The notes below the pieces were generated by a model. The model saw only the letters and a list, made by a program, of their open reading frames with translations, was not told the origin of the DNA and searched no databases. 64,000 nt of DNA from positions 21,169 through 85,168 of the IMG/VR virus record IMGVR_UViG_3300046810_000466; one strand, given 5' to 3'. This document shows, in pieces, positions 1-64,000 of the stretch; the first letter of the stretch is position 1; the number at the start of each line of letters is the position of its first letter. The translations under genes were made by a program, and so were the position numbers. The stretch comes from a virus.

Positions 1-679
1 CTGGTAGATCGAAATCAAACCAGCCCTGTACCCGCACTTGTGTTTCGGGCACTACCCACAGGGAAGCCGACCCACTCATGTTCGTCAGCTTGCGCATCTT
101 AGGCAAACGATTAGCATCGAAGTACTCGTCGAATGTATCGCCATAACCGGCCACATTCTCCCGCAAGCCATGCAGGTACTTCAGAATGTACAGGTACTCT
201 TCCGGCACTCCGAAACTGTAGGTGATATCATGCAGGTTCAGATCACGGTGTTGACTGATCTTGGCCTTCATAGCCGCACGCCACTGGATGGCCTGGTTCT
301 TATTGCTGGCCCGGTACTTGACAGTGATAGTCGAATCCATCGTCGCGTAAGCCGGTTTCATGATAATGTCCAGAGCAGGATCGTAGAAGATCAACAGGTT
401 CTCTGGATCAAACATCGGTTCGTTCGGCACGCGATCGGGAGCATAGATCTCGCTCACCTCCAACTCGATTTTATCGTTGTGCACGAACATGTTCAGGTCA
501 TCGCCGTGCTCGGCAATGGCCGATTGCAATTGCTTCTGCTTCTCCATATCGCCGAAGTAAACTAAGTTCGTCTTCGGGCTAATGCCGGTCAATTGCATTA
601 ATTGGCGAACGACTTCCAGCATCACGGGACGCGTGATGCTTTCCGTGGTCTCCGGGATTGGTAACAAAGTCATTGGCAT
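1..679 (-). CDS. virion structural protein, phiKZ gp98-like (partial, runs off left edge)
   Basis: Hand-translated ORF from ATG at 679 (MPMTLLPIPETTESITRPVMLEVVRQL...) stays open to base 1; position next to the head-protein paralog cluster matches phiKZ-like synteny. Confidence 0.7.
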   Translation of the reverse strand, partial: MPMTLLPIPETTESITRPVMLEVVRQLMQLTGISPKTNLVYFGDMEKQKQLQSAIAEHGDDLNMFVHNDKIELEVSEIYAPDRVPNEPMFDPENLLIFYDPALDIIMKPAYATMDSTITVKYRASNKNQAIQWRAAMKAKISQHRDLNLHDITYSFGVPEEYLYILKYLHGLRENVAGYGDTFDEYFDANRLPKMRKLTNMSGSASLWVVPETQVRVQGWFDFDLP

Positions 680-728
680 AATCTTGCTTTCCTCTAAGTA
701 GTCTTTTTAAAGCTCATAACATCCTTTC

Positions 729-777
729 GACGGTCATACCCCTCCGCCCCGTGTAGGGAGCGGAGGAGTCATGGCGT
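729..777 (-). terminator. gene-end hairpin followed by TATGACCGT motif
   Basis: CCTCCGC-CCC..GGG-A-GCGGAGG stem directly after the stop of 780..2126. Confidence 0.6.
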
Positions 778-779
778 GA

Positions 780-2126
780 TTACATACCGGCGGGTTTGAA
801 ATCCTGCGAACCTTCTTTGGCAGCTTTTGGCACATACATCTTGATCGACTGCTCGACCATGTTCAGAACTGCCTCAAACGTACCCATGGTGCGCTTGGTC
901 AAATCCGTCATGGGTTGCGTCGCCAGCTGACAGTACACGTTCGGCAGGTTCAACATGACATTCAACGTCGTACGGGCTTCTGGGTTCACTTCCGCTGCGC
1001 CATCCAGACGTTTGCTGACGTCTTCGATGACTTTGCCGAACTTACCACTGACATCTTCCATCCGGCTGGTTTGCGCCTTCTCCAGCTCGCTCATCAGTAC
1101 CAGTCCTTTCTGGACCGACTCCAGCGCGAGCTTCATACCAGACACTTTGAATGCCGGCATGGTCAGATGGTTCGACGGCGCCGCTTCACGTTCTTGCGTT
1201 ACGTGGCAACGAGCGATGGTCAGATCACGCAGCACTTGCGCAATCGGCTGATCACTCTTACGGTCCAGGAAGAAGGTGTTCATCAGGTTACCCCAAGTGA
1301 ACGAGACCCGGCAGCTGCCAGCCAACGGAGGCGACGTCGCTGTGAAGGTATTGGTGATGTGGCTGTCGATCGTATCGCGCTTGAAGTCCTTCACGCCGAA
1401 GGCATCGAAGTAACGCCAGAATGCCGGGATGATCTTTTCTGCCACTGTCTTCTGCAACGTTTCGTTGGTCGAGTCAGGTTGAACAGATTCGATCGTGGTC
1501 ATCATGGCCTGTGCCATGTTGGTGATCACCACAGGGCCGTCACGGAAGTTCTTGCGAACGTTCTTGAAGATGTCTTGCATCACCACCGAAAACGATTTGG
1601 TATCGAGCAGCTTCTGACCAGGCAAGGTGAAGATCTTGCCATCACGCATCGGCACATTGATGACGGGATTGGGTTGCAGCGGTTCTTCGGTCAGGTCGTT
1701 GATCTTGGTGCTCAGTTCTTCTGCGCGGTGGTTCAAGTAGTTGCGGTAGCTGAAGATGCGCTGGAAGAAGTTGGTAATGAAACCCCACGCTTTCTTCAGC
1801 AGCTCCACAATCTTCTTCCACACATCGCTGACATGATCCGCGATGGATTCGCAGGTAGGTGTATAGTCCACCACCGTTACCGAACCGGTCAGGGTATTAC
1901 CCATGCCTGTCACGATATCGTTCAATGCCAACAGTTCAGCGTTGTCGAAATCGCGAGCCATGGCTTTGGCATCCTGATAAATCACAGCCACTTCAGAAGT
2001 GGTGGTCATGGTCGTCAGGGTAGCGGAAAGGTTTGCAGCTTCTTGATCCGTTTCGTCGGACAGAATGGCAGCTTCTTCGACGGAGAGGTTCAAGCTTTCA
2101 GGCGGTGGGAGTGATCCGGAACGCAT
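780..2126 (-). CDS. internal head protein, phiKZ gp93-97-like paralog family
   Basis: 448 aa; acidic propeptide with LSVEE site, then 'DVWKKIVELLKKAWGFITNFFQRIF' amphipathic helix shared with neighbouring ORFs. Confidence 0.75.
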   Translation of the reverse strand: MRSGSLPPPESLNLSVEEAAILSDETDQEAANLSATLTTMTTTSEVAVIYQDAKAMARDFDNAELLALNDIVTGMGNTLTGSVTVVDYTPTCESIADHVSDVWKKIVELLKKAWGFITNFFQRIFSYRNYLNHRAEELSTKINDLTEEPLQPNPVINVPMRDGKIFTLPGQKLLDTKSFSVVMQDIFKNVRKNFRDGPVVITNMAQAMMTTIESVQPDSTNETLQKTVAEKIIPAFWRYFDAFGVKDFKRDTIDSHITNTFTATSPPLAGSCRVSFTWGNLMNTFFLDRKSDQPIAQVLRDLTIARCHVTQEREAAPSNHLTMPAFKVSGMKLALESVQKGLVLMSELEKAQTSRMEDVSGKFGKVIEDVSKRLDGAAEVNPEARTTLNVMLNLPNVYCQLATQPMTDLTKRTMGTFEAVLNMVEQSIKMYVPKAAKEGSQDFKPAGM

Positions 2127-2185
2127 GGTAAACTTTCATGTAAAGGGTTGGGTCGTTCTTCATAAAAATAGCAATACATTATCAA

Positions 2186-2230
2186 ACGGCATAAAGAACA
2201 CCACCACTCCGAAGAGCAGTAGTGTTCTCT
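2186..2230 (-). terminator. gene-end hairpin followed by TTATGCCGT motif
   Basis: AGAACAC..GTGTTCT imperfect stem after the stop at 2245. Confidence 0.6.
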
Positions 2231-2244
2231 ACGTCTAACCGAAG

Positions 2245-3654
2245 TTAGTACTGTGCCAGCGATTTCTCGACCAGCACCAGCGACACGCGGACGGTCTGGT
2301 AGACCTTCTTCGACACCGGCATGGTCAGGTCGGAGACCCAACGCGTCAGCGAGGTGTTGAAGTTGGCCATGGCCTTCATGGCGTCGACAGCGTAGGCACG
2401 CTCAGCGCGGCCGGCTTCATCGTTACCAGCCAGCTTACCCACGGCTGCAGCAGCAGTGCCGCCGCCTTCCAGCAGGTCAGCGCGGGTCTTCTCGATCGCC
2501 TTGGAGTCGGCACTGCCTTCGTGGGCAACAACCTTCTTGATCAGGGCTTCCGCCGCATTCAGCGTCGCGTCCATTTCCTGGTACGACATGGTGACGAATG
2601 CATTGGTGCTGCTGATCAGGGCGGCACGACCTTGGCGGGCTTCGATCTTCACGCCGCTGTTGCGCAGCGCTGCCACGATCTGGGCGTCGGACAGGTCCTT
2701 GGTCTTGTTCTTGTCGAGGCGGTGAGCGACGACGTTGAAGCAGCCCAGGTAACCGGTCGGCGGGTTCGATGGCAGGTTGGTGAAGTTGTTCTTCTGCAGG
2801 CCGACAGCGATGGTTTTGATCGCTTCAGCAGCCTTGTGCGGATCGTACTTCTTCAGTTCCGAAGCCACCTGGTCGCCCATGGACTTGCAGTCCTTCAGGT
2901 ACGGACCGAACGCGTAGGTTGCCAGTGTGCTCAGTTCGCCCATGCCCTTGCCCAGTTCCTTGGCGTCTTTGATGACGTAGTCCGGATAGGAGATGGCATT
3001 GGTGCCGACGTTGACCGTGATCTGGCCCAGCTTCGGCTTGTCGCCGCCGGCCTTCTTCTTGGTGCCGACCAGTTCCTTCAGCACCTTGATGCGGTGCAGC
3101 AGGCGCGGCGCAACCATGAAGATGCGCTTGAAGAACTCGGTGATGGTGCCCCAGATGTTCAGGCAGAACTGGCGGATGTTATTCCAGACTTCCTGGGCGT
3201 GCTGGCGGATGTTCTCCACGAAGCTTTCCAGAGCCAGTTGCTTTTCTTCCGGGGTACCGACCAGCAGCGGTTCAGCCGATGGGATGACGTCGTCCGGATT
3301 GCCATCGGAACCGGCCACTGCCATTTCGGAGGCGGTGTCGATCAGCATGGCTTGTTCCGGAGTCAGCTCTTTCACTTCGCTGACGGTGTCAGCAACGTTG
3401 AGCATGACGTCGGTGACGTCTTCAACACGGGTCGTTTCAGCAACGTCCTGGTTGACTTGGGTTTGCAGGGCATCTGCTTCTTGCAGCGCCATGACTTCTT
3501 CTTCCACGGACAACATGGAACGACCTTCCAGGATCTGGTCGATCGACATGCTCTCGATGGAGAGAGTGCCGTTGCCCGCATTGGTGTCGATGCCGCCTGG
3601 ATTGGCAGCATGGGCAGCAGGAGCAGCAGTTTTGTTCAGATATTGACGACGCAT
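2245..3654 (-). CDS. internal head protein, phiKZ gp93-97-like paralog family
   Basis: Start MRRQY at 3654; LSIES/LSVEE/LALES putative prohead-protease sites; 'VWNNIRQFCLNIWGTITEFFKRIF' family helix. Confidence 0.75.
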   Translation of the reverse strand: MRRQYLNKTAAPAAHAANPGGIDTNAGNGTLSIESMSIDQILEGRSMLSVEEEVMALQEADALQTQVNQDVAETTRVEDVTDVMLNVADTVSEVKELTPEQAMLIDTASEMAVAGSDGNPDDVIPSAEPLLVGTPEEKQLALESFVENIRQHAQEVWNNIRQFCLNIWGTITEFFKRIFMVAPRLLHRIKVLKELVGTKKKAGGDKPKLGQITVNVGTNAISYPDYVIKDAKELGKGMGELSTLATYAFGPYLKDCKSMGDQVASELKKYDPHKAAEAIKTIAVGLQKNNFTNLPSNPPTGYLGCFNVVAHRLDKNKTKDLSDAQIVAALRNSGVKIEARQGRAALISSTNAFVTMSYQEMDATLNAAEALIKKVVAHEGSADSKAIEKTRADLLEGGGTAAAAVGKLAGNDEAGRAERAYAVDAMKAMANFNTSLTRWVSDLTMPVSKKVYQTVRVSLVLVEKSLAQY

Positions 3655-3688
3655 CACTGTTACCTTTAAGTGAGGATTCGGGTAATTG

Positions 3689-3737
3689 AAAAAAAGAAGT
3701 AACACCCTTCACCCTCGTTGTTGCTGAGAGTGAAGGG
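3689..3737 (-). terminator. intrinsic terminator
   Basis: CCCTTCAC/GTGAAGGG stem with a T-run downstream on the minus strand. Confidence 0.65.
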
Positions 3738-3755
3738 CATTAACTTACCGCTTGA

Positions 3756-5150
3756 TTAGGCGGCCGCTTCAGCAGGCTTGGCGCCTTCAGCGGGTTTGGC
3801 TTCTTCTTTCTTTGGGGCGGCGCCGTACTGCTTCAGCGATTGCTCGCCGTATTGCAGGACGTAGCTGCCGGCGTTCAGCACGAAAGCGGCGATCGGAGGC
3901 GCAGCGTTGACCACCATGGACATGGCGCCCTTGGCGATAGCGCGAGCGTCGGCGTCAGCGATGGCGCCTTCAACTGGTTTGCCGTCGGCACCCTTGCCGC
4001 CTTCTTTGGCTTTCTTCTCGGCAGCAGCGATCACTGCGCTAGCAGCGGTCTCGGCTTCCTTCTGGGCTTTCTTGTAGCCCAGCACCAGGTCGGCGGCTTC
4101 GGAGATCTTCTTGGCAGCGGTGCCGACGTCGACAGCCGACAGGGTTGGCAGTTGGGTCTTGTCCGCTACTTTCTTCGACGCATCGAACACGCCCAGCTTG
4201 TAGCCGGCCTTGCCGATTGCTGCAGCACTGGTGCCGTCGGATGGGATGGTTGCGATCACAGCCTTGTTACCTGGCAGCGCTTCGCCTTTCCACAGTTCCA
4301 GACCTTCGCCAGGTGCCGAGGCGCCGACCGATGCTGGGTCGCCGACTTTGGTGAAGCCTTGGCCGGTCATCTTACGCGCTTCAGCGGTCAGGAAGGACAG
4401 GGCGTCAGCGCCGCCTTGTTCGATCGACTTGGCAGCGCCGGTGGCGAAGCTGGCAGCGTGGTTAGCCATGGCCGACAGGACAGATGCTTCTTGCACGATG
4501 GCTTGTGCGGCGGCGCCGACGTTGACGGTACCGTTGATGTGCAGGTTTTCAGCCAGCTTCTGGCTTTCGAAGGTCTTCGAGGTGGCTTCACCTTTGGTCG
4601 CGCCGGCGGCGGAGACGACCTTGTCAGCACGGGCCTTCATCTTGGTAGCGGTGTCGAAAATGCGGTTCCAGATGGCAACGATGGCTTTGGCCGCATTGCG
4701 GAACATTTCCAGGATCGCGCCCCACAGCTCGCCGGCTTTCTCGGCCAGGCCTTCAGCGGACAGCTGGGTGGTGCCAGCACGGCCGGCGGTGCCGCCGAAC
4801 GATTCGACCGACAGGGTCTTGTGGTTTTCGGGCAGACCCAGGCGACGGTTCCAGGATGCGTGCATTTGGTTCAGCAGGATGGCGCCGTTGCGGTCCAGGC
4901 CGCCGTTGGAGGCGATGATGCGCAGCGATTCGGTGGCGGCTTCCATTTCACCAGCAACTTCAGCAGCGGCGTCGACGGCGCCTTCGGTGTTGTCGATTTC
5001 GACGATGTCGTTGTTCACTTCGACCAGATCGGCTTCCAGGCTATCGGCACCGGCTTCGATCGGCGCTGCCGGCGCTTCTTCGCCCGGTGGTACTGCTACT
5101 GCTTCGATTTCTTCACGTGCCAGATTGGCGTAGATACGGTGGTTACGCAT
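3756..5150 (-). CDS. abundant internal head protein, phiKZ gp93-97-like paralog family
   Basis: 464 aa, Ala-rich, strong codon bias; LSVES/LSAEG sites; 'LWGAILEMFRNAAKAIVAIWNRIF' family helix. Confidence 0.75.
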   Translation of the reverse strand: MRNHRIYANLAREEIEAVAVPPGEEAPAAPIEAGADSLEADLVEVNNDIVEIDNTEGAVDAAAEVAGEMEAATESLRIIASNGGLDRNGAILLNQMHASWNRRLGLPENHKTLSVESFGGTAGRAGTTQLSAEGLAEKAGELWGAILEMFRNAAKAIVAIWNRIFDTATKMKARADKVVSAAGATKGEATSKTFESQKLAENLHINGTVNVGAAAQAIVQEASVLSAMANHAASFATGAAKSIEQGGADALSFLTAEARKMTGQGFTKVGDPASVGASAPGEGLELWKGEALPGNKAVIATIPSDGTSAAAIGKAGYKLGVFDASKKVADKTQLPTLSAVDVGTAAKKISEAADLVLGYKKAQKEAETAASAVIAAAEKKAKEGGKGADGKPVEGAIADADARAIAKGAMSMVVNAAPPIAAFVLNAGSYVLQYGEQSLKQYGAAPKKEEAKPAEGAKPAEAAA

Positions 5151-5229
5151 GTTGGTAATACTCCCATTGCAATGGATTTGAGGAAAAAGAAATAAATAAC
5201 TACTTCATTCCGCGCGGAATATGAAACGA

Positions 5230-5277
5230 TGGCTGGCTTGCCACTATACTATCTACTAGGAAGGGGCAAGCCAGCCA
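5230..5277. repeat. 13-bp perfect inverted repeat with 22-nt spacer
   Basis: TGGCTGGCTTGCC ... GGCAAGCCAGCCA between the stop of 5285..5896 and the start of 3756..5150. Confidence 0.7.
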
Positions 5278-5284
5278 AGGGGAA

Positions 5285-5896
5285 CTAGCCTTCGACTTCG
5301 CCGAACAAAACGTGCAACGTTTGGATCATGTCAGCGAAACCGTTAGGATGGGAACACCAGCGTTGGATAACGTCGATCAGCGCCACATTGCGGGCTGACT
5401 TGTTGTCATCCACAAAGAACCAGGTAAAGGAACCGTCGTCTTTGGTTTGGTTGTGGGTGATATCCATGGTGGACAACATGGTCGTCCAGGCATGCAAACC
5501 AACTGCACGTTTGCCGGTTTGGATGAACTCGAGCGTGTTGCGCAAGAACTCCATATGCATATCACCCGTGGAAGGACCATTCTGCTGGATCATGACCCAT
5601 TCCAGGAAGTCCGAAGTGCCGAAAGCGTTGAGCGCAATGCGCAACACCTTCTCACGGAACTCCATGTCATCGATCGAATGATGATGGTCGTTCATGTGAC
5701 GCCACATGCTTTCGATGTTGCGGTTCACTTCCTTCGGATTGGTCAAGCCTTTGAACCAGTCCGGGTGGTAGTTATGGGTCTTCAGCGCTGCTGCGCCGGC
5801 GCGTTCGGTAGGCTTGATCTGCTCACCCAGGCTTGCGCCCAAGAAGCCACGCGGATAGATCCGGTAGCCCTTGTAAGAAGGTGCGGTATCAGGCAT
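5285..5896 (-). CDS. conserved phiKZ-like protein (gp91/92 position)
   Basis: 203 aa ORF, overlaps upstream stop, GAGGAG RBS; synteny. Confidence 0.65.
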   Translation of the reverse strand: MPDTAPSYKGYRIYPRGFLGASLGEQIKPTERAGAAALKTHNYHPDWFKGLTNPKEVNRNIESMWRHMNDHHHSIDDMEFREKVLRIALNAFGTSDFLEWVMIQQNGPSTGDMHMEFLRNTLEFIQTGKRAVGLHAWTTMLSTMDITHNQTKDDGSFTWFFVDDNKSARNVALIDVIQRWCSHPNGFADMIQTLHVLFGEVEG

Positions 5897-6803
5897 ATTG
5901 CTCCTCGGTCTTACGCAGCAGCGCGCTCAGGTCTTCGATGCGTTTCTGGTTGTGTTCCAGTTGCTTCTCGATCGACGGATCTTTCTTACCCTGGAGCAGA
6001 CGTTCCATGCGCAGGCGGCGCAGTTCCAGCGCTTCCTTCTCGGCCTTGGCCTTTTCGTAGCGCAGGTGCTGCCATTCAGCCACTGCCATGCGGACATGGT
6101 AGATCGGGTTCATGAACAGCGGCACCACGCCGTGGCGGAACGGATCGAGCTTGGACAGGCCGATGCTGTTGGAGACCACTTGGTCGCCGCTGGCAGTGAT
6201 GACCACGTCGGGGATGGCTTCGAAGTCAGTACGCAGCTTGTCCGATGGTTTGGACAAGGTGTCCATCACTGCACAGAAGTCCAGGAAGCGGTCGCTCACG
6301 TAGCGCACCTCGGCTGGGGTCAGGATGGTTGCTGCATCGTCTGCTTCTTCTTCGTCATCGTCCAGGCGAATCTCGGCGGACTCCACCACGGTGACGTAGT
6401 TCAGGTAGCGCAGGGCGAAGTCGGATGCGAACGAAACCGACTCCAGCATCTGCAGAACGGCCGCCTTGTAGTAGGTGATGCCGGCGCCTTCGATGTCGTC
6501 GCTGTAGTCTTTCTCGACCAGCTTCTCGATCAGGTCCAGCGTCGCCAGCATTGGCTTCAACGTTTTCTCGATTGCGGCGATGGTGTTGGCGCCGTTGGCA
6601 CCTTTCACATTGCGGCGATAGACTTCCCAGTCTTTCAACAGACCAGGGTTAGCCAGCTTGCGGCTGCCGAACAGACGCATCGAGCTTTCATAGCTCGGCA
6701 CCGTGATGGCAGTCAGCACCAGGCGAGTTGTGCGGATGTCTTCCAGCACCGTTTGCTTGGCAAAGTTCGGCAGGAGGGACCGCAGGAAGTTAAGTGCTTT
6801 CAT
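5889..6803 (-). CDS. virion structural protein, phiKZ gp90-like
   Basis: 304 aa; 'NPIYHVRMAVAEWQ' followed by C-terminal coiled coil; synteny. Confidence 0.7.
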   Translation of the reverse strand: MKALNFLRSLLPNFAKQTVLEDIRTTRLVLTAITVPSYESSMRLFGSRKLANPGLLKDWEVYRRNVKGANGANTIAAIEKTLKPMLATLDLIEKLVEKDYSDDIEGAGITYYKAAVLQMLESVSFASDFALRYLNYVTVVESAEIRLDDDEEEADDAATILTPAEVRYVSDRFLDFCAVMDTLSKPSDKLRTDFEAIPDVVITASGDQVVSNSIGLSKLDPFRHGVVPLFMNPIYHVRMAVAEWQHLRYEKAKAEKEALELRRLRMERLLQGKKDPSIEKQLEHNQKRIEDLSALLRKTEEQYA

Positions 6804-6824
6804 GTTGTTATGTGCCGGTTTTAG

Positions 6825-8087
6825 TTAGAGGGATGGTGCATGACCGCCCATCAGGGCTTTCAGGATGTCACCGATGTCAGGACCGCTACCTTTGTTCGAC
6901 GCCTTCAGGTCCTTGATGCGGACGGTGGTTGGCATCGCGATGTTGCGGTGGTAGAAGGTAACGTTGTTGTAGTCGACTTCGTCCACGACCGCCATCATCA
7001 TCAGCGAGGTCTGTTTGAACATGCGCTGACGGATGTCGAACTTCGCCAGCTTGCCTTCCAGTTGCAGCTCGAGCTGTTCGGCGGTGTCCTTGGTGATGAC
7101 CACCATGTTGGTGGACGACGCGATGGTTGGCGAACCGGATACCAGGGTCGACAGTTTGTTGTTCAGGTTGGTGCGGCCGATGTTACCCAGTGTGCCGGAC
7201 GGATCCTTCAGCAGATCGGAGCGGTGTTTGTCCACCAGATCGTTGCACAAGACCAGGTCTTTCCAGAACGACAGGCGACCGGACTTCCAGCCGTGCCAGC
7301 GCTCTTTGAACGAGTTGTCTTCGCTGCCCGTGGCTAAAATATGAATCAGATCCGGACCTGGCAGGACCGAAGCAATCAGGCGGATGTTCACCTGGACTGG
7401 CAACGAACGCTTGCCGTCGGAGATCTGGATCTCGTACGACTTACCAACTGACAGGTTCGCCAGTTCGGTCATGGTGCGGCCGATGTCTGCTTTCGAAATG
7501 GCTTCGATCTTGCCGTCGCGCATGTCAGTGCCGTTTTCGCTGACGGACAGGTTGTTGCCTTCAGCTGCATCGGCAGTGCCCATGCCACCCATGGCGCCAG
7601 CGGTATTGCCACGGCTCTTACCGCCACTGCCGACACCACCTTCGCCGGTGCTCATGCCTGGTGTTTTCTGTGCTGCGCCGCCCAAGCTACCCAGACCGGA
7701 TTCGATCGACAGGCGCAGCTTGTTGTTGGTCGGGAACGGCAGACCGTCTTCGTAGGCTTCGGTGGCAATCATCCAGGTCGACAGACCGGCGTTAACCGGA
7801 TTACGGTTCGGGTTCAGGGTGTCGAGGCGGTCGATCACACGGATGTTGCCCATGACGTTGGACAGCGACGCTGCTTGCAGGTAGTAACCAGCGAAGATCG
7901 ACAGAAGGGATTGCTGTACTTCACCGATGCAGTCGAGGTGCATAGCAGCCTTTTCGATCAGCACCAGCGGCTCGACACGACCTACACTGGTGAAGTCCAC
8001 CAGCGAATCCGACGTACCACCACGACGCATGAGATCGCCTGCTCGGTTGAGGACGCTCAGTCCGGTATTCACGAGATCGCTATACAT
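6825..8087 (-). CDS. virion structural/head protein, phiKZ gp89-like
   Basis: 420 aa; 'SLVDFTSVGRVEPLVLI', 'DRLDTLNPNR', 'FWKDLVLCNDL'; IATEA/LSIES sites around a Gly-rich linker. Confidence 0.7.
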   Translation of the reverse strand: MYSDLVNTGLSVLNRAGDLMRRGGTSDSLVDFTSVGRVEPLVLIEKAAMHLDCIGEVQQSLLSIFAGYYLQAASLSNVMGNIRVIDRLDTLNPNRNPVNAGLSTWMIATEAYEDGLPFPTNNKLRLSIESGLGSLGGAAQKTPGMSTGEGGVGSGGKSRGNTAGAMGGMGTADAAEGNNLSVSENGTDMRDGKIEAISKADIGRTMTELANLSVGKSYEIQISDGKRSLPVQVNIRLIASVLPGPDLIHILATGSEDNSFKERWHGWKSGRLSFWKDLVLCNDLVDKHRSDLLKDPSGTLGNIGRTNLNNKLSTLVSGSPTIASSTNMVVITKDTAEQLELQLEGKLAKFDIRQRMFKQTSLMMMAVVDEVDYNNVTFYHRNIAMPTTVRIKDLKASNKGSGPDIGDILKALMGGHAPSL

Positions 8088-8123
8088 ATTACATTTTCCT
8101 TTTCAGTACAGGGGTTTTTCTAA

Positions 8124-9215
8124 ATGGCCGAATATACTTCAACTTCCAATGGCGGTCCGTTTGCCAACATAAAGGTCAAATCAGACGATGTAGACCAGGT
8201 TTTTCGTGTATCGCCCAGTGGGCAAACCACAACGGCCATCGGTGATAACTTTCGTGGATTTAACCACAGACAAGCGCCGAGTCTCATACCAATTAATAAG
8301 GATCAGTACGGGATGACGTTTTTCACCCGTCCGCGGATGAACATGACGGATGAAAATCTGCGTGTTTTGCGCAAGTTTGCGCCGCTGCTTTCGACACGTG
8401 AAGACTCGATCCAGCGGATCATTCGTTGCTGGTTGGACCCAGTGTCCAATAAGAATGGATCGATCAAAAGTCCCTACGTTGATGAATGCATGCCGTTCAT
8501 TCCGTTGCTGTCCAACTTGCTCATTAACTTGCCAGGCTGGCCAGACGAAGCGCTGCCTTACTCCACCTCACAAGAGGGTATCCGTAAGGAGCAGTTCAAT
8601 CTGGTAGACGGTACCGAAGAGATCTTGCGCACGGTTGACTTGACTGCGAACTTCCGCAACGTGTCCGGCAATCCAATCACACCGCTGTTCCGGTACTGGT
8701 TGGCATACGCTCGTGCTGTGTACTTCGGCGAAATGAATCCATACCCAGAAGCCATCCTGGAAAACGAAGTCGACTACGACACACGCATCTACCGTCTGAT
8801 CCTGGACGACAAGAAAAAACATGTACTCAACATTGGCGCCACTGGCGCCGGGTTCCCTGTCTCCAATCCGATCGGAGCACTGTTCAACCATGAAGCGGAT
8901 CAAGGCGAAGGCCTGATTAATACAGGGCTGCAACAGGTGAGTGTGCACTTCGTTAACATGGGCGCCATGTACGACGACGATATGTTGATGTGGGAATTTA
9001 ACCAGTGTTCTGAACAGTGGTTCAATCCCAGTTTGGCAGATGGCACGCGACAAACGATGTATACCAAAATTCCAATGGACGAGCTGCCGATCTTCAATTA
9101 CCGTGGTTACCCTCGCATCAATCTCGAGACTTATGAACTCGAGTGGTGGGTGCGGAACACTGAATACAGGCAGCTGGCTGGTCTTGCTAAAATCTACAAA
9201 GAAACCCGAGGATAA
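8124..9215 (+). CDS. virion structural protein, phiKZ gp88-like (tail tube/baseplate-related)
   Basis: 363 aa; 'GMTFFTRPRMNM', 'VDYDTRIYRLILD'; divergent orientation as in phiKZ-like genomes. Confidence 0.7.
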   Translation: MAEYTSTSNGGPFANIKVKSDDVDQVFRVSPSGQTTTAIGDNFRGFNHRQAPSLIPINKDQYGMTFFTRPRMNMTDENLRVLRKFAPLLSTREDSIQRIIRCWLDPVSNKNGSIKSPYVDECMPFIPLLSNLLINLPGWPDEALPYSTSQEGIRKEQFNLVDGTEEILRTVDLTANFRNVSGNPITPLFRYWLAYARAVYFGEMNPYPEAILENEVDYDTRIYRLILDDKKKHVLNIGATGAGFPVSNPIGALFNHEADQGEGLINTGLQQVSVHFVNMGAMYDDDMLMWEFNQCSEQWFNPSLADGTRQTMYTKIPMDELPIFNYRGYPRINLETYELEWWVRNTEYRQLAGLAKIYKETRG

Positions 9216-9220
9216 CTTCC

Positions 9221-12166
9221 ATGGCTCTCGCAATTCAAGAAATGATCGACAACGTCACACGCTATCGCTTCAACCCGGCTAGTATCCAGCGGGTGGCGTT
9301 GCGTGGGCTGGCGGAGATCAACAATGGTCAACAGCTTTACTTCGATGCAACCAATCCGTTTATTCAAGCGCTGCAATGTGGCGCAGTAGAAACGGCAGCA
9401 TTCATGCAGTCGCACGAAGCCGAGTGCCGTCGTCGTTATCCGTGCCTGGCACAGACACAAGAAGATCTGTACCTGCATATGTCGGACCAAGCTTATATCA
9501 ATCGCTTTGCTGTTCCGGCACAAGCGAACTTCAGCTTCCGCTTCTTCAAGCCCGAGCTGGTGAACGCCATGGTCTACGATAATGCAACCGGCTATACCAA
9601 GCTGGTTATTCCTCGTAACACCTACTTCACTGTGGGTGGCACCGTCTTCAGTTTACAATACCCTATCGACGTGCGTCAGTTGGCCAATGGCGCGTTGTCA
9701 ATCGTGTATAACAACGAGCAGGTATCGCCACTGCAAACGTTGGAAAGCAACTCGATCCCTTACGAGATCCAGGATGGCGCTGAAGGTGAGTACGTCAAGT
9801 TCGATGTGCTGGCCACCCAATTCAACATCACTCAGATGGTGGAGTCCATCAGCAAAGCGAAAGACGTATCGATCGCAATGCCGATCACCGATCAGATTTA
9901 CTTTGCTCGGGTGTACCACAAGAACTCGGCGACCGGTAAATGGGATGAGCTGGCTACCACCCATGCCGCCAGTATTTACGATGCCACGAAACCAACAGCA
10001 GTCCTTCACGTTGCTGACGGGGTCTTGCAGGTGAAGATTCCGCAAGTGTATGTTCGCACTGGGCTGCTGTATTCGAATATCCGGGTGGACATGTACGAGA
10101 CCAAAGGCGCCATCAATCTGCCGCTGGCTGAGTACCCATCGAATGCGTTCTCCATTACGTGGAAAGCGTTCGACAGCTCCGAGCAGAGTAATGTCTTCTC
10201 GGCGCCATTGCCGAACATGAACGTGAATGCTTTCTCCAACGAGATCGTCATCGGCGGTCGCAATGAGATGGGGTTCGAAGAGTTGCGCAAGAACGTCATC
10301 AACAACGCGACGGGTCCTATCCACCAACCTGTTACCGAAGCCCAGTTGGAAGCACAGTTGAGGAACGCTGGTTACGACATCGTTAAAGGTAAAGACAACA
10401 TCACGGACCGTATCTACTTAGCGACCCGTGAGATGCCATCGCCTGAGCTTGTTACAGCCACCACAGCGGCCTCAACAGGCAACAAGCTACTCACGGCAGC
10501 CGCAGCCTCTATTGAGACCCTGACGGTCGCTACAGAGTCTCTCGCTGGCTTGCCTACGGTGATTGATAACGGCGACAGCATTACCATCACACCAGACACG
10601 CTTTACCAGATCGTGGACGGCATTGCACAGCCGGTACCGCAATCCGATGTAGAGAACATCTTGTCGATGCCGGCTGACAAACGCGCGTTGGCAGTGACCA
10701 ACGGTAACTTCCTTTACACGCCATTCCACTACGTGCTCGATTCATCGAATGCGTCGTTTGAGATTCGTCCGTACTACTTGGACAATCCGATGGCCACCTC
10801 CAAGGTGTTCGTCAAACAAAATGACACAACACTGATGTTGGTGGGAACGTCGTTGTACGGTCTGGTGCGCACGACGACAGGTTTCATCATGCAAGTACAA
10901 ACGCGTTCTGACGATGTCTATAAGTCATTGCCGGACAGCCAAGTGTTTGCACAGATGGCTTTCATCCCGCACGGTGAGCGGGATCGTGCCTACGTTAACG
11001 GTGTGATGGTTGGCAAGACGTCGAAAGGTGAACGGATCTTTAACTTCGATCTGTCCACCACGTTCAATGTGGACTCCAGCGACAACATGGAGATGACCAA
11101 GTTCACCATGTACAACACGGAACCTCGGATCACCAAGACCGCGTTGCTCAACTCGTTCGATGTGATCTACTCCACCTCCGTGGTATTGACGTCCCGTTGG
11201 ACGCCAAATGAAGTGGATGAGGTGTTGGGTCGTCATCTGTTGCCGAACCAGATCGCCGGTATCAACCACGAACAGATCCGGATCAAGTTCGGCGAACCAC
11301 TGGACATGCTCTGGACTCGTGCTCGCACTGTCGCTTCTTCCATCACGTACCAGGTGTGGGAGGAGGATCTGCAAGCCTTCTACAAAGAAGACGTGTTTGA
11401 GTACGGCGCTGACGGTTTGCGGTTGAGTGTGGTGGAAGGGCAGCTGGTCTATAACAAGTTGCATCTGAAAGGTGATCCGATTCTCGGTCCTGAGGAAGCC
11501 ATCACGTACGAACACCGTAAAGGTGATCTGAAACGCGATTCGTCAGGTCAGCTGATCCCAGCCAACCCACGGGGTCTGAAACGTCAGATCGACTTGATGT
11601 TGCTCGAGGGTGTGTACTGGTTCGCCACCGATGAAACGACGGCCAACTACCGCACGACATTGACCCGGGCACTGGTGTCATGGTTGGTGAACGATCTGGA
11701 GTCCTTCAAAACGGGACTGCTGGACAAGACGCGGATCTACTTCTATCCGAAGACTACCTCGGGTACGGTCAACGTTTATCTGTGGGATGATGTTCGTAAG
11801 GCTATCTCTGCTGGTCAGTCGTTCAACGTAACGTTGGCGGTGTCCAAGCAAGTGCATGAGAACCTCAACCTGCGTGATCGTCTGGAAGTGGCAACCATCC
11901 AAGTGCTGTCGACGATGCTGCAACAGAAGACCGTGTCGACATCGCAGATGCTCGAAGCGCTGCGCAAGAAATACGGCAGCGATGTTATCGACGTGCAGTT
12001 GTCAGGTCTGGGTGGTGAGTTCAACTATCCCGTGCTGACCATGGCAGATGACACCGACCGTCTGTCCATCCGTAAACGTCTGGTGGCTTTGGCCGACGGT
12101 AAGTTGGCAGCTGAAGAAGATGTTACCGTGGCTTTCGTCATTCACAAAGGCAAAAGCGCTACTTAA
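9221..12166 (+). CDS. large virion structural protein, phiKZ gp87-like (probable baseplate wedge)
   Basis: 981 aa; 'AQTQEDLYLHMSD', 'IGGRNEMGFEELRKNVI' reminiscent of baseplate wedge/J proteins. Confidence 0.7.
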   Translation: MALAIQEMIDNVTRYRFNPASIQRVALRGLAEINNGQQLYFDATNPFIQALQCGAVETAAFMQSHEAECRRRYPCLAQTQEDLYLHMSDQAYINRFAVPAQANFSFRFFKPELVNAMVYDNATGYTKLVIPRNTYFTVGGTVFSLQYPIDVRQLANGALSIVYNNEQVSPLQTLESNSIPYEIQDGAEGEYVKFDVLATQFNITQMVESISKAKDVSIAMPITDQIYFARVYHKNSATGKWDELATTHAASIYDATKPTAVLHVADGVLQVKIPQVYVRTGLLYSNIRVDMYETKGAINLPLAEYPSNAFSITWKAFDSSEQSNVFSAPLPNMNVNAFSNEIVIGGRNEMGFEELRKNVINNATGPIHQPVTEAQLEAQLRNAGYDIVKGKDNITDRIYLATREMPSPELVTATTAASTGNKLLTAAAASIETLTVATESLAGLPTVIDNGDSITITPDTLYQIVDGIAQPVPQSDVENILSMPADKRALAVTNGNFLYTPFHYVLDSSNASFEIRPYYLDNPMATSKVFVKQNDTTLMLVGTSLYGLVRTTTGFIMQVQTRSDDVYKSLPDSQVFAQMAFIPHGERDRAYVNGVMVGKTSKGERIFNFDLSTTFNVDSSDNMEMTKFTMYNTEPRITKTALLNSFDVIYSTSVVLTSRWTPNEVDEVLGRHLLPNQIAGINHEQIRIKFGEPLDMLWTRARTVASSITYQVWEEDLQAFYKEDVFEYGADGLRLSVVEGQLVYNKLHLKGDPILGPEEAITYEHRKGDLKRDSSGQLIPANPRGLKRQIDLMLLEGVYWFATDETTANYRTTLTRALVSWLVNDLESFKTGLLDKTRIYFYPKTTSGTVNVYLWDDVRKAISAGQSFNVTLAVSKQVHENLNLRDRLEVATIQVLSTMLQQKTVSTSQMLEALRKKYGSDVIDVQLSGLGGEFNYPVLTMADDTDRLSIRKRLVALADGKLAAEEDVTVAFVIHKGKSAT

Positions 12167-12167
12167 T

Positions 12168-12213
12168 ACGGCATACACTCCCATCACCCCGTAGGGTGAT
12201 GGGAGCTATGACC
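12168..12213. terminator. bidirectional hairpin flanked by ACGGCATA / TATGACC
   Basis: CTCCCATCACCC-CGTA-GGGTGATGGGAG perfect stem between convergent genes. Confidence 0.75.
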
Positions 12214-12214
12214 T

Positions 12215-13600
12215 CTAGGCGAAGCTAGCGTCTTTCATCTCGACGATGCCGTCCAGCGTGGCTTTCATCTCGTTGAAGTTTTCTTCTGGCATTTGCAGCG
12301 TGTCCTTACATTGCAGGATCGCTTTCCATGCCACGTCCGTCACTGCTGTTACCAGTGTTGCAGCGAAGCTGGTTGCCAAGCCAGCATTACCGCACCACTT
12401 AGCGATCTCGCCGACACCGCTGCACATGCCGAGGTTGCTCTTAGCGAACTCCGTCGTCAGTTTGTACAGGGTGTCGTTTACGAACGTCAGCTTTTCCGAC
12501 TGGCTGTCGTAAGACGCAATGAAGCTGGCCGCTTCTTGCAACGTGCCGAGCAAAGCCTTGGCCGCTTCGTTGTACGACTTCAGGCGATCGACGATGACTT
12601 CGACTTTGGATTCCTGCGCAGCGTTGCTGATCTGGTGTATCCAGCGCAGCGTTGACATAGCAGTAGCTTCCGGATCGACCATCTTGTCTTCTGCTGAACG
12701 GAAGACGTCCGCCACATTCACCACCGACGTTACCTTGGCGCCGGCGCCGAATGCAACAGTTGGTGTCGTAGGCAGTGTCAGGGAAACACGACCCGAGTCG
12801 GAAACCTTGAGGGCTGCCAAATGTTGATCAAATGCGTCTTTCCATTGCGTCAGATGCGTGGTCATGGTTTCGATAGCCGCTGGTGCTTCCAGGTGCGCAG
12901 TGTAGTAGGCGTCCATGGTAGCGAACGAATACGGCACACGGCGCGAGATCTTCAGGATATCGGCCACGATTGGCGTCTGGGTCTGATCAGCAGGCACAGC
13001 TTGGAACAGAGGATCGTCCCAGCTGAAACCAGCATCGGTTGCCAAACGCTGGAAGTCCCGCAGGCTGTAATACAGCATCGACACCTTGTTGGCACGACGC
13101 TTGAAGTCCAGCGTATTGATCAGGAAGTCCTGACCTGGGTTAGCAGAGACTTGTTCCAGACGAATGATCTGCGCTTGGATTTGCGTTGCCAGATCGCCGG
13201 CCATGGCTTTGTCGATCTCTTCCAGCGAAGCCTGGTAGCCGGTGAATGACGGGTGCTTGCTGTACCAGTTCACCGGCTTGTGCTTACCGAAGTTCGGCAA
13301 CACACTGATCGCTTCCGTGGCCAACTTCTGGTTCATGCCGCGTTGCGTAATCAGATCGTCACGCAAATACGACAATTCCACGTACAGCGATTCAGCGACC
13401 GCCGCTTCTTCCGGATTGAGCTTCGGGATCATTTCCATGATGACCGATGTGTCCGTCGCCACTTCGTTGGTCAGGACGTCCGGAATGGGTTCGCTCGGCA
13501 GCAGAGCGCCAGCGTTAAGGCTTTGGTCGGTCGGCGCGCCATTGATGACCGACTGGTTCATCGCGGCAGCCAAGGTAGCGGTGGCGTCGATGTCAGCCAT
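12215..13600 (-). CDS. putative head protein (gp84-86 position)
   Basis: 461 aa; LATEA and ASLEE putative processing sites; synteny. Confidence 0.6.
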   Translation of the reverse strand: MADIDATATLAAAMNQSVINGAPTDQSLNAGALLPSEPIPDVLTNEVATDTSVIMEMIPKLNPEEAAVAESLYVELSYLRDDLITQRGMNQKLATEAISVLPNFGKHKPVNWYSKHPSFTGYQASLEEIDKAMAGDLATQIQAQIIRLEQVSANPGQDFLINTLDFKRRANKVSMLYYSLRDFQRLATDAGFSWDDPLFQAVPADQTQTPIVADILKISRRVPYSFATMDAYYTAHLEAPAAIETMTTHLTQWKDAFDQHLAALKVSDSGRVSLTLPTTPTVAFGAGAKVTSVVNVADVFRSAEDKMVDPEATAMSTLRWIHQISNAAQESKVEVIVDRLKSYNEAAKALLGTLQEAASFIASYDSQSEKLTFVNDTLYKLTTEFAKSNLGMCSGVGEIAKWCGNAGLATSFAATLVTAVTDVAWKAILQCKDTLQMPEENFNEMKATLDGIVEMKDASFA

Positions 13601-14104
13601 TTACTGTGCTCCCATTGGAACAGCAGGCGGCGATAGCAGCATGGCCACGTCGGATGCGATCAACATGATCTCGACTTTGTACTTGTTCATGAACTGGCTC
13701 AGTTCGTCCGAGATCTGGGATGCGCCACCGGAGTACAGCATGGTGATGTCCATGTTCTTGGCGGCTGGTTGGCTCAGCAGGTACTTCAGACGGTACTCGC
13801 TGTCTTGGGTATAGGCCGCCGGCCATGCTGCGAAATAACGCATCTTCCAGAACACCTGGGTGTATTCCAGTGCGGACTTGGCACCGAACACCACGCTCTC
13901 GTTGACTTCGGAGATCTTCTCCGATACCACTGGCAGCACTTGCTGGGCGAAAAATGCTGGGATGTTCTCCAGCTGTGCCGAAGGCAGGTGAGCTTGTGCC
14001 GAGGCGGCCAGCGCCACTGCGATCGCAACGATGCGTCCTTGATCAGCCGGCGCCTTGACAGTGCGGCCAATCGTTTCATTCAGTCCAAAGTACTTCGGGT
14101 CCAT
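13601..14104 (-). CDS. putative virion protein
   Basis: 167 aa, AAGGA RBS, abuts the next gene. Confidence 0.6.
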   Translation of the reverse strand: MDPKYFGLNETIGRTVKAPADQGRIVAIAVALAASAQAHLPSAQLENIPAFFAQQVLPVVSEKISEVNESVVFGAKSALEYTQVFWKMRYFAAWPAAYTQDSEYRLKYLLSQPAAKNMDITMLYSGGASQISDELSQFMNKYKVEIMLIASDVAMLLSPPAVPMGAQ

Positions 14105-14127
14105 GGGTTGTTTTCCTTGTCGGGTAA

Positions 14128-15444
14128 TTACAGTAATACGGCCAGCTCAGCCGAGCGAACGAACAGCGGGTTGTTGCCCAGTTGCTCGAGTTGTTGTTGC
14201 AGCATCTTGGTCTTGCGGTTGCGACGGTAGACCGGGATCAGCGTGGTGGCGATGTATTCACGCCATTCACGTTTATCCTTGATTCCTTCCATGGCTTTTT
14301 CCATGGCTTCGACATCGGTGACGATCCGTTTCTTCTCGTCAGCCGAGATGTTGCGGTTCTTCAGGCGATTGATCGTGTCCTGTTTAATGCGGCGGAAACG
14401 AACTTCCGGGGTATCGTAGGTGTTGTCGCCGTCGTCGCCGAAACCGCCCAGCAGGATGCCGATAACGTTAATCGGAATTGCCAGCAAGCTAATCGGTGGA
14501 ATGAACATCAACGCGATCGAAACGATCTGGCAGAAGATGAACCACGGTTGCGACATGTGAGCATAGTCGTCGCCGTAGATTGCCGTCAACTTGTTCAACG
14601 CAGTCATCAGGTGACGGCCGGCGCCGTGACGGGTGGCGAATTGATCAGCCAGGAATTCCGATGCCGTGGAATCGTAGATGCTGATGCCCAGCTCGCTGCG
14701 GGATTTTTCAGCCGTCTCGAACACGATAGCGGTTTCGATGATCGACTTCTTGTCGGTAGCAGCAATTGCCGCGACATCCACGTCCTTCAGCTTCAGGTCG
14801 TCAACGCACTTGGCAATGATCAGGTGACGCTGATCAACCGAGTAAGCGCCATCCAGGGCTTTAGTCATGGCGGCCAGCGCCATGTTGGTCGTTACCGTAC
14901 GGCAGAAGGTTTCGCAGTAGGTAAAGAAGTGGCCAACTTCGTGCAAGAACACTGCTGCCATTTCTTCGGAGCTGAAGCGATGCTTGTCCGCTAAGCCAGA
15001 ACCATCTTCCGTCGAGAACCAACCTTTCTTCAGTTGGTCGATCGGCAGGTAGATCGTAAATGGCAGTTCAGAGAACAAACCAGACGTCTTGGCGGTGTTG
15101 ATGTCGATCATCGACGTGCGACCGCCTGAACCTCCGATGAAGCGCTTGGTGAAGTTCAGCTGGGCGGAATACCACTCGCGGTAGTTGTTACGGACCAGGA
15201 CGCTGTTGTGGTACTCGTCGAAGATCATCATGCATGGCGGCAGTTCGCCAATCTCAACTGAACAGTTGATGTTGAAGGCGTTCTTAACAATAGCTTCCAG
15301 CAGCTCTTCGTTACGACGTTTCTGGCTGTCGAACTCCCGGCCGGCTTGGAACATGATGTCGCGGAAAGCCAGCTCCAGTTCTTTGAAGGTCTGGGTGCTC
15401 TGGTAATTGATTGCCTCGGTAGAGAGCAGGGGCATGCGTTGCAT
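14128..15444 (-). CDS. virion-associated zinc metallopeptidase-like protein (M48-like HExxH) with transmembrane hairpin
   Basis: 'AVFLHEVGH', downstream 'EFLADQFATRHG', hydrophobic segment 'WFIFCQIVSIALMFIPPISLLAIPINVIGILL'; N-terminal LSTEA site. Confidence 0.7.
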   Translation of the reverse strand: MQRMPLLSTEAINYQSTQTFKELELAFRDIMFQAGREFDSQKRRNEELLEAIVKNAFNINCSVEIGELPPCMMIFDEYHNSVLVRNNYREWYSAQLNFTKRFIGGSGGRTSMIDINTAKTSGLFSELPFTIYLPIDQLKKGWFSTEDGSGLADKHRFSSEEMAAVFLHEVGHFFTYCETFCRTVTTNMALAAMTKALDGAYSVDQRHLIIAKCVDDLKLKDVDVAAIAATDKKSIIETAIVFETAEKSRSELGISIYDSTASEFLADQFATRHGAGRHLMTALNKLTAIYGDDYAHMSQPWFIFCQIVSIALMFIPPISLLAIPINVIGILLGGFGDDGDNTYDTPEVRFRRIKQDTINRLKNRNISADEKKRIVTDVEAMEKAMEGIKDKREWREYIATTLIPVYRRNRKTKMLQQQLEQLGNNPLFVRSAELAVLL

Positions 15445-15591
15445 GGTTGGTATCCTTGTTGACCTGATTCAGAAAGTAAAAATAACGAGTAGGGCTATCA
15501 TTTGGTCCCAAACATGCAACGCAAAAAGAAACACCCGTTATCAGTGAAGTCATACTGATATTTACCGAATACCCTCTGATCGAGCCGCAAT

Positions 15592-17526
15592 ATGTCTACT
15601 AAACCAGCAGTCGTTACAAGAGCAAAAGATATTCACGGTCATGAAGTAGAGTTTACTGCCAACGATATTTTAGGTCATGAATGTCGTCACGTCACGTATT
15701 GCCAGCCACCAGAACCAGGTATGCGTGACTTACACCTCATCAAACGTGTTACTCATGTGAAGATTGGGGAGAAAACGCACTTCATTCCAAACACGGTTCC
15801 GAAGTGGGACTACGAGCGCAAGTTCTGGATTACAAAAGAAGGTCGGCAGCAGCACAAAGAGAAGCGTGAGTTTGCCGACATGGAGGACTTGCTCGAAGTT
15901 GTTTGCACACAATCGAAGCTGCGTGACCGAGTCCGTGACACGCTGGTTTCCATGACCGAGAAAAGTCGTAAGCGTTTCGGTCTGCCTTTCCCAGGTAAAA
16001 ACGACAGCTTACGCAAGTTAGCCCGCAGTCCTTATCTGTACGGTACCGACATCAGCTCAACGACCTTGCTCAAGCGGATGTACATGGACATGTTCCCACA
16101 TCTGCGCTCCAACTCTAGCATGGCGGCGACCGATACGGAAACCAACATGTTCAGCAAAGAGCAAGAGATCATCATGCAGACCATGACCATGAAGGACAAG
16201 GTCTTTACGGTGATCAAGAAAGACTTCTTCAAGGGTCACGAATACGTTGAAGAACGTCTGCGTCAAACCTTTGAGCAGCATCTCGGTGAAGACATCAAAG
16301 CGCGTGGCCTGAAGTGGGAGGTCATGTTCGTTGATACCGCTGGTCAGGTAGTGGTTGAGGTCATGAAGAAAGCCCACGAGTGGGGTCCAGACTTCTTGGC
16401 GATCTGGAACATCAAGTTCGACATGGTAAAGATGTTGGAAGCGCTGCGCGCCGATAACATCGACCCTGCCACGGTGTTCTCTGATCCATCGGTTGTCAGG
16501 GCTGGCTACCACCACTTCGACTTCAAGATCGGTCCTGCTCAGAAGGTCAAAGCCAATGGCGATGTACAGCCGCTCTCGCCATCGCAGCAGTGGCACGTTG
16601 TTACTACCCCAGCTTCGTTCTCCTTCATCGACGCTATGTGCGCCTTCCGTCAGATCCGTACGGGTCAGCAGGAAGAACCGTACTACGGTCTTGATGAGAT
16701 CATGGAAAAGTACATCAAGCGTAACAAGCTGAACTTCAAAGAAGCTGATGGCTTCCGTGAAGGTGAGTGGCACAAATTCATGCAGGAGTTCTACAAGTTT
16801 GAATACGTGATCTATAACGTGTTCGACTGCATCGGTATGGAAATCTTGGACGAAGAAACTTCGGACTTGAATCTGAACTTCCCGCTGTACTCCAATGCTT
16901 CGGATTACTCCATCTTCCCATCGCAACCGAAGAAGCTGTGCAACAAGTTGTTCTTCCATCTCTTGCAACACAACCGTGTCTTAGGGTCGACCTCTGACCA
17001 GATGCGAGATGAGAACGACGATAAGACAGTGAACGGCAAGGGCTGGATCACCATGCTACCGGCACACCAGGTCATGGACAATGGTTTGCAGTGCTTGGAA
17101 GAGATCAACGGCATGCCAACAAACATCCGAGTCGGCGTTGGTGACTTGGACATTGCTGGTACTTACCCGAACGAAGGTATCTGCATGAACATCTCGAAGT
17201 ACACGACGCATCGTGAACTGATCGAGATCGAAGGTATCCCAGATCACATCCGTCGTCGGATTGGATTTAATCTGGCAGGTGGTCATGTTAATGCAGTAGA
17301 GATCTGCTGCGACTTGTACAAGGCTCCGTCCTTGGACGACATGTACATGAGTTACCTGAAGAAGAAAGGCTTGGCTCCTCCGACGGTTGGTAAGGTATTC
17401 GATACACCGCCTTATAAACCAGACGAAACAAAACCATTCATGCCTCCTGAACCCATGTTAGGTGACGAAGTTTCTGAACCCAATCCGCTGGATGACGATT
17501 ACGACGCTCAGCAAGCTGCCGCCTAA
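15592..17526 (+). CDS. DNA polymerase family B, exonuclease/N-terminal subunit (phiKZ gp82-like)
   Basis: ExoI 'ATDTET', ExoII 'WNIKFD', ExoIII 'YNVFD', polymerase motif A 'DLDIAGTYP'. Confidence 0.85.
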   Translation: MSTKPAVVTRAKDIHGHEVEFTANDILGHECRHVTYCQPPEPGMRDLHLIKRVTHVKIGEKTHFIPNTVPKWDYERKFWITKEGRQQHKEKREFADMEDLLEVVCTQSKLRDRVRDTLVSMTEKSRKRFGLPFPGKNDSLRKLARSPYLYGTDISSTTLLKRMYMDMFPHLRSNSSMAATDTETNMFSKEQEIIMQTMTMKDKVFTVIKKDFFKGHEYVEERLRQTFEQHLGEDIKARGLKWEVMFVDTAGQVVVEVMKKAHEWGPDFLAIWNIKFDMVKMLEALRADNIDPATVFSDPSVVRAGYHHFDFKIGPAQKVKANGDVQPLSPSQQWHVVTTPASFSFIDAMCAFRQIRTGQQEEPYYGLDEIMEKYIKRNKLNFKEADGFREGEWHKFMQEFYKFEYVIYNVFDCIGMEILDEETSDLNLNFPLYSNASDYSIFPSQPKKLCNKLFFHLLQHNRVLGSTSDQMRDENDDKTVNGKGWITMLPAHQVMDNGLQCLEEINGMPTNIRVGVGDLDIAGTYPNEGICMNISKYTTHRELIEIEGIPDHIRRRIGFNLAGGHVNAVEICCDLYKAPSLDDMYMSYLKKKGLAPPTVGKVFDTPPYKPDETKPFMPPEPMLGDEVSEPNPLDDDYDAQQAAA

Positions 17527-17529
17527 TAG

Positions 17530-17585
17530 CGGCATACAACCCCTACCGGCCTCGCAGCTGGTAGGGGTTGTATCACTTATGCCGT
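17530..17585. terminator. bidirectional hairpin flanked by CGGCATA / TATGCCGT
   Basis: ATACAACCCCTACC..GGTAGGGGTTGTAT stem between convergent genes. Confidence 0.75.
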
Positions 17586-17595
17586 CGTAACGGGA

Positions 17596-18381
17596 TTAGT
17601 AGTTGAAGTAAGCCAGCACACGCTGACGGGCTTCTTCTTTGATCTGCTTGCCGGACAGGGCTTGCTCGATGTTGATCTGACGTTTGGCCGCGGCGCGTAC
17701 CAGGGCGGTCGGATCGGCCAGGGCCGTCAGCACGTTCACCAGGTAACGCAGGTGCTGTGCCGATGCCGATGGCAGCGTGACGTGCGGGGTGAAGCGGTGG
17801 ATGTTCTCGTCAGCGAACACGCCCTTCGGACCCATGTTGTCACGGATCAGCTTCATCACCATGCCGAAGACCATGTCGAATTCTTCAGCCTTGGTGTTGA
17901 TGGCCTGGATCAGGATGTGGTACAGCATACCTTGGATCTGGCCGCCGGTGTCGTGGTCCATGCGGACTTTGCTCGACATCTTTTCGATGTAGTCCTTCAG
18001 TTCCAGGATGGTCATCTTGGCAGGGCCGGAGGCGCCCAGCGGCAGCTCGTAAGCCGATGCCGGGAAGACCGGCAGCTGTTTCACATCGTTGGACGAGACG
18101 GCTGCCACTGGGGCAGGTTCCGGTTCAGCCGCTGGCTGTTCGGTAGCCTTGTGCTCAACCAGTTCGCTGGCAGGAGCAGCTTCGTTCGCAACGAAGTTTG
18201 CAGTGATAGCGTCGCCTTCGCGAGTAACGCTTTCCAGAACTTCTTGGCTGCCGCTGTCCACAGCAGGGGGAGTCAGCGTCACGCTGATGTCTTGATCGGA
18301 CGAACCCGATTGTTGTTCTTGATCTGCCACGGCAGTATCCTTTCGAGGTTGGGTGGATTGGTTGTTACGGTTCTTACTCAT
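17596..18381 (-). CDS. conserved phiKZ-like protein (gp81 position)
   Basis: 261 aa; disordered acidic N-half, helical C-domain; strong codon bias. Confidence 0.65.
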   Translation of the reverse strand: MSKNRNNQSTQPRKDTAVADQEQQSGSSDQDISVTLTPPAVDSGSQEVLESVTREGDAITANFVANEAAPASELVEHKATEQPAAEPEPAPVAAVSSNDVKQLPVFPASAYELPLGASGPAKMTILELKDYIEKMSSKVRMDHDTGGQIQGMLYHILIQAINTKAEEFDMVFGMVMKLIRDNMGPKGVFADENIHRFTPHVTLPSASAQHLRYLVNVLTALADPTALVRAAAKRQINIEQALSGKQIKEEARQRVLAYFNY

Positions 18382-18452
18382 GGGATTTCCAGTAGAAGTT
18401 AATCAGAAGATCGCGTGAGCGACGCTCAGAAGATTAGCCGCAAAATGTTATT

Positions 18453-19802
18453 TTACAAGATGCGGGCCTTGTAATCGTACTTGGCCAACAGCAGCGCTTT
18501 ACCGTGAACGGCTTTCATGCACATCAGCAGCATGGTGGAGCCGTAGTTAGCGATTGCCGATGAAGCACCCGTTGGATTGGCTTCCAGACGCGGACCAACG
18601 CAGACACTGCAGTAATCCGTGAACGGCAGCTTGCAGTACATTGGCGAACGAACACGAATCCGTTTACCGATGTAGTTGTCAATGACTTCTTCGGTCAGTC
18701 GAACTTTCTCCAAGCCTGGTTCATCTGAGACGATAGTGAAGTTCAGGTAACGCTTACGGTTCTCTTTGGTCAGCAACACTTTCACGCCGAGACGAGAACC
18801 GCAGTCCACAGGCTTGATGTTTACGTTCGAGGAGGCGCGCAGCAACCACTTCACCGCTTCACCACCGCGCATGGTTTCAGCGCCACGGTTAAACGAACCA
18901 GCACGCAAGTTGTTGACCATGGCCGGCAAGCTGTCGATGTCCCAACCTTCGTGCAACGAACGCGGGATGAGTTCCACTTCTTGGCCGTCACCCAGACCAG
19001 CTTCAGCGCCGACCATCAGGAACTTCTTAGCACGGACCACTTCGAAGCTCTTTGACTTGATCAGGAAGTTCAGCGTATCATCGCCAGCCAGCCACTGTTG
19101 ATCCAGGTCGCGCAGTTCTTTGGCGATCACAGCCAGCGTTGCTGGATCTTTCAGGCTATCCTTGTACTGTGCAAACAGTTTCTCTTTCAGCTCTTTCAAG
19201 CCGGGAGGAGGCAGCAGGGATTTCTCCGTACCAGCACTAACCCACAGACTAGCAAAGCCAGAGATGTAGGTCATGGCATTGGTAAACTTCAAATACTCCG
19301 GCACGAAGATCGCGTTGGGTTTTTTCGGAGCAACTGTCGCGTTGGCGTCTACATACACCGGCTCATCCACGAACAATGGCAGAATCATCTCTTCCAAGCG
19401 ATCGGGCATCATCCGACCTTGGACGAAAGGAATCTTCGCACCGAATGGCCAGATCAGCAGAATGTAGTTTGCCAAGATATTGCCATAGCTAACAACTGCA
19501 TCCACACTCAGGTTGGGTACTTGGCCGGCCTTGAGTGCCACCTTCTCAGCCTTCATGAAGGGTGGTTGAATCTCGCCTGCTGGCAAAACACGGTCGCTCA
19601 TGTCGAGCGGCAGCAGTTCGCTGATATCATCCGGGTTGACGTAGAACACGCCAGTAGGCGACTGCACCAAGCGATACGGGTAAGGATCTTGTTTGTACTG
19701 TTCAGGCGCTTCCTGGATGGTGGCGAAGGCCGAGATCACCCAGGACTTATTACGGTACAACTCCGCCTTCATGGCGGCGATAAAGTAGTCTAAGCGGTTC
19801 AT
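18453..19802 (-). CDS. virion RNA polymerase beta-prime-like subunit (phiKZ gp80-like)
   Basis: 'RAGSFNRGAETMRGG' bridge-helix region, 'DCGS', 'VRSPMYC...YCSVCVG' beta-prime zinc site. Confidence 0.85.
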   Translation of the reverse strand: MNRLDYFIAAMKAELYRNKSWVISAFATIQEAPEQYKQDPYPYRLVQSPTGVFYVNPDDISELLPLDMSDRVLPAGEIQPPFMKAEKVALKAGQVPNLSVDAVVSYGNILANYILLIWPFGAKIPFVQGRMMPDRLEEMILPLFVDEPVYVDANATVAPKKPNAIFVPEYLKFTNAMTYISGFASLWVSAGTEKSLLPPPGLKELKEKLFAQYKDSLKDPATLAVIAKELRDLDQQWLAGDDTLNFLIKSKSFEVVRAKKFLMVGAEAGLGDGQEVELIPRSLHEGWDIDSLPAMVNNLRAGSFNRGAETMRGGEAVKWLLRASSNVNIKPVDCGSRLGVKVLLTKENRKRYLNFTIVSDEPGLEKVRLTEEVIDNYIGKRIRVRSPMYCKLPFTDYCSVCVGPRLEANPTGASSAIANYGSTMLLMCMKAVHGKALLLAKYDYKARIL

Positions 19803-20650
19803 GCTTGATATCCCATCATCAACTGGCGCACTTCCACCATAATTGCCGAGATTGCTTTTGGCTCAGCAATGAATTGTTCGAGGTTGGCTTTCACCGTTTC
19901 GTTTGGATTACCGTAGCCATCGCTTGACACCAACGCTGCTGCAAACAACTCAGCTGCTGCTTGCTTTGGTTTCATGCCTTGCAATGCTTCGTTGGTGTCG
20001 ATCAGCATGGCATACATCAAGAACGGTAACGATGGATTAACTCCCGAACGCAGGATCGCTGGCATCTGGGTAATTGTCAGCGAGATAGACAACATGAAAG
20101 TTTCGAACTTGCGATACGCATGCATGCGTTCACGGCGATCGGTCAACATGTTCTCGTCTTCATGCTGTTCGGTCTGATTGATTTCTTTCAGACGCAGCAA
20201 GAAACCGTCTGCCACATCTTCAATCATCACCAGCAACTCGTCAGCAGTGTAACGTGTCACCTGGGACATCATCACACAGAACTTCTCCAAGGTAGGAGCT
20301 TCTTCGTCAGCCAGTTCAAACAGCGACTGTGGGTTTTCGTAGTTGTCGATGTCCAACAAACCGGTAACAATGTTAGCCAGTTCATTCAATCCCAACTCTG
20401 GCACAACGGTGATGCTGTGCAAGGTCAACAGCTGGAACAATTGCTGACGGTAAACTGCCAAGATATTAGCCAGCGGCAGGCCGCTATCTTGCTCTTCTGC
20501 AGTCATGATGATTTCTTCAATCACCTGTTCGTAGTTGTCCATCTCAGCCCGTACCAATACACGATCAGCAAGGGCGATGTGGTTCTTCTCTTCTGCCGTG
20601 GTATTGGCATCGAGGAATTCACGCAGAATGTCTAACATGGTGAGGGTCAC
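19799..20650 (-). CDS. conserved phiKZ-like protein (gp79 position)
   Basis: 283 aa acidic helical ORF, ATGA-coupled to the vRNAP subunit; start may be ATG at 20638. Confidence 0.65.
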   Translation of the reverse strand: MTLTMLDILREFLDANTTAEEKNHIALADRVLVRAEMDNYEQVIEEIIMTAEEQDSGLPLANILAVYRQQLFQLLTLHSITVVPELGLNELANIVTGLLDIDNYENPQSLFELADEEAPTLEKFCVMMSQVTRYTADELLVMIEDVADGFLLRLKEINQTEQHEDENMLTDRRERMHAYRKFETFMLSISLTITQMPAILRSGVNPSLPFLMYAMLIDTNEALQGMKPKQAAAELFAAALVSSDGYGNPNETVKANLEQFIAEPKAISAIMVEVRQLMMGYQA

Positions 20651-20881
20651 CTAAAAAGTGTCAAATAGGAAATGCATGCCTGTTATTTATGCCTTAGGCG
20701 TGGTCAAATGATTGGGTTCGGTTCATCTCATTCTTTGTAACTACGCTGTGCTCGTTAGAATTTCTAATAGATAAAAAAATATCTATACAGAGGCATCGTC
20801 TGACCGTTGCCGTAGTACAAGGCTTTTAGAGATGTTTGACATCTTTCAATTGAACAAATAAAGATTAACTGGAGTTAAGAA

Positions 20882-21382
20882 ATGACCCGTAAAAGCGATG
20901 GCCGGATTAAACGCGATCTGGCAGCGGCAGCGCTCGCTGACCAAAATGTCCGCAGTCCTTATCTGGACTTGGAAGACATGTACGCTACCCAGCGCCGGCT
21001 GTTCGGTCCGTACTACCAGATGGCCAAACTGATCAGCGATCCCGAAGTTTCCAAGTACCTGGTCGACATCGTCAAGACCCTGAACCTGGTACGCGGCCTG
21101 TCCGCCGACGTCAAGGATCTGCATGAACGCACCGAGGCGTTGCACACCCGTCACGCCGGCAAGACCACGATGCCTGACCTCATCAACGAAGATGAGAACA
21201 TGGACATCCTGATGATGTTCGAGAACTACAGCATGCTGTTCAACGTGCACCAGCAAACCATCGTGCCGATCCTGACCGAGCTGGACGAACACCTGCGCGC
21301 CGCACTGCGCAACAAAGAAACAGCTGAAAGCCAAACGGCGGCGCCGGTGGCAGAAGTTGAACAAGTGGCCAACCACGGCTAA
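20882..21382 (+). CDS. hypothetical protein
   Basis: 166 aa, GGAG RBS, strong codon bias. Confidence 0.7.
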   Translation: MTRKSDGRIKRDLAAAALADQNVRSPYLDLEDMYATQRRLFGPYYQMAKLISDPEVSKYLVDIVKTLNLVRGLSADVKDLHERTEALHTRHAGKTTMPDLINEDENMDILMMFENYSMLFNVHQQTIVPILTELDEHLRAALRNKETAESQTAAPVAEVEQVANHG

Positions 21383-21393
21383 CCGAGGACGAC

Positions 21394-23043
21394 ATGAGCG
21401 ATCAAGAACAAGCGCAACCTGGCGGCATTCCACAAGTGGATGATGTCGCTGGCGGTCTGCCGCAAGAATTCCATCCAGCACAACCTTACGTTCCGCCTGA
21501 AGAATTGCTCCAAAGCACCCAGGTAGCAGAACTGTCGGCGCCTGTCGACGAAGAAGCGGACATGCTGGAAGTGGACCTGCCGCCAGTCGGCGAACCGCAA
21601 GCATTCACATCCGACACTGCTGACGAGTTCAACTGGCCTGCTCCGGCACCCAACAACAACGCCACGCTCGAGATCCCGTACTCGACGCCGGTCGCGGAAG
21701 ACAAGTGGGATGACCTGGCGACAACGCTGGCAATGCCACCTGACACCGCAGCGCGCTGGATCAACTACGCTGAACAGCAACCCAATCCTGACCTGGGCAA
21801 CAACGAAAAGGGTGAAGAATGGGTCGGCGTGATCACCGATGGTCTGGGCAATGGTTCGTTCCAAGACAACATGGCGCCAGCTGCTCGCCGCGAAGGTGCT
21901 GACTACCGTCAACGCATCATGGCTGGCGATAAGATTCTGGCGATTGCCTCGCCACGCATCCATGACGACGAAGGTCCGCTGCTGACCGGAGAACGCGGCA
22001 TGCTGCGTGTGAACGCATTGCTGGGTCGCGGTGCGTTGATCCAAGTACCGCTGTGGCATTCCGGCTTCTGGATCACGTTGAAGTCGCCGGGCGAAACCCA
22101 ACTGCTGGACACCTTCCAGCGCATCATCGACAACAAGATCACCTTCGGCCGCGCCAGCAATGGACTGGCCTTTGCTAATCACGCTGTGTATACCAATGCC
22201 GCGGTGGTTGATCTGGCGATGCAATGTCTGTACGAAACCTCGGTGCAAGGTCTGAGCAGCTGGAGCGAAGTACGCACCATGATCAAGGCGCCTGACCTGC
22301 ACATGCTGGCATGGGGCCTGGCGTGCGCTGTTAACCCTCGCGGCTTCCAGTTCGAGCGTTCGTTGATCGATCCGAAAGGTCTGGCTACCACGGTGGTGCG
22401 TGAAAACCTGAATGTCGGCGCGCTGCTGTGGACTGACCGCAACAGTCTGGACGACTGGCAGATCGCCCACATGGCTCGCCGCGTCACCGGCAGCATGACC
22501 AAGGATCAGGTCAAGTTGTATGGCGATCACTTCGTGCGTGGTACACCGAAGAGTGTGCTGTTCAACGACGACCTGGGCATGACCATGCGCGTACCGTCGA
22601 TCGACGAATACCTGATCACTGGCCAGCTCTGGGTTGATGAACTGGTGGCTGCCGTGAACGAAGCCTTCACCCAGGAAACGGATCACAAGCAACGCAACAG
22701 CTTGATCCTGGATCGCGCTAAGGCAACGTCTATGCGCCAGTACTCGCACTGGATCGAATCCTTCGACTTGCCGAAATTGAACAAGAAGATGGTCGATCGC
22801 GAAACGCTGACCAAGACCTGCGCCAGCCTGTCGTCGGACAACAGCATTCGTCTGAAGTTCTACGAGACCATGAAGGCGTACATCAACGACTCGATGGTTG
22901 CGCTGATCGGTGTACCCCAAGTGCACCCTGAAGAAAGCGGCCAGGTCAAGCCTCGTTTCGAGAACATCATCCCGCTCGATCCGATCTCGGTTTTTTTCAG
23001 CCTCCTCTCCCAAAAAATCCAACAAATCCGGATGCGTCAATAG
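21394..23043 (+). CDS. conserved phiKZ gp77-like protein; putative tail/baseplate-hub assembly chaperone (short, non-shifted form)
   Basis: 549 aa, GAGGA RBS; ends '...PLDPISVFFSLL' over a G-T7-C slippery run. Confidence 0.7.
   Translation: MSDQEQAQPGGIPQVDDVAGGLPQEFHPAQPYVPPEELLQSTQVAELSAPVDEEADMLEVDLPPVGEPQAFTSDTADEFNWPAPAPNNNATLEIPYSTPVAEDKWDDLATTLAMPPDTAARWINYAEQQPNPDLGNNEKGEEWVGVITDGLGNGSFQDNMAPAARREGADYRQRIMAGDKILAIASPRIHDDEGPLLTGERGMLRVNALLGRGALIQVPLWHSGFWITLKSPGETQLLDTFQRIIDNKITFGRASNGLAFANHAVYTNAAVVDLAMQCLYETSVQGLSSWSEVRTMIKAPDLHMLAWGLACAVNPRGFQFERSLIDPKGLATTVVRENLNVGALLWTDRNSLDDWQIAHMARRVTGSMTKDQVKLYGDHFVRGTPKSVLFNDDLGMTMRVPSIDEYLITGQLWVDELVAAVNEAFTQETDHKQRNSLILDRAKATSMRQYSHWIESFDLPKLNKKMVDRETLTKTCASLSSDNSIRLKFYETMKAYINDSMVALIGVPQVHPEESGQVKPRFENIIPLDPISVFFSLLSQKIQQIRMRQ
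22992..22998 (+). other. putative programmed -1 ribosomal frameshift site T_TTT_TTC
   Basis: X_XXY_YYZ heptamer in the correct frame; the -1 frame has no stop from here to 23516. Confidence 0.7.
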
Positions 23044-23105
23044 AGAACATCGATCACGTCGCTCACCCGCTGTTCGCAGCAGAGTTACAGAAAGACCCCG
23101 AGCAC

Positions 23106-23516
23106 GTGATCGAGGCGCTCCTCGAGCAGTTGGCACCGTACTTAGAAAGCGAACCCAAGCTTACTTCGGTACAGGCGGAACAAGTCTTGCGCAAAGCTTA
23201 CTTGTTCCACTATCACTTTTCTGACGCCAACTCGTTAGCTGCACAACCCGCATCCTTGGTGCGCTTCCATTCTGCTGAAGACTCCTTCCGCGGCTCCATG
23301 ATGGAAGACCATGCAGAACATTTTGCCGATCTTGACATTGGTGACGTGTTCCGCATCTCGTGGTTGGAATACGTTTCTCTCCCTCGCCATGAAATGCAAA
23401 TCCTGCGTAACATTGCGGAGAAGATCAAGAAACGAAAAATTAGCAGCGATAACAATAGTCTAGACGAGGCCGAGAAGTTATTGCGTGCTGCTGGGAGAAA
23501 AGTGGGAGGAGGGTAA
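23106..23516 (+). CDS. conserved phiKZ gp76-like protein; probably the C-terminal domain of a -1 frameshift fusion
   Basis: GTG start without clear RBS; frame open upstream to the slippery site; 'FRISWLEYVSLPRHEMQIL' resembles chaperone extension motifs. Confidence 0.65.
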   Translation: MIEALLEQLAPYLESEPKLTSVQAEQVLRKAYLFHYHFSDANSLAAQPASLVRFHSAEDSFRGSMMEDHAEHFADLDIGDVFRISWLEYVSLPRHEMQILRNIAEKIKKRKISSDNNSLDEAEKLLRAAGRKVGGG

Positions 23517-23518
23517 TC

Positions 23519-23983
23519 ATGGCAATCCGTTATATCAGAAACTACCGCCTGGTATTCGACGATGCTCAGGTGTTGGTGTGTACGACCAACAGTGTTGGCG
23601 TCATGGGTGCGGGAGTGGCGAAGATATTTCGGGAGCAGATCCCCAAACTGTTCTATCGTTACAAAGCGCACTGCAAGAAGCATGAGCCTAAGGAAATGGT
23701 GCCGTATGTCTTCGACCGAGAATCCGGGAAGTTTGTGTACTGCCTCCACACCAAGTGGCAATGGTGGAATCCTTCGAAGCTGGAATACGTTGAGAAGGGA
23801 CTCGAGTCCTTCGTGGCTTGGTGTAAGGAGCATGATATCAAATCCGTTGCTATGCCTCCTCTGGGATGTGGTAACGGGGGCTTGACGTTTGAAGGCGGGG
23901 AGAATCCCGACGAAGACATCAAGAACGTGATGGAACGCTACCTACAAGAGCTGGATGCGGATGTGCGTATTTACTGTCCGTAG
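23519..23983 (+). CDS. macrodomain ADP-ribose hydrolase (DarG/TARG1-like)
   Basis: 'VCTTNSVGVMGAGVAKIFR', 'LHTKWQW..PSKLEYVEKGL', 'SVAMPPLGCGNGGL'. Confidence 0.85.
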   Translation: MAIRYIRNYRLVFDDAQVLVCTTNSVGVMGAGVAKIFREQIPKLFYRYKAHCKKHEPKEMVPYVFDRESGKFVYCLHTKWQWWNPSKLEYVEKGLESFVAWCKEHDIKSVAMPPLGCGNGGLTFEGGENPDEDIKNVMERYLQELDADVRIYCP

Positions 23984-24050
23984 AAACAAAAAAAGAAACA
24001 TAGCGCATACCTCTCCCCTACCGTTAAGGTAGGGGAGAGGAGTATGCTGT
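23984..24050. terminator. bidirectional hairpin with GCATA / TATGCTGT flanks and minus-strand T-run
   Basis: CCTCTCCCCTACC-GTTAA-GGTAGGGGAGAGG perfect stem between convergent genes. Confidence 0.75.
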
Positions 24051-24054
24051 CTCG

Positions 24055-24558
24055 TTAGAAATCGTAATCGGTTAAGGATGCCAAGACGTTAAACTCGACA
24101 AAGCCTTTTTCAGGTACTGTGGTGTTGATCAGTTTCAGCAATTGTTCGCTGACTTCTGTACCAGGTAGTTTACCAAACAACAGGTAATCGCGTACGTCGT
24201 ACGCGGCAGCATTCAGATTGTCGATCTGGTAGATAGCACGGTGGTCATCTGGGAAAGCCAGTGCCCAGTCTTTCGTTTGGCGTAGCACTTCAAGTGCCAT
24301 TTGTGTTTCTTCTTTATCGCCATACCGCACTACTACTGTTTCGCCAATGTCTTCGATAAATACATTGCGTACTCCAATGTACTCGTATACATCTTGCGTT
24401 ACAAACAGACTGAGCTTGAGCGCATCACGCGACCCATGTGAAAAACTTCCCATGAGAATCTTCCCGTGTATCAGCACAATCTCATCCGTCAAGGAGTCAA
24501 GCAGCTTCAGTAGCCCCTCGGTGCCTGCCTGCTTGGGGGTTGTGTGTATGATCGCCAT
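24055..24558 (-). CDS. hypothetical protein
   Basis: 167 aa with AAGGGA RBS. Confidence 0.6.
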   Translation of the reverse strand: MAIIHTTPKQAGTEGLLKLLDSLTDEIVLIHGKILMGSFSHGSRDALKLSLFVTQDVYEYIGVRNVFIEDIGETVVVRYGDKEETQMALEVLRQTKDWALAFPDDHRAIYQIDNLNAAAYDVRDYLLFGKLPGTEVSEQLLKLINTTVPEKGFVEFNVLASLTDYDF

Positions 24559-24640
24559 CGGGTCGTTCCCTTTCTTTTGGTCCCTTCTTATGATAACGTG
24601 GCCAAATGATATCGTTAGAACGCAGGAGCGGCTCCGTATG

Positions 24641-24676
24641 ACGTCATAAAGCGCCGACCCGTAGGTCGGCGCTTTA
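24641..24676 (-). terminator. gene-end hairpin followed by TATGACGT
   Basis: TAAAGCGCCGACC-CGTA-GGTCGGCGCTTTA perfect 13-bp stem at the helicase stop. Confidence 0.75.
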
Positions 24677-26224
24677 CTAGATCATTGTGCCGTAGAAACG
24701 CTTCTCGTACGTCAGTGCGCGGAACTTGAGTAGCTCCACTTTGCGTTGGTGATACTCGATATGTTTCTCGAAGTCGTCGCAGACAAAGTACACGAAATAC
24801 ATTTTACGATCCAGGCTTGGATCTCTCAGGTTCAGGTCACGCAAGCGACCAAAGCCCTGTAGGTTCGATGGGGAGCTGTTAATTGCCACAGTCAGAATCA
24901 CTGTAGTCAATCCCGGGATGTCTTTCCCCGTACCAGCCGAACCGATGGTGGAGACGCTAATATCAGCCGTCATTAAGTCCTGGAAGTCATCACCGCCCAC
25001 AAAACGACAAACCTTCAAGTGCGGGTACAAATCCTGGACGTAATCTGCAAACATCGTACACATCTCGACGGAAGCAAAGTACACCAAACACTTGTCACCG
25101 GGCTTGTAGTTCAAATCGTAAGTGAACTTCATGCTCTCATGAACCATCCGGAAGTAGGCGTCTACTTTCCGTCTGTACTGCAGGATACTACTTTCAAACT
25201 CATGGTGCGAATACGACCCCATGCCTTTCTGCAACGTCTTAATTTCAGACGGCACCCGCACACTGTAATGCAGCGAGTAGGCAGTGACATAGCGATCGAA
25301 GTCCCCTGTGTCGTAACGGTCTGACTTAGGGTACGCCACCTGCATCATGTTGTTAACGAACATGTTATCGTTGAACATCGTAGCCGACAACGTCAGTGAA
25401 TCATGGACGTTGGTATACAGATCGAGCTTGAAGTTGAAATGGAAGTTCTCGTGCCCTTCGTCAATCAACCGTAAGCCGGCTTTAATATGCTCAAAAAATT
25501 TATGCGGTGGCACGCAGTAGCCCTCCTCTTCGAGAAGGGCTTCATGTTCTTCGTACTTGTCGATGTAACCGCGGAACGTATCCGAGCTGACAATCACAAC
25601 GTCGTAAGGGAGATCCCCTGCTTCCGCCATCAGGAGCAGCGACTTTAACGTATCACCTCCTTTGATGACAACGATGCGCTTAGGTTCGATCACACAGTTC
25701 TGCTTAAAGTCGCGCAGCCACTGGTCGATGTATTTGGGGCGAAGCATGACACACACACGCTCAGCTAAGATCGAAGCGATCCGCATTGCAGTATATGTCT
25801 TGCCTTTCCCCATTTGCATCACAATCATCTTCGAAGTCGGAGATTCAGGATTGACGCCATATGCCACAGCTGGAATCTGGTGTTCACGATCCGACAGGTG
25901 CGACTGAATCAACAGCTCCATCTTGGCTGCCTTATACGGCTCCACCGTCTTCCACTCAATCAAGTGGTCATCAATGTAATGCCGATGCAGGACTTTCTTG
26001 AACTCCTTCAGATGGTTGATGTGGTAACGAAACTCGTTTCTCGACCCCGTTGAGGCCGAGAACACCTTGAACGGCATTTCTTTAAAGGACCTGCCACGTC
26101 CTACCTTCTGCAAGGAATACTGCACCAGCGTCCTTGAGAATTCGTTAATGGCAGACCTCATGCGCGCGCTTACACGGTTGATCACGAAGTGGTGTGATGC
26201 AACCGTGATACAGGCTAATGTCAT
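24677..26224 (-). CDS. superfamily 2 DExH helicase (phiKZ gp75-like)
   Basis: Q-motif 'REHQ', Walker A 'MGKGKT', 'LIDEGH', 'LSAT', 'QGFGRLR'. Confidence 0.9.
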   Translation of the reverse strand: MTLACITVASHHFVINRVSARMRSAINEFSRTLVQYSLQKVGRGRSFKEMPFKVFSASTGSRNEFRYHINHLKEFKKVLHRHYIDDHLIEWKTVEPYKAAKMELLIQSHLSDREHQIPAVAYGVNPESPTSKMIVMQMGKGKTYTAMRIASILAERVCVMLRPKYIDQWLRDFKQNCVIEPKRIVVIKGGDTLKSLLLMAEAGDLPYDVVIVSSDTFRGYIDKYEEHEALLEEEGYCVPPHKFFEHIKAGLRLIDEGHENFHFNFKLDLYTNVHDSLTLSATMFNDNMFVNNMMQVAYPKSDRYDTGDFDRYVTAYSLHYSVRVPSEIKTLQKGMGSYSHHEFESSILQYRRKVDAYFRMVHESMKFTYDLNYKPGDKCLVYFASVEMCTMFADYVQDLYPHLKVCRFVGGDDFQDLMTADISVSTIGSAGTGKDIPGLTTVILTVAINSSPSNLQGFGRLRDLNLRDPSLDRKMYFVYFVCDDFEKHIEYHQRKVELLKFRALTYEKRFYGTMI

Positions 26225-28287
26225 ATCAACGCTTTTCCAAATGCTTGAATTGGATGTTTTCCAAATACTTGAGTCGGAGTATAGATACCGTCGAACGGGT
26301 GATCGAAGCGATTGGTGTTGATGAAGCTGGCAGGCGCCTGCAGCGCTTCGTATTGTTTCTCGAAGGCCATCAGTACCGACAAGCTACGGCCGTTCATGGT
26401 CATGGACAACACCGACGGTTGCGATGTAGTCCACGGCTTAGGCAGGCTGTAGTCGTTGTGTTCCGCCGAAACGATCGTGGTCGCGTAGAGAATGACCTCC
26501 AAGCACGACAAGTTCACGTTCAGCTTCCAGTTCACGTAATCGAACAGCTCAAGTATCATCTTGTCTGCCGATTCAATGCGTGCACGCTTGCGCATTTCTG
26601 CCACACGCGATTCCAACATCCGTGCCACTTGATCCACGTGGTCCGAATTGTTGAAGTGTTTTGCAGGCATCACCAGGACCGGGTCGTCCCAGTTCCATTC
26701 CGACATGTCGATGCGGTACTTTTCTTCGGTCGAAGTCTTGGTGCTCTTCTCACGAATCGTTGTCCAGCCTTTCTCACGGATGTAGTTCAACATCTCATGC
26801 GACAAGCTGGCATCCCGGCTACCGGCCACGCCAACAGGAACAGGGATTTTGTGCCGGATAATCCCTTCGAGTACTTCGATATTCAATACCGTCAGTTCCG
26901 AGTAGTGTTCTGGTGGATGTTCTTCCACATCGTCCACGCTTCGGATGTCATTCAAACTCTCCACTTGCGAGCGGAGCAGAATGATTGCCACTTCTTTATC
27001 TTCAATCTCCTTACTCAAGCAGTACGACGAGTTATCGGGACCACCAATGACGAACTTCCGCAATTCTGGCGAGAGTTCAATCTTGTCGAGCGCACTGGAG
27101 CGATCCAAGTGCTTGGCCGACAGCAGGGCCTGGGTAGCCTGTTCTGCCATGTTGGTAGCGCACCACTGGCCAATGTTGGCGCCAGATGGTACATTCAATG
27201 CCAGTTCGCCGAAGCAGGTCGAGCACACACCTGCTGGATCGGGATGGGCACAGTGCAGCGTTGTACGCAACCGCACCGTTTGGCCAATCAGGTTCACCAT
27301 GTTCGGCCGGATGGTTTCCAGCTGACCGGTGAGTTCGTTCAGGTAGTACTTGCCGTCCAGCAGAATCAAATCACTGGTCCGGACAATGTCACCTTGGTCA
27401 TCACGTTTGTCCGGACGAATCGTCCAGTCCAGATACTCCTTCGAACCGCAATCACAATCCTGGTGGAGGTTCTGTACGTTCTGAGAAACGAACTGCAGCT
27501 TACGGGAGAAGTACTCGGACATCCGCAGCGATTCCGCCGCGTAATACGACGAACGCGCAGCGGAACGTGTTTCCACCGCCGAGCTGTAGATGTCACGGAT
27601 ACCTTCCACGTAACTACGGGTGATCGCTGTGCTGAAGATCCGCGAGTTCATGTCCGTTGGATTACCACGTGGGCCGATGTTCTGGTGCACCTGGGTTTGC
27701 TTCAGCAACTTGGAGCGGTACTCTGCTGCAATGGGGTTGCCAATCAAACGGGTTTTGTCGTTGAAGATCTTGTCAATCACGGCGTAGACTTCATGGACAT
27801 GGATCTCGCCGTTCTGGACAGCACGGTTGGCTTCGTAGATCTCCGGCTCATCCATTGCTTCATGGAAGTGCAGGATATCAATCGTGCCAACGAAAGCGTC
27901 CGCATGCTTGATGATGCCGCAATACGCTTTGTTGTGGATGTCGTATGCCAAACGCCACAGGTCTGGATCGAGTTTCACGCGCTCTGGCGCGCTGAACGCA
28001 CGATAGGTGTCATACACACACATCATGGTTGTACCGAGCAGCTCGCTGTCGATCCCGATCGACAAGCGACGTCCCTTGGACACGCCGCGCAGATGGTGCT
28101 CCTTCAACAACGGAGTGGCCGGGTAAGCGCGATGGAAGTCCCACACGTAACTACTGTAGCAGGTCTCCGCTGCATTGGTTTTGAATTCCTCACCATTGTC
28201 CATGACGAGGATGAATTCGCCGGTAAGCCAGTCCCACAGCTCATCGGCAGGTATGCCTAGCAAATAACGGGCGTCGATACGTTTCAT
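26221..28287 (-). CDS. non-virion RNA polymerase beta-prime-like subunit (phiKZ gp74-like)
   Basis: 'SEYFSRKLQ', 'DCGS', 'LRTTLHC...GVCSTCFG', 'TQALLSAKH' trigger-loop-like motif. Confidence 0.9.
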   Translation of the reverse strand: MKRIDARYLLGIPADELWDWLTGEFILVMDNGEEFKTNAAETCYSSYVWDFHRAYPATPLLKEHHLRGVSKGRRLSIGIDSELLGTTMMCVYDTYRAFSAPERVKLDPDLWRLAYDIHNKAYCGIIKHADAFVGTIDILHFHEAMDEPEIYEANRAVQNGEIHVHEVYAVIDKIFNDKTRLIGNPIAAEYRSKLLKQTQVHQNIGPRGNPTDMNSRIFSTAITRSYVEGIRDIYSSAVETRSAARSSYYAAESLRMSEYFSRKLQFVSQNVQNLHQDCDCGSKEYLDWTIRPDKRDDQGDIVRTSDLILLDGKYYLNELTGQLETIRPNMVNLIGQTVRLRTTLHCAHPDPAGVCSTCFGELALNVPSGANIGQWCATNMAEQATQALLSAKHLDRSSALDKIELSPELRKFVIGGPDNSSYCLSKEIEDKEVAIILLRSQVESLNDIRSVDDVEEHPPEHYSELTVLNIEVLEGIIRHKIPVPVGVAGSRDASLSHEMLNYIREKGWTTIREKSTKTSTEEKYRIDMSEWNWDDPVLVMPAKHFNNSDHVDQVARMLESRVAEMRKRARIESADKMILELFDYVNWKLNVNLSCLEVILYATTIVSAEHNDYSLPKPWTTSQPSVLSMTMNGRSLSVLMAFEKQYEALQAPASFINTNRFDHPFDGIYTPTQVFGKHPIQAFGKALI

Positions 28288-28351
28288 TGTTGATTCTTTC
28301 TAAAAACACCACTCCGGGGTGAACGGAGTGGTTCGTGCTGTTATTATGCTT

Positions 28352-30511
28352 TTAGTGCGATGCGTACTGATAAGGCTGGTGGGTTGGCGTGTAAGGCGCC
28401 CAGGCGAACTCCCAACCGCCGCAAGCCGCGACGTGGTTAACAGTTTGCAGGGAACGCGAGCCGTCAAGTGGGATGACGTCGCGATCAACCGCTCGGATGA
28501 TGCGGGTAGGCTTGTCCGAGTTCATGATACTCCAGCACATGGCCTTATGCGTCTCCACGCTATTGTTACGGTCCAGGATCTCAGCTGCGGTTAGCGTGCC
28601 GGAGTACGAGACCACGATGCGAATTTCCGATTCGCCATACGCTTTGGTTGGTTGGTTACGAATACGTTCCGAGTACTTGTCGCTGTTAGACAAGGTAGCG
28701 GCGACGCCGTGGTGTTGACGACGGGTGGACGATACAGCAGACCAGCCATCGGCGATCTTTTCCAGCATGATGATAGTCAACGGCGCAATGCGGATATCCG
28801 CACGCGTAGTGGTCATCTTGCCGGAGGCGCCACGATACTGGATTGGGCCGAATACTGGCGGGTACAGACGTTGGATGTCCGACACCATGTTCTTCAGTTC
28901 CAGATCGTGATCCGAACGCATGTACATGACCAGGTAACCCTTGGACAGGATATACGCCAGATGGTTCAGCGGTGTAGCGCCATACAGACCTTGACGGAAG
29001 ATAGCTGCTTGTTTAGGCACCACGATCTCGTAGAAGCCCAGCAGATATTCCCACGCATCATTGATCACGTCCGGCGAGATCTTCTTCAGTTCCTGCAACA
29101 TGATCGTGCGGCGCAGCTTCGGTGTGATACCGATGCGACGTTCAATTTCATGGAACACATCGCGGGCGGCGCCGTTGATATAGTGTTCATACAGGCGACC
29201 AGGAATCATGCGGTTATTCACCGCCGCTTGGTCGAAGATCATTTCTGCACGATTGCCGTGTGCATCCACCGGCATGTCTTCATCTTCCCAGATGTGGCAC
29301 ACCACGCCTTTACCGCCGAACAGATCGGTGAACTTATTGCCTTTGTTCGGAATGATCTTGTGCTTGATCGTGAACTCCAAACGGTAATCGTCGATGCGGG
29401 TCTTCTTGTGCACCTTGATCACGTTGTTGTTACTATCTTGCACTGGTGCCACTACCGAGATGGCTTCAACCACCAGGCGCTGCAGATCACCAGCCAGTTC
29501 TGGGTCGCGACCCAATTCACGTGCCAGGTTGTTGTACCAGCGATAAATCTCACCGAAGAACTCACGGCGCGCAGCATCGTATTTCAACGGCTGCGCTTCC
29601 ATGGCCGCTGGCGTACCAGGCAACCCGGTGTTCAGATCGTGGTGCATCTTGATGTCGATCACTTCACCGTCCGCCACAACTTTGCGGTCGAAGGTGTAGT
29701 CAATGCGCTGACAAGCTTTGACACTCATCTCAGCGATCGCCAGATCAGGACGATAAGATCGCATACCCATCAGCACGCCGTCTGGATTGACGTACTCGCC
29801 GATGTTCGGATGGATCTTGTAGTTGTCGTCGTCACCGTAAAGGTTCAACGGGAATTCATTCTGGCCGAACTCCACTACACGCTTCTCGAACGTTGGGAAA
29901 CCGAAGCGGCGCAATGCCGAACGAGATACCACAATACCGTCCTCAGCAACGCCAGGCAAGCCCATCATGGCAATTTCGCACGTAACGCTGAATGCGTAGT
30001 CACCTTCATCCGTTACCCCTGGCGAGTCACGGAACACTACATCCTTTTCGATCGTGTGGTTGATTTTGATTTCGCTGATACCTGGCTTATCAACGTAGCT
30101 GAACCCGAGGTATGGGTGCAGCGTGCTGTAGTCCGTCAGGTTGATCATGCCGTATTCGTACTGGGCCTCGCCATCAAGCGAGCGGAAGATGGCAACCGTT
30201 TGCGGAGGGTTGCCTTTGAAGACCTCATCACCTTCTTTCCGCTTGTAGCGATTTATGATCGCAATAATCTGACCTTTCGCAGGCATGCGCTGCGAGAAAG
30301 TAGTTTCTGCCAACAGGGTATCCATGCCTGTTTGAATACGGCGTTCTTCTACGCCATCCACAACGACGATCTGACCGAGGTTATTCCCGTACATCTGCTT
30401 ACGGGCGGCCGAGATTGCGCTGTTGAACGGGTTAATAGCCATGATACTTTCAGCCTGCGGGAAGTGCTGATTTGGCTGTGGTACCGAACGCTTGACGTTC
30501 ACGTATGTCAT
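28352..30511 (-). CDS. non-virion RNA polymerase beta-like subunit (phiKZ gp71-73-like), uninterrupted
   Basis: 'AEDGIVVS', 'GNKFTDLFGGKGVV', 'EDMPVD', 'NRMIPG', 'YGESEIR'. Confidence 0.9.
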   Translation of the reverse strand: MTYVNVKRSVPQPNQHFPQAESIMAINPFNSAISAARKQMYGNNLGQIVVVDGVEERRIQTGMDTLLAETTFSQRMPAKGQIIAIINRYKRKEGDEVFKGNPPQTVAIFRSLDGEAQYEYGMINLTDYSTLHPYLGFSYVDKPGISEIKINHTIEKDVVFRDSPGVTDEGDYAFSVTCEIAMMGLPGVAEDGIVVSRSALRRFGFPTFEKRVVEFGQNEFPLNLYGDDDNYKIHPNIGEYVNPDGVLMGMRSYRPDLAIAEMSVKACQRIDYTFDRKVVADGEVIDIKMHHDLNTGLPGTPAAMEAQPLKYDAARREFFGEIYRWYNNLARELGRDPELAGDLQRLVVEAISVVAPVQDSNNNVIKVHKKTRIDDYRLEFTIKHKIIPNKGNKFTDLFGGKGVVCHIWEDEDMPVDAHGNRAEMIFDQAAVNNRMIPGRLYEHYINGAARDVFHEIERRIGITPKLRRTIMLQELKKISPDVINDAWEYLLGFYEIVVPKQAAIFRQGLYGATPLNHLAYILSKGYLVMYMRSDHDLELKNMVSDIQRLYPPVFGPIQYRGASGKMTTTRADIRIAPLTIIMLEKIADGWSAVSSTRRQHHGVAATLSNSDKYSERIRNQPTKAYGESEIRIVVSYSGTLTAAEILDRNNSVETHKAMCWSIMNSDKPTRIIRAVDRDVIPLDGSRSLQTVNHVAACGGWEFAWAPYTPTHQPYQYASH

Positions 30512-30583
30512 GCTGCATCCTTTTTGTTCAGAAAATCAAAACAGTTCTTCTTGTTGCTTTTTGGAGTACTTGACTCTAATTTA

Positions 30584-30606
30584 GTGATATAGTCCTACAA
30601 ATATTT
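30584..30606 (-). promoter_or_regulatory. phiKZ-type early promoter (TATATCAC)
   Basis: AAATATTTGTAGGACTATATCAC, ~70 nt upstream of the nvRNAP beta gene; repeated motif. Confidence 0.7.
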
Positions 30607-30627
30607 AACACACTTCGAGGTGAAACG

Positions 30628-30966
30628 ATGTCCATCAATGACCTGCTGATTGACATGGGTCCAGATATCTACTACGATCCAAACTTCCGCAACGTCTTGG
30701 AAGACCACATGACGTTCTTACGCACCCATCCAAAGACAGCGTTGTTCACACTCACACCGGACGAGGCATACCAGTGGCGTGGCGATTTGTTTGGTCTGTT
30801 GCTTGCAAAGAATCGTCCAGCACAATTCCACTGGCTGATCATGCGTTTGAACAATTACACGTCTCCTACCCAGTTCAAACAAGATACAATCGGCCTGATC
30901 GAACCTGACTACACAGTCGTAGACAAGATTCGCCAAAGCAACAATAGTTCAGGGCGCATCAGCTAA
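30628..30966 (+). CDS. small conserved protein, possibly LysM/T4 gp53-like baseplate component
   Basis: 112 aa, GAGGTG RBS; 'YQWRGDLFGLL...HWLIMRLNNYTSP' pattern. Confidence 0.55.
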   Translation: MSINDLLIDMGPDIYYDPNFRNVLEDHMTFLRTHPKTALFTLTPDEAYQWRGDLFGLLLAKNRPAQFHWLIMRLNNYTSPTQFKQDTIGLIEPDYTVVDKIRQSNNSSGRIS

Positions 30967-31009
30967 TAAGTCTGCTGGATCTTTTTTAACTATATAGAGA
31001 AAAAATTAA

Positions 31010-31068
31010 GGCAGAGAAGAACCAACACCACCCTAACACTGGGTGGTGTTGGTCTTATTTATGCCGTT
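31010..31068. terminator. bidirectional hairpin followed by TTATGCCGT
   Basis: ACCAACACCACCC..GGGTGGTGTTGGT 13-bp stem between convergent genes. Confidence 0.75.
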
Positions 31069-31075
31069 TCAGCAA

Positions 31076-32386
31076 TTAGTAACGACGACCGCCGCCGTAG
31101 CCACCGCTAGCTGGTGGTGGATAGCCACCCTGCGTTGGACCGGACGACGGATAGCCGTAACCACCTTGAACCTGACGGCTACCGCCGCCACGAGCCATCG
31201 AGTTGTGCATCATGCCGCTGACGCTCACCGTGTTACCGTGGCCACCAGATACCGGTGCGCCACGCTGTGGCGCTGGGTAACCCGTGCTTTGTGGGCTTGG
31301 GTAACCGCCGCCGGTTTGACGTGGCGCTGGATCTTCCCACGGTGCCGGAGCACGCGCTGCTTGATGCTGCTGGGGGCGATTGGCTTGCGGTGCTGCAACG
31401 GCTGCCACCGGCACAGGTTCTTCGATGACACCCTGGCTTTGTGCGGGGATCGCGCGGATTTGCGGCCACAGCACGTCCAGGTTTTCGAAGGCTTCGGCCC
31501 AGTCCAGATCGAACGTCATTTCTTCCAGAGAACGATCCATGCGGGGATCGAGACCCTTGAACACTTCCATCACGTCGTTCAGATGACGTGCCATCGGCAG
31601 GAAGGCGCGCATCATCGCGTCCATTGCCGGAGCGATACGGGAATTGCTGCCCAGATCGTAGGCGTGCTTGGTGTCCAGATTCGGGATCAGGTATTGCATC
31701 AGGCCGAGGAATGCCGAACGGTCTTTACCACGCAGCTTCACGCCGAAGACTTCCGATTCAGGCTTGGTGCCTTTCTTCGCTTTCGGCGCTGCTTTGTGTT
31801 CAGCCAGTTCTTCTTCCAGCTTGTGCAGTTCTTCGAAGAACGGGAAGTTCACCGAAGCCACACGGTTGTACGACTTGCCGTCCAGGACTGCCGCCGGACG
31901 AACGTACAGTGTCGTAAACACACGTTGCAGTTGATTTGGCTTGGCTGCCAGCTCCGAGATCTTGTCGAAGGCATCGGCCGCGTCGGTGTCTGCTTCAACC
32001 ACCAGCTGCATGAACTCGGCTTGGTCTGGCTTCAGACGTTTGCACAGTTCTTTGTCCGCAGCGATACGCAGCAGCGAAGTACCCAGGCCGCCGATTACGA
32101 TGTTGATGCGGTTGATCGCCCAGTGACGGTAACGCGTCATCAGGTCGGTCGAGTTGGCTTTGGCTGCGGAGGTTTCGCTCAGCAGGTGGAATACTTCGTG
32201 TTCGTTAACGCGAGCATCGCGCAGACGTTCCACCAACGGCAACACCACCGGTTTACCATCTTTGGCAATCACAGGCAGGTATTCACCTTCGCCGATGTCC
32301 ATACGGAAGTAACCATCATCCGTCACCTCCATAGCCGTGAATGCAGCCATCGAACGATAAACGTCCAGGAGTTGAATACTTTCCAT
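31076..32386 (-). CDS. conserved chimallivirus protein (phiKZ gp70 position) with G/Y/P/Q-rich tail
   Basis: 436 aa; 'KPVVLP', 'FHLLSE'; synteny between PicA-like and nvRNAP beta genes. Confidence 0.65.
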   Translation of the reverse strand: MESIQLLDVYRSMAAFTAMEVTDDGYFRMDIGEGEYLPVIAKDGKPVVLPLVERLRDARVNEHEVFHLLSETSAAKANSTDLMTRYRHWAINRINIVIGGLGTSLLRIAADKELCKRLKPDQAEFMQLVVEADTDAADAFDKISELAAKPNQLQRVFTTLYVRPAAVLDGKSYNRVASVNFPFFEELHKLEEELAEHKAAPKAKKGTKPESEVFGVKLRGKDRSAFLGLMQYLIPNLDTKHAYDLGSNSRIAPAMDAMMRAFLPMARHLNDVMEVFKGLDPRMDRSLEEMTFDLDWAEAFENLDVLWPQIRAIPAQSQGVIEEPVPVAAVAAPQANRPQQHQAARAPAPWEDPAPRQTGGGYPSPQSTGYPAPQRGAPVSGGHGNTVSVSGMMHNSMARGGGSRQVQGGYGYPSSGPTQGGYPPPASGGYGGGRRY

Positions 32387-32437
32387 TGTTTCCTCTTGTA
32401 GTTGTACACAACCCCGTCCGGAGACGGGGCGTGCGTT

Positions 32438-34084
32438 TTAGTAACGTTTGCCGGATGGCATTGCCTGATAACCCTGGAGATCATGGATCAACGGGCGAAC
32501 CGGAGTGGCTGGCAGGACTTCTTGTTGCAGGTTGTGGAATGCAACCGCCAAGTTGTCCAGCGTATCGCGACGCGACGTCAGAACAGGCGACATCACGGAC
32601 GAGCAGTAAGCCGGCTGCACGTAAGTGTAAGCCGGCTGACCTTGCAGACGTAACGTGATGCTGATCTCGCCGAACAAGTCAGCACGAACATCCATCTCAT
32701 AAGCGATACCACCATTGAAGGTCATCGGCATGACAACCTGCTGCTCGAACTGCACACCCAGCGCTTGCATCTGAGGCGCCAGATTGATACCGGCCACCAC
32801 AGGCACACCGCCAGTTGCTACACAGATCGGCAACCCTTTCAGGTTGCTGGCGAAGATGTCGATCTTGCGCACGGTCAGGTCGGTCATCAACGGTGGCAAC
32901 ATGTTGGAGATTTGCACCGCTACTTGTGTTGCCAAGTCTTGACCGTTCCAGTCCGACGTCGTGCCTGCCGTGTGCATGTTTTCACCGACGGAGCCGATGA
33001 ATTGCAGGCGATCACGCCATTGCACAAAGCAGACCTGATCGCGCTCGGCGTTCGGGTCGATGTTGAGCATGTCGCGCCACTTGAACGAAGCGGTGAAATG
33101 CCCTGGACCGTTGCGACTGATGGCCATGATGAACGGATCTGTCGAGAACGATGCATCACGCAGCTGGCGAGCTGCCGCGTGATACGGTTCCGTAACGCCG
33201 TTGCGATTGGTCTGGCGGGACAGATCGCGGCCGTTCACCAGACCGGAGATCACATTGGCCATGTAATCGTTCGGATTGGTGTGATGCTGATTCGAGAACT
33301 GTGGCGTGCTGTTCTGCGTACTGCGGGTGTCAACCACATGCACAGTCGAGCCTTGCAGTTCTGGATCATTCAGGCGTGCCAGCGATACAGCGACTTCGTA
33401 CGGACGCAGACGAATCGTGTCGGCTTCATCCGGACCTTGGTAACCATGGTCAACCAGCACTTGGTTCACACTGACCAGCTGTTGTTCAACCATGGTGCCG
33501 TAGCCGCGGTCGATCTCGATGTCACGGATCTCGTACATGGTGTTGATATTCAACTCCATCTGCGGGTCGATAGCACCACTTTGGGAGAAGCCAGCGTGGT
33601 CAGTGTAACCGATGATCACATAACGGTTTGGCACAACCGCTTGCGTACGCTGAACGCTGATCACCATCATGAAGCGACCGGTCGGTTCATTCCAACCCAT
33701 CTTCATGTTGGCGTAAGCCTGGACTTCAGCACTAGCTGCTGGTTTGATGAACGAAGCCGATACCGGCGCCAGATCGGCCGGATTGACCATGTACTGGGTT
33801 TCGTTGTGGATCTTACCAGCTTCTTTCGCTACCTGATGCTGGTGGTACGCTTGCGCCACCACGTCGTGGATAGCTGCCGCGTTTTGGACATTGTAGTCCG
33901 TCGTCCATGGCCGGCGCCACTGCTGATTGTAGCTACCGGTCGGGGTGAAGACGATGGTCTCTACCGTGATCTTCGAGGCGCCTTGATGAGGAAACTTCGG
34001 TTCATTGTAGGTTTTGTATTGCTCGTCGTAGGCACCGTACGGATTGTGCTGCTGTGGTTGTTGATTATAAGCGTCGTACGTCAT
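32438..34084 (-). CDS. picA: phage nucleus protein importer PicA/Imp1 (phiKZ gp69-like)
   Basis: 548 aa; 'TGSYNQQWRRPW', 'GWNEPTGRFMM', 'YVIIGYTD', 'P-AYCSSVMSPV'; lies directly after the gp68-like subunit. Confidence 0.7.
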   Translation of the reverse strand: MTYDAYNQQPQQHNPYGAYDEQYKTYNEPKFPHQGASKITVETIVFTPTGSYNQQWRRPWTTDYNVQNAAAIHDVVAQAYHQHQVAKEAGKIHNETQYMVNPADLAPVSASFIKPAASAEVQAYANMKMGWNEPTGRFMMVISVQRTQAVVPNRYVIIGYTDHAGFSQSGAIDPQMELNINTMYEIRDIEIDRGYGTMVEQQLVSVNQVLVDHGYQGPDEADTIRLRPYEVAVSLARLNDPELQGSTVHVVDTRSTQNSTPQFSNQHHTNPNDYMANVISGLVNGRDLSRQTNRNGVTEPYHAAARQLRDASFSTDPFIMAISRNGPGHFTASFKWRDMLNIDPNAERDQVCFVQWRDRLQFIGSVGENMHTAGTTSDWNGQDLATQVAVQISNMLPPLMTDLTVRKIDIFASNLKGLPICVATGGVPVVAGINLAPQMQALGVQFEQQVVMPMTFNGGIAYEMDVRADLFGEISITLRLQGQPAYTYVQPAYCSSVMSPVLTSRRDTLDNLAVAFHNLQQEVLPATPVRPLIHDLQGYQAMPSGKRY

Positions 34085-34087
34085 GGT

Positions 34088-35767
34088 TTACAGGCTCCTG
34101 GTTGCAATGCTGATTGCGAGTTCAGCAAATTTATTACGGATGTCAGACTTTACAGAGTAACGTCGTCCACCGGGGTGGTTAGGCAATTTATCCAGCCATT
34201 GTTTCGGCAGGTTCAGCAGCCAGCTGTTACGGCTCAGTTCGTCCCTGATCAACTCGATGTTTTCCACCGCGACGTTGGGAAGATTGGTGTGACGGATGTC
34301 GTCGCTACGCCGTTTGCCTGGCGGACGTTGCGCATACGGATACAGCCGTTGCAATGCTTCTTTATTTTCTTTCGTCAATGCAGCAGGAGGGGCGCTGCTA
34401 GCATTGTTGAAACCGTCGCGTTCTTTAGCGACAGAAGCAGTCATCAAGGCGGCGATATCGTGATGGCCACGGTGCCACAGCAAGGCGGTAGCGACAGCCA
34501 TCATGCAGAGATCTTCGAGCAGATTCATCTCGTCGATTCCACGTGGCGGGAACAGCGCATCCCAACGCTCACGGAACTTAGGATCGGCTTCCCAAGCGCC
34601 ATCGCGTTGCAGACATTCTGCCCCCAACACATTTTGCAAGATCGTGAATTGGATTGGCTGCGGTGGATTCTTCTTCAGATTTTCCACGACAAGCAATGCG
34701 CTTGCCAAGATCTCACGCGGCATGTCTGGCGCAATGCGGGCGATGAACAGCTCGCAGTCTTGTGCGCTGCTTTCCAGGATGGTCAGGTCGCCGGCCGTGT
34801 AAGGCTCTTTGATCTTGATCGTCTCGGAAACAGATTGCCGGTTTTCGTTGTCATTACCAGTGCCGCCTTCAGGGATCTTCGGCTTGATGGACTCGTTCAG
34901 CTGGCGATCTGCGCTGTCCATTTGTTGGTCGATGAAAGAATACACACGACCAACCAACGAGAAGTTAGGATCACGGCCGGAGAAGTCCACCCACGCCATA
35001 CGGCGAATCACTAGGATTGCCATGATTTGGAACGGCACGTCTTCCTTCGATACCCCGCCGCCGATGACGGAGTTCTTGTACTTTTCCGAAGACAAGTACA
35101 GGTTGACGTATTCTTCCAGGCGCTTGAAGCCGTCAGTTTCCACCAAGGCTGTGCGGGTGGCTAACCGCAGCGCGTAGATTTCTTTCAGGTCGTTACCGAT
35201 GGCTTCGTAGGTGTTCGCCAAGAAACGACCCCACACTGGCACCAGCATACGCAGCAATACGACCAGCACCACCAAGCCCCAGTAATCTTTGCGGAGATAC
35301 GTGGCACTTACTGGGCGGGAACGCAGACCGAATTGGTCGCCGCGTTCTGCGGATTCTTCCAGCGTTTCGTACACCCGGATGCCTTCAGGGAAGCGGATCG
35401 TCGGGGTCGTGCGAACCCAAGACGACACATTTTCTGGCGTACAGATCTCGAAGATCTTCTTGATCAGCGGAGGCAATTGCTTGCGCAGATCCGGAATGTT
35501 GTTGTCGATGTTGTCCAACACGTTGAAGATCGAGTTGTAAACATCAAACAATTGGTCTTGCGTCTGCCGTGGCAGCTGTGCGAAGTATTGGTTCAGATGC
35601 TCGAATGGTTCGACCGAGGGGAGGTCTTCCACATCCGGATCACGGGCAGCCATAGCGCCTGCTTTCGCACCACGCTTGTTACCACGTTCCAAGATCTTCA
35701 CATTCCAGGCTAACTCCTGGCCGTTGTGTTTCAGTATAACGTTCGAATCTATTTTGTCGAATCTCAC
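34088..35767 (-). CDS. non-virion RNA polymerase promoter-specificity subunit (phiKZ gp68-like)
   Basis: 559 aa, GTG with AAGGAG RBS; 'TYLRKDYWGLVVLVVLLRMLVPVWG'; synteny. Confidence 0.7.
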   Translation of the reverse strand: MRFDKIDSNVILKHNGQELAWNVKILERGNKRGAKAGAMAARDPDVEDLPSVEPFEHLNQYFAQLPRQTQDQLFDVYNSIFNVLDNIDNNIPDLRKQLPPLIKKIFEICTPENVSSWVRTTPTIRFPEGIRVYETLEESAERGDQFGLRSRPVSATYLRKDYWGLVVLVVLLRMLVPVWGRFLANTYEAIGNDLKEIYALRLATRTALVETDGFKRLEEYVNLYLSSEKYKNSVIGGGVSKEDVPFQIMAILVIRRMAWVDFSGRDPNFSLVGRVYSFIDQQMDSADRQLNESIKPKIPEGGTGNDNENRQSVSETIKIKEPYTAGDLTILESSAQDCELFIARIAPDMPREILASALLVVENLKKNPPQPIQFTILQNVLGAECLQRDGAWEADPKFRERWDALFPPRGIDEMNLLEDLCMMAVATALLWHRGHHDIAALMTASVAKERDGFNNASSAPPAALTKENKEALQRLYPYAQRPPGKRRSDDIRHTNLPNVAVENIELIRDELSRNSWLLNLPKQWLDKLPNHPGGRRYSVKSDIRNKFAELAISIATRSL

Positions 35768-35818
35768 GTCTTCTCCTTTTTGTTGATAAAACTAGACTAC
35801 TATTTACTGCTCATCGTA

Positions 35819-35840
35819 GTGATATATGCCTAAGATTTTT
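35819..35840 (-). promoter_or_regulatory. phiKZ-type early promoter (TATATCAC)
   Basis: AAAAATCTTAGGCATATATCAC ~50 nt upstream of the gp68-like gene. Confidence 0.7.
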
Positions 35841-35859
35841 TCCATCCTTGTTGTCTCTA

Positions 35860-35900
35860 GGGCATAGCGGCCACGCGACCCGAAGGCCGCGTGGTCCTAT
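35860..35900 (-). terminator. gene-end hairpin followed by TATGCCC
   Basis: CCACGCG-ACC-CGAA-GGC-CGCGTGG stem after the stop at 35931. Confidence 0.65.
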
Positions 35901-35930
35901 CTAAAACAACTCACCCGATGGTGTTACGGG

Positions 35931-36731
35931 TTAGTACGGGATGTCGTCATCCATGTCGCTGAACTCCGGCGATGCTTTGGCCGTACCACCGCCGCCATTG
36001 CTTTGACCACCGCCGTTACCGCCGCCCGAATTGCCACCACTGCGGTTACCACCGTTGTTGCTCTGGCCGCCACCTTGACCGCCGCCCTGGCCTTGTGCTG
36101 GCACGTATGGCGGTTTGTAGTCGTCTGGTTTGGCGTTTTGCAGCAGACGCGACTGGGTGATACGTTGGTGCAGTTCGAGCAGCAGCTTGTGGTAAGCGCG
36201 GGCGCCGATCAGCGAGTTCTCGGCGTCGGTGAAGGCATTGCCGTCGCCGTGCTTGAAGATGAACTCGGGACGTTCGTTGATGAAGCCGAATTCGATTTCG
36301 GTTTTCTTGAACTGGATCAGCGACATGTAGAACACGCCGTTGCTGTCCTTGCCGAAGAACAGCTTGATGCCGTCGCGTGGCGCTTCCAGCGGAACACGTT
36401 TCTTCAGGTTGTTGTCCCAGCTGAAGCGAACTTGCTCGACCAGAACGAACTTGCATTCACCTTTGTGACGGATAGCTTCGCCGAACTGGATGACCCACTT
36501 CTCGTAGTCTTCCAGGTTCAGCTTGATGCGGATGTTGTCGCCATCGCGCATACGCTCTTTGTCGGCAGGATCGCCGGTACGCACCATCAACGATACGCGG
36601 CCAGCGAGGTCTACGTCCAGATTGAACGAAGCACTCTTACCTTGAGCGGTCGATTTTGCCCAGCGCGTGAGCGAAAACAGATCGAAGGGAGCGCGAGGAC
36701 GGTTGTCTTTTTCCTGTTGGTTATATGCCAT
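35931..36731 (-). CDS. chmC: nucleic-acid-binding protein ChmC-like (phiKZ gp67 position)
   Basis: 266 aa; beta-rich domain, Gly/Asn/Gln-rich linker, acidic tip DMDDDIPY; position immediately upstream of gp68-like/PicA. Confidence 0.65.
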   Translation of the reverse strand: MAYNQQEKDNRPRAPFDLFSLTRWAKSTAQGKSASFNLDVDLAGRVSLMVRTGDPADKERMRDGDNIRIKLNLEDYEKWVIQFGEAIRHKGECKFVLVEQVRFSWDNNLKKRVPLEAPRDGIKLFFGKDSNGVFYMSLIQFKKTEIEFGFINERPEFIFKHGDGNAFTDAENSLIGARAYHKLLLELHQRITQSRLLQNAKPDDYKPPYVPAQGQGGGQGGGQSNNGGNRSGGNSGGGNGGGQSNGGGGTAKASPEFSDMDDDIPY

Positions 36732-36807
36732 TTTCTTAAAATCCGTGTAGGTGGAATGAAGGTGTTTCGGTCTACATCTAATAGCGTGGTTGGATATTTT
36801 TACACTA

Positions 36808-37671
36808 CTAGACTAGCACTTTGTACAACTGTTTAAGCTTTAAGACGTGTGCAGGGTTCGGTAATTCACTGATCCCCTCCACAATCCTTGCTCGGGTGGT
36901 AACACTACTCCAGTTCCTGCGAGTAGCGAGTTCCACAATGGCTTTTCGAAGTCTTACATCCAACGGATGGAATGTTTCGATGTCGCCAAATACTTGCAAC
37001 AATTCCTCAGTAAAGGGAATCATTGAGAGATCACGCCCGTTGTAGTACTTAGAGTACCAGAGCGCTTTCGGTTTGATCTTGCCGGTGTGTGACTCAAGCA
37101 GCGTCAGGCTGCCGAAGTTACTTTCCGACAGCAGGTCGTACACCACGTGGGTGATGATCAAGGTCTTACCTGGACTTCCTGGTAGCTTATCGTCGACAAC
37201 GGTAAACGTCTCAGGGATTTCCCTGATTAAGATCTTCATCACATCACCCAGCGTCTGGGTGAACTGCTGGGCCTTCGACGTGACATCCTTTCGAATCTCA
37301 GCTTCAGGGTATTTCGATTCAATGCGCTTCAGGTTGTTAAAGTAGTACTTCACTGGGACAACCTTGCCAGCGTATTCACGCAGCATGTCAGGGATGATAC
37401 CCATCTCCTCGGCCATGATTTGTGCGATGTTAGCGACGTTAATGGTCGCCGCAATGTCTTTCGACATGGCACCCATGATGTTGCGGTATAACGTCCGCAG
37501 ATTGATCCAAACTTCATCAAACTTTCGTATGGGCATCATAGGGGGCTTGGGCAGGTCGGGATGAATCCCGACCGCGGCTTCTATGGCTAACGAGGTAGCA
37601 ATTGATAAATGAAAGAATCCTAATGCACGTTCATCTGCGGTATTAGCGTAGTTGACTTTGTTGTCGTCCAT
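36808..37671 (-). CDS. conserved chimallivirus protein (gp66 position), possibly PIN/5'-nuclease-like fold
   Basis: 287 aa, GGAG RBS; 'LSIATSLAIE', 'WINLRTLYRN', 'LLESHTGKIK'. Confidence 0.65.
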   Translation of the reverse strand: MDDNKVNYANTADERALGFFHLSIATSLAIEAAVGIHPDLPKPPMMPIRKFDEVWINLRTLYRNIMGAMSKDIAATINVANIAQIMAEEMGIIPDMLREYAGKVVPVKYYFNNLKRIESKYPEAEIRKDVTSKAQQFTQTLGDVMKILIREIPETFTVVDDKLPGSPGKTLIITHVVYDLLSESNFGSLTLLESHTGKIKPKALWYSKYYNGRDLSMIPFTEELLQVFGDIETFHPLDVRLRKAIVELATRRNWSSVTTRARIVEGISELPNPAHVLKLKQLYKVLV

Positions 37672-38873
37672 GGGAATAATTCTCCTAAGATGTCTGTGGC
37701 CGCATCCATGATCTGCCCCGACGCACCCTCACTCGCGATGCGTTCCAGGATAAGACCTGAGATGTTTTCGCGGGTAATGGTAATCGGTACGAACTTGATG
37801 TCAGCTTCAGCCAGAGGAGCTAAGGCTTTTTCTTTATCCCGAACAGGATCTTTCGCAAAGAACAACAGCGGCGCAATGCGAATCAAACTATCCATATTCG
37901 TGAAGATCGGGTGGTTGCTTTCTGCCCGTATCCTGACGTGTGAGAAATCTGGCAGTTGGTCAACGTACTCCCGAATAAACGAGAGTGTATCTTCCAGTGA
38001 CTTACCACTCACATTCAGAGTATTGAACCTCATGGCGTTGGTATTCTCGATGAAACGAATTTCCCAAGCGCCGTCTGGCTGATACTTTGCCCGCATGTGC
38101 CCCTTAGGGGTTTCATAGCCATGCCCCAAGCGATCAAACGAACCTTGCACGTAGATACGCTCAAAGCTCTTGTGCCCGTGGTCGTGGCCGATGAATGTGT
38201 TGTGTTTCACTATAGCGAGGTATTCAGCCTCATCATGCGCTACAGTATTATCAACATACGGGATTTGGAACTTAAACAAGCCATGCATGATCGCATGGTC
38301 CACTTGGTCTATGCCACGAGCACGCATCAGATCTTTCACTGATCGCAGCGTTGCTGCTGCGCCGCCAGGCAGTTCGTCAGGCACGTACAGGACGTGGATG
38401 TCAAACTCTGGCATGTACTCGATGTCAAGCTGTTCGATGTACTTCAGATCCGCATCAATGTTGTTGATGCGGTTTTCCATCTCGAAGTAGCCCGACTGTT
38501 TCCGATCGTGCCCTGGGGTACCTTCCAAGACACGCAATTTGATGTTGTACTTCTTGCACAGGTTCAGAAGGTAGTTCACCCAATGCTTGATGCCGTCGAT
38601 GTCTTCGTCGTTGAACATCAACACGTCATCGAAGACGTCGCCAGCGACGAAGATAATGTCCAGGCTAGCTGTTTCAGCTGTATCGGGGAATGCATTAAAG
38701 AGGTTCTGTACAATCCTTGCTGCGGGGTTTTTATTGTGCCCCAGATGGATGTCACTAATAACGGCGTAATACAAACCACCGTTCTTACCGTATCCGATTT
38801 CCTGAAGGCTCTCCGCTAAGGCGGTCTTAGCAGAGGGAATCGAATTCGGAGCTATCGCGGGCAATGTCGACAT
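37620..38873 (-). CDS. sbcD: SbcD/Mre11-like metallophosphoesterase nuclease
   Basis: 'SDIHLGH', 'AGDVFD', 'EGTPGHD', 'MHG', 'IGHDH', 'GSFDRL'; start position uncertain. Confidence 0.85.
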   Translation of the reverse strand: MSTLPAIAPNSIPSAKTALAESLQEIGYGKNGGLYYAVISDIHLGHNKNPAARIVQNLFNAFPDTAETASLDIIFVAGDVFDDVLMFNDEDIDGIKHWVNYLLNLCKKYNIKLRVLEGTPGHDRKQSGYFEMENRINNIDADLKYIEQLDIEYMPEFDIHVLYVPDELPGGAAATLRSVKDLMRARGIDQVDHAIMHGLFKFQIPYVDNTVAHDEAEYLAIVKHNTFIGHDHGHKSFERIYVQGSFDRLGHGYETPKGHMRAKYQPDGAWEIRFIENTNAMRFNTLNVSGKSLEDTLSFIREYVDQLPDFSHVRIRAESNHPIFTNMDSLIRIAPLLFFAKDPVRDKEKALAPLAEADIKFVPITITRENISGLILERIASEGASGQIMDAATDILGELFPWTTTKSTTLIPQMNVH

Positions 38874-39429
38874 TGGCAGGCTGGGTACTTTGTGTGGCGT
38901 TGGTTGGGATCGGTTCGCGACCGTAGCGTTTGTAGATCTCGTTCCAGCGGCCGATGTTTTCCGAGTTGTCGATGTCCTTGTTGAACATGAACGAACGGCG
39001 GTCCATCTCGTTGGCCATGTAGTTCTCGGCCGCAGCGGCACCACGTGGCGCATGCATACGGGCGGTCATCAACATGTCGGTGACGCTTGGCATCGTGGCG
39101 GCTTTGCCGGTGCCGTCCAATGGATTGATAGCGGCTTGGGTGAAGAAAGGCGGAACGACGAACAGTTCGGCACCTTTCATATCGACCACAGTGACTTCGT
39201 TGAACGGACCGCGCGCCAGGTTAAACCACATCTCTGGCGTGATTGGCGTGCTGGTGTTGGGGTTGACCTCGCCGCAGAACATCGGCAAGAAGATGTTCAC
39301 GAAGTAGTCTTCGCGCAGGTGAACACGGTTAGCGGTCGACGTGGTCAGATCGTGGGATACTTCCTTGATCATGTCGAACAGGGATTGTTCAGCCATGGAC
39401 ATGGGGGCTTGAGTGGCTTGAGTGTTCAT
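38827..39429 (-). CDS. conserved chimallivirus protein
   Basis: 200 aa, GAGGA RBS; 'EDYFVNIFLPMF', 'LFVVPP', 'WNEIYKRYG'. Confidence 0.7.
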   Translation of the reverse strand: MNTQATQAPMSMAEQSLFDMIKEVSHDLTTSTANRVHLREDYFVNIFLPMFCGEVNPNTSTPITPEMWFNLARGPFNEVTVVDMKGAELFVVPPFFTQAAINPLDGTGKAATMPSVTDMLMTARMHAPRGAAAAENYMANEMDRRSFMFNKDIDNSENIGRWNEIYKRYGREPIPTNATQSTQPANVDIARDSSEFDSLC

Positions 39430-39444
39430 CTTGGTTTCCTCGAA

Positions 39445-39861
39445 TTAATTGGCACTGCCTGTATTATTAAGCTTCGTAATTTTTTCAAATTTGCCATCGA
39501 TCAATGACAGCAAATGTGAGACATCGTAACGCTCGCCGCCTTGGGTTACCAAGGCCGACAACATGATCTTGACACGGTTCGATGGATTGGTTTCGGTATC
39601 ATCTTCAACGTTCACCACGACAACGTCGTAGTAACGGCCCAGATACCGCTCCAGGGTCGTGCGAATGCTTTCCTTCAGCCGCGGGATATCATTGCCTGCT
39701 TGCTGGATCAGGATGGACAGATTGGCGATCGAGCCGTTATACAGATAGCTCTGGTTCGCATCTGATGCAAAGAAGTGTGCGATCAGGGTGTCTGTCTTTT
39801 CAACGATCGAATAGATCAGTCCTTTGGCGGACAATGTTGGGACTGGTTTCACGTTATTCAT
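39445..39861 (-). CDS. conserved small protein, possibly gp25-like baseplate component
   Basis: 138 aa, GGAGGG RBS; 'VPTLS', 'SDANQSYLY'. Confidence 0.6.
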   Translation of the reverse strand: MNNVKPVPTLSAKGLIYSIVEKTDTLIAHFFASDANQSYLYNGSIANLSILIQQAGNDIPRLKESIRTTLERYLGRYYDVVVVNVEDDTETNPSNRVKIMLSALVTQGGERYDVSHLLSLIDGKFEKITKLNNTGSAN

Positions 39862-39893
39862 ACTACCCTCCTCGGTGTCAGGCTACGATATGC

Positions 39894-39950
39894 AAAAAAA
39901 GATACATAACATCACGACCTGCCTACCGCCTTGTGAGCGGTAGGCAGGCG
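39894..39950 (-). terminator. hairpin terminator with TTATG motif and T-run
   Basis: CCTGCCTACCGC..GCGGTAGGCAGG 12-bp stem after the stop at 39957. Confidence 0.7.
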
Positions 39951-39956
39951 CGACTA

Positions 39957-40592
39957 TTACAACATATCGTTTTCTGGCGAGGATGGGTCCAGCAAGCTAT
40001 GCTTCAACGAGTAGCGCAGGCGTTCCCAAGTATTGGTAATTGCCTTCTGCTCATGGAAGTCCAGCTCCCGGTCACCTTCGAACAGTTCTTCGACATACAC
40101 TTCAAACTTCCAGCCACCGTCCGGTTGTTCTTCGGTTGGTGCCGTGGTCTGAAGCATGCCGTTCATTACACGCCGGTAATTGTAATCCTGATCCCCAATC
40201 TTGCCTGGGAAAGGATCAACGTAACTACCAGCATAGCCGTTGCATTGGCCATTGTGATACATTTGCCGCAGCGTAGGCTCCGACATCACATACCGCTGCA
40301 TGATCAAGCCGGCCTGCTGGATGTCATACATCGACTCCAGATCACTGATCTTATCGGATTGGAAGTAATTCTTCACCTTGGACAGCGCTGCACGTGCATG
40401 ACGCAACGCACCATCGCTGTGATAAGTCTCGTACGAGGTGAGCACATTCTGGGCGAACTGGCTACCCGTGGTCTGAATGTAACTCCCCAATACGCTGGCC
40501 TGCTCTTTCATGAACTGCAGCATGGACGGATGTGGTTCACCAGCAGTGAACAAGTTCAACTCCCGTTCACCACCGAACATCACCGTTGCCAT
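39957..40592 (-). CDS. conserved chimallivirus protein (phiKZ gp59 position)
   Basis: 211 aa, AAGGAG RBS; 'MQRYVMSEP', 'GYAGSYVD', 'YRRVMNG', terminal 'DPSS'. Confidence 0.65.
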   Translation of the reverse strand: MATVMFGGERELNLFTAGEPHPSMLQFMKEQASVLGSYIQTTGSQFAQNVLTSYETYHSDGALRHARAALSKVKNYFQSDKISDLESMYDIQQAGLIMQRYVMSEPTLRQMYHNGQCNGYAGSYVDPFPGKIGDQDYNYRRVMNGMLQTTAPTEEQPDGGWKFEVYVEELFEGDRELDFHEQKAITNTWERLRYSLKHSLLDPSSPENDML

Positions 40593-40618
40593 AATACTCC
40601 TTCCTTTTTTGGTACTAC

Positions 40619-42172
40619 TTAGGCTGCATCAGGGATCAATTCCATCCGTTTAAGAATCGTTGGGTCCGGAGGCAGAGTAGGTGCTGCTTCCAGAAGATTC
40701 GCGACAGTGGAGATCCATGGTTTGGTTTTGGCCAGATTGCCTGAGATGGTACGCGGGACCGACGTGGACATGGTGCTCTTGTAAGGAGCCATTGCTTCGA
40801 ATCGTTCTGCCATGTAATCGTCAACCAACAACGTGCCATTCATTTCGTCGCCGTCGAAGTCCGCGTTGAAGCCGCGCACCGTCAGGATCGACATCGACAC
40901 GGTCTGGTCAGCCGTATCGGTTTTCACTTTCGTGATGTAGAACAACTGCATCGAACCTAAGCCCAAGCTCGGGTTACGTTGGAACACCACCGGCAGACCC
41001 ATGTACTTCGATTCTGCGATGAGTTCCTGGAACAGCTCGTCGATCAACGGGTTGTAGTCCGTCGCATAACGAGACAAGAACCGGAAGATCTCGTTGGGTA
41101 GCCAGCCACGGCGCTTCAGCTTTGCTGCCAAATGCTGCCGCAACAAACCAACCGACACACCCCACGGCGTATGCAACTCGCGGTGATAATGGTCTTCAGT
41201 CAACGATGTGATCACAGCACGGAACGACCAATCGCAGCGCGTCGCCACCAAGTGCTTACGCGAAATACCTTCCTTGGACGAGAAGGTCTTCTTGTTGAAG
41301 TCCTGGTAGTACGTTGCCAACTGTGCCAATGCCCGCACGAAACGGTTTTGACGGACGATTGCTGTGTAGCCATTCAGCGGATCATCCAGACCAATCAGCG
41401 AATCGATCGCATCCACAGCGAGTGGCACGTTCGAATCCACATAAATGGCCATGTCCGTATCTTCGACTACCAGCAACGTTTTGTTGGGCAGTGCGAGATA
41501 GTTCGAGAAAATCTTGTTACGGTTCTCATCCAGCAATCGCAGGATGTGGTGCACTTCGTTCGGGTTGTCCTGCTTCTTCTTGCGGAAGTCACTGATGGTC
41601 AGCAGCTTCTCAATGATGCCAGGGCCGATCTGGAGACCAGTCTTAGGATCAATGGTTGCAAAGAAGTTCTTAACGAAGTAGTTATACCCCCGTGTGATAT
41701 CCAGCGACAGCAATTGCTGGAAGATCTTCGGTGGCTTATCCGGCGTGGGATACTTCGTATCGCACAACCAGTGAATAACGTTGAAGCGACCCTTCTTGAA
41801 GTGGTTCGACAAGATCGTCCAAATAATCGGATAGATCAAGCGCTCCACACCAGTTGGTTGTTTCAACCACACCAACGACTCCAGCTTCTGATCCCGGATG
41901 TTCATCACAGGCTTGTTGCAGGAATCGCAGATTACACCAAGAAAACGCTTGCCTTCCAAGCCACCCGACACACACTCACAACGTGGTTTGTTGGTGAGCA
42001 TATCCGACGGCTGGTACCGAGTGAAGATCTTATCGCGGAAAGCTTTACGTTCTTCCTCGGTATACCCTTGGAAGTGATTGACGATGACCGGATCGGTTCG
42101 CGACTGACGGAAAAACAAATCGTCGTGGCTAATGACGCGAAGGTAAGTACCTATGACATTCTCCTTTGGCAA
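40619..42172 (-). CDS. non-virion RNA polymerase catalytic beta-prime-like subunit (phiKZ gp55/56.1-like), uninterrupted
   Basis: N-terminal zinc finger (CEC...CDSC), 'FRAVITS', 'QRNPSL', catalytic 'FNADFDGDEM'; real start may be ATA at 42154. Confidence 0.92.
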   Translation of the reverse strand: MPKENVIGTYLRVISHDDLFFRQSRTDPVIVNHFQGYTEEERKAFRDKIFTRYQPSDMLTNKPRCECVSGGLEGKRFLGVICDSCNKPVMNIRDQKLESLVWLKQPTGVERLIYPIIWTILSNHFKKGRFNVIHWLCDTKYPTPDKPPKIFQQLLSLDITRGYNYFVKNFFATIDPKTGLQIGPGIIEKLLTISDFRKKKQDNPNEVHHILRLLDENRNKIFSNYLALPNKTLLVVEDTDMAIYVDSNVPLAVDAIDSLIGLDDPLNGYTAIVRQNRFVRALAQLATYYQDFNKKTFSSKEGISRKHLVATRCDWSFRAVITSLTEDHYHRELHTPWGVSVGLLRQHLAAKLKRRGWLPNEIFRFLSRYATDYNPLIDELFQELIAESKYMGLPVVFQRNPSLGLGSMQLFYITKVKTDTADQTVSMSILTVRGFNADFDGDEMNGTLLVDDYMAERFEAMAPYKSTMSTSVPRTISGNLAKTKPWISTVANLLEAAPTLPPDPTILKRMELIPDAA

Positions 42173-42212
42173 GAAGGAATAAAAAACAATTACTCTCTTT
42201 GACGCTCTCCGT

Positions 42213-42253
42213 AAAGAAAAAAAAGTGAAGCCCTTGCGGACTCCACTTTTCTC
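42213..42253 (-). terminator. terminator/attenuator after chimallin
   Basis: AAAAGTG..CACTTTT imperfect stem with long T-run on the minus strand. Confidence 0.55.
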
Positions 42254-42272
42254 GTTTACGAGTTAACCGCGA

Positions 42273-44213
42273 TTAGTACTTGCGGGTATGCGTCATGCCG
42301 CGGTAGCCGCCGCCGCTGTACGAGCTGCCGCCGGTGGTGTACATACCGGAGGTGAAGTTCGTCATCAGGGCGCCCGATTGCGCCAGGCCAGCAGCGTGAC
42401 GGATCTGCAGGCGTGCGTCTTCACGGGACATGTCGTTACGCAGCTTCAGGCCGGTGTCGGTGATCGCACGGTCCAGGCTGCTCAGGAAATCAGCAGTGAA
42501 GGACTTGTGGATTGCGATGCCGGTGAAGGTGACGTTGGACACGACCGATTCGATCAGCTTCGCACGTGCTGCCAGTTGTGCGTCGCTGCTGCCGCCGAAG
42601 GTAGCCATCCACTTCTTGCCGATGTCCGGGTCTTGATGACCGTCGCGGTTCAGCAGGTACAGCATGTCGATGATGCGGATGTCTTTCATCACACCGTGGT
42701 CATCGATGAAGTAGCCCATCAGCACGCGTTCCATACGCGGCACGGTGATCAGGCGCGAATGGGTGGTGTTGAAGATGGCGCTGAAGCGGCCGTCGGTCAG
42801 GCCGTCGGCTGCCTTAACGATGGCTTGATGTGCTGCCGGCACGTCGTTGGCTTCAGCGAACGGACGCAGGAACCAGGTCGAGTCGCCGCATTCCGGGATG
42901 TCGATCGACAGCGCCGCACCTGGCTGGATGATGCTCGAGGTCAGGTAGTTGAAGTTCTCGATCGTGAACTCGTTTTCGTTGTCCGTGTTGAATGGACCGA
43001 TGCTGGTGGCGCCTTGCTCCTTGTATTTGTAGTCGTAGTTCAGCGAACCCAGGTCGCGAGGACGGAAGTTGCCGCCGCGGCCGGTGTTGTGTTGCAGGTG
43101 TTTCGGCAGATAGTTGCGCAGCCATGGACGGGTGTTCGTGTCCAGCAGCGGGAACGCCGTCGAGATCATCAGCAGCACGTTGGCCAGGTCGACCTTGTTC
43201 AGCAGGTCGATGTTGGAGATGGTGATGTCACCAACGTATTCCTGGGTGTCGTTCGCGCCGGCTTGGCCAGTGGAGTACTGGTTCTGGCGGGCGGCGACCG
43301 GGTCGATTTGCAGCGTGGTGTAAGCCGACACTTTGCCGAATTCGACCACGTTCGCGGTGTTTTCGGTGTGCAGATCTTTCGACGACGAGTACGGCTGTTC
43401 CGAGCGGAAGTCAATCAGGATTTCCGAACGGATCGGCAGGCCGACTTTGTCCACGATGTCGATCGCCGGGTTGGCTTGGTCCTGGTTGAAGTGGATGGAC
43501 ACGACTGCGGTGTTGTCGCCAGCGGCGCCGGCCAGGCTGTCGTAGACGAAGTCCGGGCTTTTGTACGACAGTTCGGTCCAGCAGGCGCGCATGCAGTTGA
43601 TGAACAGGTCTTCGATCGCGAACTCGTCGGTCAGCTTGAAGTTGTCCGGCACCGTCGACCAGTCGGCCGAGAACAGGTTGGCTTGCGGGAACGACATCGC
43701 CACTTTCTTGCGGATCACTTGCGCCAGCGCTTCGTCGGCCAGGGTTGCCGGCGTACGTGGCGCGGTAGCTTGTTCAACCTGGTAGCCGCCGAACTGTTCG
43801 TTGCGGTTCGGTGCCGACACGGCCATTTCGCTGGCGACCAGCAGGGTGTGGTAGGCGTACTGGTTTTCCACGCCGACGACGAACAGGATCAGGCTGATTT
43901 TGTTGCTGAAGTTCTGGTCGATGATCGAGCTACGTGGCACAGGCAGGATCTTGATATCCAGGCCCTTGACGTCGACGTCCTGCTGCTTGTCGCGGTATTC
44001 GGTCAGCTTGTTGGTCAGTTCGGACAGAACGCGACCGTTGCTGTCTTTAGCCATTGGCGAACGGCCGCGCGTCATCAGACCACGCAGACCGCCGCCAACA
44101 GGTGCCGTAGCCTGGGGTTGCGGTTGCTGCTGAGCAGAACCGCCAGCAGTTGCATACGCACTCTCCATGGCGGTAGGCTGTTGTTGACCTGCGTTGATTT
44201 GATTACCTTGCAT
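42273..44213 (-). CDS. chmA: chimallin, phage nuclear shell protein (phiKZ gp54-like)
   Basis: 646 aa from ATG 44213 (AAGGA RBS), very strong codon bias, flexible Q-rich N- and G/Y-rich C-termini, directly upstream of the DFDGD nvRNAP subunit as in chimalliviruses. Confidence 0.82.
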   Translation of the reverse strand: MQGNQINAGQQQPTAMESAYATAGGSAQQQPQPQATAPVGGGLRGLMTRGRSPMAKDSNGRVLSELTNKLTEYRDKQQDVDVKGLDIKILPVPRSSIIDQNFSNKISLILFVVGVENQYAYHTLLVASEMAVSAPNRNEQFGGYQVEQATAPRTPATLADEALAQVIRKKVAMSFPQANLFSADWSTVPDNFKLTDEFAIEDLFINCMRACWTELSYKSPDFVYDSLAGAAGDNTAVVSIHFNQDQANPAIDIVDKVGLPIRSEILIDFRSEQPYSSSKDLHTENTANVVEFGKVSAYTTLQIDPVAARQNQYSTGQAGANDTQEYVGDITISNIDLLNKVDLANVLLMISTAFPLLDTNTRPWLRNYLPKHLQHNTGRGGNFRPRDLGSLNYDYKYKEQGATSIGPFNTDNENEFTIENFNYLTSSIIQPGAALSIDIPECGDSTWFLRPFAEANDVPAAHQAIVKAADGLTDGRFSAIFNTTHSRLITVPRMERVLMGYFIDDHGVMKDIRIIDMLYLLNRDGHQDPDIGKKWMATFGGSSDAQLAARAKLIESVVSNVTFTGIAIHKSFTADFLSSLDRAITDTGLKLRNDMSREDARLQIRHAAGLAQSGALMTNFTSGMYTTGGSSYSGGGYRGMTHTRKY

Positions 44214-44304
44214 GATGTTTCCTTTTTTGTGGTAAAGATTGTTAATTTGTTTGCGCAAACAAACGTAGGTGGTTAACACGACTATCTCTAGCTATGTCAG
44301 TATA

Positions 44305-44327
44305 GTGATATAGTCCTATTTCAATTT
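44305..44327 (-). promoter_or_regulatory. phiKZ-type early promoter (TATATCAC)
   Basis: AAATTGAAATAGGACTATATCAC ~90 nt upstream of chimallin. Confidence 0.7.
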
Positions 44328-44585
44328 AGAACCAGATCCTAACACAGGCCAAAAGCATTGAGCGAGAGCATAACTCAAACGTTTATGTGAGATGTACACC
44401 ATCTCCACTATAACATGGAGTATTGGCCGTAAATTTTTACACTGACCCATCCCATCTCCCTTGGACTGGTAGCTGTGCACCTCTCCAACTGATAGCAAAC
44501 ATAGGTATTTTTCTAACCCATGTCCGGTAACTCAGCAATCGTATGTTACCTCCCTCCCACATTCCTCTCATGGTGAATCCGTTCC

Positions 44586-45680
44586 ATGTATAGTCTCGTA
44601 GATGTTGACCCAAAAAAAGAATACGGTGTAGCACGCCTTCCTGAATGGAAGACCGTACAAGATGGGCTGAAAAGAAACTTGGTAGCGATGCTGGAGCATT
44701 ACCGCCATGCGAGCTATTCCGTGGCTTCTGACCACCTGCTTGTTCAGCTTATCCAATCCTTCAATGTGCCGTTGTCGCTTAATAGTGAACGGTACCACAG
44801 TAACATTAGCATGAGCGGGATGTTCACCGCCAATGCATTCCAACTCACCACACCGTTTGGCACAGGTAAGTTGTTCAATGGCGTGTTCTTTAATAGTGAC
44901 GTCAAAGAAGTCATCGTGGCTTACGACGAAGACTTCAATGTTGAAAAAGTTGAAGCCCGCTGGAAAGATGCTACACCGGTGCGCATCTTGCGTCATCCCT
45001 TCAACCATCTGAACTTGCAAGTACCTAACGGTAGATTCATCGGCAAACAATCCGGAGTCGCTGTTATCTCCGTGAATGTGTCCTTGCTGGCTGTACAATA
45101 CCGCTCGTTCGTGTTGGCGGAACTTCTGAAGCATCAGGTCAATCCAGAATACGTTCCACGTAACGTCATGCAGTTTGTTCACATGCATGTGTTGCCGAAC
45201 ATGCTGGAAAGTTATCTCGATTATGCGCTGTTTAATCGCATGGACAGTCTGTGGAACGACGAACCCTGCTATACAGTCCAGAGTCGGATAGCAATTCACC
45301 TGCCGACTTACGATCACCAGGTCTCGTCTATCTACAGTCGGTTGATTAAAATCCTGGAAGCTTCGAGTTATTCGGCTCCGGCGATGCTGTCAGCGATTCC
45401 GGTAGCTAGTGTCGCCGATCTTCGCAAAGTCATGTTCGTTCCCGATGTCGCCCCGACAAGACAAATTCTATGGTCTGTGCTTTTAGCGCGCATCCCAATG
45501 CTGTTATTCTTGGTGCGGGCAGCAAAGAAGGATGAACGCGTGCGGAACCAAATGGGATTGCATGATGTTGAAGTAACGCTCACCCGCTTGAAACGCCAAA
45601 AAGTACTTGATACAACCCTGCCAAAAGAGCTGTTCCAACCAACGATGGCCGCTATTGACGAAATCCTTAGCGCATTGTAA
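44586..45680 (+). CDS. virion protein, phiKZ gp52-like
   Basis: 364 aa; 'PVRILRHPFNHLNL', 'QFVHMHVLPNML'; opposite strand between chimallin and DNA polymerase. Confidence 0.65.
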   Translation: MYSLVDVDPKKEYGVARLPEWKTVQDGLKRNLVAMLEHYRHASYSVASDHLLVQLIQSFNVPLSLNSERYHSNISMSGMFTANAFQLTTPFGTGKLFNGVFFNSDVKEVIVAYDEDFNVEKVEARWKDATPVRILRHPFNHLNLQVPNGRFIGKQSGVAVISVNVSLLAVQYRSFVLAELLKHQVNPEYVPRNVMQFVHMHVLPNMLESYLDYALFNRMDSLWNDEPCYTVQSRIAIHLPTYDHQVSSIYSRLIKILEASSYSAPAMLSAIPVASVADLRKVMFVPDVAPTRQILWSVLLARIPMLLFLVRAAKKDERVRNQMGLHDVEVTLTRLKRQKVLDTTLPKELFQPTMAAIDEILSAL

Positions 45681-45701
45681 CTACCTGAAAGTTAAAACAA
45701 C

Positions 45702-46988
45702 ATGAAACGTCATTTCCAAATTGTGGCTGAGCAAGGGCCTACACTGTCGGTAGAAGAGGAAGCGATCCTCTCCGACGCTTCTTCCGAAGCGGAAGCAGCT
45801 GTCGACCTCGCAGCAGCCGAAGTTGAGCGCATCGGCGAAGTGTCCGATGTGGCTAACGATGCCATGCTCGTGGTTTCTGGCGTGCCGGAAGTCGGCAAGA
45901 TCGAAGCAGAGCTGGTTTCGGCAGTGGCTGAAATGGCAGTGGCAGGCACCGATGCCAATCCCGAAGAAGTCCTCGCTGTCTCCAGCGGCGACGGGATGAT
46001 GACCACCGAAGGCATCGTCAGCGCACTGCAAGCGATCTGGCGCGCTATCGTAACCGCCATCAAGAACCTGTGGGTTGGCCTCAAGCACTGGCTCACCACG
46101 TACTTCTCCACCCTGGAGCAGAACCGCAAGCATGCCGAAGAGCTGATCAAAAAGCTCGATGGGATGAAAGGTTTCGTACCGAACATCAAGAACGAAAGCA
46201 TTACCATTACCGACATCTTCGGCTATGGCGGCACCTACAAGGCGCTGAGCAAGTTGTTCGGTGGTGTTGACAGTGTCAATACCGCGTTCCAGGACTTCAC
46301 GCTGCAAGTCATCACTACCCAACCAGCGCTGATGGGTCCTATCGGCGAAGGCCTGGTGGCTGGTTACAAGGAGTTCGACGGCACCAACATCGACATCCTG
46401 GGTAACGTTGTTGACACGCTGCACCGCAAGATGACCGATTACTGCAAGAAGTTGGGCCTGACCAGCATCTCGACCAAGGACGACAAGTACGAGCACCGCG
46501 TGGCGTTCATGTCCGTGACCGCCAAAGGCTTCTCGCCTAAGATCGCCGCCGAAGCCAACTCGATGGAAACCAAGATCGCGTACCTGGCACGTATCCGTTT
46601 CGAAGCCAGCCAGCTGACCGACTTCGTCTCCACCAACGGCATCAACTTCCAGAACGATGTCTCCCCGGACATCCTGAAAGGTGTCGTCCAGAAACGCCTG
46701 GACTTCATCCAGAAGCTGATCCAAGCGAAGGGTGGCGACTTCAAGGCGCTGGAAACGCAAGCGGAGCACGTCGAGAAAGCGTGCGAGGAAATGCTGAGTC
46801 GCATCAAGGAAGACAACAAAGACGGTCAGGCCATGGCCAAACGTCTGATGCCGCTGGTTTCCGCCTACGCTAACTGGGCCACCCAGCCGGCTGCCAAAGT
46901 CATGTCCCTGGCATCGCGTCACAACAAGTTCTGGCTCTCGCTCGCCGAGATGACCTCAAACAACTTCGTCGCCGCAAGCGCCGAGTAA
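45702..46988 (+). CDS. internal head protein, displaced member of the gp93-97-like paralog family
   Basis: 'LSVEEEAILSD', 'AEMAVAGTDANPEEV' closely match ORFs at 780 and 2245; MTTEG site then 'IWRAIVTAIKNLW'. Confidence 0.75.
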   Translation: MKRHFQIVAEQGPTLSVEEEAILSDASSEAEAAVDLAAAEVERIGEVSDVANDAMLVVSGVPEVGKIEAELVSAVAEMAVAGTDANPEEVLAVSSGDGMMTTEGIVSALQAIWRAIVTAIKNLWVGLKHWLTTYFSTLEQNRKHAEELIKKLDGMKGFVPNIKNESITITDIFGYGGTYKALSKLFGGVDSVNTAFQDFTLQVITTQPALMGPIGEGLVAGYKEFDGTNIDILGNVVDTLHRKMTDYCKKLGLTSISTKDDKYEHRVAFMSVTAKGFSPKIAAEANSMETKIAYLARIRFEASQLTDFVSTNGINFQNDVSPDILKGVVQKRLDFIQKLIQAKGGDFKALETQAEHVEKACEEMLSRIKEDNKDGQAMAKRLMPLVSAYANWATQPAAKVMSLASRHNKFWLSLAEMTSNNFVAASAE

Positions 46989-46997
46989 TCGCATAAG

Positions 46998-47045
46998 CGT
47001 CATAGCTCCCTCTACCCCGCAAAGGGTAGAGGGAGTGTATGCCGT
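46998..47045. terminator. bidirectional hairpin flanked by CGTCATA / TATGCCGT
   Basis: CTCCCTCTACCC-CGCAAA-GGGTAGAGGGAG perfect stem between convergent genes. Confidence 0.75.
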
Positions 47046-49189
47046 CAATAATAGTCCATTGCCAGTTGTTCGAGGTCGGTATGGTTAAAGTAGAACCCTA
47101 ACGTTTCCAACACCAAGTAAAACATTGCAGTTGCTTTCTGAACGATCTTGCGGGTATTGATCACCATCATGATCTCATCGGGAATACCCTTCGACGTTAT
47201 AATCGGCAATGGGAGTTGCAGCGATGTGATCTTATCGCGACCGTTTTCTTCTAACCAGCGACGCATGCGGGCTGCGACATCTTGGTCTGGCATATTCTCC
47301 AGCCAAGTATTGGTCTTGGTTTTACTATCCAATTCCAAACTCACAGCGATCGCCTTGTAAGGTGGTGGCGCAATGGCACCGTACTTCGCACCAAACACAT
47401 CGTTCCACATGCCGTATTGCTTGTAAGTTGCGGCACCTTCCTGTTGCTTGTATGCTGCCGGGTCTTTCACCGTGGACAGTTTCAAGTAACGGAATTCACC
47501 TCGCTTAATTGACGCCACAATACTGCGTTCCAGATCGGCCACCTCCGTCAAATACTTCTTGGCACTGAGTTTACCGTCACGCATTAGCGTATCGATAATA
47601 TCAATCATCATGTTTTCCGCTTGCTGTACCACCTCTTTCGGAACGTTCGAGGATTTCAGGTGCACGCCCTTAATCTCCTTTTGCAGTTCCTCTTTGATGT
47701 TACCTTCCTGGCAGCTAATCATGGCGAAGTAGTGCTTACCCAGATTCGTCAGGCTAAACACCTTGAACATGAATTCGTTCTTCATCGCGATCGTAAAGGC
47801 GTGATCACGACCAATGCCGACGTTAGCCGACATCTTTGCCAGGATGTGGATGATTGTTTGCGACGCCAGGGTAATCATGGCTGCAGCAACCGCATCGTGG
47901 GTGTCGTCGAAGGTGAACTCGCCACAATACCACTTGATCCAGTCTTGCGTCGTAAAGATGGTGGAGTCCGTATCGGAGACCATCACTACACGACGCAAGC
48001 TGCTCGGGAACTGCGCTACGGATGCAGGCATGTTGTCTGTTGCCCAGAAAGCATGGATCAAGTCGTCAAAATCCCACAGCACTTGAGCAATGTTTTCTGT
48101 CTGTGCCGCGACCTTGGCAAAGCCTTCAGGATTGTTCTTCTCGATTTTGTCGAGCGACTTACCTTTAGTAATGTCAGGACGCAGCTGTTTAGCCAGACTC
48201 AGGAAGTCTTCTGGCCACTTTCGGATGGTTTCGCTGGGAGTGGGGTCCAGTACATCCACCCGTTGAATAAGCCGTCCCATAAAAGCGCGTACAAAAGCAT
48301 CGTTCATCTCCTTGAGTTGGTACATGTCGCCGGTGTAGACGAATGCAGCGCGTTGAATTGGAGAAAGACGATCGATCAACAATTGCAACTTCGCATACGA
48401 TCGTTTATCTGTCCAATACAACAATGCAGAACGAGTAATGACGCCCATCGTCTCTTCGATGGTTGGGTAGTGCAAGTTGTACTTCGTCATCACCTGTTCA
48501 ATCAAGGTGTAGTCTGAATTGGCAACAATGGAGACGATGTTGTTACGGGTAACCTTGTACGACCAGTAGTGGCGATTGCTGGCCAAGAAACGTTCGTTGT
48601 TGGCGTTACCATACGCCGAGGTTTGGCGGCATGCTGATGTCAGGGAACTGTGGCCGGTCTTATTGTGCAGCGGGTTGTGCTCACTAACCATCGCGCCGGA
48701 TACGGCGTTGTTCGCCAGCTTCTCGGTGGTTTGAGAACCCTTGAAGAAGCTATAGTTGAAACTCTTCTTCCCTTCATCCTGTTCCGCCACGAACATTTTC
48801 TTCTTTGCTTTTCCGCGGCTCTTGACGTTATCGTCCTGGAACTCGGACAGCGCCGAGTAACGAACCTTTGGATTATGGTAAGTCGTAAAGGTCGGAGCGA
48901 AGATGTTACCGTCACGCAGGATGGTACTGATGTACTCCGACATCGGCAACTCACTTTCCTCGCGGTCGCCGGACTCAAAGTCGCGTTCCAGGAAAATGGC
49001 CTTAGGATCATGTATTTGGAAATCCCCGCCAGGTCCCAACTGGCTCTTAACAAACTCAGCAGCTTCTTCTCTTGAGATACCTGCCATGATCTGCAAGTGT
49101 TCAATCTGATCATGGACGTAATGCTTAAGCGGATTAATATCGCGCTTATAATCGTTTGCATCCGAAATAAACGGACTGTTGTTCGACAT
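47045..49189 (-). CDS. DNA polymerase family B, polymerase subunit (phiKZ gp50-like)
   Basis: Start MSNNSPF (AAGGA RBS); motif B 'KLANNAVSG', motif C 'SDTDST', 'KHY', 'EIKGVHLK'. Confidence 0.88.
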   Translation of the reverse strand: MSNNSPFISDANDYKRDINPLKHYVHDQIEHLQIMAGISREEAAEFVKSQLGPGGDFQIHDPKAIFLERDFESGDREESELPMSEYISTILRDGNIFAPTFTTYHNPKVRYSALSEFQDDNVKSRGKAKKKMFVAEQDEGKKSFNYSFFKGSQTTEKLANNAVSGAMVSEHNPLHNKTGHSSLTSACRQTSAYGNANNERFLASNRHYWSYKVTRNNIVSIVANSDYTLIEQVMTKYNLHYPTIEETMGVITRSALLYWTDKRSYAKLQLLIDRLSPIQRAAFVYTGDMYQLKEMNDAFVRAFMGRLIQRVDVLDPTPSETIRKWPEDFLSLAKQLRPDITKGKSLDKIEKNNPEGFAKVAAQTENIAQVLWDFDDLIHAFWATDNMPASVAQFPSSLRRVVMVSDTDSTIFTTQDWIKWYCGEFTFDDTHDAVAAAMITLASQTIIHILAKMSANVGIGRDHAFTIAMKNEFMFKVFSLTNLGKHYFAMISCQEGNIKEELQKEIKGVHLKSSNVPKEVVQQAENMMIDIIDTLMRDGKLSAKKYLTEVADLERSIVASIKRGEFRYLKLSTVKDPAAYKQQEGAATYKQYGMWNDVFGAKYGAIAPPPYKAIAVSLELDSKTKTNTWLENMPDQDVAARMRRWLEENGRDKITSLQLPLPIITSKGIPDEIMMVINTRKIVQKATAMFYLVLETLGFYFNHTDLEQLAMDYY

Positions 49190-49240
49190 GCCAGCATCCT
49201 TTAATTCTGCGTTGACTACATCATTAGGTTCGACGATAGA

Positions 49241-49296
49241 AAAGAAAAAAGGACGGCATAAAAGGAGGACAGGAACCGCCGAAGCGATCCCTGTCC
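49241..49296 (-). terminator. hairpin followed by TTTTATGCCGT and T-run
   Basis: GGACAGG..CGC-CGAA-GCG..CCTGTCC stem. Confidence 0.65.
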
Positions 49297-49299
49297 AAA

Positions 49300-49625
49300 A
49301 GTGTATCATGGATGTCCAAACAAATGCTAGGTAAAACAGAGCGACACTACAAGCTGTTCAGGGATGTGAAATAACAAGATCGTCAACCGCTTTGACCCGA
49401 TCAATCGTGCAAAAAAGGATGGCAAAACACACGAGATCGTAGATCTCACAATTTTCCTTTCCTGCTATTTCGCGCCACCTCTACGCTTTACATCCTTGGC
49501 CTCTTATAGCGCCGCCCTCACACCTCTGTCGCAAGCAGAGCAATACGTCAACCAAGCCAGTATGGCCAACGCATTTAAAGGTTGTGTGACTCCCTTTCCT
49601 ACACTTTATACTCAGCCCTAATAAA
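49300..49625 (-). ncRNA. candidate structured non-coding RNA
   Basis: No convincing gene; nested helices with many G-U pairs on the minus strand only (see findings). Confidence 0.45.
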
Positions 49626-49632
49626 AAATCAA

Positions 49633-50052
49633 TCAGGGTACCTGAGCAATTGTTGCTTGATCGAACGAGATCTTGCTAACTTTAAAACCGTTGGCAGCCA
49701 AGGCATCCAAGAGCTTGCTTTGCGAACCACTGCTCTCGTTGTCCACTTCAATCGTGAACTTGCCGAGGTTAACTACTTGTACCGTGTTGGCGACGATCCA
49801 GGCCAGTCCGATGAGTTGCGTCTGACCGGACGGGGTCTTGATCTTGATGTAGTTGTACTTGTTTGGATCGTTTGGCGTCGAAGACGGCAGGGACGGATAC
49901 ACCAGCGCATGCATTGCCTTGGTATCCAGCCCGCTAGCTTCAGCCGTTTCTTGATCGATGATTGCCAAAATCTTGACGTTCTTAAATGCTGTGCCCAGTA
50001 CAGAGACCGGATACACTTCGAACGAATACATCCCTGAGATTTTAAAGTCCAT
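49633..50052 (-). CDS. conserved chimallivirus protein (phiKZ gp49 position)
   Basis: 139 aa; 'YSFEVYPVSVLG..FKNVKIL', 'HALVYPSLP', 'IGLAWI'. Confidence 0.7.
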   Translation of the reverse strand: MDFKISGMYSFEVYPVSVLGTAFKNVKILAIIDQETAEASGLDTKAMHALVYPSLPSSTPNDPNKYNYIKIKTPSGQTQLIGLAWIVANTVQVVNLGKFTIEVDNESSGSQSKLLDALAANGFKVSKISFDQATIAQVP

Positions 50053-50068
50053 TCCTTACTCCATCTGA

Positions 50069-50431
50069 TTAATTTTGGTAACGCCGCACACACAGGTCTG
50101 GCCCATTCATTTTGAATGGGAAGTACATGAGTGCGCCATTAACGTAGAATCGATGCTCCTGTAAGCGCTGGTAAAGCCGCTCCAGAATATCAAAGACAAT
50201 CTCGTCGACAGCGTTACGATTGAAAGTCAGATGATTGGCAAAGATCAGTGAGCTGTAATCGAGAATACTCCGGTCGCTCAGCTCACTGGGATGATGCTTG
50301 TCTAAGACTTGAAAGAGCTGGTCGAACAACTGGAAGTGATCCTCGCTACTTAGCCCAGCGTTAAGGAACGACTCCAAGTTGTCTACCAAGTCTGTTGTGT
50401 CGAAGACCGTGTAATGTTGATCGGTCAGCAT
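50069..50431 (-). CDS. hypothetical protein, tandem paralog array member
   Basis: Start MLTDQ with AGGAG RBS; 120 aa. Confidence 0.65.
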   Translation of the reverse strand: MLTDQHYTVFDTTDLVDNLESFLNAGLSSEDHFQLFDQLFQVLDKHHPSELSDRSILDYSSLIFANHLTFNRNAVDEIVFDILERLYQRLQEHRFYVNGALMYFPFKMNGPDLCVRRYQN

Positions 50432-50441
50432 GATGCTCCTA

Positions 50442-51068
50442 CTAGTTGTCCTCTTCGTTGCGAAACACAGGAGGGGCACCAACGCCAGGATTGTGCGAAT
50501 CATCCAGCGCCACCAACACGCACGAGTCCATCCAACCGGCGAAGTGGTACGGGAAGTAACCTTCCTTGTACATGCCGAATTCGATCAGGCGTTGGAAGAA
50601 ACGACGACCAAAGTTAGCCGCCAGCTTCGCCACTTTCATACGTGTGTCGGTGTAGACCATTTCCATGGCGTCCGCTGGAATATTCGGCAGCAGCTGGTGA
50701 TGCGTCATGCTAGCGATGTCGAATTCCAACAGCTGGATAGCCATGTTGACATCGTTGGAAGTGGCGCTGTGTTGTTTTACAGCTTCGATGACGTTCGTCA
50801 AAATGAAACTCACGTCAGGGTGCCAAGGGCGTTGACGCACCGCATGGTGCTGTGCAGTGTAGACCGTCTTACGCATCTCGCCCGAATACGGGTCGATCGA
50901 ATAGACTTCCGGATAGACCTGACCAACCTCCGACTGTTGGTGTTGCATGACTTCGGATGAAACAACCTCGTGCCATTTCGAGGTCAGTTCTTCCACCAAG
51001 TCGTCGATGGCCAAGATGTAGTACTGTGGATAGTTAGCAGCGGGTGCGTTTGAATATGTAGGTTTCAT
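50442..51068 (-). CDS. hypothetical protein, tandem paralog array member
   Basis: 208 aa; C-terminal 'FFQRLIEFGMYKEGYFPY'. Confidence 0.65.
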   Translation of the reverse strand: MKPTYSNAPAANYPQYYILAIDDLVEELTSKWHEVVSSEVMQHQQSEVGQVYPEVYSIDPYSGEMRKTVYTAQHHAVRQRPWHPDVSFILTNVIEAVKQHSATSNDVNMAIQLLEFDIASMTHHQLLPNIPADAMEMVYTDTRMKVAKLAANFGRRFFQRLIEFGMYKEGYFPYHFAGWMDSCVLVALDDSHNPGVGAPPVFRNEEDN

Positions 51069-51450
51069 TGTTCATGGGTCTCGAGGTGATCGTGTAACAT
51101 TCATTGCCGGTTCGATACATTCCCAGCTGTGTAAATTTATCGCACATCATGCGACCAAAAGTAACGATACTTTCCCGAAGGTAGTCTCGCATCTCTCTAT
51201 CAGTATTCACAGCTGATCCAGGTGTGGTCTCGAAAAACTCCTCCTTGGAGAAGAGATAATCGCGCGACACCAACTCATCGGCAACCCTTTCTAACTGGGC
51301 CAACGGGACAGGAAATTCAAAAATCGACATCACCCACCATTTGACCATACCCAGATCAATGGTGGGTAGCTCTGGGTATGTTAATCGCTTCTCGAAGGTC
51401 GTTACCGCATCTTCGAAGTCCACGATATAAATGGTTTCATCAACAGCCAT
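51034..51450 (-). CDS. hypothetical protein, tandem paralog array member
   Basis: Start MAVDET with AGGAG RBS; C-terminal 'CDKFTQLGMYRTGNECY'. Confidence 0.65.
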   Translation of the reverse strand: MAVDETIYIVDFEDAVTTFEKRLTYPELPTIDLGMVKWWVMSIFEFPVPLAQLERVADELVSRDYLFSKEEFFETTPGSAVNTDREMRDYLRESIVTFGRMMCDKFTQLGMYRTGNECYTITSRPMNNETYIFKRTRC

Positions 51451-51463
51451 TGCGCCGTTTCTC

Positions 51464-51871
51464 CTAATTACTGCGCTCCAACAACATGTAATTGTGTCCC
51501 CACTTAATGGAATGCACATCTACTACACTGGAGCGCAGCTCCTTTTCATAATGCTCAACAATGCGTCGCACAGTGGCACCTACTCCTAAACACAACAGTA
51601 GCAATATTTCTTGTTGACTTGGGTTGCTTACTTGTGGTGCATTGAATCGAAACTCTGGGGAGAGGTACGAGTCGTGGTACATTTGCATGACGCGATCGAA
51701 GAACGCTTCATCACGGCTATCTGAATCATACAGCGTCGGTGGTCCGCTGAGATAATGCACCAGATAGTCCGTGATCAGTCCTTTCAAACCGTGGGGGTAA
51801 AACTCTAAAGCATCCGCCAACCGCTCGAACGTCTCTATTACCCCAAACGTTTCAATTAGCAGTTTGTTCAT
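51464..51871 (-). CDS. hypothetical protein
   Basis: Start MNKLL with AGGA RBS; 135 aa. Confidence 0.6.
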   Translation of the reverse strand: MNKLLIETFGVIETFERLADALEFYPHGLKGLITDYLVHYLSGPPTLYDSDSRDEAFFDRVMQMYHDSYLSPEFRFNAPQVSNPSQQEILLLLCLGVGATVRRIVEHYEKELRSSVVDVHSIKWGHNYMLLERSN

Positions 51872-51878
51872 TCCAGTC

Positions 51879-52268
51879 CTAACGGATATAGACACTCAAG
51901 GTGTTATTGTTGTTATGCATTACATACCGAGCGTTCTCGAGCTGTTGGAACGAGATATCTGGGAAACTGCCCACCACGATGCCAAGGATTGTGTCCATGA
52001 CACAGTGACTCATCTCACGAGAATACTGTTCGCTAATCTTAAACCGGCTCAAGTATGCCATCGCCAAATCAATTGCTGTAGTCGCTTCGCGATCTGCGAT
52101 CTTGACACTCAGCCACTCCAGCATGTACATGACGTACTGCCGCACGTCAAAGTACTCATGGCCAACATGGTTGTACATCGTCCATGAAGGCAGCGCCGCT
52201 AATCCATCTTCGATGATTTGCATGACTGGATCGAACGGCAGCAAGTAGTGTCTCTCTTGTTGGTTCAT
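51879..52268 (-). CDS. hypothetical protein
   Basis: 129 aa, tightly packed in operon. Confidence 0.6.
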   Translation of the reverse strand: MNQQERHYLLPFDPVMQIIEDGLAALPSWTMYNHVGHEYFDVRQYVMYMLEWLSVKIADREATTAIDLAMAYLSRFKISEQYSREMSHCVMDTILGIVVGSFPDISFQQLENARYVMHNNNNTLSVYIR

Positions 52269-52271
52269 GTT

Positions 52272-53216
52272 CTAACGGTAAGGGTTATTAATGATGGCCT
52301 GGGCGTAGTTGTTCGACGCCAGATCTTCTTGCTCGCCGACATAGCGATCCCAGTCGCCATTGGTACGCGCTTGCAACCAGCGTTGGTATTCCGGATCACC
52401 TGTGATGGTTTCCCATTCACGGATACGATAGTCGCCCAATTGGTCAATCCGCAGCTGATAACCATCATGCACTGTGATGGTGCAGATCTGGAAAGGATTG
52501 TGGCGAATCAAATCCCGGATTGGGCTGATCACTGTCAACATGCCATCAAACACCAACGACAAAGTATCCTGGAACCAGCGATCCTGACGCAAGTGATCTA
52601 CCGGACGAACATGCCGAGACAACGTAGGTAGTTGCAAGAACGGCAGCACAACTTCTTCCAACAGCACCGCGGTGCGATTCGCAAATGCCCGGGAAGAATT
52701 AATGTCGTGCTGAACAATTGCCATTGCCACTTTCATTCCCATCACTGGCATGTCTGGGAACAACGAGGCAGTTTTGCCTAAGTGGTGTGGCAGCAAGACG
52801 CGTTTTGGTCGTGGATCAAAATCAGGGTTGATGTCAATCACGTCCCATGGCATGTACGGCACCTGTTCCAGCGAGAACACTGGTTGATACTCGTAACGGT
52901 AGTACTGCCACGGAGCGGCTTGACGGCCGCTCAAGACATCGCCAACAATCGCCTTGCCAGTGTAGGTATAGACTTCCGTTGGCTCCATGTTAATGGCAGT
53001 CTTCGGTGCATCGAAACCTTGCTGAAGTACCGGCTTTTCATACCAGTACGTACCGCCCTCGACCAAGACTGGCTCGAGCTGGTTAGGCAAGTACAGTCCT
53101 GCCTTTGGCGGTTTCAACATCGCACCAAACGCATTCTGCACCATGTGGGCAGTATCGTACATATCCAAGTACGAGGCGCGTCTAGTATCGAGTTGATGGG
53201 ATTGGAGGTAGGACAT
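52272..53216 (-). CDS. conserved chimallivirus hypothetical protein
   Basis: 314 aa, AGGA RBS; 'GLYLPNQLEPV', 'LGDYRIREWE'. Confidence 0.65.
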   Translation of the reverse strand: MSYLQSHQLDTRRASYLDMYDTAHMVQNAFGAMLKPPKAGLYLPNQLEPVLVEGGTYWYEKPVLQQGFDAPKTAINMEPTEVYTYTGKAIVGDVLSGRQAAPWQYYRYEYQPVFSLEQVPYMPWDVIDINPDFDPRPKRVLLPHHLGKTASLFPDMPVMGMKVAMAIVQHDINSSRAFANRTAVLLEEVVLPFLQLPTLSRHVRPVDHLRQDRWFQDTLSLVFDGMLTVISPIRDLIRHNPFQICTITVHDGYQLRIDQLGDYRIREWETITGDPEYQRWLQARTNGDWDRYVGEQEDLASNNYAQAIINNPYR

Positions 53217-53646
53217 GGTTTCCTAGTTGAGTTTGACTGACATCGCTTTCGATATACAACCAACACGCTTGACGCGTGATCGAATGGGTTTGGATGTCGC
53301 CGTAGAATTTAGGGATGAACACTTGTTTGCCAGTGCGATCATGGAGATCAAAATGACAAACCAGTTCGTTGTGTACTCTGCTGAACTCAGGATGACGTTG
53401 CACATGCATTGCTGGACAAATATAGAACACTTCATACAGCTCTTGCGTGATAATCCAGTTGATCAATTCCTCGCGTTGCGATGTAGGATCATCAACACGG
53501 TAGGCATCCTTCCAACGCCAGTTACGATCAATTGGACTATTGTCAGTAATCCAGGGATAGCGAAAAGCAATCTGATTTAAACACTGTTCAATGTAGGTCA
53601 GATAGTCGTTAATGTCCAGCACCCATATCGTTCGTGTAAGGCGCAT
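53182..53646 (-). CDS. hypothetical protein
   Basis: Start MRLTR with AAGGA RBS; 154 aa. Confidence 0.6.
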   Translation of the reverse strand: MRLTRTIWVLDINDYLTYIEQCLNQIAFRYPWITDNSPIDRNWRWKDAYRVDDPTSQREELINWIITQELYEVFYICPAMHVQRHPEFSRVHNELVCHFDLHDRTGKQVFIPKFYGDIQTHSITRQACWLYIESDVSQTQLGNHVLPPIPSTRY

Positions 53647-53724
53647 AGGTGGTCCTTTGAGGGTCTTCTGGTATACAATACCCAGCCGAGGTAAAATAAA
53701 GCCTACAGCGCGTTTAAACGCGTG

Positions 53725-53789
53725 ACGGCATAAAAAGAAAAGCACACTTAACTATACAGTTCTCTTGCGAGAAGGGATAGTTAAGTGTG
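53725..53789 (-). terminator. long hairpin followed by T-run and TATGCCGT
   Basis: CACACTTAACTAT..TTCTC-TTGC-GAGAA..ATAGTTAAGTGTG. Confidence 0.7.
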
Positions 53790-54029
53790 ATGAAAGAACC
53801 GATGACTTCTTCTTCACAGGGCTAGCTATAGACTAGCCCACAGCTTCCATACACCGGATCTTTCATGCTCATTCGCTTAACGTCCGATGATCCCATCCTG
53901 TCGTAGACTCAACCGGCACATTGAAGGGCCGTTGGAATACGAAACAAGGTGGCGAGACTCGGACAAGGCGCCACACAGGCTAGCCTAATAAACGCGTAAA
54001 GACGCGAGTGGGAGGGTTGGCGAAATCGC
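53790..54029 (-). ncRNA. candidate structured RNA downstream of phuZ
   Basis: Consecutive hairpins filling a gene-free interval (see findings). Confidence 0.35.
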
Positions 54030-54311
54030 TCAAGGACGCTGGCTTTCAAAGCCCTTAACTCTGAGCCAGCGTCCCTTAGGGACAGTTCGGGACTGTGGGG
54101 TCTGGAGACGCCCACTGAATCGAGGACAGCAGTCCACCTCGAGCAGATAATGATCGTAAAGACCAATCTGCACAGGAAGGATCAAGTCGCTGGCGTCGAA
54201 GACTTCAAGGACTGGTTGAACCAGACCCTGCATTCCCGTCGCGAGCAGTGCTTCTGCTATCCGTCGCCCTAAACCACTACCACCGCACCCAATCAAGAGA
54301 ACGGTGGTCAC
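54030..54311 (-). CDS. small hypothetical protein with Rossmann-like GCGGSG loop
   Basis: GTG start 3 nt after the phuZ stop; 'VLLIGCGGSGLGRRIAEALL'. Confidence 0.45.
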   Translation of the reverse strand: MTTVLLIGCGGSGLGRRIAEALLATGMQGLVQPVLEVFDASDLILPVQIGLYDHYLLEVDCCPRFSGRLQTPQSRTVPKGRWLRVKGFESQRP

Positions 54312-54314
54312 GTA

Positions 54315-55355
54315 TTACAGCACCAGGCCAGTGTTGTCGACCTTGTCGGTGTTCGACAGGATCGAGGTCTTCGGCGGACGCGACTCGGCAGCTTGAGTCA
54401 GATCGCTCAGGAAACCGTTCAGGCCCTTGGTGAACTGCGGCAGCAGGCCGTCGGAGATGACGTAGCTGATGACCTTGCCAGCCAGCTGTTCGCCGCCGTC
54501 CTTGATCTGCGGCAGGATACCAACGGTCTGGTACTCCGGCGCTTGCGGCAGGTCGGTGTTCACGCCTTCAGGCGCCAGCGTTGCCACCGAAATGATGTTA
54601 CCCAGCTTGGCCAGGTCGCTTTTCATTTCGGTGTTGTCGCCGTCGGCTTGGTCGTGCCAGAGGATGGTCAGCACCGCCAGCTGGGCGCCGAACGAGGTCA
54701 GGCCGTCTTTGCTGAAGTTCAACCAGTTCTGCAGATCCTTGGTGTCCAGTTCGCGGTTGCGACGCGAGTAGAGCATGCCCAGGTAGCTGATGGTCGAGAT
54801 CATCGACTGGTCAACTTTGGCACGGATCAGCGTCGGCGAGTTCTGCAGATAATGCATCACCACCGGCATGTCGCGTTTCTGGGAGATCGCTTCGTAGGTT
54901 TTCAGCGTCTTCAGGGTGTTCTCGGCTTCCAGCTTGGAAGCGGTCGAACCGACCATCAGGATGATAACGGCCACGCCGCGAGCCAGCAGTTCGGACGCCA
55001 GCAGTGGACCGATAACCGAACCGGAGCCGCCGGCGCCGGAGGACAGGATGATGTTCAGGTCGCCTGGCTTGTGCTGTTGCAGGATATCTTTGACGCGTTC
55101 GGCGATGGCGCCGCTGTTTTCGGAACGTACTTTACCGGAGCCGTCCAGGCCTTCGACCAGATAGCACTCGGCTTCACGGGAATGGGCGGACAGGTTCGAG
55201 CGGCTGGTGTCAACCAGAACCACTTCGAAGTCGGAAACCAGGTCACGGTTCACGGTGGTGTTCTTCAGACCGGCTACGATGTTGATGGCTGCACCGCCGC
55301 AGGCGTAGATGCGGGTACGACCTTTAGCAGGGGTTTGAGTAACTACTTGGTTCAT
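54315..55355 (-). CDS. phuZ: PhuZ phage tubulin
   Basis: 'IYACGGAAINI', 'DTSRSN', 'DGSGKVR', tubulin signature 'SGAGGSGSVIGP', 'ELDTKD', C-terminal 'DNTGLVL'. Confidence 0.93.
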   Translation of the reverse strand: MNQVVTQTPAKGRTRIYACGGAAINIVAGLKNTTVNRDLVSDFEVVLVDTSRSNLSAHSREAECYLVEGLDGSGKVRSENSGAIAERVKDILQQHKPGDLNIILSSGAGGSGSVIGPLLASELLARGVAVIILMVGSTASKLEAENTLKTLKTYEAISQKRDMPVVMHYLQNSPTLIRAKVDQSMISTISYLGMLYSRRNRELDTKDLQNWLNFSKDGLTSFGAQLAVLTILWHDQADGDNTEMKSDLAKLGNIISVATLAPEGVNTDLPQAPEYQTVGILPQIKDGGEQLAGKVISYVISDGLLPQFTKGLNGFLSDLTQAAESRPPKTSILSNTDKVDNTGLVL

Positions 55356-55436
55356 GACAATCCTTTTATTGATTATGAAGAAAACATCCAACAGCACTTC
55401 TGGACATTGGATAACAGCAACCCTATAAGAATATAC

Positions 55437-55462
55437 CCGGTTAGCTAGGGCGAACTAACCGG
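55437..55462 (-). terminator. hairpin between hypothetical gene and phuZ
   Basis: CCGGTTAG..CTAACCGG 8-bp stem. Confidence 0.45.
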
Positions 55463-55474
55463 CCGAGGTGTAAC

Positions 55475-56929
55475 TTAGGAGTGCATCTGTTTACTGAGCA
55501 TCAGCGGACCGCCCAGTTCGGACAGCATTTCCACGGCGTTTACGTTTGGCACCATACGCAGGGGATGTGGCGTGATACCGCTACGCGACAACGTTTGCAG
55601 GATAGGCATCGGCACAGGACCTTCCTCGAACTCAGTTTGCATCAGGAAGTGTGTCGAATACTCCGAACGAGAATTCCGGATCACCACATCCGCCAATTCT
55701 TGATCGGAGAAGCCGGCCGCAGGATGACGGATTACGACGAGATTAGCTGCCGTCAAGAACTTTTGGATCAGCTCCGTTGCAGTGTTAATGCGATCGTCAT
55801 CTGCTGCTTCTGGCGCATGCAGGAACACGGCGCCGACGTATTGCGCACATAAGTTTTCGTAAGGATGAATCGGCGATGCATTCGGGGTAATCCCAGCCGG
55901 GAAGTCAGGGCGCGCCGAATTCAACTCCACGAAGGTGTTACGCAAGAATTCCACCGAAGTGGGACGGTAGTCAATACCTTTGGCGTCCAGCGCTTTCCGC
56001 ATATCCGATACCGGCATAGACGGTGTCCTGTATTGCGCCTCCGACATGATCACGAAGTGACGGAACTTCGTATTAGGACTGGCTGCCGCTTGCGGCAGCT
56101 GCGCCCCGCAGAGTAAGCCAACTGGTTGAACAACAACATAACGTGTTGGCACGAACTGGTTCTCGAAGCTAGGGCCGCCGCCTAATACATGGATGCCGCC
56201 GCCTTCCAGGAATTTAACCAGCTCCGTCTGCGCTGCGTCGTCCTCGACAAACAGCTGGACCACCTCAACCTTCTTTGGTCCGAATTGTTGGTTGAACCCG
56301 GGACGAACAGGAACAGCGAAACGATTCAGATCTTGGTCATACGGCCATTGCCGGCTGCGACCAGAGAAAGTCTGGAAACCATATCCAGGATGGCCATTCC
56401 GCGACAATGTCGCGTAGGTGTCGTACGGAGGCAGCATTTGGATAGCGGTCTCCACGGTAGCCAGCGCCGTGCGCAGTTGGTTGTGCACCTGAGCGAGGTC
56501 AGTTTCCGTCTTAGGTTTGTAGTTTGGCACACCGCGCAGGAACCACTTAGTCACTGCTGAAATGAATGTATCCACAGCGTGCATGCGGTGGCTTGCACTC
56601 AATGGGATCGGAATGCAAATGACCGTTTCCTTGAGGTTGCTACGCTCAAACTGCTGGATGATTGCATCCCGGCTATATGCCGAATGCGGCATAGTGGAAT
56701 CGTAAACGATCAGGTGGATGGTCTCAGGATGATGCGAGTGATCTTCGATCCAAGCCAGCTCGGCACCGTTCGATGGCGCTTCATACGCCACCACAGTGCC
56801 GCCCCGATCTGCCAGTTCGTTGATCCATGCTTTAGCTTGCGGGGAACTTTCAATAAGAAGATCGGCGAATTGTTTGCCGATAAAGATTATGTTGAGTACT
56901 TTAATTGGGCGGGTTACAGATTTATTCAT
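55475..56929 (-). CDS. hypothetical protein (early)
   Basis: ~484 aa, AAGGA RBS, directly downstream of TATATTAC promoter. Confidence 0.65.
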   Translation of the reverse strand: MNKSVTRPIKVLNIIFIGKQFADLLIESSPQAKAWINELADRGGTVVAYEAPSNGAELAWIEDHSHHPETIHLIVYDSTMPHSAYSRDAIIQQFERSNLKETVICIPIPLSASHRMHAVDTFISAVTKWFLRGVPNYKPKTETDLAQVHNQLRTALATVETAIQMLPPYDTYATLSRNGHPGYGFQTFSGRSRQWPYDQDLNRFAVPVRPGFNQQFGPKKVEVVQLFVEDDAAQTELVKFLEGGGIHVLGGGPSFENQFVPTRYVVVQPVGLLCGAQLPQAAASPNTKFRHFVIMSEAQYRTPSMPVSDMRKALDAKGIDYRPTSVEFLRNTFVELNSARPDFPAGITPNASPIHPYENLCAQYVGAVFLHAPEAADDDRINTATELIQKFLTAANLVVIRHPAAGFSDQELADVVIRNSRSEYSTHFLMQTEFEEGPVPMPILQTLSRSGITPHPLRMVPNVNAVEMLSELGGPLMLSKQMHS

Positions 56930-57017
56930 GGTGATATCCTTTTTGTTCATTGTTAATAGTGGGAATCTCGTAGGTGGTCGAGACAGATGCTATGTGCTAT
57001 CGCTGCATCTCAGAATA

Positions 57018-57040
57018 GTAATATAGTCTCGTAAAAAATT
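57018..57040 (-). promoter_or_regulatory. phiKZ-type early promoter (TATATTAC)
   Basis: AATTTTTTACGAGACTATATTAC; exact match to the phiKZ early core. Confidence 0.72.
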
Positions 57041-57050
57041 AGGAGCTTTC

Positions 57051-57860
57051 ATGAACCCGATCACCAAGGCGTTGGATGAGGTGCTGTTCCGCATCCCCCG
57101 CGAGATCTTGAATGTGGTATTCATCAACCCCTACCAACAGTACCGGGATATGCCATCCGATCTCAAGGAGCGCATTAACTTCCAGGTCATGACGCCGCGT
57201 GTGTTGGTCGACTGTAATCTGGTCGGCGGGGTTGAAGTACGGATTCCTTTGGACGATGTGCCAAGCGAAACCGTGGACGGTGGTTATACAACTGTCTTCC
57301 GCATTCCCAAGAGTAAGACCAATGGCCGCTCTATCTCGGCTGCATTCGATGTCACCTACGGCAATCTGTACAACACGCAGTCCGGTTATGGTGCACATTC
57401 CTACGGTCGCACTAGCCCTGTGCTGTCGGCCACTGCGAGTGTGATGGAAGCCCAACTGCGTACGCCGTACGTTGGCAGCGCTCGTGTGGAACTGGTTGGC
57501 GAGAACGTGGTCATGATTCAGGATTCAATCATCCTGCCTCAGAACCTGTACCTGCGTTGCTCTCTGGAAAACGACAGCACTTTGTCAAACATCCGAGTAC
57601 GTAGCTATCCCGTGTTCTCCCGTCTGGTAGAGTTGGCCGTCAAATCCTACATCTACAACAACTACATCATCAAACTCGACATGGGCGAGCTGCGTGGTGG
57701 TGTGCAAGTAGGGCGCTTCAAAGAAATCGTCGATAGCTATGCCGATGCTGAAACGATGTACCAGGAACACTTGACCGAGAAATGGGCGAAGGTTGCGTTC
57801 ATGAACGATCAAGAATCCATGCACCGTTTCACTTCGATGTTGATTGGCGGTTCTCGCTAA
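57051..57860 (+). CDS. conserved chimallivirus virion protein
   Basis: 269 aa, AGGAG RBS; 'FRIPREIL', 'RVLVDCNLVGG', 'LAVKSYIYN', 'VDSYADA'. Confidence 0.7.
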   Translation: MNPITKALDEVLFRIPREILNVVFINPYQQYRDMPSDLKERINFQVMTPRVLVDCNLVGGVEVRIPLDDVPSETVDGGYTTVFRIPKSKTNGRSISAAFDVTYGNLYNTQSGYGAHSYGRTSPVLSATASVMEAQLRTPYVGSARVELVGENVVMIQDSIILPQNLYLRCSLENDSTLSNIRVRSYPVFSRLVELAVKSYIYNNYIIKLDMGELRGGVQVGRFKEIVDSYADAETMYQEHLTEKWAKVAFMNDQESMHRFTSMLIGGSR

Positions 57861-57925
57861 CAAAAAAAAGAAACAGCATACATCCCTCACCCCGCCCGTA
57901 AGGGTAGGGTGAGGGGCTATGTCGT
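57861..57925. terminator. bidirectional hairpin flanked by ACAGCATA / TATGTCGT
   Basis: CCCTCACCC..GGGTGAGGG stem between convergent genes. Confidence 0.7.
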
Positions 57926-58140
57926 TATCGCAGATGATGCAGTGGATCACGCGTGGTGGCGAAATGATCTTGCTCGAGCTTCTTTACAACTTCCACGGCT
58001 TCTGCTGATGAGCAGTGTGCCGCTTTCATGTAGTGGGTATGTGCATCAGCCATACACTTCTCGAGAAGGATCTTCTTCGTCTCCTCCAGAATCTTGGCAT
58101 GTTCGTCGGCTTTCACCTTGCCTTTGTATGGATTCGTCAT
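57925..58140 (-). CDS. small hypothetical protein
   Basis: 71 aa, follows upstream stop by 5 nt. Confidence 0.55.
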   Translation of the reverse strand: MTNPYKGKVKADEHAKILEETKKILLEKCMADAHTHYMKAAHCSSAEAVEVVKKLEQDHFATTRDPLHHLR

Positions 58141-58145
58141 GGCGT

Positions 58146-58751
58146 CTACGACGGGACCGCGACTTCTTCAGCTTCTTTCTTCTGAGCTGGCTTAGGTTTG
58201 TTGCGCACCATGATTTCACGTGGCGGCAAACCATCGCCCAGCGCGACGCCGGCCTTCTTGTCGATGGCGACTTGTTCAGTCAGGTCAGCTTTGAAGGTAG
58301 GGCTGAAGACCCAATCCAGCAGACGACCTTCGCAGTCCGACAGATTAATTGGATCGTTCTTGCGGTTGAAGAAGCGCATGGCTGCCATCATGAAGCTGCG
58401 GCCAGCATGCAGGCGCGGCAAGGTGCTGTAGCGTGTGCTGCCGACTTGGAGGTAGTCGTGCTCGCGACCGAACATGACGATCAAACCGTATTGCGTGCCA
58501 CGCATCAGGATGATGTTGTTGGCATGGGCCAGCTTTGGATTCGGGTGGATCGAACGTGAGATGGCGAACTCGTTGGGATTGAGGATCACCCGCACGTTGG
58601 GATGAATGATAGCCGGCATGAAGTTTATCTCGCCATGGACAACACGTCGCTCATGATCCATGAACAAAGGGTTGTACTTGATTTGCTTTTTGGTGGCGAT
58701 AGCGGTTTCCAGGAAACCTGCGACGATTCGTTGACTGTCGATATTCTTCAT
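58146..58751 (-). CDS. hypothetical protein
   Basis: 201 aa, AAGGA RBS. Confidence 0.65.
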   Translation of the reverse strand: MKNIDSQRIVAGFLETAIATKKQIKYNPLFMDHERRVVHGEINFMPAIIHPNVRVILNPNEFAISRSIHPNPKLAHANNIILMRGTQYGLIVMFGREHDYLQVGSTRYSTLPRLHAGRSFMMAAMRFFNRKNDPINLSDCEGRLLDWVFSPTFKADLTEQVAIDKKAGVALGDGLPPREIMVRNKPKPAQKKEAEEVAVPS

Positions 58752-58847
58752 GACGCATCCTTTACAAGAAACATTGATTAATTGGTTACCAAGACATGGT
58801 ATTCACTCCCATGAATATTTTTTCCTGGTAACCAGCATTGTCGATAC

Positions 58848-59522
58848 TTAGTAGTGCTTTTCTCCGTTCTTGATGAAGTAGGTGTTGATCGAGTGGGGAT
58901 AATGTTCGTCGCCCAAAAACAAACGAAGAAGGTCTTCGCTGTTTACTGTGGTTTCGTCCTGGAACACAATGCGGCCAAAACGCTGTTCCTGGTCACCGCT
59001 CGTACGTGTGATAAAGTACCCGATCTCATCTACGTCATAAGTGATGAGTATTCCAATTGTAGCAACTGGAATCGTGCCGTCGTCGTTTAGACGTAGGCTC
59101 AGGTAGATGTGTCCGTACTTGGTGCCGATGGCTGTGATCTGCCAAAGACGAGGACCTTCCGGACTGTTGAACATCTTCCGGTACGTCTGGATTTGATTCT
59201 CGTCACGTGGACGTGGGTCGAAGTCTGTCATGTGGTCCACGTGCAACTGCTGCAGATACTTGTTCAGAAGCAGCTCTGCAAGGATGTAATCTGGCGAACG
59301 CACGAACAACGGACGCAGCATGGTGTTGTACTGGTCGATCGAGAGTTCTTCACTCAGGTTGTTCTTGTACATGGTCGTGGCGCTGACATGAAGGTTGGGC
59401 GGAGGTGGCGGAGCTTCTTTATCCGTCACAGGTTTTGGTGCAGAGACAACGGGCTGTTGTACTGGAGAGGAATGATTCTTCGCCAGCAAAAGCAACACTG
59501 TGGCAATCACAGTAGTTAACAT
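58848..59522 (-). CDS. hypothetical protein with N-terminal membrane anchor/signal and Pro-rich linker
   Basis: 224 aa, AAGGAG RBS; 'MLTTVIATVLLLLA', 'APPPPPN'. Confidence 0.65.
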   Translation of the reverse strand: MLTTVIATVLLLLAKNHSSPVQQPVVSAPKPVTDKEAPPPPPNLHVSATTMYKNNLSEELSIDQYNTMLRPLFVRSPDYILAELLLNKYLQQLHVDHMTDFDPRPRDENQIQTYRKMFNSPEGPRLWQITAIGTKYGHIYLSLRLNDDGTIPVATIGILITYDVDEIGYFITRTSGDQEQRFGRIVFQDETTVNSEDLLRLFLGDEHYPHSINTYFIKNGEKHY

Positions 59523-59534
59523 GGTAGCTCCTTA

Positions 59535-59570
59535 GCGTTATAGGTAAATCTCAGCACTTACCTATAACGC
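59535..59570 (-). terminator. 13-bp hairpin
   Basis: GCGTTATAGGTAA..TTACCTATAACGC. Confidence 0.55.
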
Positions 59571-59588
59571 CAATAAATGGCATCTAGG

Positions 59589-59816
59589 TTATTCGTCGAG
59601 ATTAAGATCATAGCGAACAGCAAGTTTCTTCAATTCAGCTATCGCTTCGTAGATGATTTCAGGATTAGTGGAGATATTGCTTTGATCAAACCACATAGTT
59701 ACCTCGTGGATAGCATCTTCCGTTTTCACGGTCTCAAATAACTTGAGCGCAATTTTTAGCGCCTGCTTTCGTATTACAAGCAAGTCAATTTGTTGTTTTA
59801 GTTCCTTCGATGTCAC
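59589..59816 (-). CDS. small AT-rich hypothetical protein
   Basis: GTG start after AAGGA; ~75 aa helical ORF. Confidence 0.5.
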   Translation of the reverse strand: MTSKELKQQIDLLVIRKQALKIALKLFETVKTEDAIHEVTMWFDQSNISTNPEIIYEAIAELKKLAVRYDLNLDE

Positions 59817-59830
59817 AACTTTCCTTTCTA

Positions 59831-59887
59831 TAAAAAAGGAAACGGCATACAGCACATGGGACCAGGTCTCCCCAGTCCCATGTGCTG
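59831..59887 (-). terminator. hairpin followed by TATGCCGT and T-run
   Basis: CAGCACATGGGAC..GTCCCATGTGCTG 13-bp stem. Confidence 0.72.
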
Positions 59888-59986
59888 CAATGGTTTTAGA
59901 AGTTCCCTTTCGCCCAATTAGCGATCAGGATCAGACTAACTGCGCCTAATGCCGACAGAATGACCTCTGTCGTGGATGGGAACAGG

Positions 59987-60694
59987 CTATGCTGCGATTG
60001 CTGCGGTGACTGGCTGGCTTTCATTAACTACCTCCGCGGTTTTAACGAACAGGTTTTTAACCCAGGTGTATGCTGCCACGGCGTAGCCTTTGATTGCGCC
60101 CACTACTTTGACCACCACGTCACCGATCTTGGTGAAGATGGGGGTCGATGGCGCATCGTTGGACGTCGACGGCAGTTGATCGGCCGTGATGTCAGCAGCG
60201 CCCGATACAGACGATACAACAGCTGCGGTATTTTTAGCGCGTGCAAAATACACGCTCATACCAGCAATGACACCGACGACGATGGCGAAGCCGCTCCAGA
60301 ACTTCTTCGGATTGGCGCGACGGAACAGGTTGAAGCGCTGCCACAGCGACAGCTTTGCTGCGTTGATTTCCGCTGCAGCAGCAGCGTAACTGTCAGCCAG
60401 CGAGGCGTTCATGTTGGCGTCGATCTGTTCCAGGTTGTTCAGCATTGCACGGCCGACACCGCCGGTCGCTTCTGCGGCTGCATCGCCTGCTGGTGCTTGA
60501 CCGTCGACGTCGTTCAGCTCGACGTAGGTCATGCCGACGGCGCCCATCAGGTCAGCCAGTTCCTTTTCCAAGACTGGGCGATCTTCTGGTGCCGCGGCAC
60601 GGATCTTCTCACCCAGGGCGTTGACCTCGGCTTTAACGATTTTCATCGCGTTAGCCACTTGCTGGGCGTTGGTGTTTTTGTTGACTTTCGACAT
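59987..60694 (-). CDS. putative membrane protein
   Basis: Start MSKVN with AAGGA RBS; TM 'FWSGFAIVVGVIAGMSVYFA' and C-terminal amphipathic helix. Confidence 0.65.
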   Translation of the reverse strand: MSKVNKNTNAQQVANAMKIVKAEVNALGEKIRAAAPEDRPVLEKELADLMGAVGMTYVELNDVDGQAPAGDAAAEATGGVGRAMLNNLEQIDANMNASLADSYAAAAAEINAAKLSLWQRFNLFRRANPKKFWSGFAIVVGVIAGMSVYFARAKNTAAVVSSVSGAADITADQLPSTSNDAPSTPIFTKIGDVVVKVVGAIKGYAVAAYTWVKNLFVKTAEVVNESQPVTAAIAA

Positions 60695-60759
60695 GATAGA
60701 TTTCCTTTGTTTGATTTGTACGATTAACTGATTGTGCTGGAAGGTGTGGGTTGGCGGGT

Positions 60760-61119
60760 TCACGATGCCACGGAAGCACCCTTAGCCGAAGGCGAGAACT
60801 TGCTGATGACCCAGATCACGACAGCGGTGGCGATCAGGTATGGCAGCATAGCGAAGAAGCCGGACACGATCGAGGTCAGCAGCCAGATGGCGACTACCAT
60901 GCCGATGACGTTCAGCATTGCATCACCCAGGTAAGCCAGCGGCGAACCAGGCGACACGATAGTCTTCTCTTTGCCTTCCATATTGACGGTGCCGCCAACG
61001 AAAGTAGCACGGTTCGAGACCATGTCGTCAGCTTGCGTAGCCGACGATTTCCAGCTGGTTGGCTGCAGGCGCAGCAGGTTAGCGATGAAGACAGCCAGAG
61101 TGTTTGCGAACTTTTTCAT
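60760..61119 (-). CDS. small membrane protein
   Basis: 119 aa, two hydrophobic helices, AAGGT RBS. Confidence 0.65.
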   Translation of the reverse strand: MKKFANTLAVFIANLLRLQPTSWKSSATQADDMVSNRATFVGGTVNMEGKEKTIVSPGSPLAYLGDAMLNVIGMVVAIWLLTSIVSGFFAMLPYLIATAVVIWVISKFSPSAKGASVAS

Positions 61120-61137
61120 GATGTATTACCTTTCGAA

Positions 61138-61416
61138 TTATTCAACTGCGTAGAAGACGGTTTGGACACCCACCAAGATGAGGTCCGCCAGGAACATGTA
61201 AGCGATGGTGGCCGGGACGCCGATGCTGCCAGTAGCGCACAGCAAGAACGATACCCAGACCAACAAGCGCCAAGTCGCGAAACCAAGCTGACCAACCGTG
61301 ATAGGTTCGCCTTGCATGGTTTTCTTTACGACGTTAGTCAGCGGAGCAGTAAGTGCCCTGACCATAATCGTTGCAGCCAAAAACAGTTTACGGATTAATG
61401 CTATTGCCTTTTTCAT
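61138..61416 (-). CDS. small membrane protein
   Basis: Start MKKAI with GAGG RBS; two hydrophobic helices. Confidence 0.65.
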   Translation of the reverse strand: MKKAIALIRKLFLAATIMVRALTAPLTNVVKKTMQGEPITVGQLGFATWRLLVWVSFLLCATGSIGVPATIAYMFLADLILVGVQTVFYAVE

Positions 61417-61452
61417 TTCAGCCTCTGAGAGTGAGCTTTCGCCCACGCCCAG

Positions 61453-61725
61453 TTAGGCGTAGGCGTTAGCGGTATGTTGGAAGATGCTTGCGATGGTATC
61501 GATCACGTCGTACGTCACCATGACCCGCAGCAAACCGATGATCATCGCTGCTCCTGGGAAGAAGACGCCGAAGATGATGAGTCCGGTGTAGGTCAGGACA
61601 CGACCGATGAACCCTTTGTCGGTACTGTCGACGCGACTGTTCCGGGTATTGTGGTACAGCCGCACCGCGCCACCGATGGTGGTACGATAAACAGCAGCAC
61701 CCAGTTTTTTCAGGAAGTCGAGCAT
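61453..61725 (-). CDS. small membrane protein
   Basis: Start MLDFL with AAGGAGG RBS; hydrophobic hairpin. Confidence 0.65.
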   Translation of the reverse strand: MLDFLKKLGAAVYRTTIGGAVRLYHNTRNSRVDSTDKGFIGRVLTYTGLIIFGVFFPGAAMIIGLLRVMVTYDVIDTIASIFQHTANAYA

Positions 61726-61735
61726 GTCGTCCTCC

Positions 61736-62095
61736 TTATACTGCCAACGGCTGTTCAGCCGATGCAACATGATCGCCAGCTGTTTTGTCCATACCAGCAT
61801 CCATCGCGTCAACCGTGGCGCTTGCAAAAGCAAACATGCCGCCGATCGCTACCATGCCAATGATGGCCAGCACAACACCGGCGATAATGCCACCGAAGAT
61901 CCAGACCCAGGCCGTGATGACGACCGCTTTAGGAATGGCGAAGAAGAACGAACCGATGATGATCGCACGGGAAGCGATCTCGCCGAGGTTGAAGATGTTT
62001 TGGAAAGCCGTCATGGTGCGGCAATCCTTCAGGCGGATTACTGGTCCGAGAACCAGGTCAACGATACCAAAGAAAAGGTTTTTCAGAAAAGACAT
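61736..62095 (-). CDS. small membrane protein
   Basis: 119 aa, AAGGAG RBS; long hydrophobic stretch. Confidence 0.65.
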   Translation of the reverse strand: MSFLKNLFFGIVDLVLGPVIRLKDCRTMTAFQNIFNLGEIASRAIIIGSFFFAIPKAVVITAWVWIFGGIIAGVVLAIIGMVAIGGMFAFASATVDAMDAGMDKTAGDHVASAEQPLAV

Positions 62096-62126
62096 GGTAA
62101 TGCTCCTTCGTGGTAAAAAGATTGAA

Positions 62127-62465
62127 TTAATAAGCCGGGATTGGTGCTGACAGGTCGATGATGTAGAACATCCAGAAGCACGAGAAAAATACCGCGAACA
62201 GATTGGCGACGGCGATGCCGAGGAACGGCGCCAGCAGATACGTCAGCGCTGCAGCAACCAAGACTTCAGCAATGCAGGTGCCGAGGCAAACGCCTATCAA
62301 GATCATCAGGCCGGTCATGCCGACGAAGAGACTCTTGAAGGTCATTGGTTTATCGTCGTTGCCGAAGGTTTGAATCATCAGGCCAGTGGAGTATTCAATT
62401 GCTTGGCGCAGTTTTTTAGCCAGATAACGGCTCACTGCTTTGAACATGTTTTTAATCGATTCCAT
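62127..62465 (-). CDS. small membrane protein
   Basis: 112 aa, AAGGA RBS; hydrophobic C-half. Confidence 0.65.
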   Translation of the reverse strand: MESIKNMFKAVSRYLAKKLRQAIEYSTGLMIQTFGNDDKPMTFKSLFVGMTGLMILIGVCLGTCIAEVLVAAALTYLLAPFLGIAVANLFAVFFSCFWMFYIIDLSAPIPAY

Positions 62466-62512
62466 GATAGTTCCTTGTTGTTAATTGTTAGTGTGGAATA
62501 GCAGGTTTGTAA

Positions 62513-62875
62513 TTAAGCTACAGCAACTTCGACTTCAACTTCGACTTCAAATACGCGACCAATGATGTCCAGCTCGAAGAAGATGATAGCGATTGCAGCG
62601 ACCAGTTCAGCGAACCAGGCAGCCAGGAAGATGCTCAGCGCCGAAGTCAGCACAAGGGCCAAGATAGCCACGGTGTAGACCAGGGTCAGGAAAGTGATTA
62701 CGCACAGACCGATCATGCAGATCAGACGCACCCAGTTGTTCTTGGTGAGCTTTTCGCCGGACTTCAGTTTGGTCGTAACCGGCTTCATTTCCGAATTCAG
62801 CCACGAGAAAACGGCCGACAGTTTAGCAGCGATAGCGTTGACGATGGTGTTGTACAGCGATTTGATATGGTTCAT
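62513..62875 (-). CDS. small membrane protein
   Basis: 120 aa, AAGGAG RBS; hydrophobic C-half and (VE)n tail. Confidence 0.65.
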   Translation of the reverse strand: MNHIKSLYNTIVNAIAAKLSAVFSWLNSEMKPVTTKLKSGEKLTKNNWVRLICMIGLCVITFLTLVYTVAILALVLTSALSIFLAAWFAELVAAIAIIFFELDIIGRVFEVEVEVEVAVA

Positions 62876-62935
62876 GGTAAGCTCCTTGAGAAATTAGTTA
62901 TGGATTAGAGTGCATCTCTTTTCCTATTCACCACT

Positions 62936-62958
62936 GGAATATAGACTTGAGATTTTCT
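62936..62958 (-). promoter_or_regulatory. early-promoter variant (TATATTCC)
   Basis: AGAAAATCTCAAGTCTATATTCC ~60 nt upstream of the membrane-protein operon. Confidence 0.55.
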
Positions 62959-62970
62959 ATTGCAATACTG

Positions 62971-63017
62971 AAACAGGCACATTGGAGAGAAGCCGAAGCC
63001 TCTCCCCGATATGTCCG
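62971..63017 (-). terminator. gene-end hairpin
   Basis: GGAGAG..CTCTCC stem immediately after the stop at 63018. Confidence 0.5.
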
Positions 63018-63779
63018 TTAGAAGAACTCAGGTGGTTTGGTTTCCCATTCACCGTTGGCTTCTTGGAACGCAGTCAAGCGTTTCGCAATCTCTTCGTAAG
63101 TACCACGAAGAATGAGTGTGTTGTTCGGATACGACATCAGCGAAGCTTCGCCATGTTCCGTAGCCGGAAAACTTTCACGTCCATTAGCCCAGACGCGCGG
63201 GATAATGATCGCGATCTCGGCGGTGTCGTGGGACACAGACACGCTGCCAGACCCTTCGCCAATGACGGGGACGAATTCCACTGCTGGTTTACCAATAGGC
63301 TTGCTCGCCATGTGCTGCATTACCAGGTCAATGATATTCTTGGAGTAAGCTTCGAATGGACAGATATACTCATCTTCATCGAAACTGTCGTTGCCATCGT
63401 CGTCCAACTCACGAGCGATGTCGTCGTTCTGTTTCTGACGGCAGCCACTGCAGCACAGATACACAGGACCTGACGAACCTTCGTCGAAGTCACGCGTCTC
63501 CTTCAAAGGGAAAGGCCCTTTCTTGCACCAATCACACGCGCCATGCATGTAACCACCAGGTTCGCGTTCTTTCTCAACCGCTTCTTGCATTTCCTTGTAG
63601 CAGCATTCGCACAAGTCAATCATTTCACTACCGAAGCTATCCGTCTCCCCTTGCACGCGTCGCGTAGCACTTACGGGGAACAGATGCTTGTCGTAGTAAA
63701 AGTTATCGCAGATCGTTCCGTTAGGAACTTCGCGCACCGAACCTGGCAGGGTAGAGATAGGACCAGTTACGTCAGCCAT
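63018..63779 (-). CDS. Cys-rich putative zinc-binding protein
   Basis: 253 aa, AAGGAG RBS; 'CD..', 'LCECC', 'CDWC', 'CCSGC'. Confidence 0.65.
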   Translation of the reverse strand: MADVTGPISTLPGSVREVPNGTICDNFYYDKHLFPVSATRRVQGETDSFGSEMIDLCECCYKEMQEAVEKEREPGGYMHGACDWCKKGPFPLKETRDFDEGSSGPVYLCCSGCRQKQNDDIARELDDDGNDSFDEDEYICPFEAYSKNIIDLVMQHMASKPIGKPAVEFVPVIGEGSGSVSVSHDTAEIAIIIPRVWANGRESFPATEHGEASLMSYPNNTLILRGTYEEIAKRLTAFQEANGEWETKPPEFF

Positions 63780-63863
63780 GATAAAACTCCTTGTTGTTAA
63801 TTGTTGGTGAGAGATAGAACAGATACATCCGTAAGGGCTGTTACACCCTTACAGCTAAACCCG

Positions 63864-64000
63864 TTACTTCTTACCCTGCTCTTTCTCCCGCTTCGTTTTC
63901 TCGTAAGTATCACCAAACGCCTTGTTGAAGGCGCCGCGATCTATAGCAAGCTGATCTGCAAGATTTTTCATCCATCCTGCAGGGAAACCACGGGTTGTTA
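63864..64000 (-). CDS. hypothetical protein, C-terminal fragment (runs off right edge)
   Basis: Open frame ...TTRGFPAGWMKNLADQLAIDRGAFNKAFGDTYEKTKREKEQGKK* followed by a hairpin at 63831-63852. Confidence 0.55.
   Translation of the reverse strand, partial: TTRGFPAGWMKNLADQLAIDRGAFNKAFGDTYEKTKREKEQGKK

Follow-up and report, generated by a model that had tools for sequence, protein, structure and literature searches.

The window, a 64,000-nucleotide stretch of viral DNA, comes from a divergent, phiKZ-like, nucleus-forming jumbo phage, a distant uncultured relative of phiKZ and 201phi2-1. Among its genes are those for chimallin, PhuZ and four split RNA polymerase (RNAP) subunits, the latter with beta-type PHROG matches at 18453-19802, 26221-28287, 28352-30511 and 40619-42172; these matches, together with chimallin and PhuZ, place split multisubunit RNAPs of the phiKZ type in the window. 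The subunit at 28352-30511 has its best database match in FLC9 (44% identity) and shows ~32-33% identity to the Pseudomonas phiKZ-like phages PhiPA3 and PS119XW. Other genes in the window encode an internal head protein (780-2126), a helicase (24677-26224), an SbcD-like palindrome nuclease subunit (37620-39053) and DNA polymerases (15592-17526 and, on the minus strand, 47045-49309). The ORF call for the minus-strand DNA polymerase gene over-extends its start across one of the modules described below (49253-49296), its PHROG match beginning at residue 41. A search of sequencing runs for the window sequence matched a DNA metagenome run only, and no RNA run.

Anatomy of the hairpin-motif modules

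The earlier note had listed sites at gene ends where a GC-rich hairpin is followed by a short conserved motif, and all of them were present in the sequence and refolded. In total, 14 strong hairpins (stem ΔG -20.7 to -34.7 kcal/mol) bear 19 TATG(C/A/T)(C/T)(G/C)T motifs.

Several of these modules are one-sided and read on the minus strand. At tandem junctions, hairpin 739-768 (ΔG -23.1) adjoins TATGACCG at 738-731 (module 731-768), and hairpin 2194-2229 (ΔG -22.2) adjoins TATGCCGT at 2193-2186 (module 2186-2229, upstream of the internal-head-protein gene). The tandem module that follows the helicase gene (24641-24674) consists of hairpin 24649-24674 adjoining TATGACGT at 24648-24641, a motif that sits inside the palindrome TATGACGTCATA (24637-24648). 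Further tandem modules lie at 35859-35897 (hairpin 35869-35897, spacer GC and TATGCCCT at 35866-35859, which the earlier note had put at ~35861) and at 59842-59887 (hairpin 59850-59887, ΔG -32.5, adjoining TATGCCGT at 59849-59842). Upstream of the minus-strand DNA polymerase gene, the module at 49253-49296 combines hairpin 49267-49296 with the T-rich spacer TCCTTT and TATGCCGT at 49260-49253; the tandem module at 53725-53789 has an interrupted hairpin (53743-53789), the T-rich spacer CTTTTCTTTT and TATGCCGT at 53732-53725. With these two spacers the motif lies 12-16 nt away from its stem, and a distance-dependent role for the motif does not fit either site. Our analysis added a weaker, hybrid module at a tandem junction (39901-39954), in which hairpin 39911-39954 (ΔG -34.7) precedes TATGTATC at 39908-39901 and then TTTTTTT.

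At convergent junctions the motif was found on both sides of one stem, as the earlier note had described. In the module at 12168-12214, hairpin 12178-12205 is flanked by TATGCCGT (minus strand, 12175-12168) and TATGACCT (plus strand, 12207-12214). Just past the DNA polymerase gene at 15592-17526, the module at 17529-17585 carries TATGCCGC (minus, 17536-17529) and, after the spacer CACT, TATGCCGT (plus, 17578-17585) around hairpin 17534-17573. At 24002-24050, where the ORFs called on either side are weakly supported, hairpin 24010-24040 lies between TATGCGCT (minus, 24009-24002) and TATGCTGT (plus, 24043-24050). The gene at 45702-46988 (plus) converges on the DNA polymerase gene at 47045-49309 (minus) through the module at 46997-47045, with hairpin 47005-47036, TATGACGC (minus, 47004-46997) and TATGCCGT (plus, 47038-47045). 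The plus-strand gene at 57051-57860 precedes the module at 57873-57925, in which hairpin 57883-57916 is flanked by TATGCTGT (minus, 57880-57873) and TATGTCGT (plus, 57918-57925). The convergent module at 31017-31067 bears a motif on its plus side only: hairpin 31021-31053 (refolded 31017-31056), CTTATT and TATGCCGT at 31060-31067, the minus side of the stem having a T-rich tail in place of the motif.

The modules share a GC-rich stem-loop whose 5' arm is C-rich and whose 3' arm is G-rich, and TATKYYGT directly 3' of the stem. Pyrimidines make up ≥75% of the 5' arm in 10 of the 19 directional readings, and the arm is mixed in the other nine; stems vary in sequence and length among the 14 hairpins, and the two-sided modules form nearly perfect palindromes whose C-rich arms resemble one another. 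The TATG core occupies the non-template strand in all 19 instances, 11 of which are exact TATGYYGT; the remaining eight carry one to three changes within their final four bases. The stem-to-motif spacer is 0-4 nt in 17/19 instances (6 and 10 nt in the exceptions), and base 6 of the motif falls 6-10 nt from the stem end in 17/19. A leading T (TTAT) is present in only seven, and the flank is not T-rich. A U-rich tract directly after the hairpin was not found at 16/19 sites, each of which has ≤4 T in the 9 nt past the stem (exceptions 39901, 49253 and 53725), in agreement with the earlier observation that U-tracts are often missing. A scan of positions 1-20000 for canonical hairpins with T-runs returned 16 sites versus 19.1 expected, none of them a motif hairpin. 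Some gene ends in the same window lack the element and have ordinary T-tract terminators or bare hairpins.

Enrichment and strand-specific placement

The pattern TATGMCGT has 11 matches versus 2.95 expected, a number reached in none of 100 shuffles. Among 4-mers counted across the whole 85-kb contig in a 19-nt stretch at or past each stem end, the most enriched was TATG, present at 23 of 112 hairpins versus 2.7 expected (binomial p = 3.6e-15). TATGYYGT lies just 3' of a hairpin at 11/15 sites, compared with 2/20 and 0/9 for rearranged control patterns, and the extended motif follows a hairpin at 29/37 sites in FLC9 and 42/65 in 201phi2-1.

The motif is also placed by strand. Per hairpin direction in the 85-kb contig, and with junction classes based on our own approximate ORF calls (those flanking 23984-24054 and ORF 57925-58140 being weakly supported), it occurred in 11/12 convergent, 6/18 tandem sense, 1/11 tandem antisense and 1/27 intragenic cases; in all eight tandem-junction modules of the window, TATG was confined to the sense side. 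By these counts the motif marks the 3' ends of transcription units on the transcribed strand, as had been proposed. The pattern recurred in five pooled genomes (this contig, phiKZ, FLC9, 201phi2-1 and RSL2), with 68/121 convergent, 67/209 tandem sense, 20/109 tandem antisense and 3/154 intragenic antisense (convergent versus tandem sense, p = 2.6e-5). Taken alone, 201phi2-1 ran against the pooled trend (convergent 1/12, tandem sense 8/28, tandem antisense 5/14); because at least nine close minus/plus motif pairs occur in that genome, our hairpin threshold probably misses short stems there.

Probable termination and its alternatives

The hairpin plus TATGCCGT elements match a terminator motif already mapped on RNA and published for phiKZ and 201phi2-1, so that the motif itself is not novel (PMC10914365; PMC11512511). 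In phiKZ, 61 terminators defined by ONT-cappable-seq share a hairpin followed by TTATKYYGT, with the consensus BCCYCCCCHWWDGGGRRGGBYTTATKYYGT (Putzeys et al. 2024, PMC10914365), and terminator motif A of 201phi2-1 (n = 59) 'strongly resembles' that of phiKZ (PMC11512511). By our own mapping of the eight TTS printed for 201phi2-1 (coordinates in PMC11512511, section 15), transcripts end on base 6 (7/8) or base 5 (1/8) of the hairpin-proximal TATGNY|G, with TATA replacing TATG at one of the eight sites. The same paper describes a two-reporter trap in which, among these eight 201phi2-1 terminators, four beat lambda T0 and two equalled it; downstream reporter expression was lowered in uninfected P. 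chlororaphis, and hence with host polymerase (PMC11512511).

RNA 3' ends at the motif and terminator activity in reporters are established in print for relatives. An exonuclease that trims RNA as far as a stable hairpin could also leave ends at stem + 8 nt, so the mapped positions are no proof of termination caused by the motif, and a reporter readout from host polymerase cannot separate termination from effects on RNA stability.

We consider it likely that this jumbo phage of phiKZ type (a chimallivirus) uses the modules as hairpin-dependent terminators, in which a conserved motif stands in the U-tract's place. By analogy, we infer the same function in this uncultured phage as in its relatives, and likewise the polymerase that the modules would stop and the pause step. 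In each terminator the RNA would fold into a GC-rich hairpin, frequently C-rich in its 5' arm and G-rich in its 3' arm, and the conserved TATG-Y-Y-G-T would lie 0-4 nt further along the transcribed strand; the terminator would be one-sided between co-directional genes and two-sided, with a shared stem, between convergent genes. The transcript end is predicted ~6-10 nt past the stem, at TATGYY|G, from the mapped ends in 201phi2-1. The polymerase would slow at the motif's pyrimidine/G step, possibly assisted by the weak UAU portion of the RNA:DNA hybrid, and the hairpin would then close behind it and release the RNA. The earlier note had proposed a sequence-specific signal for the phage RNAPs: a strand-specific transcript-end signal of conserved sequence, with RNA 3' ends in relatives, holds up, whereas specificity for phage RNAP finds no support in the host-polymerase reporter results described for 201phi2-1.

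A reading that we regard as unlikely, and that the earlier note had offered as an alternative, is that the hairpin suffices to end the upstream transcript and that TATG, with its start at G, is a separate late promoter from which the non-virion RNAP (nvRNAP) restarts the next gene, also firing antisense RNA at convergent junctions. The late-promoter core of phiKZ is indeed 5'-TATG-3' with +1 at G (Yakunina 2015, PMC4666361; de Martin Garrido et al. 2026, PMC12809450), as the earlier note had stated; according to these papers it is necessary for nvRNAP initiation, and the polymerase reads TATG as single-stranded non-template DNA. Eight tandem instances do precede a gene, the distance from the motif to the following start codon being ~44-96 nt at the junctions measured, and tandem gaps with the motif (95-163 nt) tend to exceed those with a T-tract (50-100 nt) in length. 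A hairpin-less TTTATGCCTT also occurs in a divergent region (20686-20695). However, the class in which the motif is most frequent, both here and pooled, is the convergent one, which offers no gene to restart, and 11/19 instances run antisense into a converging gene rather than lying upstream of a same-strand gene. The YYGT tail conserved here has no counterpart in late promoters: the model phiKZ late promoter P119L, TATGTAGA, contains TATG without hairpin or YYGT. The extended motif is seldom free-standing, as the counts for this phage, FLC9 and 201phi2-1 given above indicate; 201phi2-1 3' ends map 2 nt beyond the G; and one module lies ahead of a DNA polymerase gene, no obvious late gene. A restart-promoter role is disfavoured by these observations, though restart may occur at tandem junctions, and a second role for TATG is possible given the late-promoter core.

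Exonucleases that stall at a hairpin would leave a 3' end ~6-8 nt past the stem. The ends mapped in 201phi2-1 at stem + 6-8 nt agree with that expectation, and the motif is strand-specific and present on the transcript, as it should be if the hairpin protected mRNA and a nuclease or RNA-binding protein read UAUGYYGU so that the RNA is processed, stabilized or exported from the phage nucleus. We give this RNA-level signal a low probability: an RNA that ends at TATGYY|G would, in its mature form, lack the conserved G and T; the reporter trap needed no phage proteins, as it worked in uninfected cells; and literature searches turned up no sequence-specific RNA-binding factor for the motif. Least probable is a DNA-level element unrelated to transcription (a dispersed palindromic repeat, protein-binding site or cruciform), which the near-perfect palindromes with similar C-rich arms and the SbcD-like gene might suggest, but which is at odds with stems that differ in sequence and length, with one-sided copies that track upstream gene direction (8/8 tandem modules), with the lack of the motif at 26/27 intragenic hairpins and with RNA ends that map to the element in relatives.

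Comparison with known systems

A canonical bacterial intrinsic terminator consists of a hairpin and a U-tract. The modules resemble it in their stable GC-rich hairpin at a gene end and in a predicted release point 6-10 nt past the stem, and differ in the conserved mixed-sequence element that occupies the U-tract position at 16/19 sites. Sequence-specific signals of other kinds include sigma-dependent pausing at -10-like non-template elements and the T7 RNAP class II signal, and the elemental pause has the consensus G-10, Y-1, G+1. Here too, a short DNA sequence read during elongation would halt the polymerase; the mapped end in 201phi2-1 falls between a pyrimidine and G, and the base 10 nt upstream is G at 12/17 sites. 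This resemblance in sequence may serve as a lead.

With the phiKZ late promoter, the modules share the identical four bases on the non-template strand. That promoter shows no conserved bases past TATG and no need for a hairpin, whereas the modules combine YYGT with a preceding hairpin and lie at transcript ends, including convergent junctions.

Among the relatives and this phage the extended consensus recurs: TATGCCGT in this phage, TATGCCgT in FLC9, TTATG.CgT in 201phi2-1 and TTATG..(g)T in phiKZ. As in the published phiKZ motif, (T)TATKYYGT at gene ends directly follows a GC-rich stem-loop that is C-rich in its 5' and G-rich in its 3' arm, with bidirectional copies between convergent genes; in contrast to phiKZ, stems here are 10-19 bp rather than the printed 7-bp consensus core, T precedes TAT in 7/19 instances with a flank that is not T-rich, the host genome is 53% GC versus 37%, and the putative terminators are known from DNA rather than mapped on RNA. 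The 201phi2-1 motif A likewise joins a hairpin to TTTATGYYGT, with the printed TTS on base 5 or 6. Activity was assayed for it in the host without phage, and its UUU before AUG is kept, so that ARNold called many of its sites canonical (PMC11512511); in our phage that run is mostly absent. What is new here is a known terminator motif in a distant uncultured relative, with the U run mostly missing.

Identity and gene content of the phage

The window is the right-hand portion of a single-contig assembly of 85,168 bp (53% GC). PHROG matches included the nuclear-shell protein chimallin (42273-44279), the tubulin PhuZ (54315-55397), four split RNA polymerase (RNAP) beta-type subunits (18453-19802, 26221-28287, 28352-30511 and 40619-42172), two DNA polymerase genes, a helicase, an SbcD-like nuclease subunit and internal head proteins. 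Together, these matches indicate that the window is, by predicted gene content, a piece of a phiKZ-like, nucleus-forming jumbo phage. For one RNAP subunit, the best named match was Burkholderia phage FLC9 (44% identity), and none of the 300 matching records reached 60%; the tested subunit was ~32-33% identical to Pseudomonas phiKZ-like phages. The phage is thus a distant member of the phiKZ-like jumbo phages.

Megablast against the phage collection returned no nucleotide matches to the window. Close relatives that would allow covariation analysis at orthologous junctions were found neither in viral contigs (6 stretches matched a pattern) nor in metagenome contigs (46 stretches matched a pattern). 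No RNA sequencing run was listed as containing the phage sequence, the single match being a DNA metagenome run that is maybe its source, and scans of the window for Rfam families and tRNAs each gave no matches.

The SbcD-like palindrome-nuclease subunit (37620-39053, minus strand) is encoded in the same genome that is rich in long perfect palindromes at convergent junctions. Upstream of the window, a 2053-aa minus-strand ORF (window coordinates -18394 to -12233) contains several internal repeats, in which identical stem sequences come back ~360-960 nt apart; a hairpin plus TATGCTGT lies at its end (-18452 to -18418).

Hairpin-motif modules and their placement

Refolding yielded 14 hairpins (stem dG -20.7 to -34.7 kcal/mol) bearing 19 instances of a TATGYYGT-type motif, a combination that we refer to as a module. 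Every hairpin-motif site listed in the earlier note was present in the sequence. Eight instances read TATGCCGT, two TATGCTGT and one TATGTCGT, and the remaining eight vary within the final four positions. Stem and motif are 0-4 nt apart in 17/19 cases; the other two spacers, 6 nt at 49253 and 10 nt at 53725, are both T-rich. The earlier note had also described these sites as often lacking a U-tract, and their strand-specific placement as not explained by ordinary intrinsic terminators. Consistent with the first point, 16/19 sites have four or fewer T in the nine bases past the stem, and a standard hairpin-plus-T-run scan of positions 1-20000 caught none of the module hairpins and found no excess of sites (16 versus 19.1 expected).

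TATGMCGT occurred 11 times versus 2.95 expected, a count that none of 100 shuffles reached. A sliding 60-nt MFE scan was dropped as too unspecific, since the high GC content led to 213 clusters under -22 kcal/mol, and was replaced by a simple stem-loop finder. Subject to the hairpin thresholds, which influence all hairpin-based counts, TATG was the 4-mer most enriched from the stem end onward (23/112 contig hairpins versus 2.7 expected; p = 3.6e-15), and 11 of 15 TATGYYGT sites in the contig lay 3' of a hairpin, compared to 2/20 and 0/9 for two rearranged control patterns, under an automated rule that overlooks the interrupted stem at 53743-53789. Downstream of the motif, as far as the next start codon, the tandem sites shared no consistent second motif.

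To place the motif relative to genes, every strong hairpin was scored per reading direction in this contig and in a pooled set that adds phiKZ, FLC9, 201phi2-1 and RSL2, with junction classes taken from our own, approximate, codon-bias ORF calls. The motif was present at 11/12 convergent positions in this contig (68/121 pooled), at 6/18 tandem positions in the sense direction (67/209 pooled) and at 1/11 in the antisense direction (20/109 pooled). Divergent positions, none of which were classed in this contig, had it in 3/16 pooled cases. Within genes it was found at 1/16 sense (17/170 pooled) and 0/11 antisense positions (3/154 pooled), the lone intragenic case in the contig being the 49267 hairpin, which our ORF call had wrongly engulfed. 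Motif placement tracks transcript ends rather than gene starts; in the pooled set, convergent differed from tandem sense (p = 2.6e-5) and tandem sense from tandem antisense (p = 0.012). At the same threshold, 201phi2-1 alone ran opposite to the pooled trend (convergent 1/12, tandem sense 8/28, tandem antisense 5/14), a caveat that we attribute to short stems because a plain pattern search of that genome recovered at least nine close minus/plus motif pairs.

A hairpin occurs at each of the six convergent junctions of the window. At five of them the motif flanks the stem in both directions; at the remaining one (31021-31053), the motif lies on the plus side, and the minus side ends in a T-rich tail. 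The eight tandem modules carry TATG on the sense side only. Reading CATA...TATG as mere stem lengthening at palindromic sites was rejected as the whole story because these eight one-sided modules have no TATG opposite.

Several individual sites deserve mention. Upstream of the window, a strong hairpin between two minus-strand ORFs (-11422 to -11383) is an exception to the strand rule: its antisense (plus) side carries TATGCTCT, and its sense side has no more than a TATTTCA-like sequence. The 24641 motif lies in a 12-nt palindrome, TATGACGTCATA (24637-24648), and so reads identically on both strands; its plus-strand copy has no preceding hairpin. Only one exact match to TATGMCGT lies elsewhere than at a gene end: TATGACGT (59032-59072, minus strand), within ORF 58848-59522 and 10 nt past a weak AT-rich stem (59050-59072). 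At 5214-5276, a minus-strand hairpin (~5231-5276) is followed by TCGTTTCA and then by TATTCCGC (5221-5214), which fits the published TATKYYG consensus with K = T; TATATTCTT, 3' of a hairpin in 55398-55474, is a weak variant of similar type. Plain hairpin plus T-tract terminators stand beside the TATG modules at 3700-3742, 28308-28332, 42218-42253 and 31020-31054, all on the minus strand.

RNA ends and competing explanations

The 201phi2-1 study, in its accessible text, gives eight transcript 3' end (TTS) coordinates for strong terminators (PMC11512511). Placed on the genome, each is preceded by a hairpin and lies in a TATG-type motif, on base 6 (TATGNY|G) in seven cases, one of which reads TATA for TATG, and on base 5 in the eighth. 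The RNA thus ends ~8 nt past the stem, between the pyrimidine and the conserved G. In the same study, a two-reporter trap placed four of the eight terminators above lambda T0 and two level with it in P. chlororaphis cells that were uninfected (PMC11512511), so the module, by that assay, also works with the host polymerase. The earlier note's proposal is partly supported: the 3' ends inside the 201phi2-1 motif favor a termination signal, and a restriction to phage RNAPs is not supported.

The best-supported reading is that the module is a hairpin-dependent terminator in which TATGYYGT stands in the position of the U-tract. Certain elemental sequences act as pause sites, and from these, together with the mapped 201phi2-1 ends, we infer that polymerase would pause at the Y|G step of the motif.

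The same 3' ends could arise from a processing or export signal acting on the RNA, or from exonucleases trimming back to the hairpin, but this would leave unexplained the conservation of G and T beyond the RNA end. A dual terminator/restart role at tandem junctions is possible. A restart late promoter at the module, the alternative raised in the earlier note, shares the TATG core but is disfavored: the motif is in excess at convergent junctions, its YYGT tail is conserved whereas late promoters have no such tail, and the model phiKZ late promoter P119L reads TATGTAGA and lacks a hairpin. A purely DNA-level element does not fit, as it clashes with the strand logic of the motif. Separately, a hairpin-less TTTATGCCTT (20686-20695, plus strand) is located between divergent genes (20651-20881), with the plus-strand gene 20882-21382 following after ~190 nt, and is either a candidate free-standing late promoter or a chance occurrence.

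Under the terminator reading, the stop signal could also share its recognition with late promoters. As described in the accessible part of the structural work on phiKZ non-virion RNAP (nvRNAP) bound to P119L, a pocket beneath the lobe of the beta-like subunit, GP123, takes up the TATG of the single-stranded non-template DNA (PMC12809450). That the same pocket reads the terminator TATG during elongation, giving starts and stops a shared code, is an idea we consider rather unlikely. If so, capture of the promoter-like TATG would restrain the enzyme over the next two or three nucleotides, up to the Y|G step, as the hairpin folds; capture and hairpin together would bring about termination that needs no U-tract and would be the jumbo-phage equivalent of pausing by sigma. 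Starts and stops would both be marked by the same four bases, with the hairpin and YYGT tail deciding which.

Pocket residues S144, F151, K158, H/Y185, N186, K190, H331, S334, Y/F406 and Q466 are conserved in phiKZ, 201phi2-1 and FLC9, and all except K190 in the RSL2 homologue; all four genomes have modules. In EL and SPN3US, both of which lack modules, many of the pocket positions hold other residues. Pocket conservation thus appears to parallel module presence, in an alignment at 19-30% identity and confounded by phylogeny. In a search for a GP123 homologue in this contig, BLASTP against 40619-42172 gave no match, and tblastn against the 85-kb contig gave a best E of 0.13; we attribute this absence to the contig representing part of the genome only.

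Distribution and relation to known terminators

TATG enrichment 3' of hairpins, an analysis suggested in the earlier note, was found in this contig and in phiKZ (68/261 hairpins, 19.2 expected), FLC9 (70/430, 8.3 expected), 201phi2-1 (42/238, 12.1 expected) and RSL2 (60/340, 9.4 expected), where 34/66, 29/37, 42/65 and 10/25 TATGYYGT sites, respectively, follow a hairpin. Corresponding values were 20/273 (9.0 expected) and 2/14 for EL, 12/237 (7.6 expected) and 0/18 for SPN3US, and 20/296 (23.6 expected) and 0/15 for AR9. In these three msRNAP-encoding jumbo phages, strong hairpins are followed by TTTT or TTATT-type tails in place of TATGYYGT, with T-rich tails dominant. The module is therefore clade-restricted. 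It offers a marker of operon ends for annotating uncultured chimalliviruses of the phiKZ, 201phi2-1, FLC9 and RSL2 kind, and is inapplicable to EL, SPN3US and AR9.

The terminator motif is already in print. In the sections available, phiKZ supplies most of the predicted intrinsic terminators among ONT-cappable-seq termination sites (Putzeys et al. 2024, PMC10914365), 201phi2-1 motif A (n = 59) "strongly resembles" the phiKZ terminator motif (PMC11512511), and Wicke 2020 (PMC8244752) gives terminator counts and does not cover the motif. The string "TATG" does not occur in the text of PMC10914365 or PMC11512511, the only two papers in the searchable literature that join nvRNAP with terminators, and no link between the motif and TATG was found in that literature. 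The likely role of the conserved sequence poses a testable question for jumbo-phage transcription: how do sigma-less, split RNAPs terminate, and does the core of the promoter double as a stop signal?

At the convergent gp116/gp117.1 junction of phiKZ, the motif is seen on both strands. TATGCCGT of the window is an instance of TATKYYGT as published for phiKZ in the accessible text of PMC10914365; the phiKZ terminator motif is thus kept nearly unchanged in a distant phage of 53% GC. The AT-rich model phages have the motif in T-rich surroundings that this genome has lost, which leaves the conserved sequence itself, and not a U-tract, as the likely functional 3' element.

What the first reader, a model, noticed from the sequence alone, without database searches (positions are those of the whole stretch)
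21394..23516. Programmed -1 frameshift joining two conserved 'hypothetical' genes: a hidden G/GT-type tail assembly chaperone in a jumbo phage
Seen: the 549-aa ORF reads GTT TTT TTC (V-F-F) at 22990-22998, giving the slippery heptamer T_TTT_TTC about 15 codons before its stop. The -1 frame is open from there (FFQPPLPKNPTNPDASIENIDHVAHPLFAAELQKDPEHVIEALL...) into the 23106..23516 ORF, whose GTG lacks a convincing RBS. This predicts a 549-aa product plus a ~707-aa fusion. Established: lambda gpG/gpGT, P2 E/E' and many long-tailed phages make tail chaperones this way. Inference: the extension motif 'FRISWLEYVSLPRHEMQIL' resembles such chaperone extension domains and T4-like gp51, so this pair may be an unrecognised chimallivirus tail chaperone located away from the tape-measure gene.
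Basis: partly seen in the sequence, partly recalled or inferred. Interest (0 to 1): 0.85.

Follow-up and report, generated by a model that had tools for sequence, protein, structure and literature searches.

The report
Conserved frameshift joins two jumbo-phage genes
Two neighbouring "hypothetical" genes of phiKZ-like giant phages are almost certainly one recoded gene that makes a short and a long form of a likely tail-baseplate assembly helper, a feature missed in every genome annotation examined.

Summary
ORF A (21394..23043, 549 aa) carries GTT TTT TTC at 22990-22998. The -1 frame is open from there to 23516, which predicts a 707-aa fusion.

A T7 run alone is not unusual in this window (10 seen, 9.09 expected). 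Comparison with relatives decides the matter. All 90 related loci examined have a T5-T9 run 8-44 codons before the ORF A stop, followed by 152-190 open -1 codons. These loci include phiKZ-type KTN4, PhiPA3, 201phi2-1, CR5 and a Bacillus phage.

- The first Phe codon at the site is TTT in 89 of 89 unique contexts, against 32% TTT elsewhere in ORF A.
- Conserved residues of the extension lie upstream of any start codon in 69 of 87 loci.
- No in-frame fused form was found.

ORF A is the phiKZ gp77 family and the extension is the gp76 family.

The ORF A model resembles T4 gp26/gp51 baseplate-hub assembly chaperones by fold only. HMM and profile tests failed. It is not a lambda G/GT family member, and it lies among polymerase and helicase genes.

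Ribosomal -1 frameshifting is the most likely mechanism. Transcriptional slippage is not excluded. I found no annotation or paper describing this.

The parts
21394..23043 (+). ORF A, 549 aa, the zero-frame (short) product. It belongs to the phiKZ gp77 / 201phi2-1 gp136 / PhiPA3 gp074 family (phrog_4585). Residues 1-77 are predicted disordered.
   Evidence: ORF. (phrog_4585, E 9.8e-95, end to end). (annotated homologs). (AF2 mean pLDDT 79.3, pTM 0.77). (fold matches to T4-like baseplate hub assembly proteins).
22991..22998 (+). Slip site. It is a T7 run (22991-22997) giving the in-phase heptamer T_TTT_TTC (22992-22998) at codons V533-F534-F535.
   Evidence: sequence; a T5-T9 run at the same place in 90 of 90 loci, with an in-phase X_XXY_YYZ heptamer in 76 of 90; in-phase T_TTY in 89 of 89 unique contexts, and the first Phe codon is TTT in 89 of 89 against 32% TTT elsewhere in ORF A.
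22998..23043 (+). Dual-coding overlap. The zero frame encodes the conserved C-terminal helix of the short form (L537, R548 invariant; Q540 nearly invariant, 90% or more). The -1 frame encodes the start of a proline-rich linker.
   Evidence: invariant columns. (helix 530-547). (-1 frame alignment).
22998..23516 (+). -1-frame extension of 172 codons plus the stop. It is an all-helical domain of the phiKZ gp76 / 201phi2-1 gp135 family (phrog_12109). Together with residues 1-535 of ORF A it gives a predicted 707-aa long form.
   Evidence: (phrog_12109, E 4e-18). (alignment conserved from the junction on). (AF2 mean pLDDT 85.9). (1685 representative proteins at E <= 0.001).
23058..23105 (+). Stretch between the ORF A stop and the first possible start codon. 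In the -1 frame it holds the conserved H..P.FG motif and the start of the first confidently modelled helices.
   Evidence: H in 69 of 84, F in 79 of 84 and G in 70 of 84 unique sequences; no ATG/GTG/TTG at or before the H column in 69 of 87 loci; pLDDT 80-91 for residues 21-40 of the extension; helix 37-54 would be cut by a start at residue 40.
23106..23516 (+). The ORF as a gene caller would annotate it (GTG start, 136 aa). It is most likely not an independent gene.
   Evidence: (position of the first start codon scatters from 10 to 154 codons after the junction, among the loci whose first start lies downstream of it; 9 of 87 have one upstream). (147 of the 150 best called proteins begin within 10 residues of their match; the matches begin at profile positions 2 to 56, and only 7 of 150 reach position 2).

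Best explanation
ORF A and the ORF annotated downstream are one recoded gene. Most ribosomes read ORF A to its TAG stop and make the 549-aa short form.

A minority slip back one base on the U-run (T_TTT_TTC, Phe534-Phe535). Both Phe-tRNAs can re-pair there. These ribosomes continue in the -1 frame for 172 codons and make a 707-aa long form. In the long form the last 14 residues (a conserved helix) are replaced by a Pro-rich linker and a roughly 150-residue helical domain.

Shown:
- the site itself;
- the open -1 frame;
- conservation at nucleotide and protein level across very distant relatives;
- the absence of a usable start codon in most relatives;
- the absence of in-frame fused forms.

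Inferred:
- the slip is ribosomal rather than made by RNA polymerase;
- its efficiency is low, because no stimulator was found;
- the protein is a non-virion baseplate-hub assembly chaperone, distantly related in fold to T4 gp26/gp51;
- the long form brings an extra binding domain in a fixed ratio, as lambda gpGT does (the lambda comparison is recalled, not tested here).
For: (1) Site conservation. All 90 related loci have a T5-T9 run 8-44 codons before the ORF A stop (8-20 in the 87 loci; 20, 21 and 44 in the three), and the -1 frame runs on for 152-190 codons. The 87 loci split T5 5, T6 11, T7 45, T8 22, T9 4; three more are. The +1 frame has a median of 16 open codons and never reaches 150.

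(2) Breadth. The loci span 27-59% protein identity. They include KTN4 (phiKZ species), PhiPA3, 201phi2-1, LucasX, FLC9, CR5, SPLA10, JM-2012 and Bacillus phage AgentSmith.

(3) Nucleotide-level selection. The first Phe codon at the site is TTT in 89 of 89 unique contexts. TTT makes up 32% of the other Phe codons of ORF A, so 28.2 would be expected. The wobble base before it is T in 79 of 89, against a 25% background. An in-phase T_TTY is present in 89 of 89. T4 gp26, which hhalign placed (not significantly, E 0.29) with a matching FF..LL C-terminal end, uses TTC TTT and has no run.

(4) The -1 frame is coding where no initiation can reach it. The conserved H..P.FG motif lies after the ORF A stop and before any ATG/GTG/TTG in 69 of 87 loci. 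AF2 models that stretch with pLDDT 80-91.

(5) In 23 of the 84 loci listed a -1-frame stop lies 0-4 codons upstream of the T-run. This pins the shift to the run.

(6) No in-frame fusion was found.
- The 63 ORF A homologs are 463-622 aa long.
- No protein of 334-2000 aa carries the extension (weak evidence).
- The best 150 of 1685 extension-family representatives are 97-186 aa long.

(7) Function.
- Foldseek against BFVD matched 'Baseplate hub assembly protein, T4-like' at E 1.6e-4 (TM by target 0.51) and about ten more hub assembly or hub subunit entries.
- The best named family in the Atlas is PF12322 T4_baseplate: score 0.90, 19 of 30 hits.
- A CxxC motif (CPxC in 47) lies about 20-30 residues before the FF site in 50 of 89 relatives, as in T4 gp26.
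- The T4 review lists gp26 and gp51 as hub assembly chaperones (passages of PMC3004832).
- gp77 and gp76 are not mentioned in the main text of the phiKZ virion atlas.
- 201phi2-1 gp136 and gp135 carry no mass-spectrometry note in the record, while their neighbours gp138 and gp139 do.
Against: - There is no direct evidence that the long form is made. No RNA run holds this sequence, and I saw no proteomic data.
- 14 of 90 loci lack a canonical in-phase heptamer (G_TTT_TTT, or only T5). They would need single-tRNA slippage on T_TTY.
- No downstream structure was found. In the window z is -1.26. Across 90 loci the mean z is -0.37 against -0.46 for a control segment.
- An upstream SD-like element is present in only 4 of 90 loci.
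- The register-tolerant, length-variable T-run fits RNA polymerase slippage equally well.
- The FF dipeptide is conserved in the protein, so part of the T-run is explained by coding.
- The link to gp26/gp51 failed every sequence test. Pfam gave nothing at E <= 1. PF12322 found nothing in four relatives' genomes. hhalign gave E 0.12-0.29.
- The window's own protein lacks the CxxC motif.
- The gene sits among transcription and replication genes.
- The loci are related to each other, so counts are not independent events.
Confidence: 0.68

Rival explanations
1. The same fusion protein is made, but by transcriptional slippage. The phage (or host) RNA polymerase stutters on the T-run and adds one U to a fraction of the mRNAs. 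Normal translation of those mRNAs then gives the long form.
For: The run varies in length (T5-T9) and in register, and 14 of 90 loci lack a canonical heptamer. No ribosomal stimulator was found. Runs of T8-T9 (27 of 90 loci) are in the range where bacterial polymerases are known to slip (recalled). These phages use their own multisubunit polymerases, and such genes flank this one.
Against: Runs of T5-T6 (16 of 87 loci) are short for polymerase slippage as known from bacteria (recalled). The base added to the FF codons is nearly always on the 5' side: the wobble base is T in 79 of 89 contexts. That completes X_XXY_YYZ and an in-phase T_TTY in 89 of 89. A polymerase would not care about phase. 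Seven other T7-or-longer runs (nine of the ten matches) exist in the window without any apparent avoidance.
Confidence: 0.2
2. These are two independent genes. The downstream ORF is initiated on its own (GTG 23106, or a non-standard start, or re-initiation after the ORF A stop). The T-run is only the coding of a conserved Phe-Phe.
For: All nine GenBank records examined annotate two separate CDS. FF is conserved in the protein. A GTG exists at 23106.
Against: - The position of the first start codon scatters from 10 to 154 codons after the junction in the loci where it lies downstream. It lies after the conserved H..P.FG motif in 69 of 87 loci.
- The called proteins are cut at profile positions 2-56.
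- Helix 37-54 of the model would be cut by the GTG start.
- TTT is used in 89 of 89 contexts against 32% elsewhere in ORF A.
- The -1 frame is open across the overlap in 90 of 90 loci.
- No SD-like sequence lies before the GTG.
Confidence: 0.07
3. This is a homopolymer sequencing or assembly error. The true genome has one more T and a single 707-aa ORF.
For: The window comes from a metagenome assembly. One extra T would restore a single frame.
Against: The same two-frame layout is present in 90 of 90 loci from independent isolates and metagenomes. No in-frame form was found among 63 homologs or among the 150 best extension-family proteins. The zero-frame tail after the run is conserved (L537, R548 invariant; Q540 nearly invariant).
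Confidence: 0.01
4. The recoding is real, but the protein is not a tail or baseplate factor. It acts in replication, transcription or nucleus-associated processes, as its neighbours do.
For: It is flanked by virion and non-virion RNA polymerase subunits, a helicase and a DNA polymerase. This synteny is kept in phiKZ-like phages. Every sequence-level test against PF12322 failed. Neither model matched anything in the PDB.
Against: The only annotated structural neighbours are T4-like hub assembly proteins, and the only named Atlas family is PF12322. Genes of phiKZ-like phages are not arranged in clean modules: the adjacent gp79 homolog is annotated 'putative structural head protein' in KTN4, and the 201phi2-1 records for the gp79 and gp80 homologs carry mass-spectrometry notes.
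Confidence: 0.3

Closest known systems
Lambda gpG/gpGT and P2 E/E' tail assembly chaperones (recalled knowledge, not tested by any search)
   Same: A -1 shift on a slippery heptamer a few codons before the stop of a non-virion assembly gene. Two products share an N-terminal part. The extension is about 150-175 residues. Strong stimulators are not needed. As I recall, P2 also uses a T-rich heptamer.
   Different: ORF A is 549 aa, not about 100-150 aa. No tail-chaperone Pfam or PHROG family matches. The gene is not between tube and tape-measure genes but among polymerase and helicase genes. The partners are unknown.
T4 gp26 and gp51, baseplate hub assembly chaperones (Pfam PF12322 T4_baseplate)
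   Same: Fold-level matches of the ORF A model to T4-like hub assembly proteins. PF12322 is the best named Atlas family. A CxxC motif followed by FF..LL lies near the C-terminus in 50 of 89 relatives, as in gp26. gp51 is absent from the finished particle. T4 gene 26 also has a nested second product, 26' (annotation).
   Different: There is no HMM or profile-profile match. ORF A is two to three times longer. T4 has two separate paralogous genes and no slippery run (TTC TTT). The helical extension has no detectable counterpart in gp51.
phiKZ gp77 / gp76 and homologs (201phi2-1 gp136/gp135, PhiPA3 gp074/gp073, EL gp47)
   Same: Direct homologs with the same gene order, the same T-run and the same -1 layout.
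   Different: None in kind. In those records the pair is annotated as two hypothetical proteins.
dnaX tau/gamma, and transcriptional-slippage genes (recalled)
   Same: A homopolymer-type run gives two isoforms in a fixed ratio from one gene.
   Different: In dnaX the shifted product is the shorter one, and stimulators flank the site. None was found here.

Membership tests
Programmed -1 ribosomal frameshift site (X_XXY_YYZ type) | In-phase slippery heptamer on which both tRNAs can re-pair | tested here: met
   T_TTT_TTC at 22992-22998. An in-phase heptamer is present in 76 of 90 loci. An in-phase T_TTY is present in 89 of 89 unique contexts.
Programmed -1 ribosomal frameshift site (X_XXY_YYZ type) | Downstream RNA structure or upstream SD-like stimulator | tested here: not met
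   In the window z is -1.26. Across 90 loci the mean z is -0.37 against -0.46 for a control segment. An SD-like 4-mer lies upstream in 4 of 90 loci. Stimulators are not obligatory for low-efficiency sites (recalled).
Programmed -1 ribosomal frameshift site (X_XXY_YYZ type) | The shifted product is actually made | not testable with these tools
   No RNA run was listed. No proteomic data were seen. Supplements of papers are closed.
Lambda G/GT-type tail assembly chaperone pair | Two products from a -1 shift near the 3' end of the first ORF | tested here: met
   At sequence level only.
Lambda G/GT-type tail assembly chaperone pair | Small G-like protein with a tail-chaperone family signature | tested here: not met
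   ORF A is 549 aa. There were no Pfam hits at E <= 1. The PHROG hits are families of unknown function. No PDB sequence or fold match was found.
Lambda G/GT-type tail assembly chaperone pair | Gene position between the tail tube and tape-measure genes | tested here: not met
   The neighbours are an RNA polymerase beta subunit, a helicase, non-virion RNA polymerase subunits and a DNA polymerase. The same holds in phiKZ-like records.
Lambda G/GT-type tail assembly chaperone pair | Absent from the mature virion | tested here: inconclusive
   gp77 and gp76 are not mentioned in the main text of the phiKZ virion atlas. 201phi2-1 gp136 and gp135 carry no mass-spectrometry note. Supplementary tables were not seen.
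T4 gp26/gp51 (Pfam PF12322 T4_baseplate) | Match to the family HMM above its cut-off | tested here: not met
   There was no hit at E <= 1 for the window protein or for 23 relatives. PF12322 found T4 gp26 and gp51 but nothing in the AgentSmith, CR5, JM-2012 or KTN4 genomes.
T4 gp26/gp51 (Pfam PF12322 T4_baseplate) | Profile-profile similarity | tested here: not met
   hhalign of A1 gave E 0.19 against gp51, E 0.29 against gp26 and E 0.12 against the gp51 family alignment A3.
T4 gp26/gp51 (Pfam PF12322 T4_baseplate) | Shared fold | tested here: met
   Foldseek against BFVD gave E 1.6e-4 to 7e-2 and TM by target about 0.5 to roughly a dozen T4-like hub assembly or hub subunit models. The Atlas feature score was 0.90 for a PF12322 cluster. 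The support is moderate, because both sides are predicted models.
T4 gp26/gp51 (Pfam PF12322 T4_baseplate) | C-terminal CxxC pair followed by the FF..LL motif | tested here: inconclusive
   Present in 50 of 89 relatives and in T4 gp26. Absent from the window's own protein.
phiKZ gp77 family (phrog_4585) and gp76 family (phrog_12109) | HMM match and conserved synteny | tested here: met
   phrog_4585 at E 9.8e-95 and phrog_12109 at E 4e-18. Record notes name phiKZ gp77 as the homolog of ORF A. The gp76 assignment of the downstream ORF rests on synteny and on the PhiPA3 gp073 / 201phi2-1 gp135 notes. KTN4 is assigned to the phiKZ species.

The most novel reading that the evidence does not exclude
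A single recoded gene in phiKZ-like and related giant phages does the work that T4 splits between the paralogs gp26 and gp51. The short form would be the gp26-like hub assembly chaperone. The -1 long form would add a helical adaptor domain that recruits a hub or tape-measure component in a fixed ratio.

If so, this is the missing G/GT-equivalent of chimalliviruses. It would be the first frameshift-dependent baseplate-hub chaperone. It would also be old enough to be shared by phages of Gram-negative and Bacillus hosts.
Probability: 0.3. Interest if true: 0.75.

Novelty: new variant of a known kind. Interest (0 to 1): 0.62.

Why it matters
phiKZ-like nucleus-forming phages are intensively studied. 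Yet gp77 and gp76 are annotated as two hypothetical proteins in all nine records I looked at.

If the recoding is real, hundreds of jumbo-phage annotations miss a roughly 700-aa protein. The extension family alone has 1685 representatives at 50% identity.

It would give a concrete candidate for how these phages assemble their unusually complex baseplate hub. It would also extend the 'two isoforms in fixed ratio by -1 frameshift' logic of tail chaperones to a different protein fold.

It is directly testable with one mass-spectrometry or tagging experiment.

Tried and rejected
- **DNA-level search.** A distant-mode search of the phage collection found nothing, so protein-level searches were needed.
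- **Pfam and NCBIfam.** Both gave nothing useful for either part.
- **PDB.** Sequence searches and fold searches gave only chance-level hits.
- **hhalign.** The extension was compared with T4 gp51, T4 gp26 and a gp51 family alignment, and ORF A with the same. None was significant.
- **T4 gp26 relatives in IMG/VR.** A scan returned only close T4-like relatives, too few for a gp26 profile.
- **Sequencing runs.** No RNA holder was listed. Only two DNA metagenome runs came up, one of them the possible source. I did not lay reads, because contigs of the source cannot test expression or slippage.
- **Earlier findings.** That tool was not open.
- **Complex prediction.** Not used. No binding claim is made and no partner is known.
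- **Papers.** Searches found no paper that describes a frameshift in this gene pair.
  - 'gp77' in the Goslar, PCH45 and PhiPA3 papers refers to other genes.
  - The SPN3US essential-gene paper, the phiKZ transposon preprint, the antisense-oligomer paper and the Erwinia jumbo-phage paper have no relevant passage.
Full report
**Observation.** ORF A runs from 21394 to 23043 on the + strand and encodes 549 aa. Codons 533-535 are GTT TTT TTC at 22990-22998. This gives seven T at 22991-22997 and the in-phase heptamer T_TTT_TTC, 14 codons before the TAG stop. The ORF listed at 23106 (GTG)..23516 is in the -1 frame. That frame is open from 19 codons upstream of the run, and the GTG is its first ATG/GTG/TTG. 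No GGAG, GAGG or AGGA lies in the 22 bases before the GTG. A slip gives 535 + 172 = 707 residues. A T7 run alone is not unusual in this window: there are 10 matches against 9.09 expected. The case has to rest on comparison with relatives.

**Identity of the genes.** ORF A matches phrog_4585 end to end (E 9.8e-95). The extension matches phrog_12109 (E 4e-18, profile positions 30-139 of 147). Both families have unknown function. A tblastn search found ORF A relatives in 176 phage records, nearly all jumbo phages of Pseudomonas, Erwinia, Serratia, Ralstonia and others. The record notes for 201phi2-1 and PhiPA3 name phiKZ gp77 and EL gp47 as the homologs of ORF A. The downstream ORF corresponds to 201phi2-1 gp135 and PhiPA3 gp073, and by position to phiKZ gp76. 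The neighbours in the window are a virion RNA polymerase beta subunit, a helicase, non-virion RNA polymerase subunits and a DNA polymerase. This is the order seen in phiKZ-like records. The window comes from a rhizosphere metagenome contig.

**Conservation of the site.** I fetched 80 IMG/VR loci, the best 80 of 118 relatives found, so 38 were not examined. I also fetched nine GenBank loci.
- In all 87 loci analysed (80 IMG/VR, six GenBank and the window) and in the three further GenBank loci, a T-run lies 8-44 codons before the ORF A stop.
- The run lengths are T5 5, T6 11, T7 45, T8 22 and T9 4.
- The -1 frame continues for 152-190 codons in every locus.
- The +1 frame has a median of 16 open codons and never reaches 150.
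- An in-phase X_XXY_YYZ heptamer is present in 76 of 90 loci: T_TTT_TTT 56, T_TTT_TTC 19 and T_TTT_TTA 1. The other 14 have G_TTT_TTT or only T5.
- All 89 unique contexts keep an in-phase T_TTY.
- The loci range from 27 to 59% protein identity to the window and include a Bacillus phage.

**The run is more than Phe-Phe coding.** FF is conserved in the protein; F534 is invariant.
- The first Phe codon at the site is TTT in 89 of 89 unique contexts. TTT is only 32% of the other Phe codons in ORF A, so 28.2 would be expected. The median G+C of ORF A across loci is 55%.
- The wobble base of the preceding codon is T in 79 of 89 contexts, against a 25% background.
- T4 gp26 ends with a similar FF..LL motif, although the hhalign alignment that pairs them is not significant (E 0.29). 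T4 encodes the pair as TTC TTT.

**The -1 frame is coding where initiation cannot reach it.** The extension aligns from the junction onward.
- Its first four residues are partly a by-product of the conserved zero frame, so I give them no weight.
- The H..P.FG motif lies after the ORF A stop. H is present in 69 of 84, F in 79 of 84 and G in 70 of 84 unique sequences.
- In 69 of 87 loci no ATG, GTG or TTG precedes that motif in the -1 ORF. In 78 of the 87 loci the first possible start lies 10 to 154 codons after the junction; in the other nine it lies upstream of it.
- AF2 on a 71-sequence alignment models the extension with mean pLDDT 85.9. Residues 21-40 have pLDDT 80-91. Helix 37-54 would be cut by the GTG start at residue 40.
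- An exhaustive profile search found 1685 representative proteins at E <= 0.001. The best 150 are 97-186 aa long. Their matches begin at profile positions 2 to 56, and only 7 of 150 reach position 2. This is what arbitrary start-codon calls within a longer coding region look like.
- In 23 of the 84 loci listed a -1-frame stop lies 0-4 codons upstream of the run. The shift can therefore only happen at the run.

**No in-frame form.** The 63 ORF A homologs found are 463-622 aa long. The 686-720-aa relatives, such as CR5, are longer at the N-terminus and keep the same two-frame layout. A search for longer proteins carrying the extension found none, which is weak evidence. This argues against sequencing error. 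It also suggests that both products are needed. The zero-frame tail after the run is conserved as well (L537 and R548 invariant, Q540 nearly invariant), and it forms the end of a helix at 530-547.

**Mechanism.** I found no stimulator.
- The window's downstream 126 nt fold with z -1.26.
- Across 90 loci the 70 nt after the run have a mean z of -0.37, against -0.46 for a control segment inside ORF A.
- An SD-like 4-mer lies upstream in 4 of 90 loci.

This fits a low-efficiency ribosomal slip of the kind seen in tail chaperone genes (recalled). The variable length and register of the run, together with the 14 non-canonical loci, keep transcriptional slippage alive as a rival. The 5'-side bias of the extra T favours the ribosome. 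No RNA data exist for this sequence. My odds are ribosomal 0.68, polymerase 0.2, independent genes 0.07 and artefact 0.01.

**Function.**
- The AF2 model of ORF A has mean pLDDT 79.3 and pTM 0.77, with residues 1-77 disordered. It has no PDB match; the best E is 0.13.
- Against BFVD, after its own family, it matches 'Baseplate hub assembly protein, bacteriophage T4-like' at E 1.6e-4 with TM by target 0.51. It also matches 'Baseplate hub assembly chaperone' and several 'Baseplate hub subunit' entries.
- The Atlas gives PF12322 T4_baseplate as the best named family: score 0.90, 19 of 30 hits.
- PF12322 covers both T4 gp26 and gp51. The T4 tail review lists both as hub assembly chaperones and says gp51 is not in the final particle (passages of PMC3004832).
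- A CxxC motif (CPxC in 47) lies about 20-30 residues before the FF site in 50 of 89 relatives, as in T4 gp26. The window's own protein lacks it.

Against this, every sequence-level test failed. Pfam gave nothing at E <= 1. PF12322 found nothing in four relatives' genomes. hhalign gave E 0.12-0.29. I therefore call it a probable distant structural relative, not a member.

The extension has no detectable relative outside its own family. gp77 and gp76 are not mentioned in the main text of the phiKZ virion atlas (term search only). The 201phi2-1 record gives no mass-spectrometry note for gp136 or gp135, unlike gp138 and gp139. Both points fit a non-virion assembly factor, but they are weak evidence.

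**Comparison with known systems.** The logic is that of lambda G/GT and P2 E/E' (recalled). The family, size and genomic position differ, so it is not a G/GT member. Relative to T4, one recoded gene may replace the gp26/gp51 pair. That is my most novel reading, at a probability of about 0.3.

**Novelty.**
- None of the nine GenBank records examined annotates a joined CDS.
- Seven full-text searches found no paper describing this frameshift.
- Supplementary tables of the proteome and transposon studies could not be read and may bear on it.

I rate it a new variant of a known kind, with interest 0.62.

Noticed in passing
window 23519-23983 (+): The ORF that starts three bases after the extension's stop is a stand-alone macrodomain. 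It matches the N-terminal half of the DarG antitoxin (DNA ADP-ribosyl glycohydrolase) at E 1.4e-36, 126 bits, below the 250-bit full-length cut-off. It could be a phage counter-defence against DarT-type DNA ADP-ribosylation.
   Followed up: no
window 21379-23136 (-): A 585-aa ORF runs antisense across the whole of ORF A. ORF A has strong family support, so this looks like a shadow ORF of a G+C-rich gene. A simple longest-ORF caller would pick it instead of ORF A.
   Followed up: partly
L087 (T4) 7770-7900, genes 26 and 25: In T4, gene 25 starts in the -1 frame relative to gene 26, one base before the end of the gene 26 stop codon and a few codons after the FF..LL end. The FF is encoded TTC TTT, so there is no slippery run. 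The T4 record also annotates a nested product 26' inside gene 26.
   Followed up: partly
ORF A relatives, e.g. L088 (CR5), L090 (JM-2012), L003 (AgentSmith): Fifty of 89 relatives keep a CxxC motif (mostly CPxC) about 20-30 residues before the slip site. In the three printed sequences a second Cys pair lies about 200 residues upstream, which suggests a split zinc site like that of T4 gp26/gp51. The window's clade has lost it.
   Followed up: partly
window 9221-12166 (+): A 981-aa protein matches phrog_3248 (unknown function) end to end at 1019 bits. It is a large, conserved jumbo-phage protein with no assigned role.
   Followed up: no
window 23009-23016 (+): A run of six A lies inside the dual-coding overlap, 11 bases after the T-run. 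I did not check whether it is conserved in relatives.
   Followed up: no

Follow-up and report, generated by a model that had tools for sequence, protein, structure and literature searches.

What is encoded in the 443 nt that separate the DNA polymerase gene of an uncultured jumbo phage from its upstream neighbour? Phages related to phiKZ rely on polymerases of their own and replicate within a protein 'nucleus'; the RNA biology of these viruses has barely been explored. In the window analysed here, i.e. a 64-kb stretch of DNA to which the coordinates below refer, an initial annotation had flagged positions 49300-49625 as an undescribed structured noncoding RNA or regulatory switch. The flagged stretch, the sequence and coordinates of which were given correctly, lies on the minus strand of an 85-kb viral record with an estimated completeness of 31%. 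Strand-specific folding, covariation in nine sequences and the lack of an Rfam match all bear out this proposal, and the RNA is larger than had been described.

The spacer (49190-49632) is on the minus strand, as are all of the features discussed below, and both of its flanking genes read in the same direction. Upstream lies the gene for SH3DP (49633..50052, 139 aa; Pfam PF20287, E 2e-35), an SH3-fold protein associated with phage DNA polymerases and a homologue of phiKZ gp49. A tblastn search with this protein matched PHIKZ049 and its relatives in 182 phage records, and its identity to FLC9 gp3 is 36%. In phiKZ, antisense knock-down of the SH3 partner gene is reported to cause a strong plaque phenotype (PMC12571901). 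Downstream lies the gene for a divergent family-B DNA polymerase (47045..49189, 714 aa; Pfam PF20286 divDNApol, E 1.3e-233), the true start of which, judged from translation of the start region, is the ATG at 49189, with an AAAGGA box at 49202-49197. By polymerase sequence the best cultured relative is Burkholderia phage FLC9 (45% identical), and the Ralstonia phages RP12, RP31, FLC4-3B and FLC1-1B are ~42% identical; the source is thus an uncultured phiKZ-like jumbo phage.

Does this spacer fold better than expected by chance, and on which strand? The minus strand of 49300-49625 folds at -108.6 kcal/mol compared with a shuffle mean of -91.9 (z = -3.17), and none of 100 dinucleotide shuffles folded equally well, whereas on the plus strand z is -1.03 and 17 of 100 shuffles were equally good. 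The excess of folding is therefore confined to the minus strand.

We then turned to comparative evidence. A scan with the polymerase alignment, by which the loci of relatives were retrieved, returned 80 + 28 loci; a protein search had found polymerase relatives at 64-75% identity. The comparison set comprises nine sequences, namely the window and eight related metagenomic jumbo phages with polymerases 56-76% identical to that of the window: six relatives (L007, L008, L009, L010, L011 and L039) at 71-76%, L012 at 56%, and L088, which comes from metagenomes, at 72%. L087 duplicates L010, and L089 duplicates L008. In all eight relatives the spacer can be aligned with that of the window, invariant blocks alternating with variable stretches in a mosaic; the invariant blocks include a T-run plus TAT..TG, the GCGUAGAGGUGGCGCGAA block and UUGAUC. 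Alignments A3 and A4 were made with MAFFT from sequence only, while A5 was fitted to the covariance model and hence leans towards that model. Two controls were used: slid controls, in which the 3' partners are shifted by 1-3 columns, and 500 column shuffles.

The larger of the two folded domains that emerged, the 3' domain (49337..49519; ~190 nt), is defined by RNAalifold together with a 54-pair model, and its length is nearly constant (185-196 nt in all members). A long-range closing helix of 16-17 bp, P1 (49518-49503 with 49352-49338), encloses the inner helix P2 (49498-49490 with 49367-49359), which opens into a three-way junction with the small hairpin P3 (49486-49472) and with P5 (49471-49460 with 49379-49368). 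P5 in turn encloses the long hairpin P4 (49444-49430 with 49409-49395), which carries the invariant UUGAUC and has a pyrimidine-rich loop (49429-49410). RNAalifold predicted P1-P4 from the MAFFT alignments, and P5 and an extension of P4 were added by hand. In the RNAalifold predictions, compensatory changes affect 26 of 37 pairs when only the 3' domain is aligned, and 42 of 57 when the whole spacer is.

The 54-pair model is strongly supported by the sequence-only alignment A3, on which 82.7% of 474 cells are paired, compared with 31.7-47.6% when slid, and 35 of 54 pairs show double-sided changes, compared with 13-19 when slid. P1 alone has such changes at 16 of its 17 pairs. None of the 500 column shuffles attained any of the five measures for this model on A3, a signal to which shared ancestry could contribute in part since there are only nine sequences; the far lower values of the slid controls argue against this explanation. 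On A5, which leans towards the model, 84.4% of cells are paired and 39 of 54 pairs are double-sided. Across the nine sequences the 54-pair model has 70 G-U cells and 21 A-C cells, and the share of paired cells would drop from 82.7% to 72.4% if the opposite strand were read. This imbalance shows that the fold belongs to the minus strand, in agreement with the earlier argument that G-U pairs on one strand point to selection on an RNA structure. The minimum free energy structure of the window sequence contains 73 of the 78 consensus pairs.

How does this fold compare with the one drawn initially? About half of the latter was wrong in detail. Its perfect 12/12 helix is P5 of the conserved model; the proximal part of P5 is well kept and covaries, and the distal part, which has indels, aligns poorly and is 58-67% paired. 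A CUCUG/CAGAG hairpin (49540-49524) and the hairpin at the 3' end, discussed below, hold as well, the former with 86.7-88.9% of cells paired in the nine sequences. Four other helices are complementary in the window but are not retained in relatives: 64.0% of cells are paired for the outer helix (49491-49472 with 49347-49331), 70.4% for the GAGAUC-UAC-GAUCUC hairpin, 57.7% for the GAUCG..CGAUC hairpin and 38.0% for the UUGGCC/GGCCAA closure of the 5' part. The first three of these are jointly paired in 63.5% of cells, with a covariation score equalled by 82 of 500 shuffles. The strands of all four are used instead by the covarying helices P1, P3 and P4.

Upstream of P1, the 5' domain (49524..49597) consists of three hairpins that are found at equivalent places in all nine sequences, with differing stem sequences. 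Ha (49597-49593 with 49581-49577) has a conserved loop of the CACAC type; the loop of Hb (49575-49563 with 49554-49542) is related to the conserved GGGACCUGGCC of the relatives; and Hc, the CUCUG/CAGAG hairpin (49540-49536 and 49528-49524), has the loop CUUGCGA, conserved as yUUGCGA. On the MAFFT alignment A4 this domain is 77.9% paired compared with 40-50% when slid, and none of 500 shuffles equalled either its pairing or its covariation score, parts of Hb being poorly aligned.

Several candidate tertiary or long-range contacts were considered by eye and rejected. Pairing between the Hb loop and an arm of the terminator (CCAGG) is possible in only four of nine sequences, that of the window not among them. 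For a pseudoknot of the pyrimidine-rich P4 loop with the purine-rich J5/4, complementarity is good in the window and only generic in relatives. The P4 loop of the window (..GCCAUCCUUU..) is also complementary over 8 bases to the ribosome-binding region of the polymerase gene (AAAGGAUG, 49204-49195); in relatives, only the generic AGG(A) core of this 8-bp pairing is left, and the contact was likewise set aside. Of the DNA-read contigs that three DNA runs gave at the locus, one is full-length and a possible source of the window, and two are short (151 and 182 nt); they contain one U-to-C difference, located in an unpaired stretch, at a depth of 3.2.

The element ends at an intrinsic terminator. 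Detected by a terminator scan at 49253..49296, it is composed of a 13-bp hairpin with a UUCG loop (49296-49267) followed by TCC and TTTTATGCCGT (49263-49253), and lies ~60 nt before the polymerase ATG. The annotation had recognised a terminal hairpin followed by TATGCCGT, which is indeed the published phiKZ-type terminator: at 61 terminators of phiKZ a GC-rich stem-loop is followed by TTAT, with the consensus ...YTTATKYYGT (PMC10914365), and the hairpin plus TTATGCCGT fits this motif. The module is present in all eight relatives, among which the hairpin covaries (11 pairs, 9 of them with double-sided changes), and also in FLC9, RP12, Xoo-sp14 and phiKZ. Further modules stand between genes on the minus strand of the window, at 59880-59830, 57910-57860, 53790-53725, 39945-39893 and 24040-23987, each laid out as a GC hairpin, a TATGC(C/T)GT-like motif and a T-run; the phage thus shares the terminator grammar of phiKZ. 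Between the 3' domain and the terminator lies a U-rich tail with a variable spacer (49297..49336; columns ~348-428 of alignment A2). A U-run follows P1 in the window (49336-49328) and at homologous positions, with at least 4 U within ~10 nt after P1 in seven of nine sequences (by eye). Together with the 3' domain, the U-run could act as a first stop or as the site of a U-binding protein ahead of the canonical terminator.

At the other end, a promoter-like motif (49599..49628) directly follows the SH3DP stop codon, with a T-run at 49628-49623 and, after ~12 nt, TATAAAGTGTAG (49610-49599). Its T-run, TAT and TG columns are invariant in all nine sequences; the box varies as TATAAAGTG(C/T)AG, TATTGAATGCAG and the like, and that of the window itself reads AGTG, not TATG. 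The same type of motif follows SH3DP in the more distant loci L025 and L035, both with TATG(C/T)AG, and L053 and, by eye, in FLC9 and RP12. Late promoters of phiKZ are described as TATG with G as +1 (PMC4666361) and its early promoters as a T-rich stretch plus a -10-like box (PMC8244752), and from this analogy we infer a transcript start near G49602. A second promoter-like motif (49216..49250), with a T-run at 49250-49245, a spacer and TAATGATGTAG (49226-49216), stands after the terminator, ahead of the start of the polymerase gene, and has been conserved among close relatives. The composite T-run + RTGYAR motif occurs at only two sites in the window, these being the upstream and downstream boxes, a count that is not above chance (at least 2 in 40 of 200 shuffles). 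A claim for promoters from motif counts was accordingly dropped, and the promoter argument rests on conservation and position. With box and terminator included, the element spans ~49253-49628; the initially proposed bounds, 49300-49625, captured a real element and were too narrow.

Taken together, the spacer holds a noncoding RNA fold of two domains that is conserved, single-copy and specific to one strand, with a phiKZ-type terminator at its end. This fold represents a real family of structured RNAs, hitherto undescribed, in one lineage of jumbo phages. How might it work? The explanation towards which we lean, with some reserve as to the whole, is an independently folding minus-strand noncoding RNA of ~340 nt that runs from its own start to the terminator and binds protein in the replication module. 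Transcription would start immediately behind the SH3DP stop codon, at the T-run and the (A/G)TG box, which, by analogy with the TATG(+1) promoters of phiKZ, may be read by the phage's own RNA polymerase, and would end at the phiKZ-type terminator to release a discrete RNA of ~340 nt. A further copy of the promoter-like box, placed after the terminator, would serve the polymerase gene. Our guess is that the folded RNA is a protein-binding RNA tied to the replication module (polymerase and SH3 partner) and no simple attenuator; the fixed place between the genes for these two proteins and the complexity of the fold suggest such a role, conserved gene order being the sole computed tie to replication. 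More tentatively still, it could constitute a new class of large RNA, specific to one lineage of phiKZ-like phages, that works with the phage's replication machinery either in trans, as a scaffold for or regulator of the polymerase and its SH3 partner, or as a sensor by which expression of the polymerase is gated.

The chief competing explanation is a leader acting in cis. In that case the fold would sense a small molecule or a protein (e.g. the polymerase or SH3DP) and set terminator read-through into the polymerase gene, with the short RNA as a by-product. Attenuators and riboswitches are classically laid out in this way, with an intrinsic terminator placed after a structured domain and shortly before a gene; the order SH3DP-RNA-polymerase is retained in all nine members, and in phiKZ 34 of 42 terminators inside 5'UTRs are reported to be two-mode, yielding a short RNA or read-through (PMC10914365). 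While the spacer RNA resembles riboswitches and T-box leaders in having a conserved folded domain and then an intrinsic terminator before a gene, it differs from them in several respects. No known aptamer was matched in Rfam. The distance from P1 to the terminator varies from ~40 nt in the window up to ~110 nt in L009 and L010, a variation that speaks against the fold being tightly coupled to the terminator, and no conserved antiterminator or other alternative pairing that overlaps the terminator was seen by eye in the nine sequences. Finally, the conserved promoter-like box after the terminator means that the polymerase gene need not rely on read-through. We therefore regard a leader as rather unlikely.

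A second alternative is that the RNA is a long structured 3' UTR of the SH3DP mRNA, without a promoter of its own, that stabilises or processes the message and from which a stable fragment is perhaps cut out. In this clade there is no terminator between the SH3DP stop codon and the RNA, while phiKZ has one directly after gp49, and 3'UTR-derived phage ncRNAs do exist, e.g. in PAK_P3 (PMC10914365). However, the box that immediately follows the stop codon, with its invariant T-run, TAT and TG, resembles a start signal, and most phage 3'UTRs are reported to be shorter than 100 nt (58.2%; PMC10914365), which makes this origin of the RNA improbable.

The annotation had also noted a GTG-started ORF of 40 codons buried in the stems. 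This ORF exists (49327..49449) but is not conserved and is not a gene: seven of eight relatives have no counterpart, a frame with partial similarity is present in L009 alone, L088 lacks any sense ORF of at least 20 aa at this position, and the ORFs found at this place in relatives vary in frame, length and sequence. Although the locus adjoins replication genes and the window's ORF comes with an AAAGGA box, we consider it a very remote prospect that the locus is a DNA-level element (a replication origin or arrayed sites for protein binding), that the fold is due to chance or that a small protein is encoded, given compensatory changes that keep G-U pairs on one strand only, covariation far above the controls and the lack of conservation of the ORF. 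No GC-skew feature was found at the locus, and the idea of a replication origin was rejected.

How widely is the RNA distributed? No Rfam 15 family reaches its gathering score anywhere in the 64-kb window; a search of 48900-50000 at E up to 10 gave two chance-level miRNA matches only, and a search of six family members at E up to 1 gave nothing on the RNA. Run over 100 sources, a covariance model of the 3' domain found exactly the nine members; thirteen of the 28 metagenome loci (2 duplicates and 11 others) were not among the sources. A blastn search of the spacer against 50,697 phage records returned no match, and single-protein scans for close loci found none. Of 64 loci obtained from IMG/VR by a scan with a conserved 17-mer, only four, all of them already-known members, were matched by the covariance model. 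A whole-spacer profile searched with nhmmer against loci L001-L114 found members only, and the covariance model with filters off scored at most 11 bits on FLC9, RP12, FLC4-3B, L025, L035, L053 and phiKZ. Pairwise blastn against the spacers of FLC9, RP12, Xoo-sp14 and phiKZ matched the terminator module alone. Thus, covariance-model, nhmmer and blastn searches found no homologue outside the clade. The RNA is present in one copy in the window's own record and in each of three complete relatives (271-323 kb, with terminal repeats).

Long spacers at the same position are nevertheless common. An ORF-free gap of more than 300 nt (no ORF of at least 70 aa) precedes the polymerase gene at ~40 of ~95 jumbo-phage polymerase loci (L007-L114); when the other long spacers were clustered, they contained near-identical duplicates only, too alike for covariation. 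Noncoding spacers of 430-540 nt near the polymerase gene are found in FLC9 (L002, 1956-2491), RP12 (L003, 1516-1952) and FLC4-3B (L187, 1288-1713), each with a T-run/ATG-type box at its start and the same terminator at its end. Folding is better than in shuffles for the gaps of FLC9 (z -3.17) and RP12 (z -2.25), and the RP12/RP31/FLC4-3B gap is a conserved mosaic with some compensatory changes, seen in two distinct sequences only. Structured RNAs may thus be common in front of the polymerase gene and evolve rapidly, with the reservation that the covariance model finds no match in FLC9, RP12 or FLC4-3B. Were the RNA to represent a new large-RNA class of a phiKZ-like lineage, the long structured spacers of FLC9, of RP12-like phages and of many uncultured relatives, unrelated as they look, would be fast-evolving versions of the same device. 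In phiKZ itself, the 201-nt spacer between gp49 and gp50 (L005, 3900-4100) contains a terminator, a T-run/TAATGTG box and, ~60 nt further on, a second hairpin terminator, and may represent a small-scale unit of promoter, RNA and terminator in the corresponding place.

The spacer RNA is best placed among the intergenic ncRNAs known from phiKZ-like phages, of which it is an unusually elaborate variant. ONT-cappable-seq has yielded ncRNA candidates in phiKZ and 201phi2-1 (Putzeys et al. 2024, PMC10914365; PMC11512511), including 17 5'UTR-derived candidates in phiKZ (PMC10914365) and, in 201phi2-1, 8 5'UTR-derived species among 11 sRNAs (PMC11512511). As with these, a promoter or promoter-like box, a short noncoding stretch with no ORF and a phiKZ-type terminator follow one another upstream of a gene in a phiKZ-like jumbo phage, and position is conserved among relatives. 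The published candidates are, however, shorter than 250 nt (71, 141 and 196 nt, for example) and are described as simple structures (PMC10914365, PMC11512511), whereas the spacer RNA, at a predicted ~340 nt, falls outside this range and is built of two domains, with covariation to back both its three-way junction and its long-range closing helix. In the main texts of these two studies no candidate upstream of the DNA polymerase gene is described, the full candidate lists being in supplementary tables, and the papers searched for structured RNAs of jumbo phages contain no description of an RNA in the SH3DP-polymerase spacer.

RNA structure upstream of a phage DNA polymerase gene has a precedent in the translational operator of T4 and RB69 gp43 mRNA, a ~40-nt hairpin that overlaps the ribosome-binding site. 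This likeness suggests autoregulation. Unlike the T4 operator, the RNA described here is a ~300-nt fold separated from the polymerase ribosome-binding site by the terminator plus ~60 nt: its folded domains end at 49337, the AAAGGA box at 49202-49197 lies beyond the terminator, and the locus is not an operator of the T4 type. No function is known for GOLLD, ROOL, OLE or raiA, RNAs of phages and bacteria that are likewise large, multi-helix and supported by covariation, some of them phage-borne. In contrast to these, the spacer RNA is smaller, is limited to one jumbo-phage clade, has a fixed place in the replication module and has no Rfam match. To our knowledge, large RNAs backed by covariation are rare, and each so far has pointed to distinct biology. 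Fixed across a whole lineage between the genes for the polymerase and its SH3 partner, the spacer RNA is a concrete candidate for a role of RNA in controlling or assembling the replication module. The work provides nine members, a covariance model ready for use and a secondary structure that has been corrected.

Elsewhere in the window, a crude gene map leaves two stretches with no ATG-started ORF of at least 70 aa, 53646-54315 (668 nt) and 59522-59960 (437 nt), the first of which contains a GTG-started ORF of 93 aa. Lastly, a T-run followed after 7 nt by TATATTAC stands at ~57038-57013 on the minus strand, which we take to resemble the early-promoter box of phiKZ.
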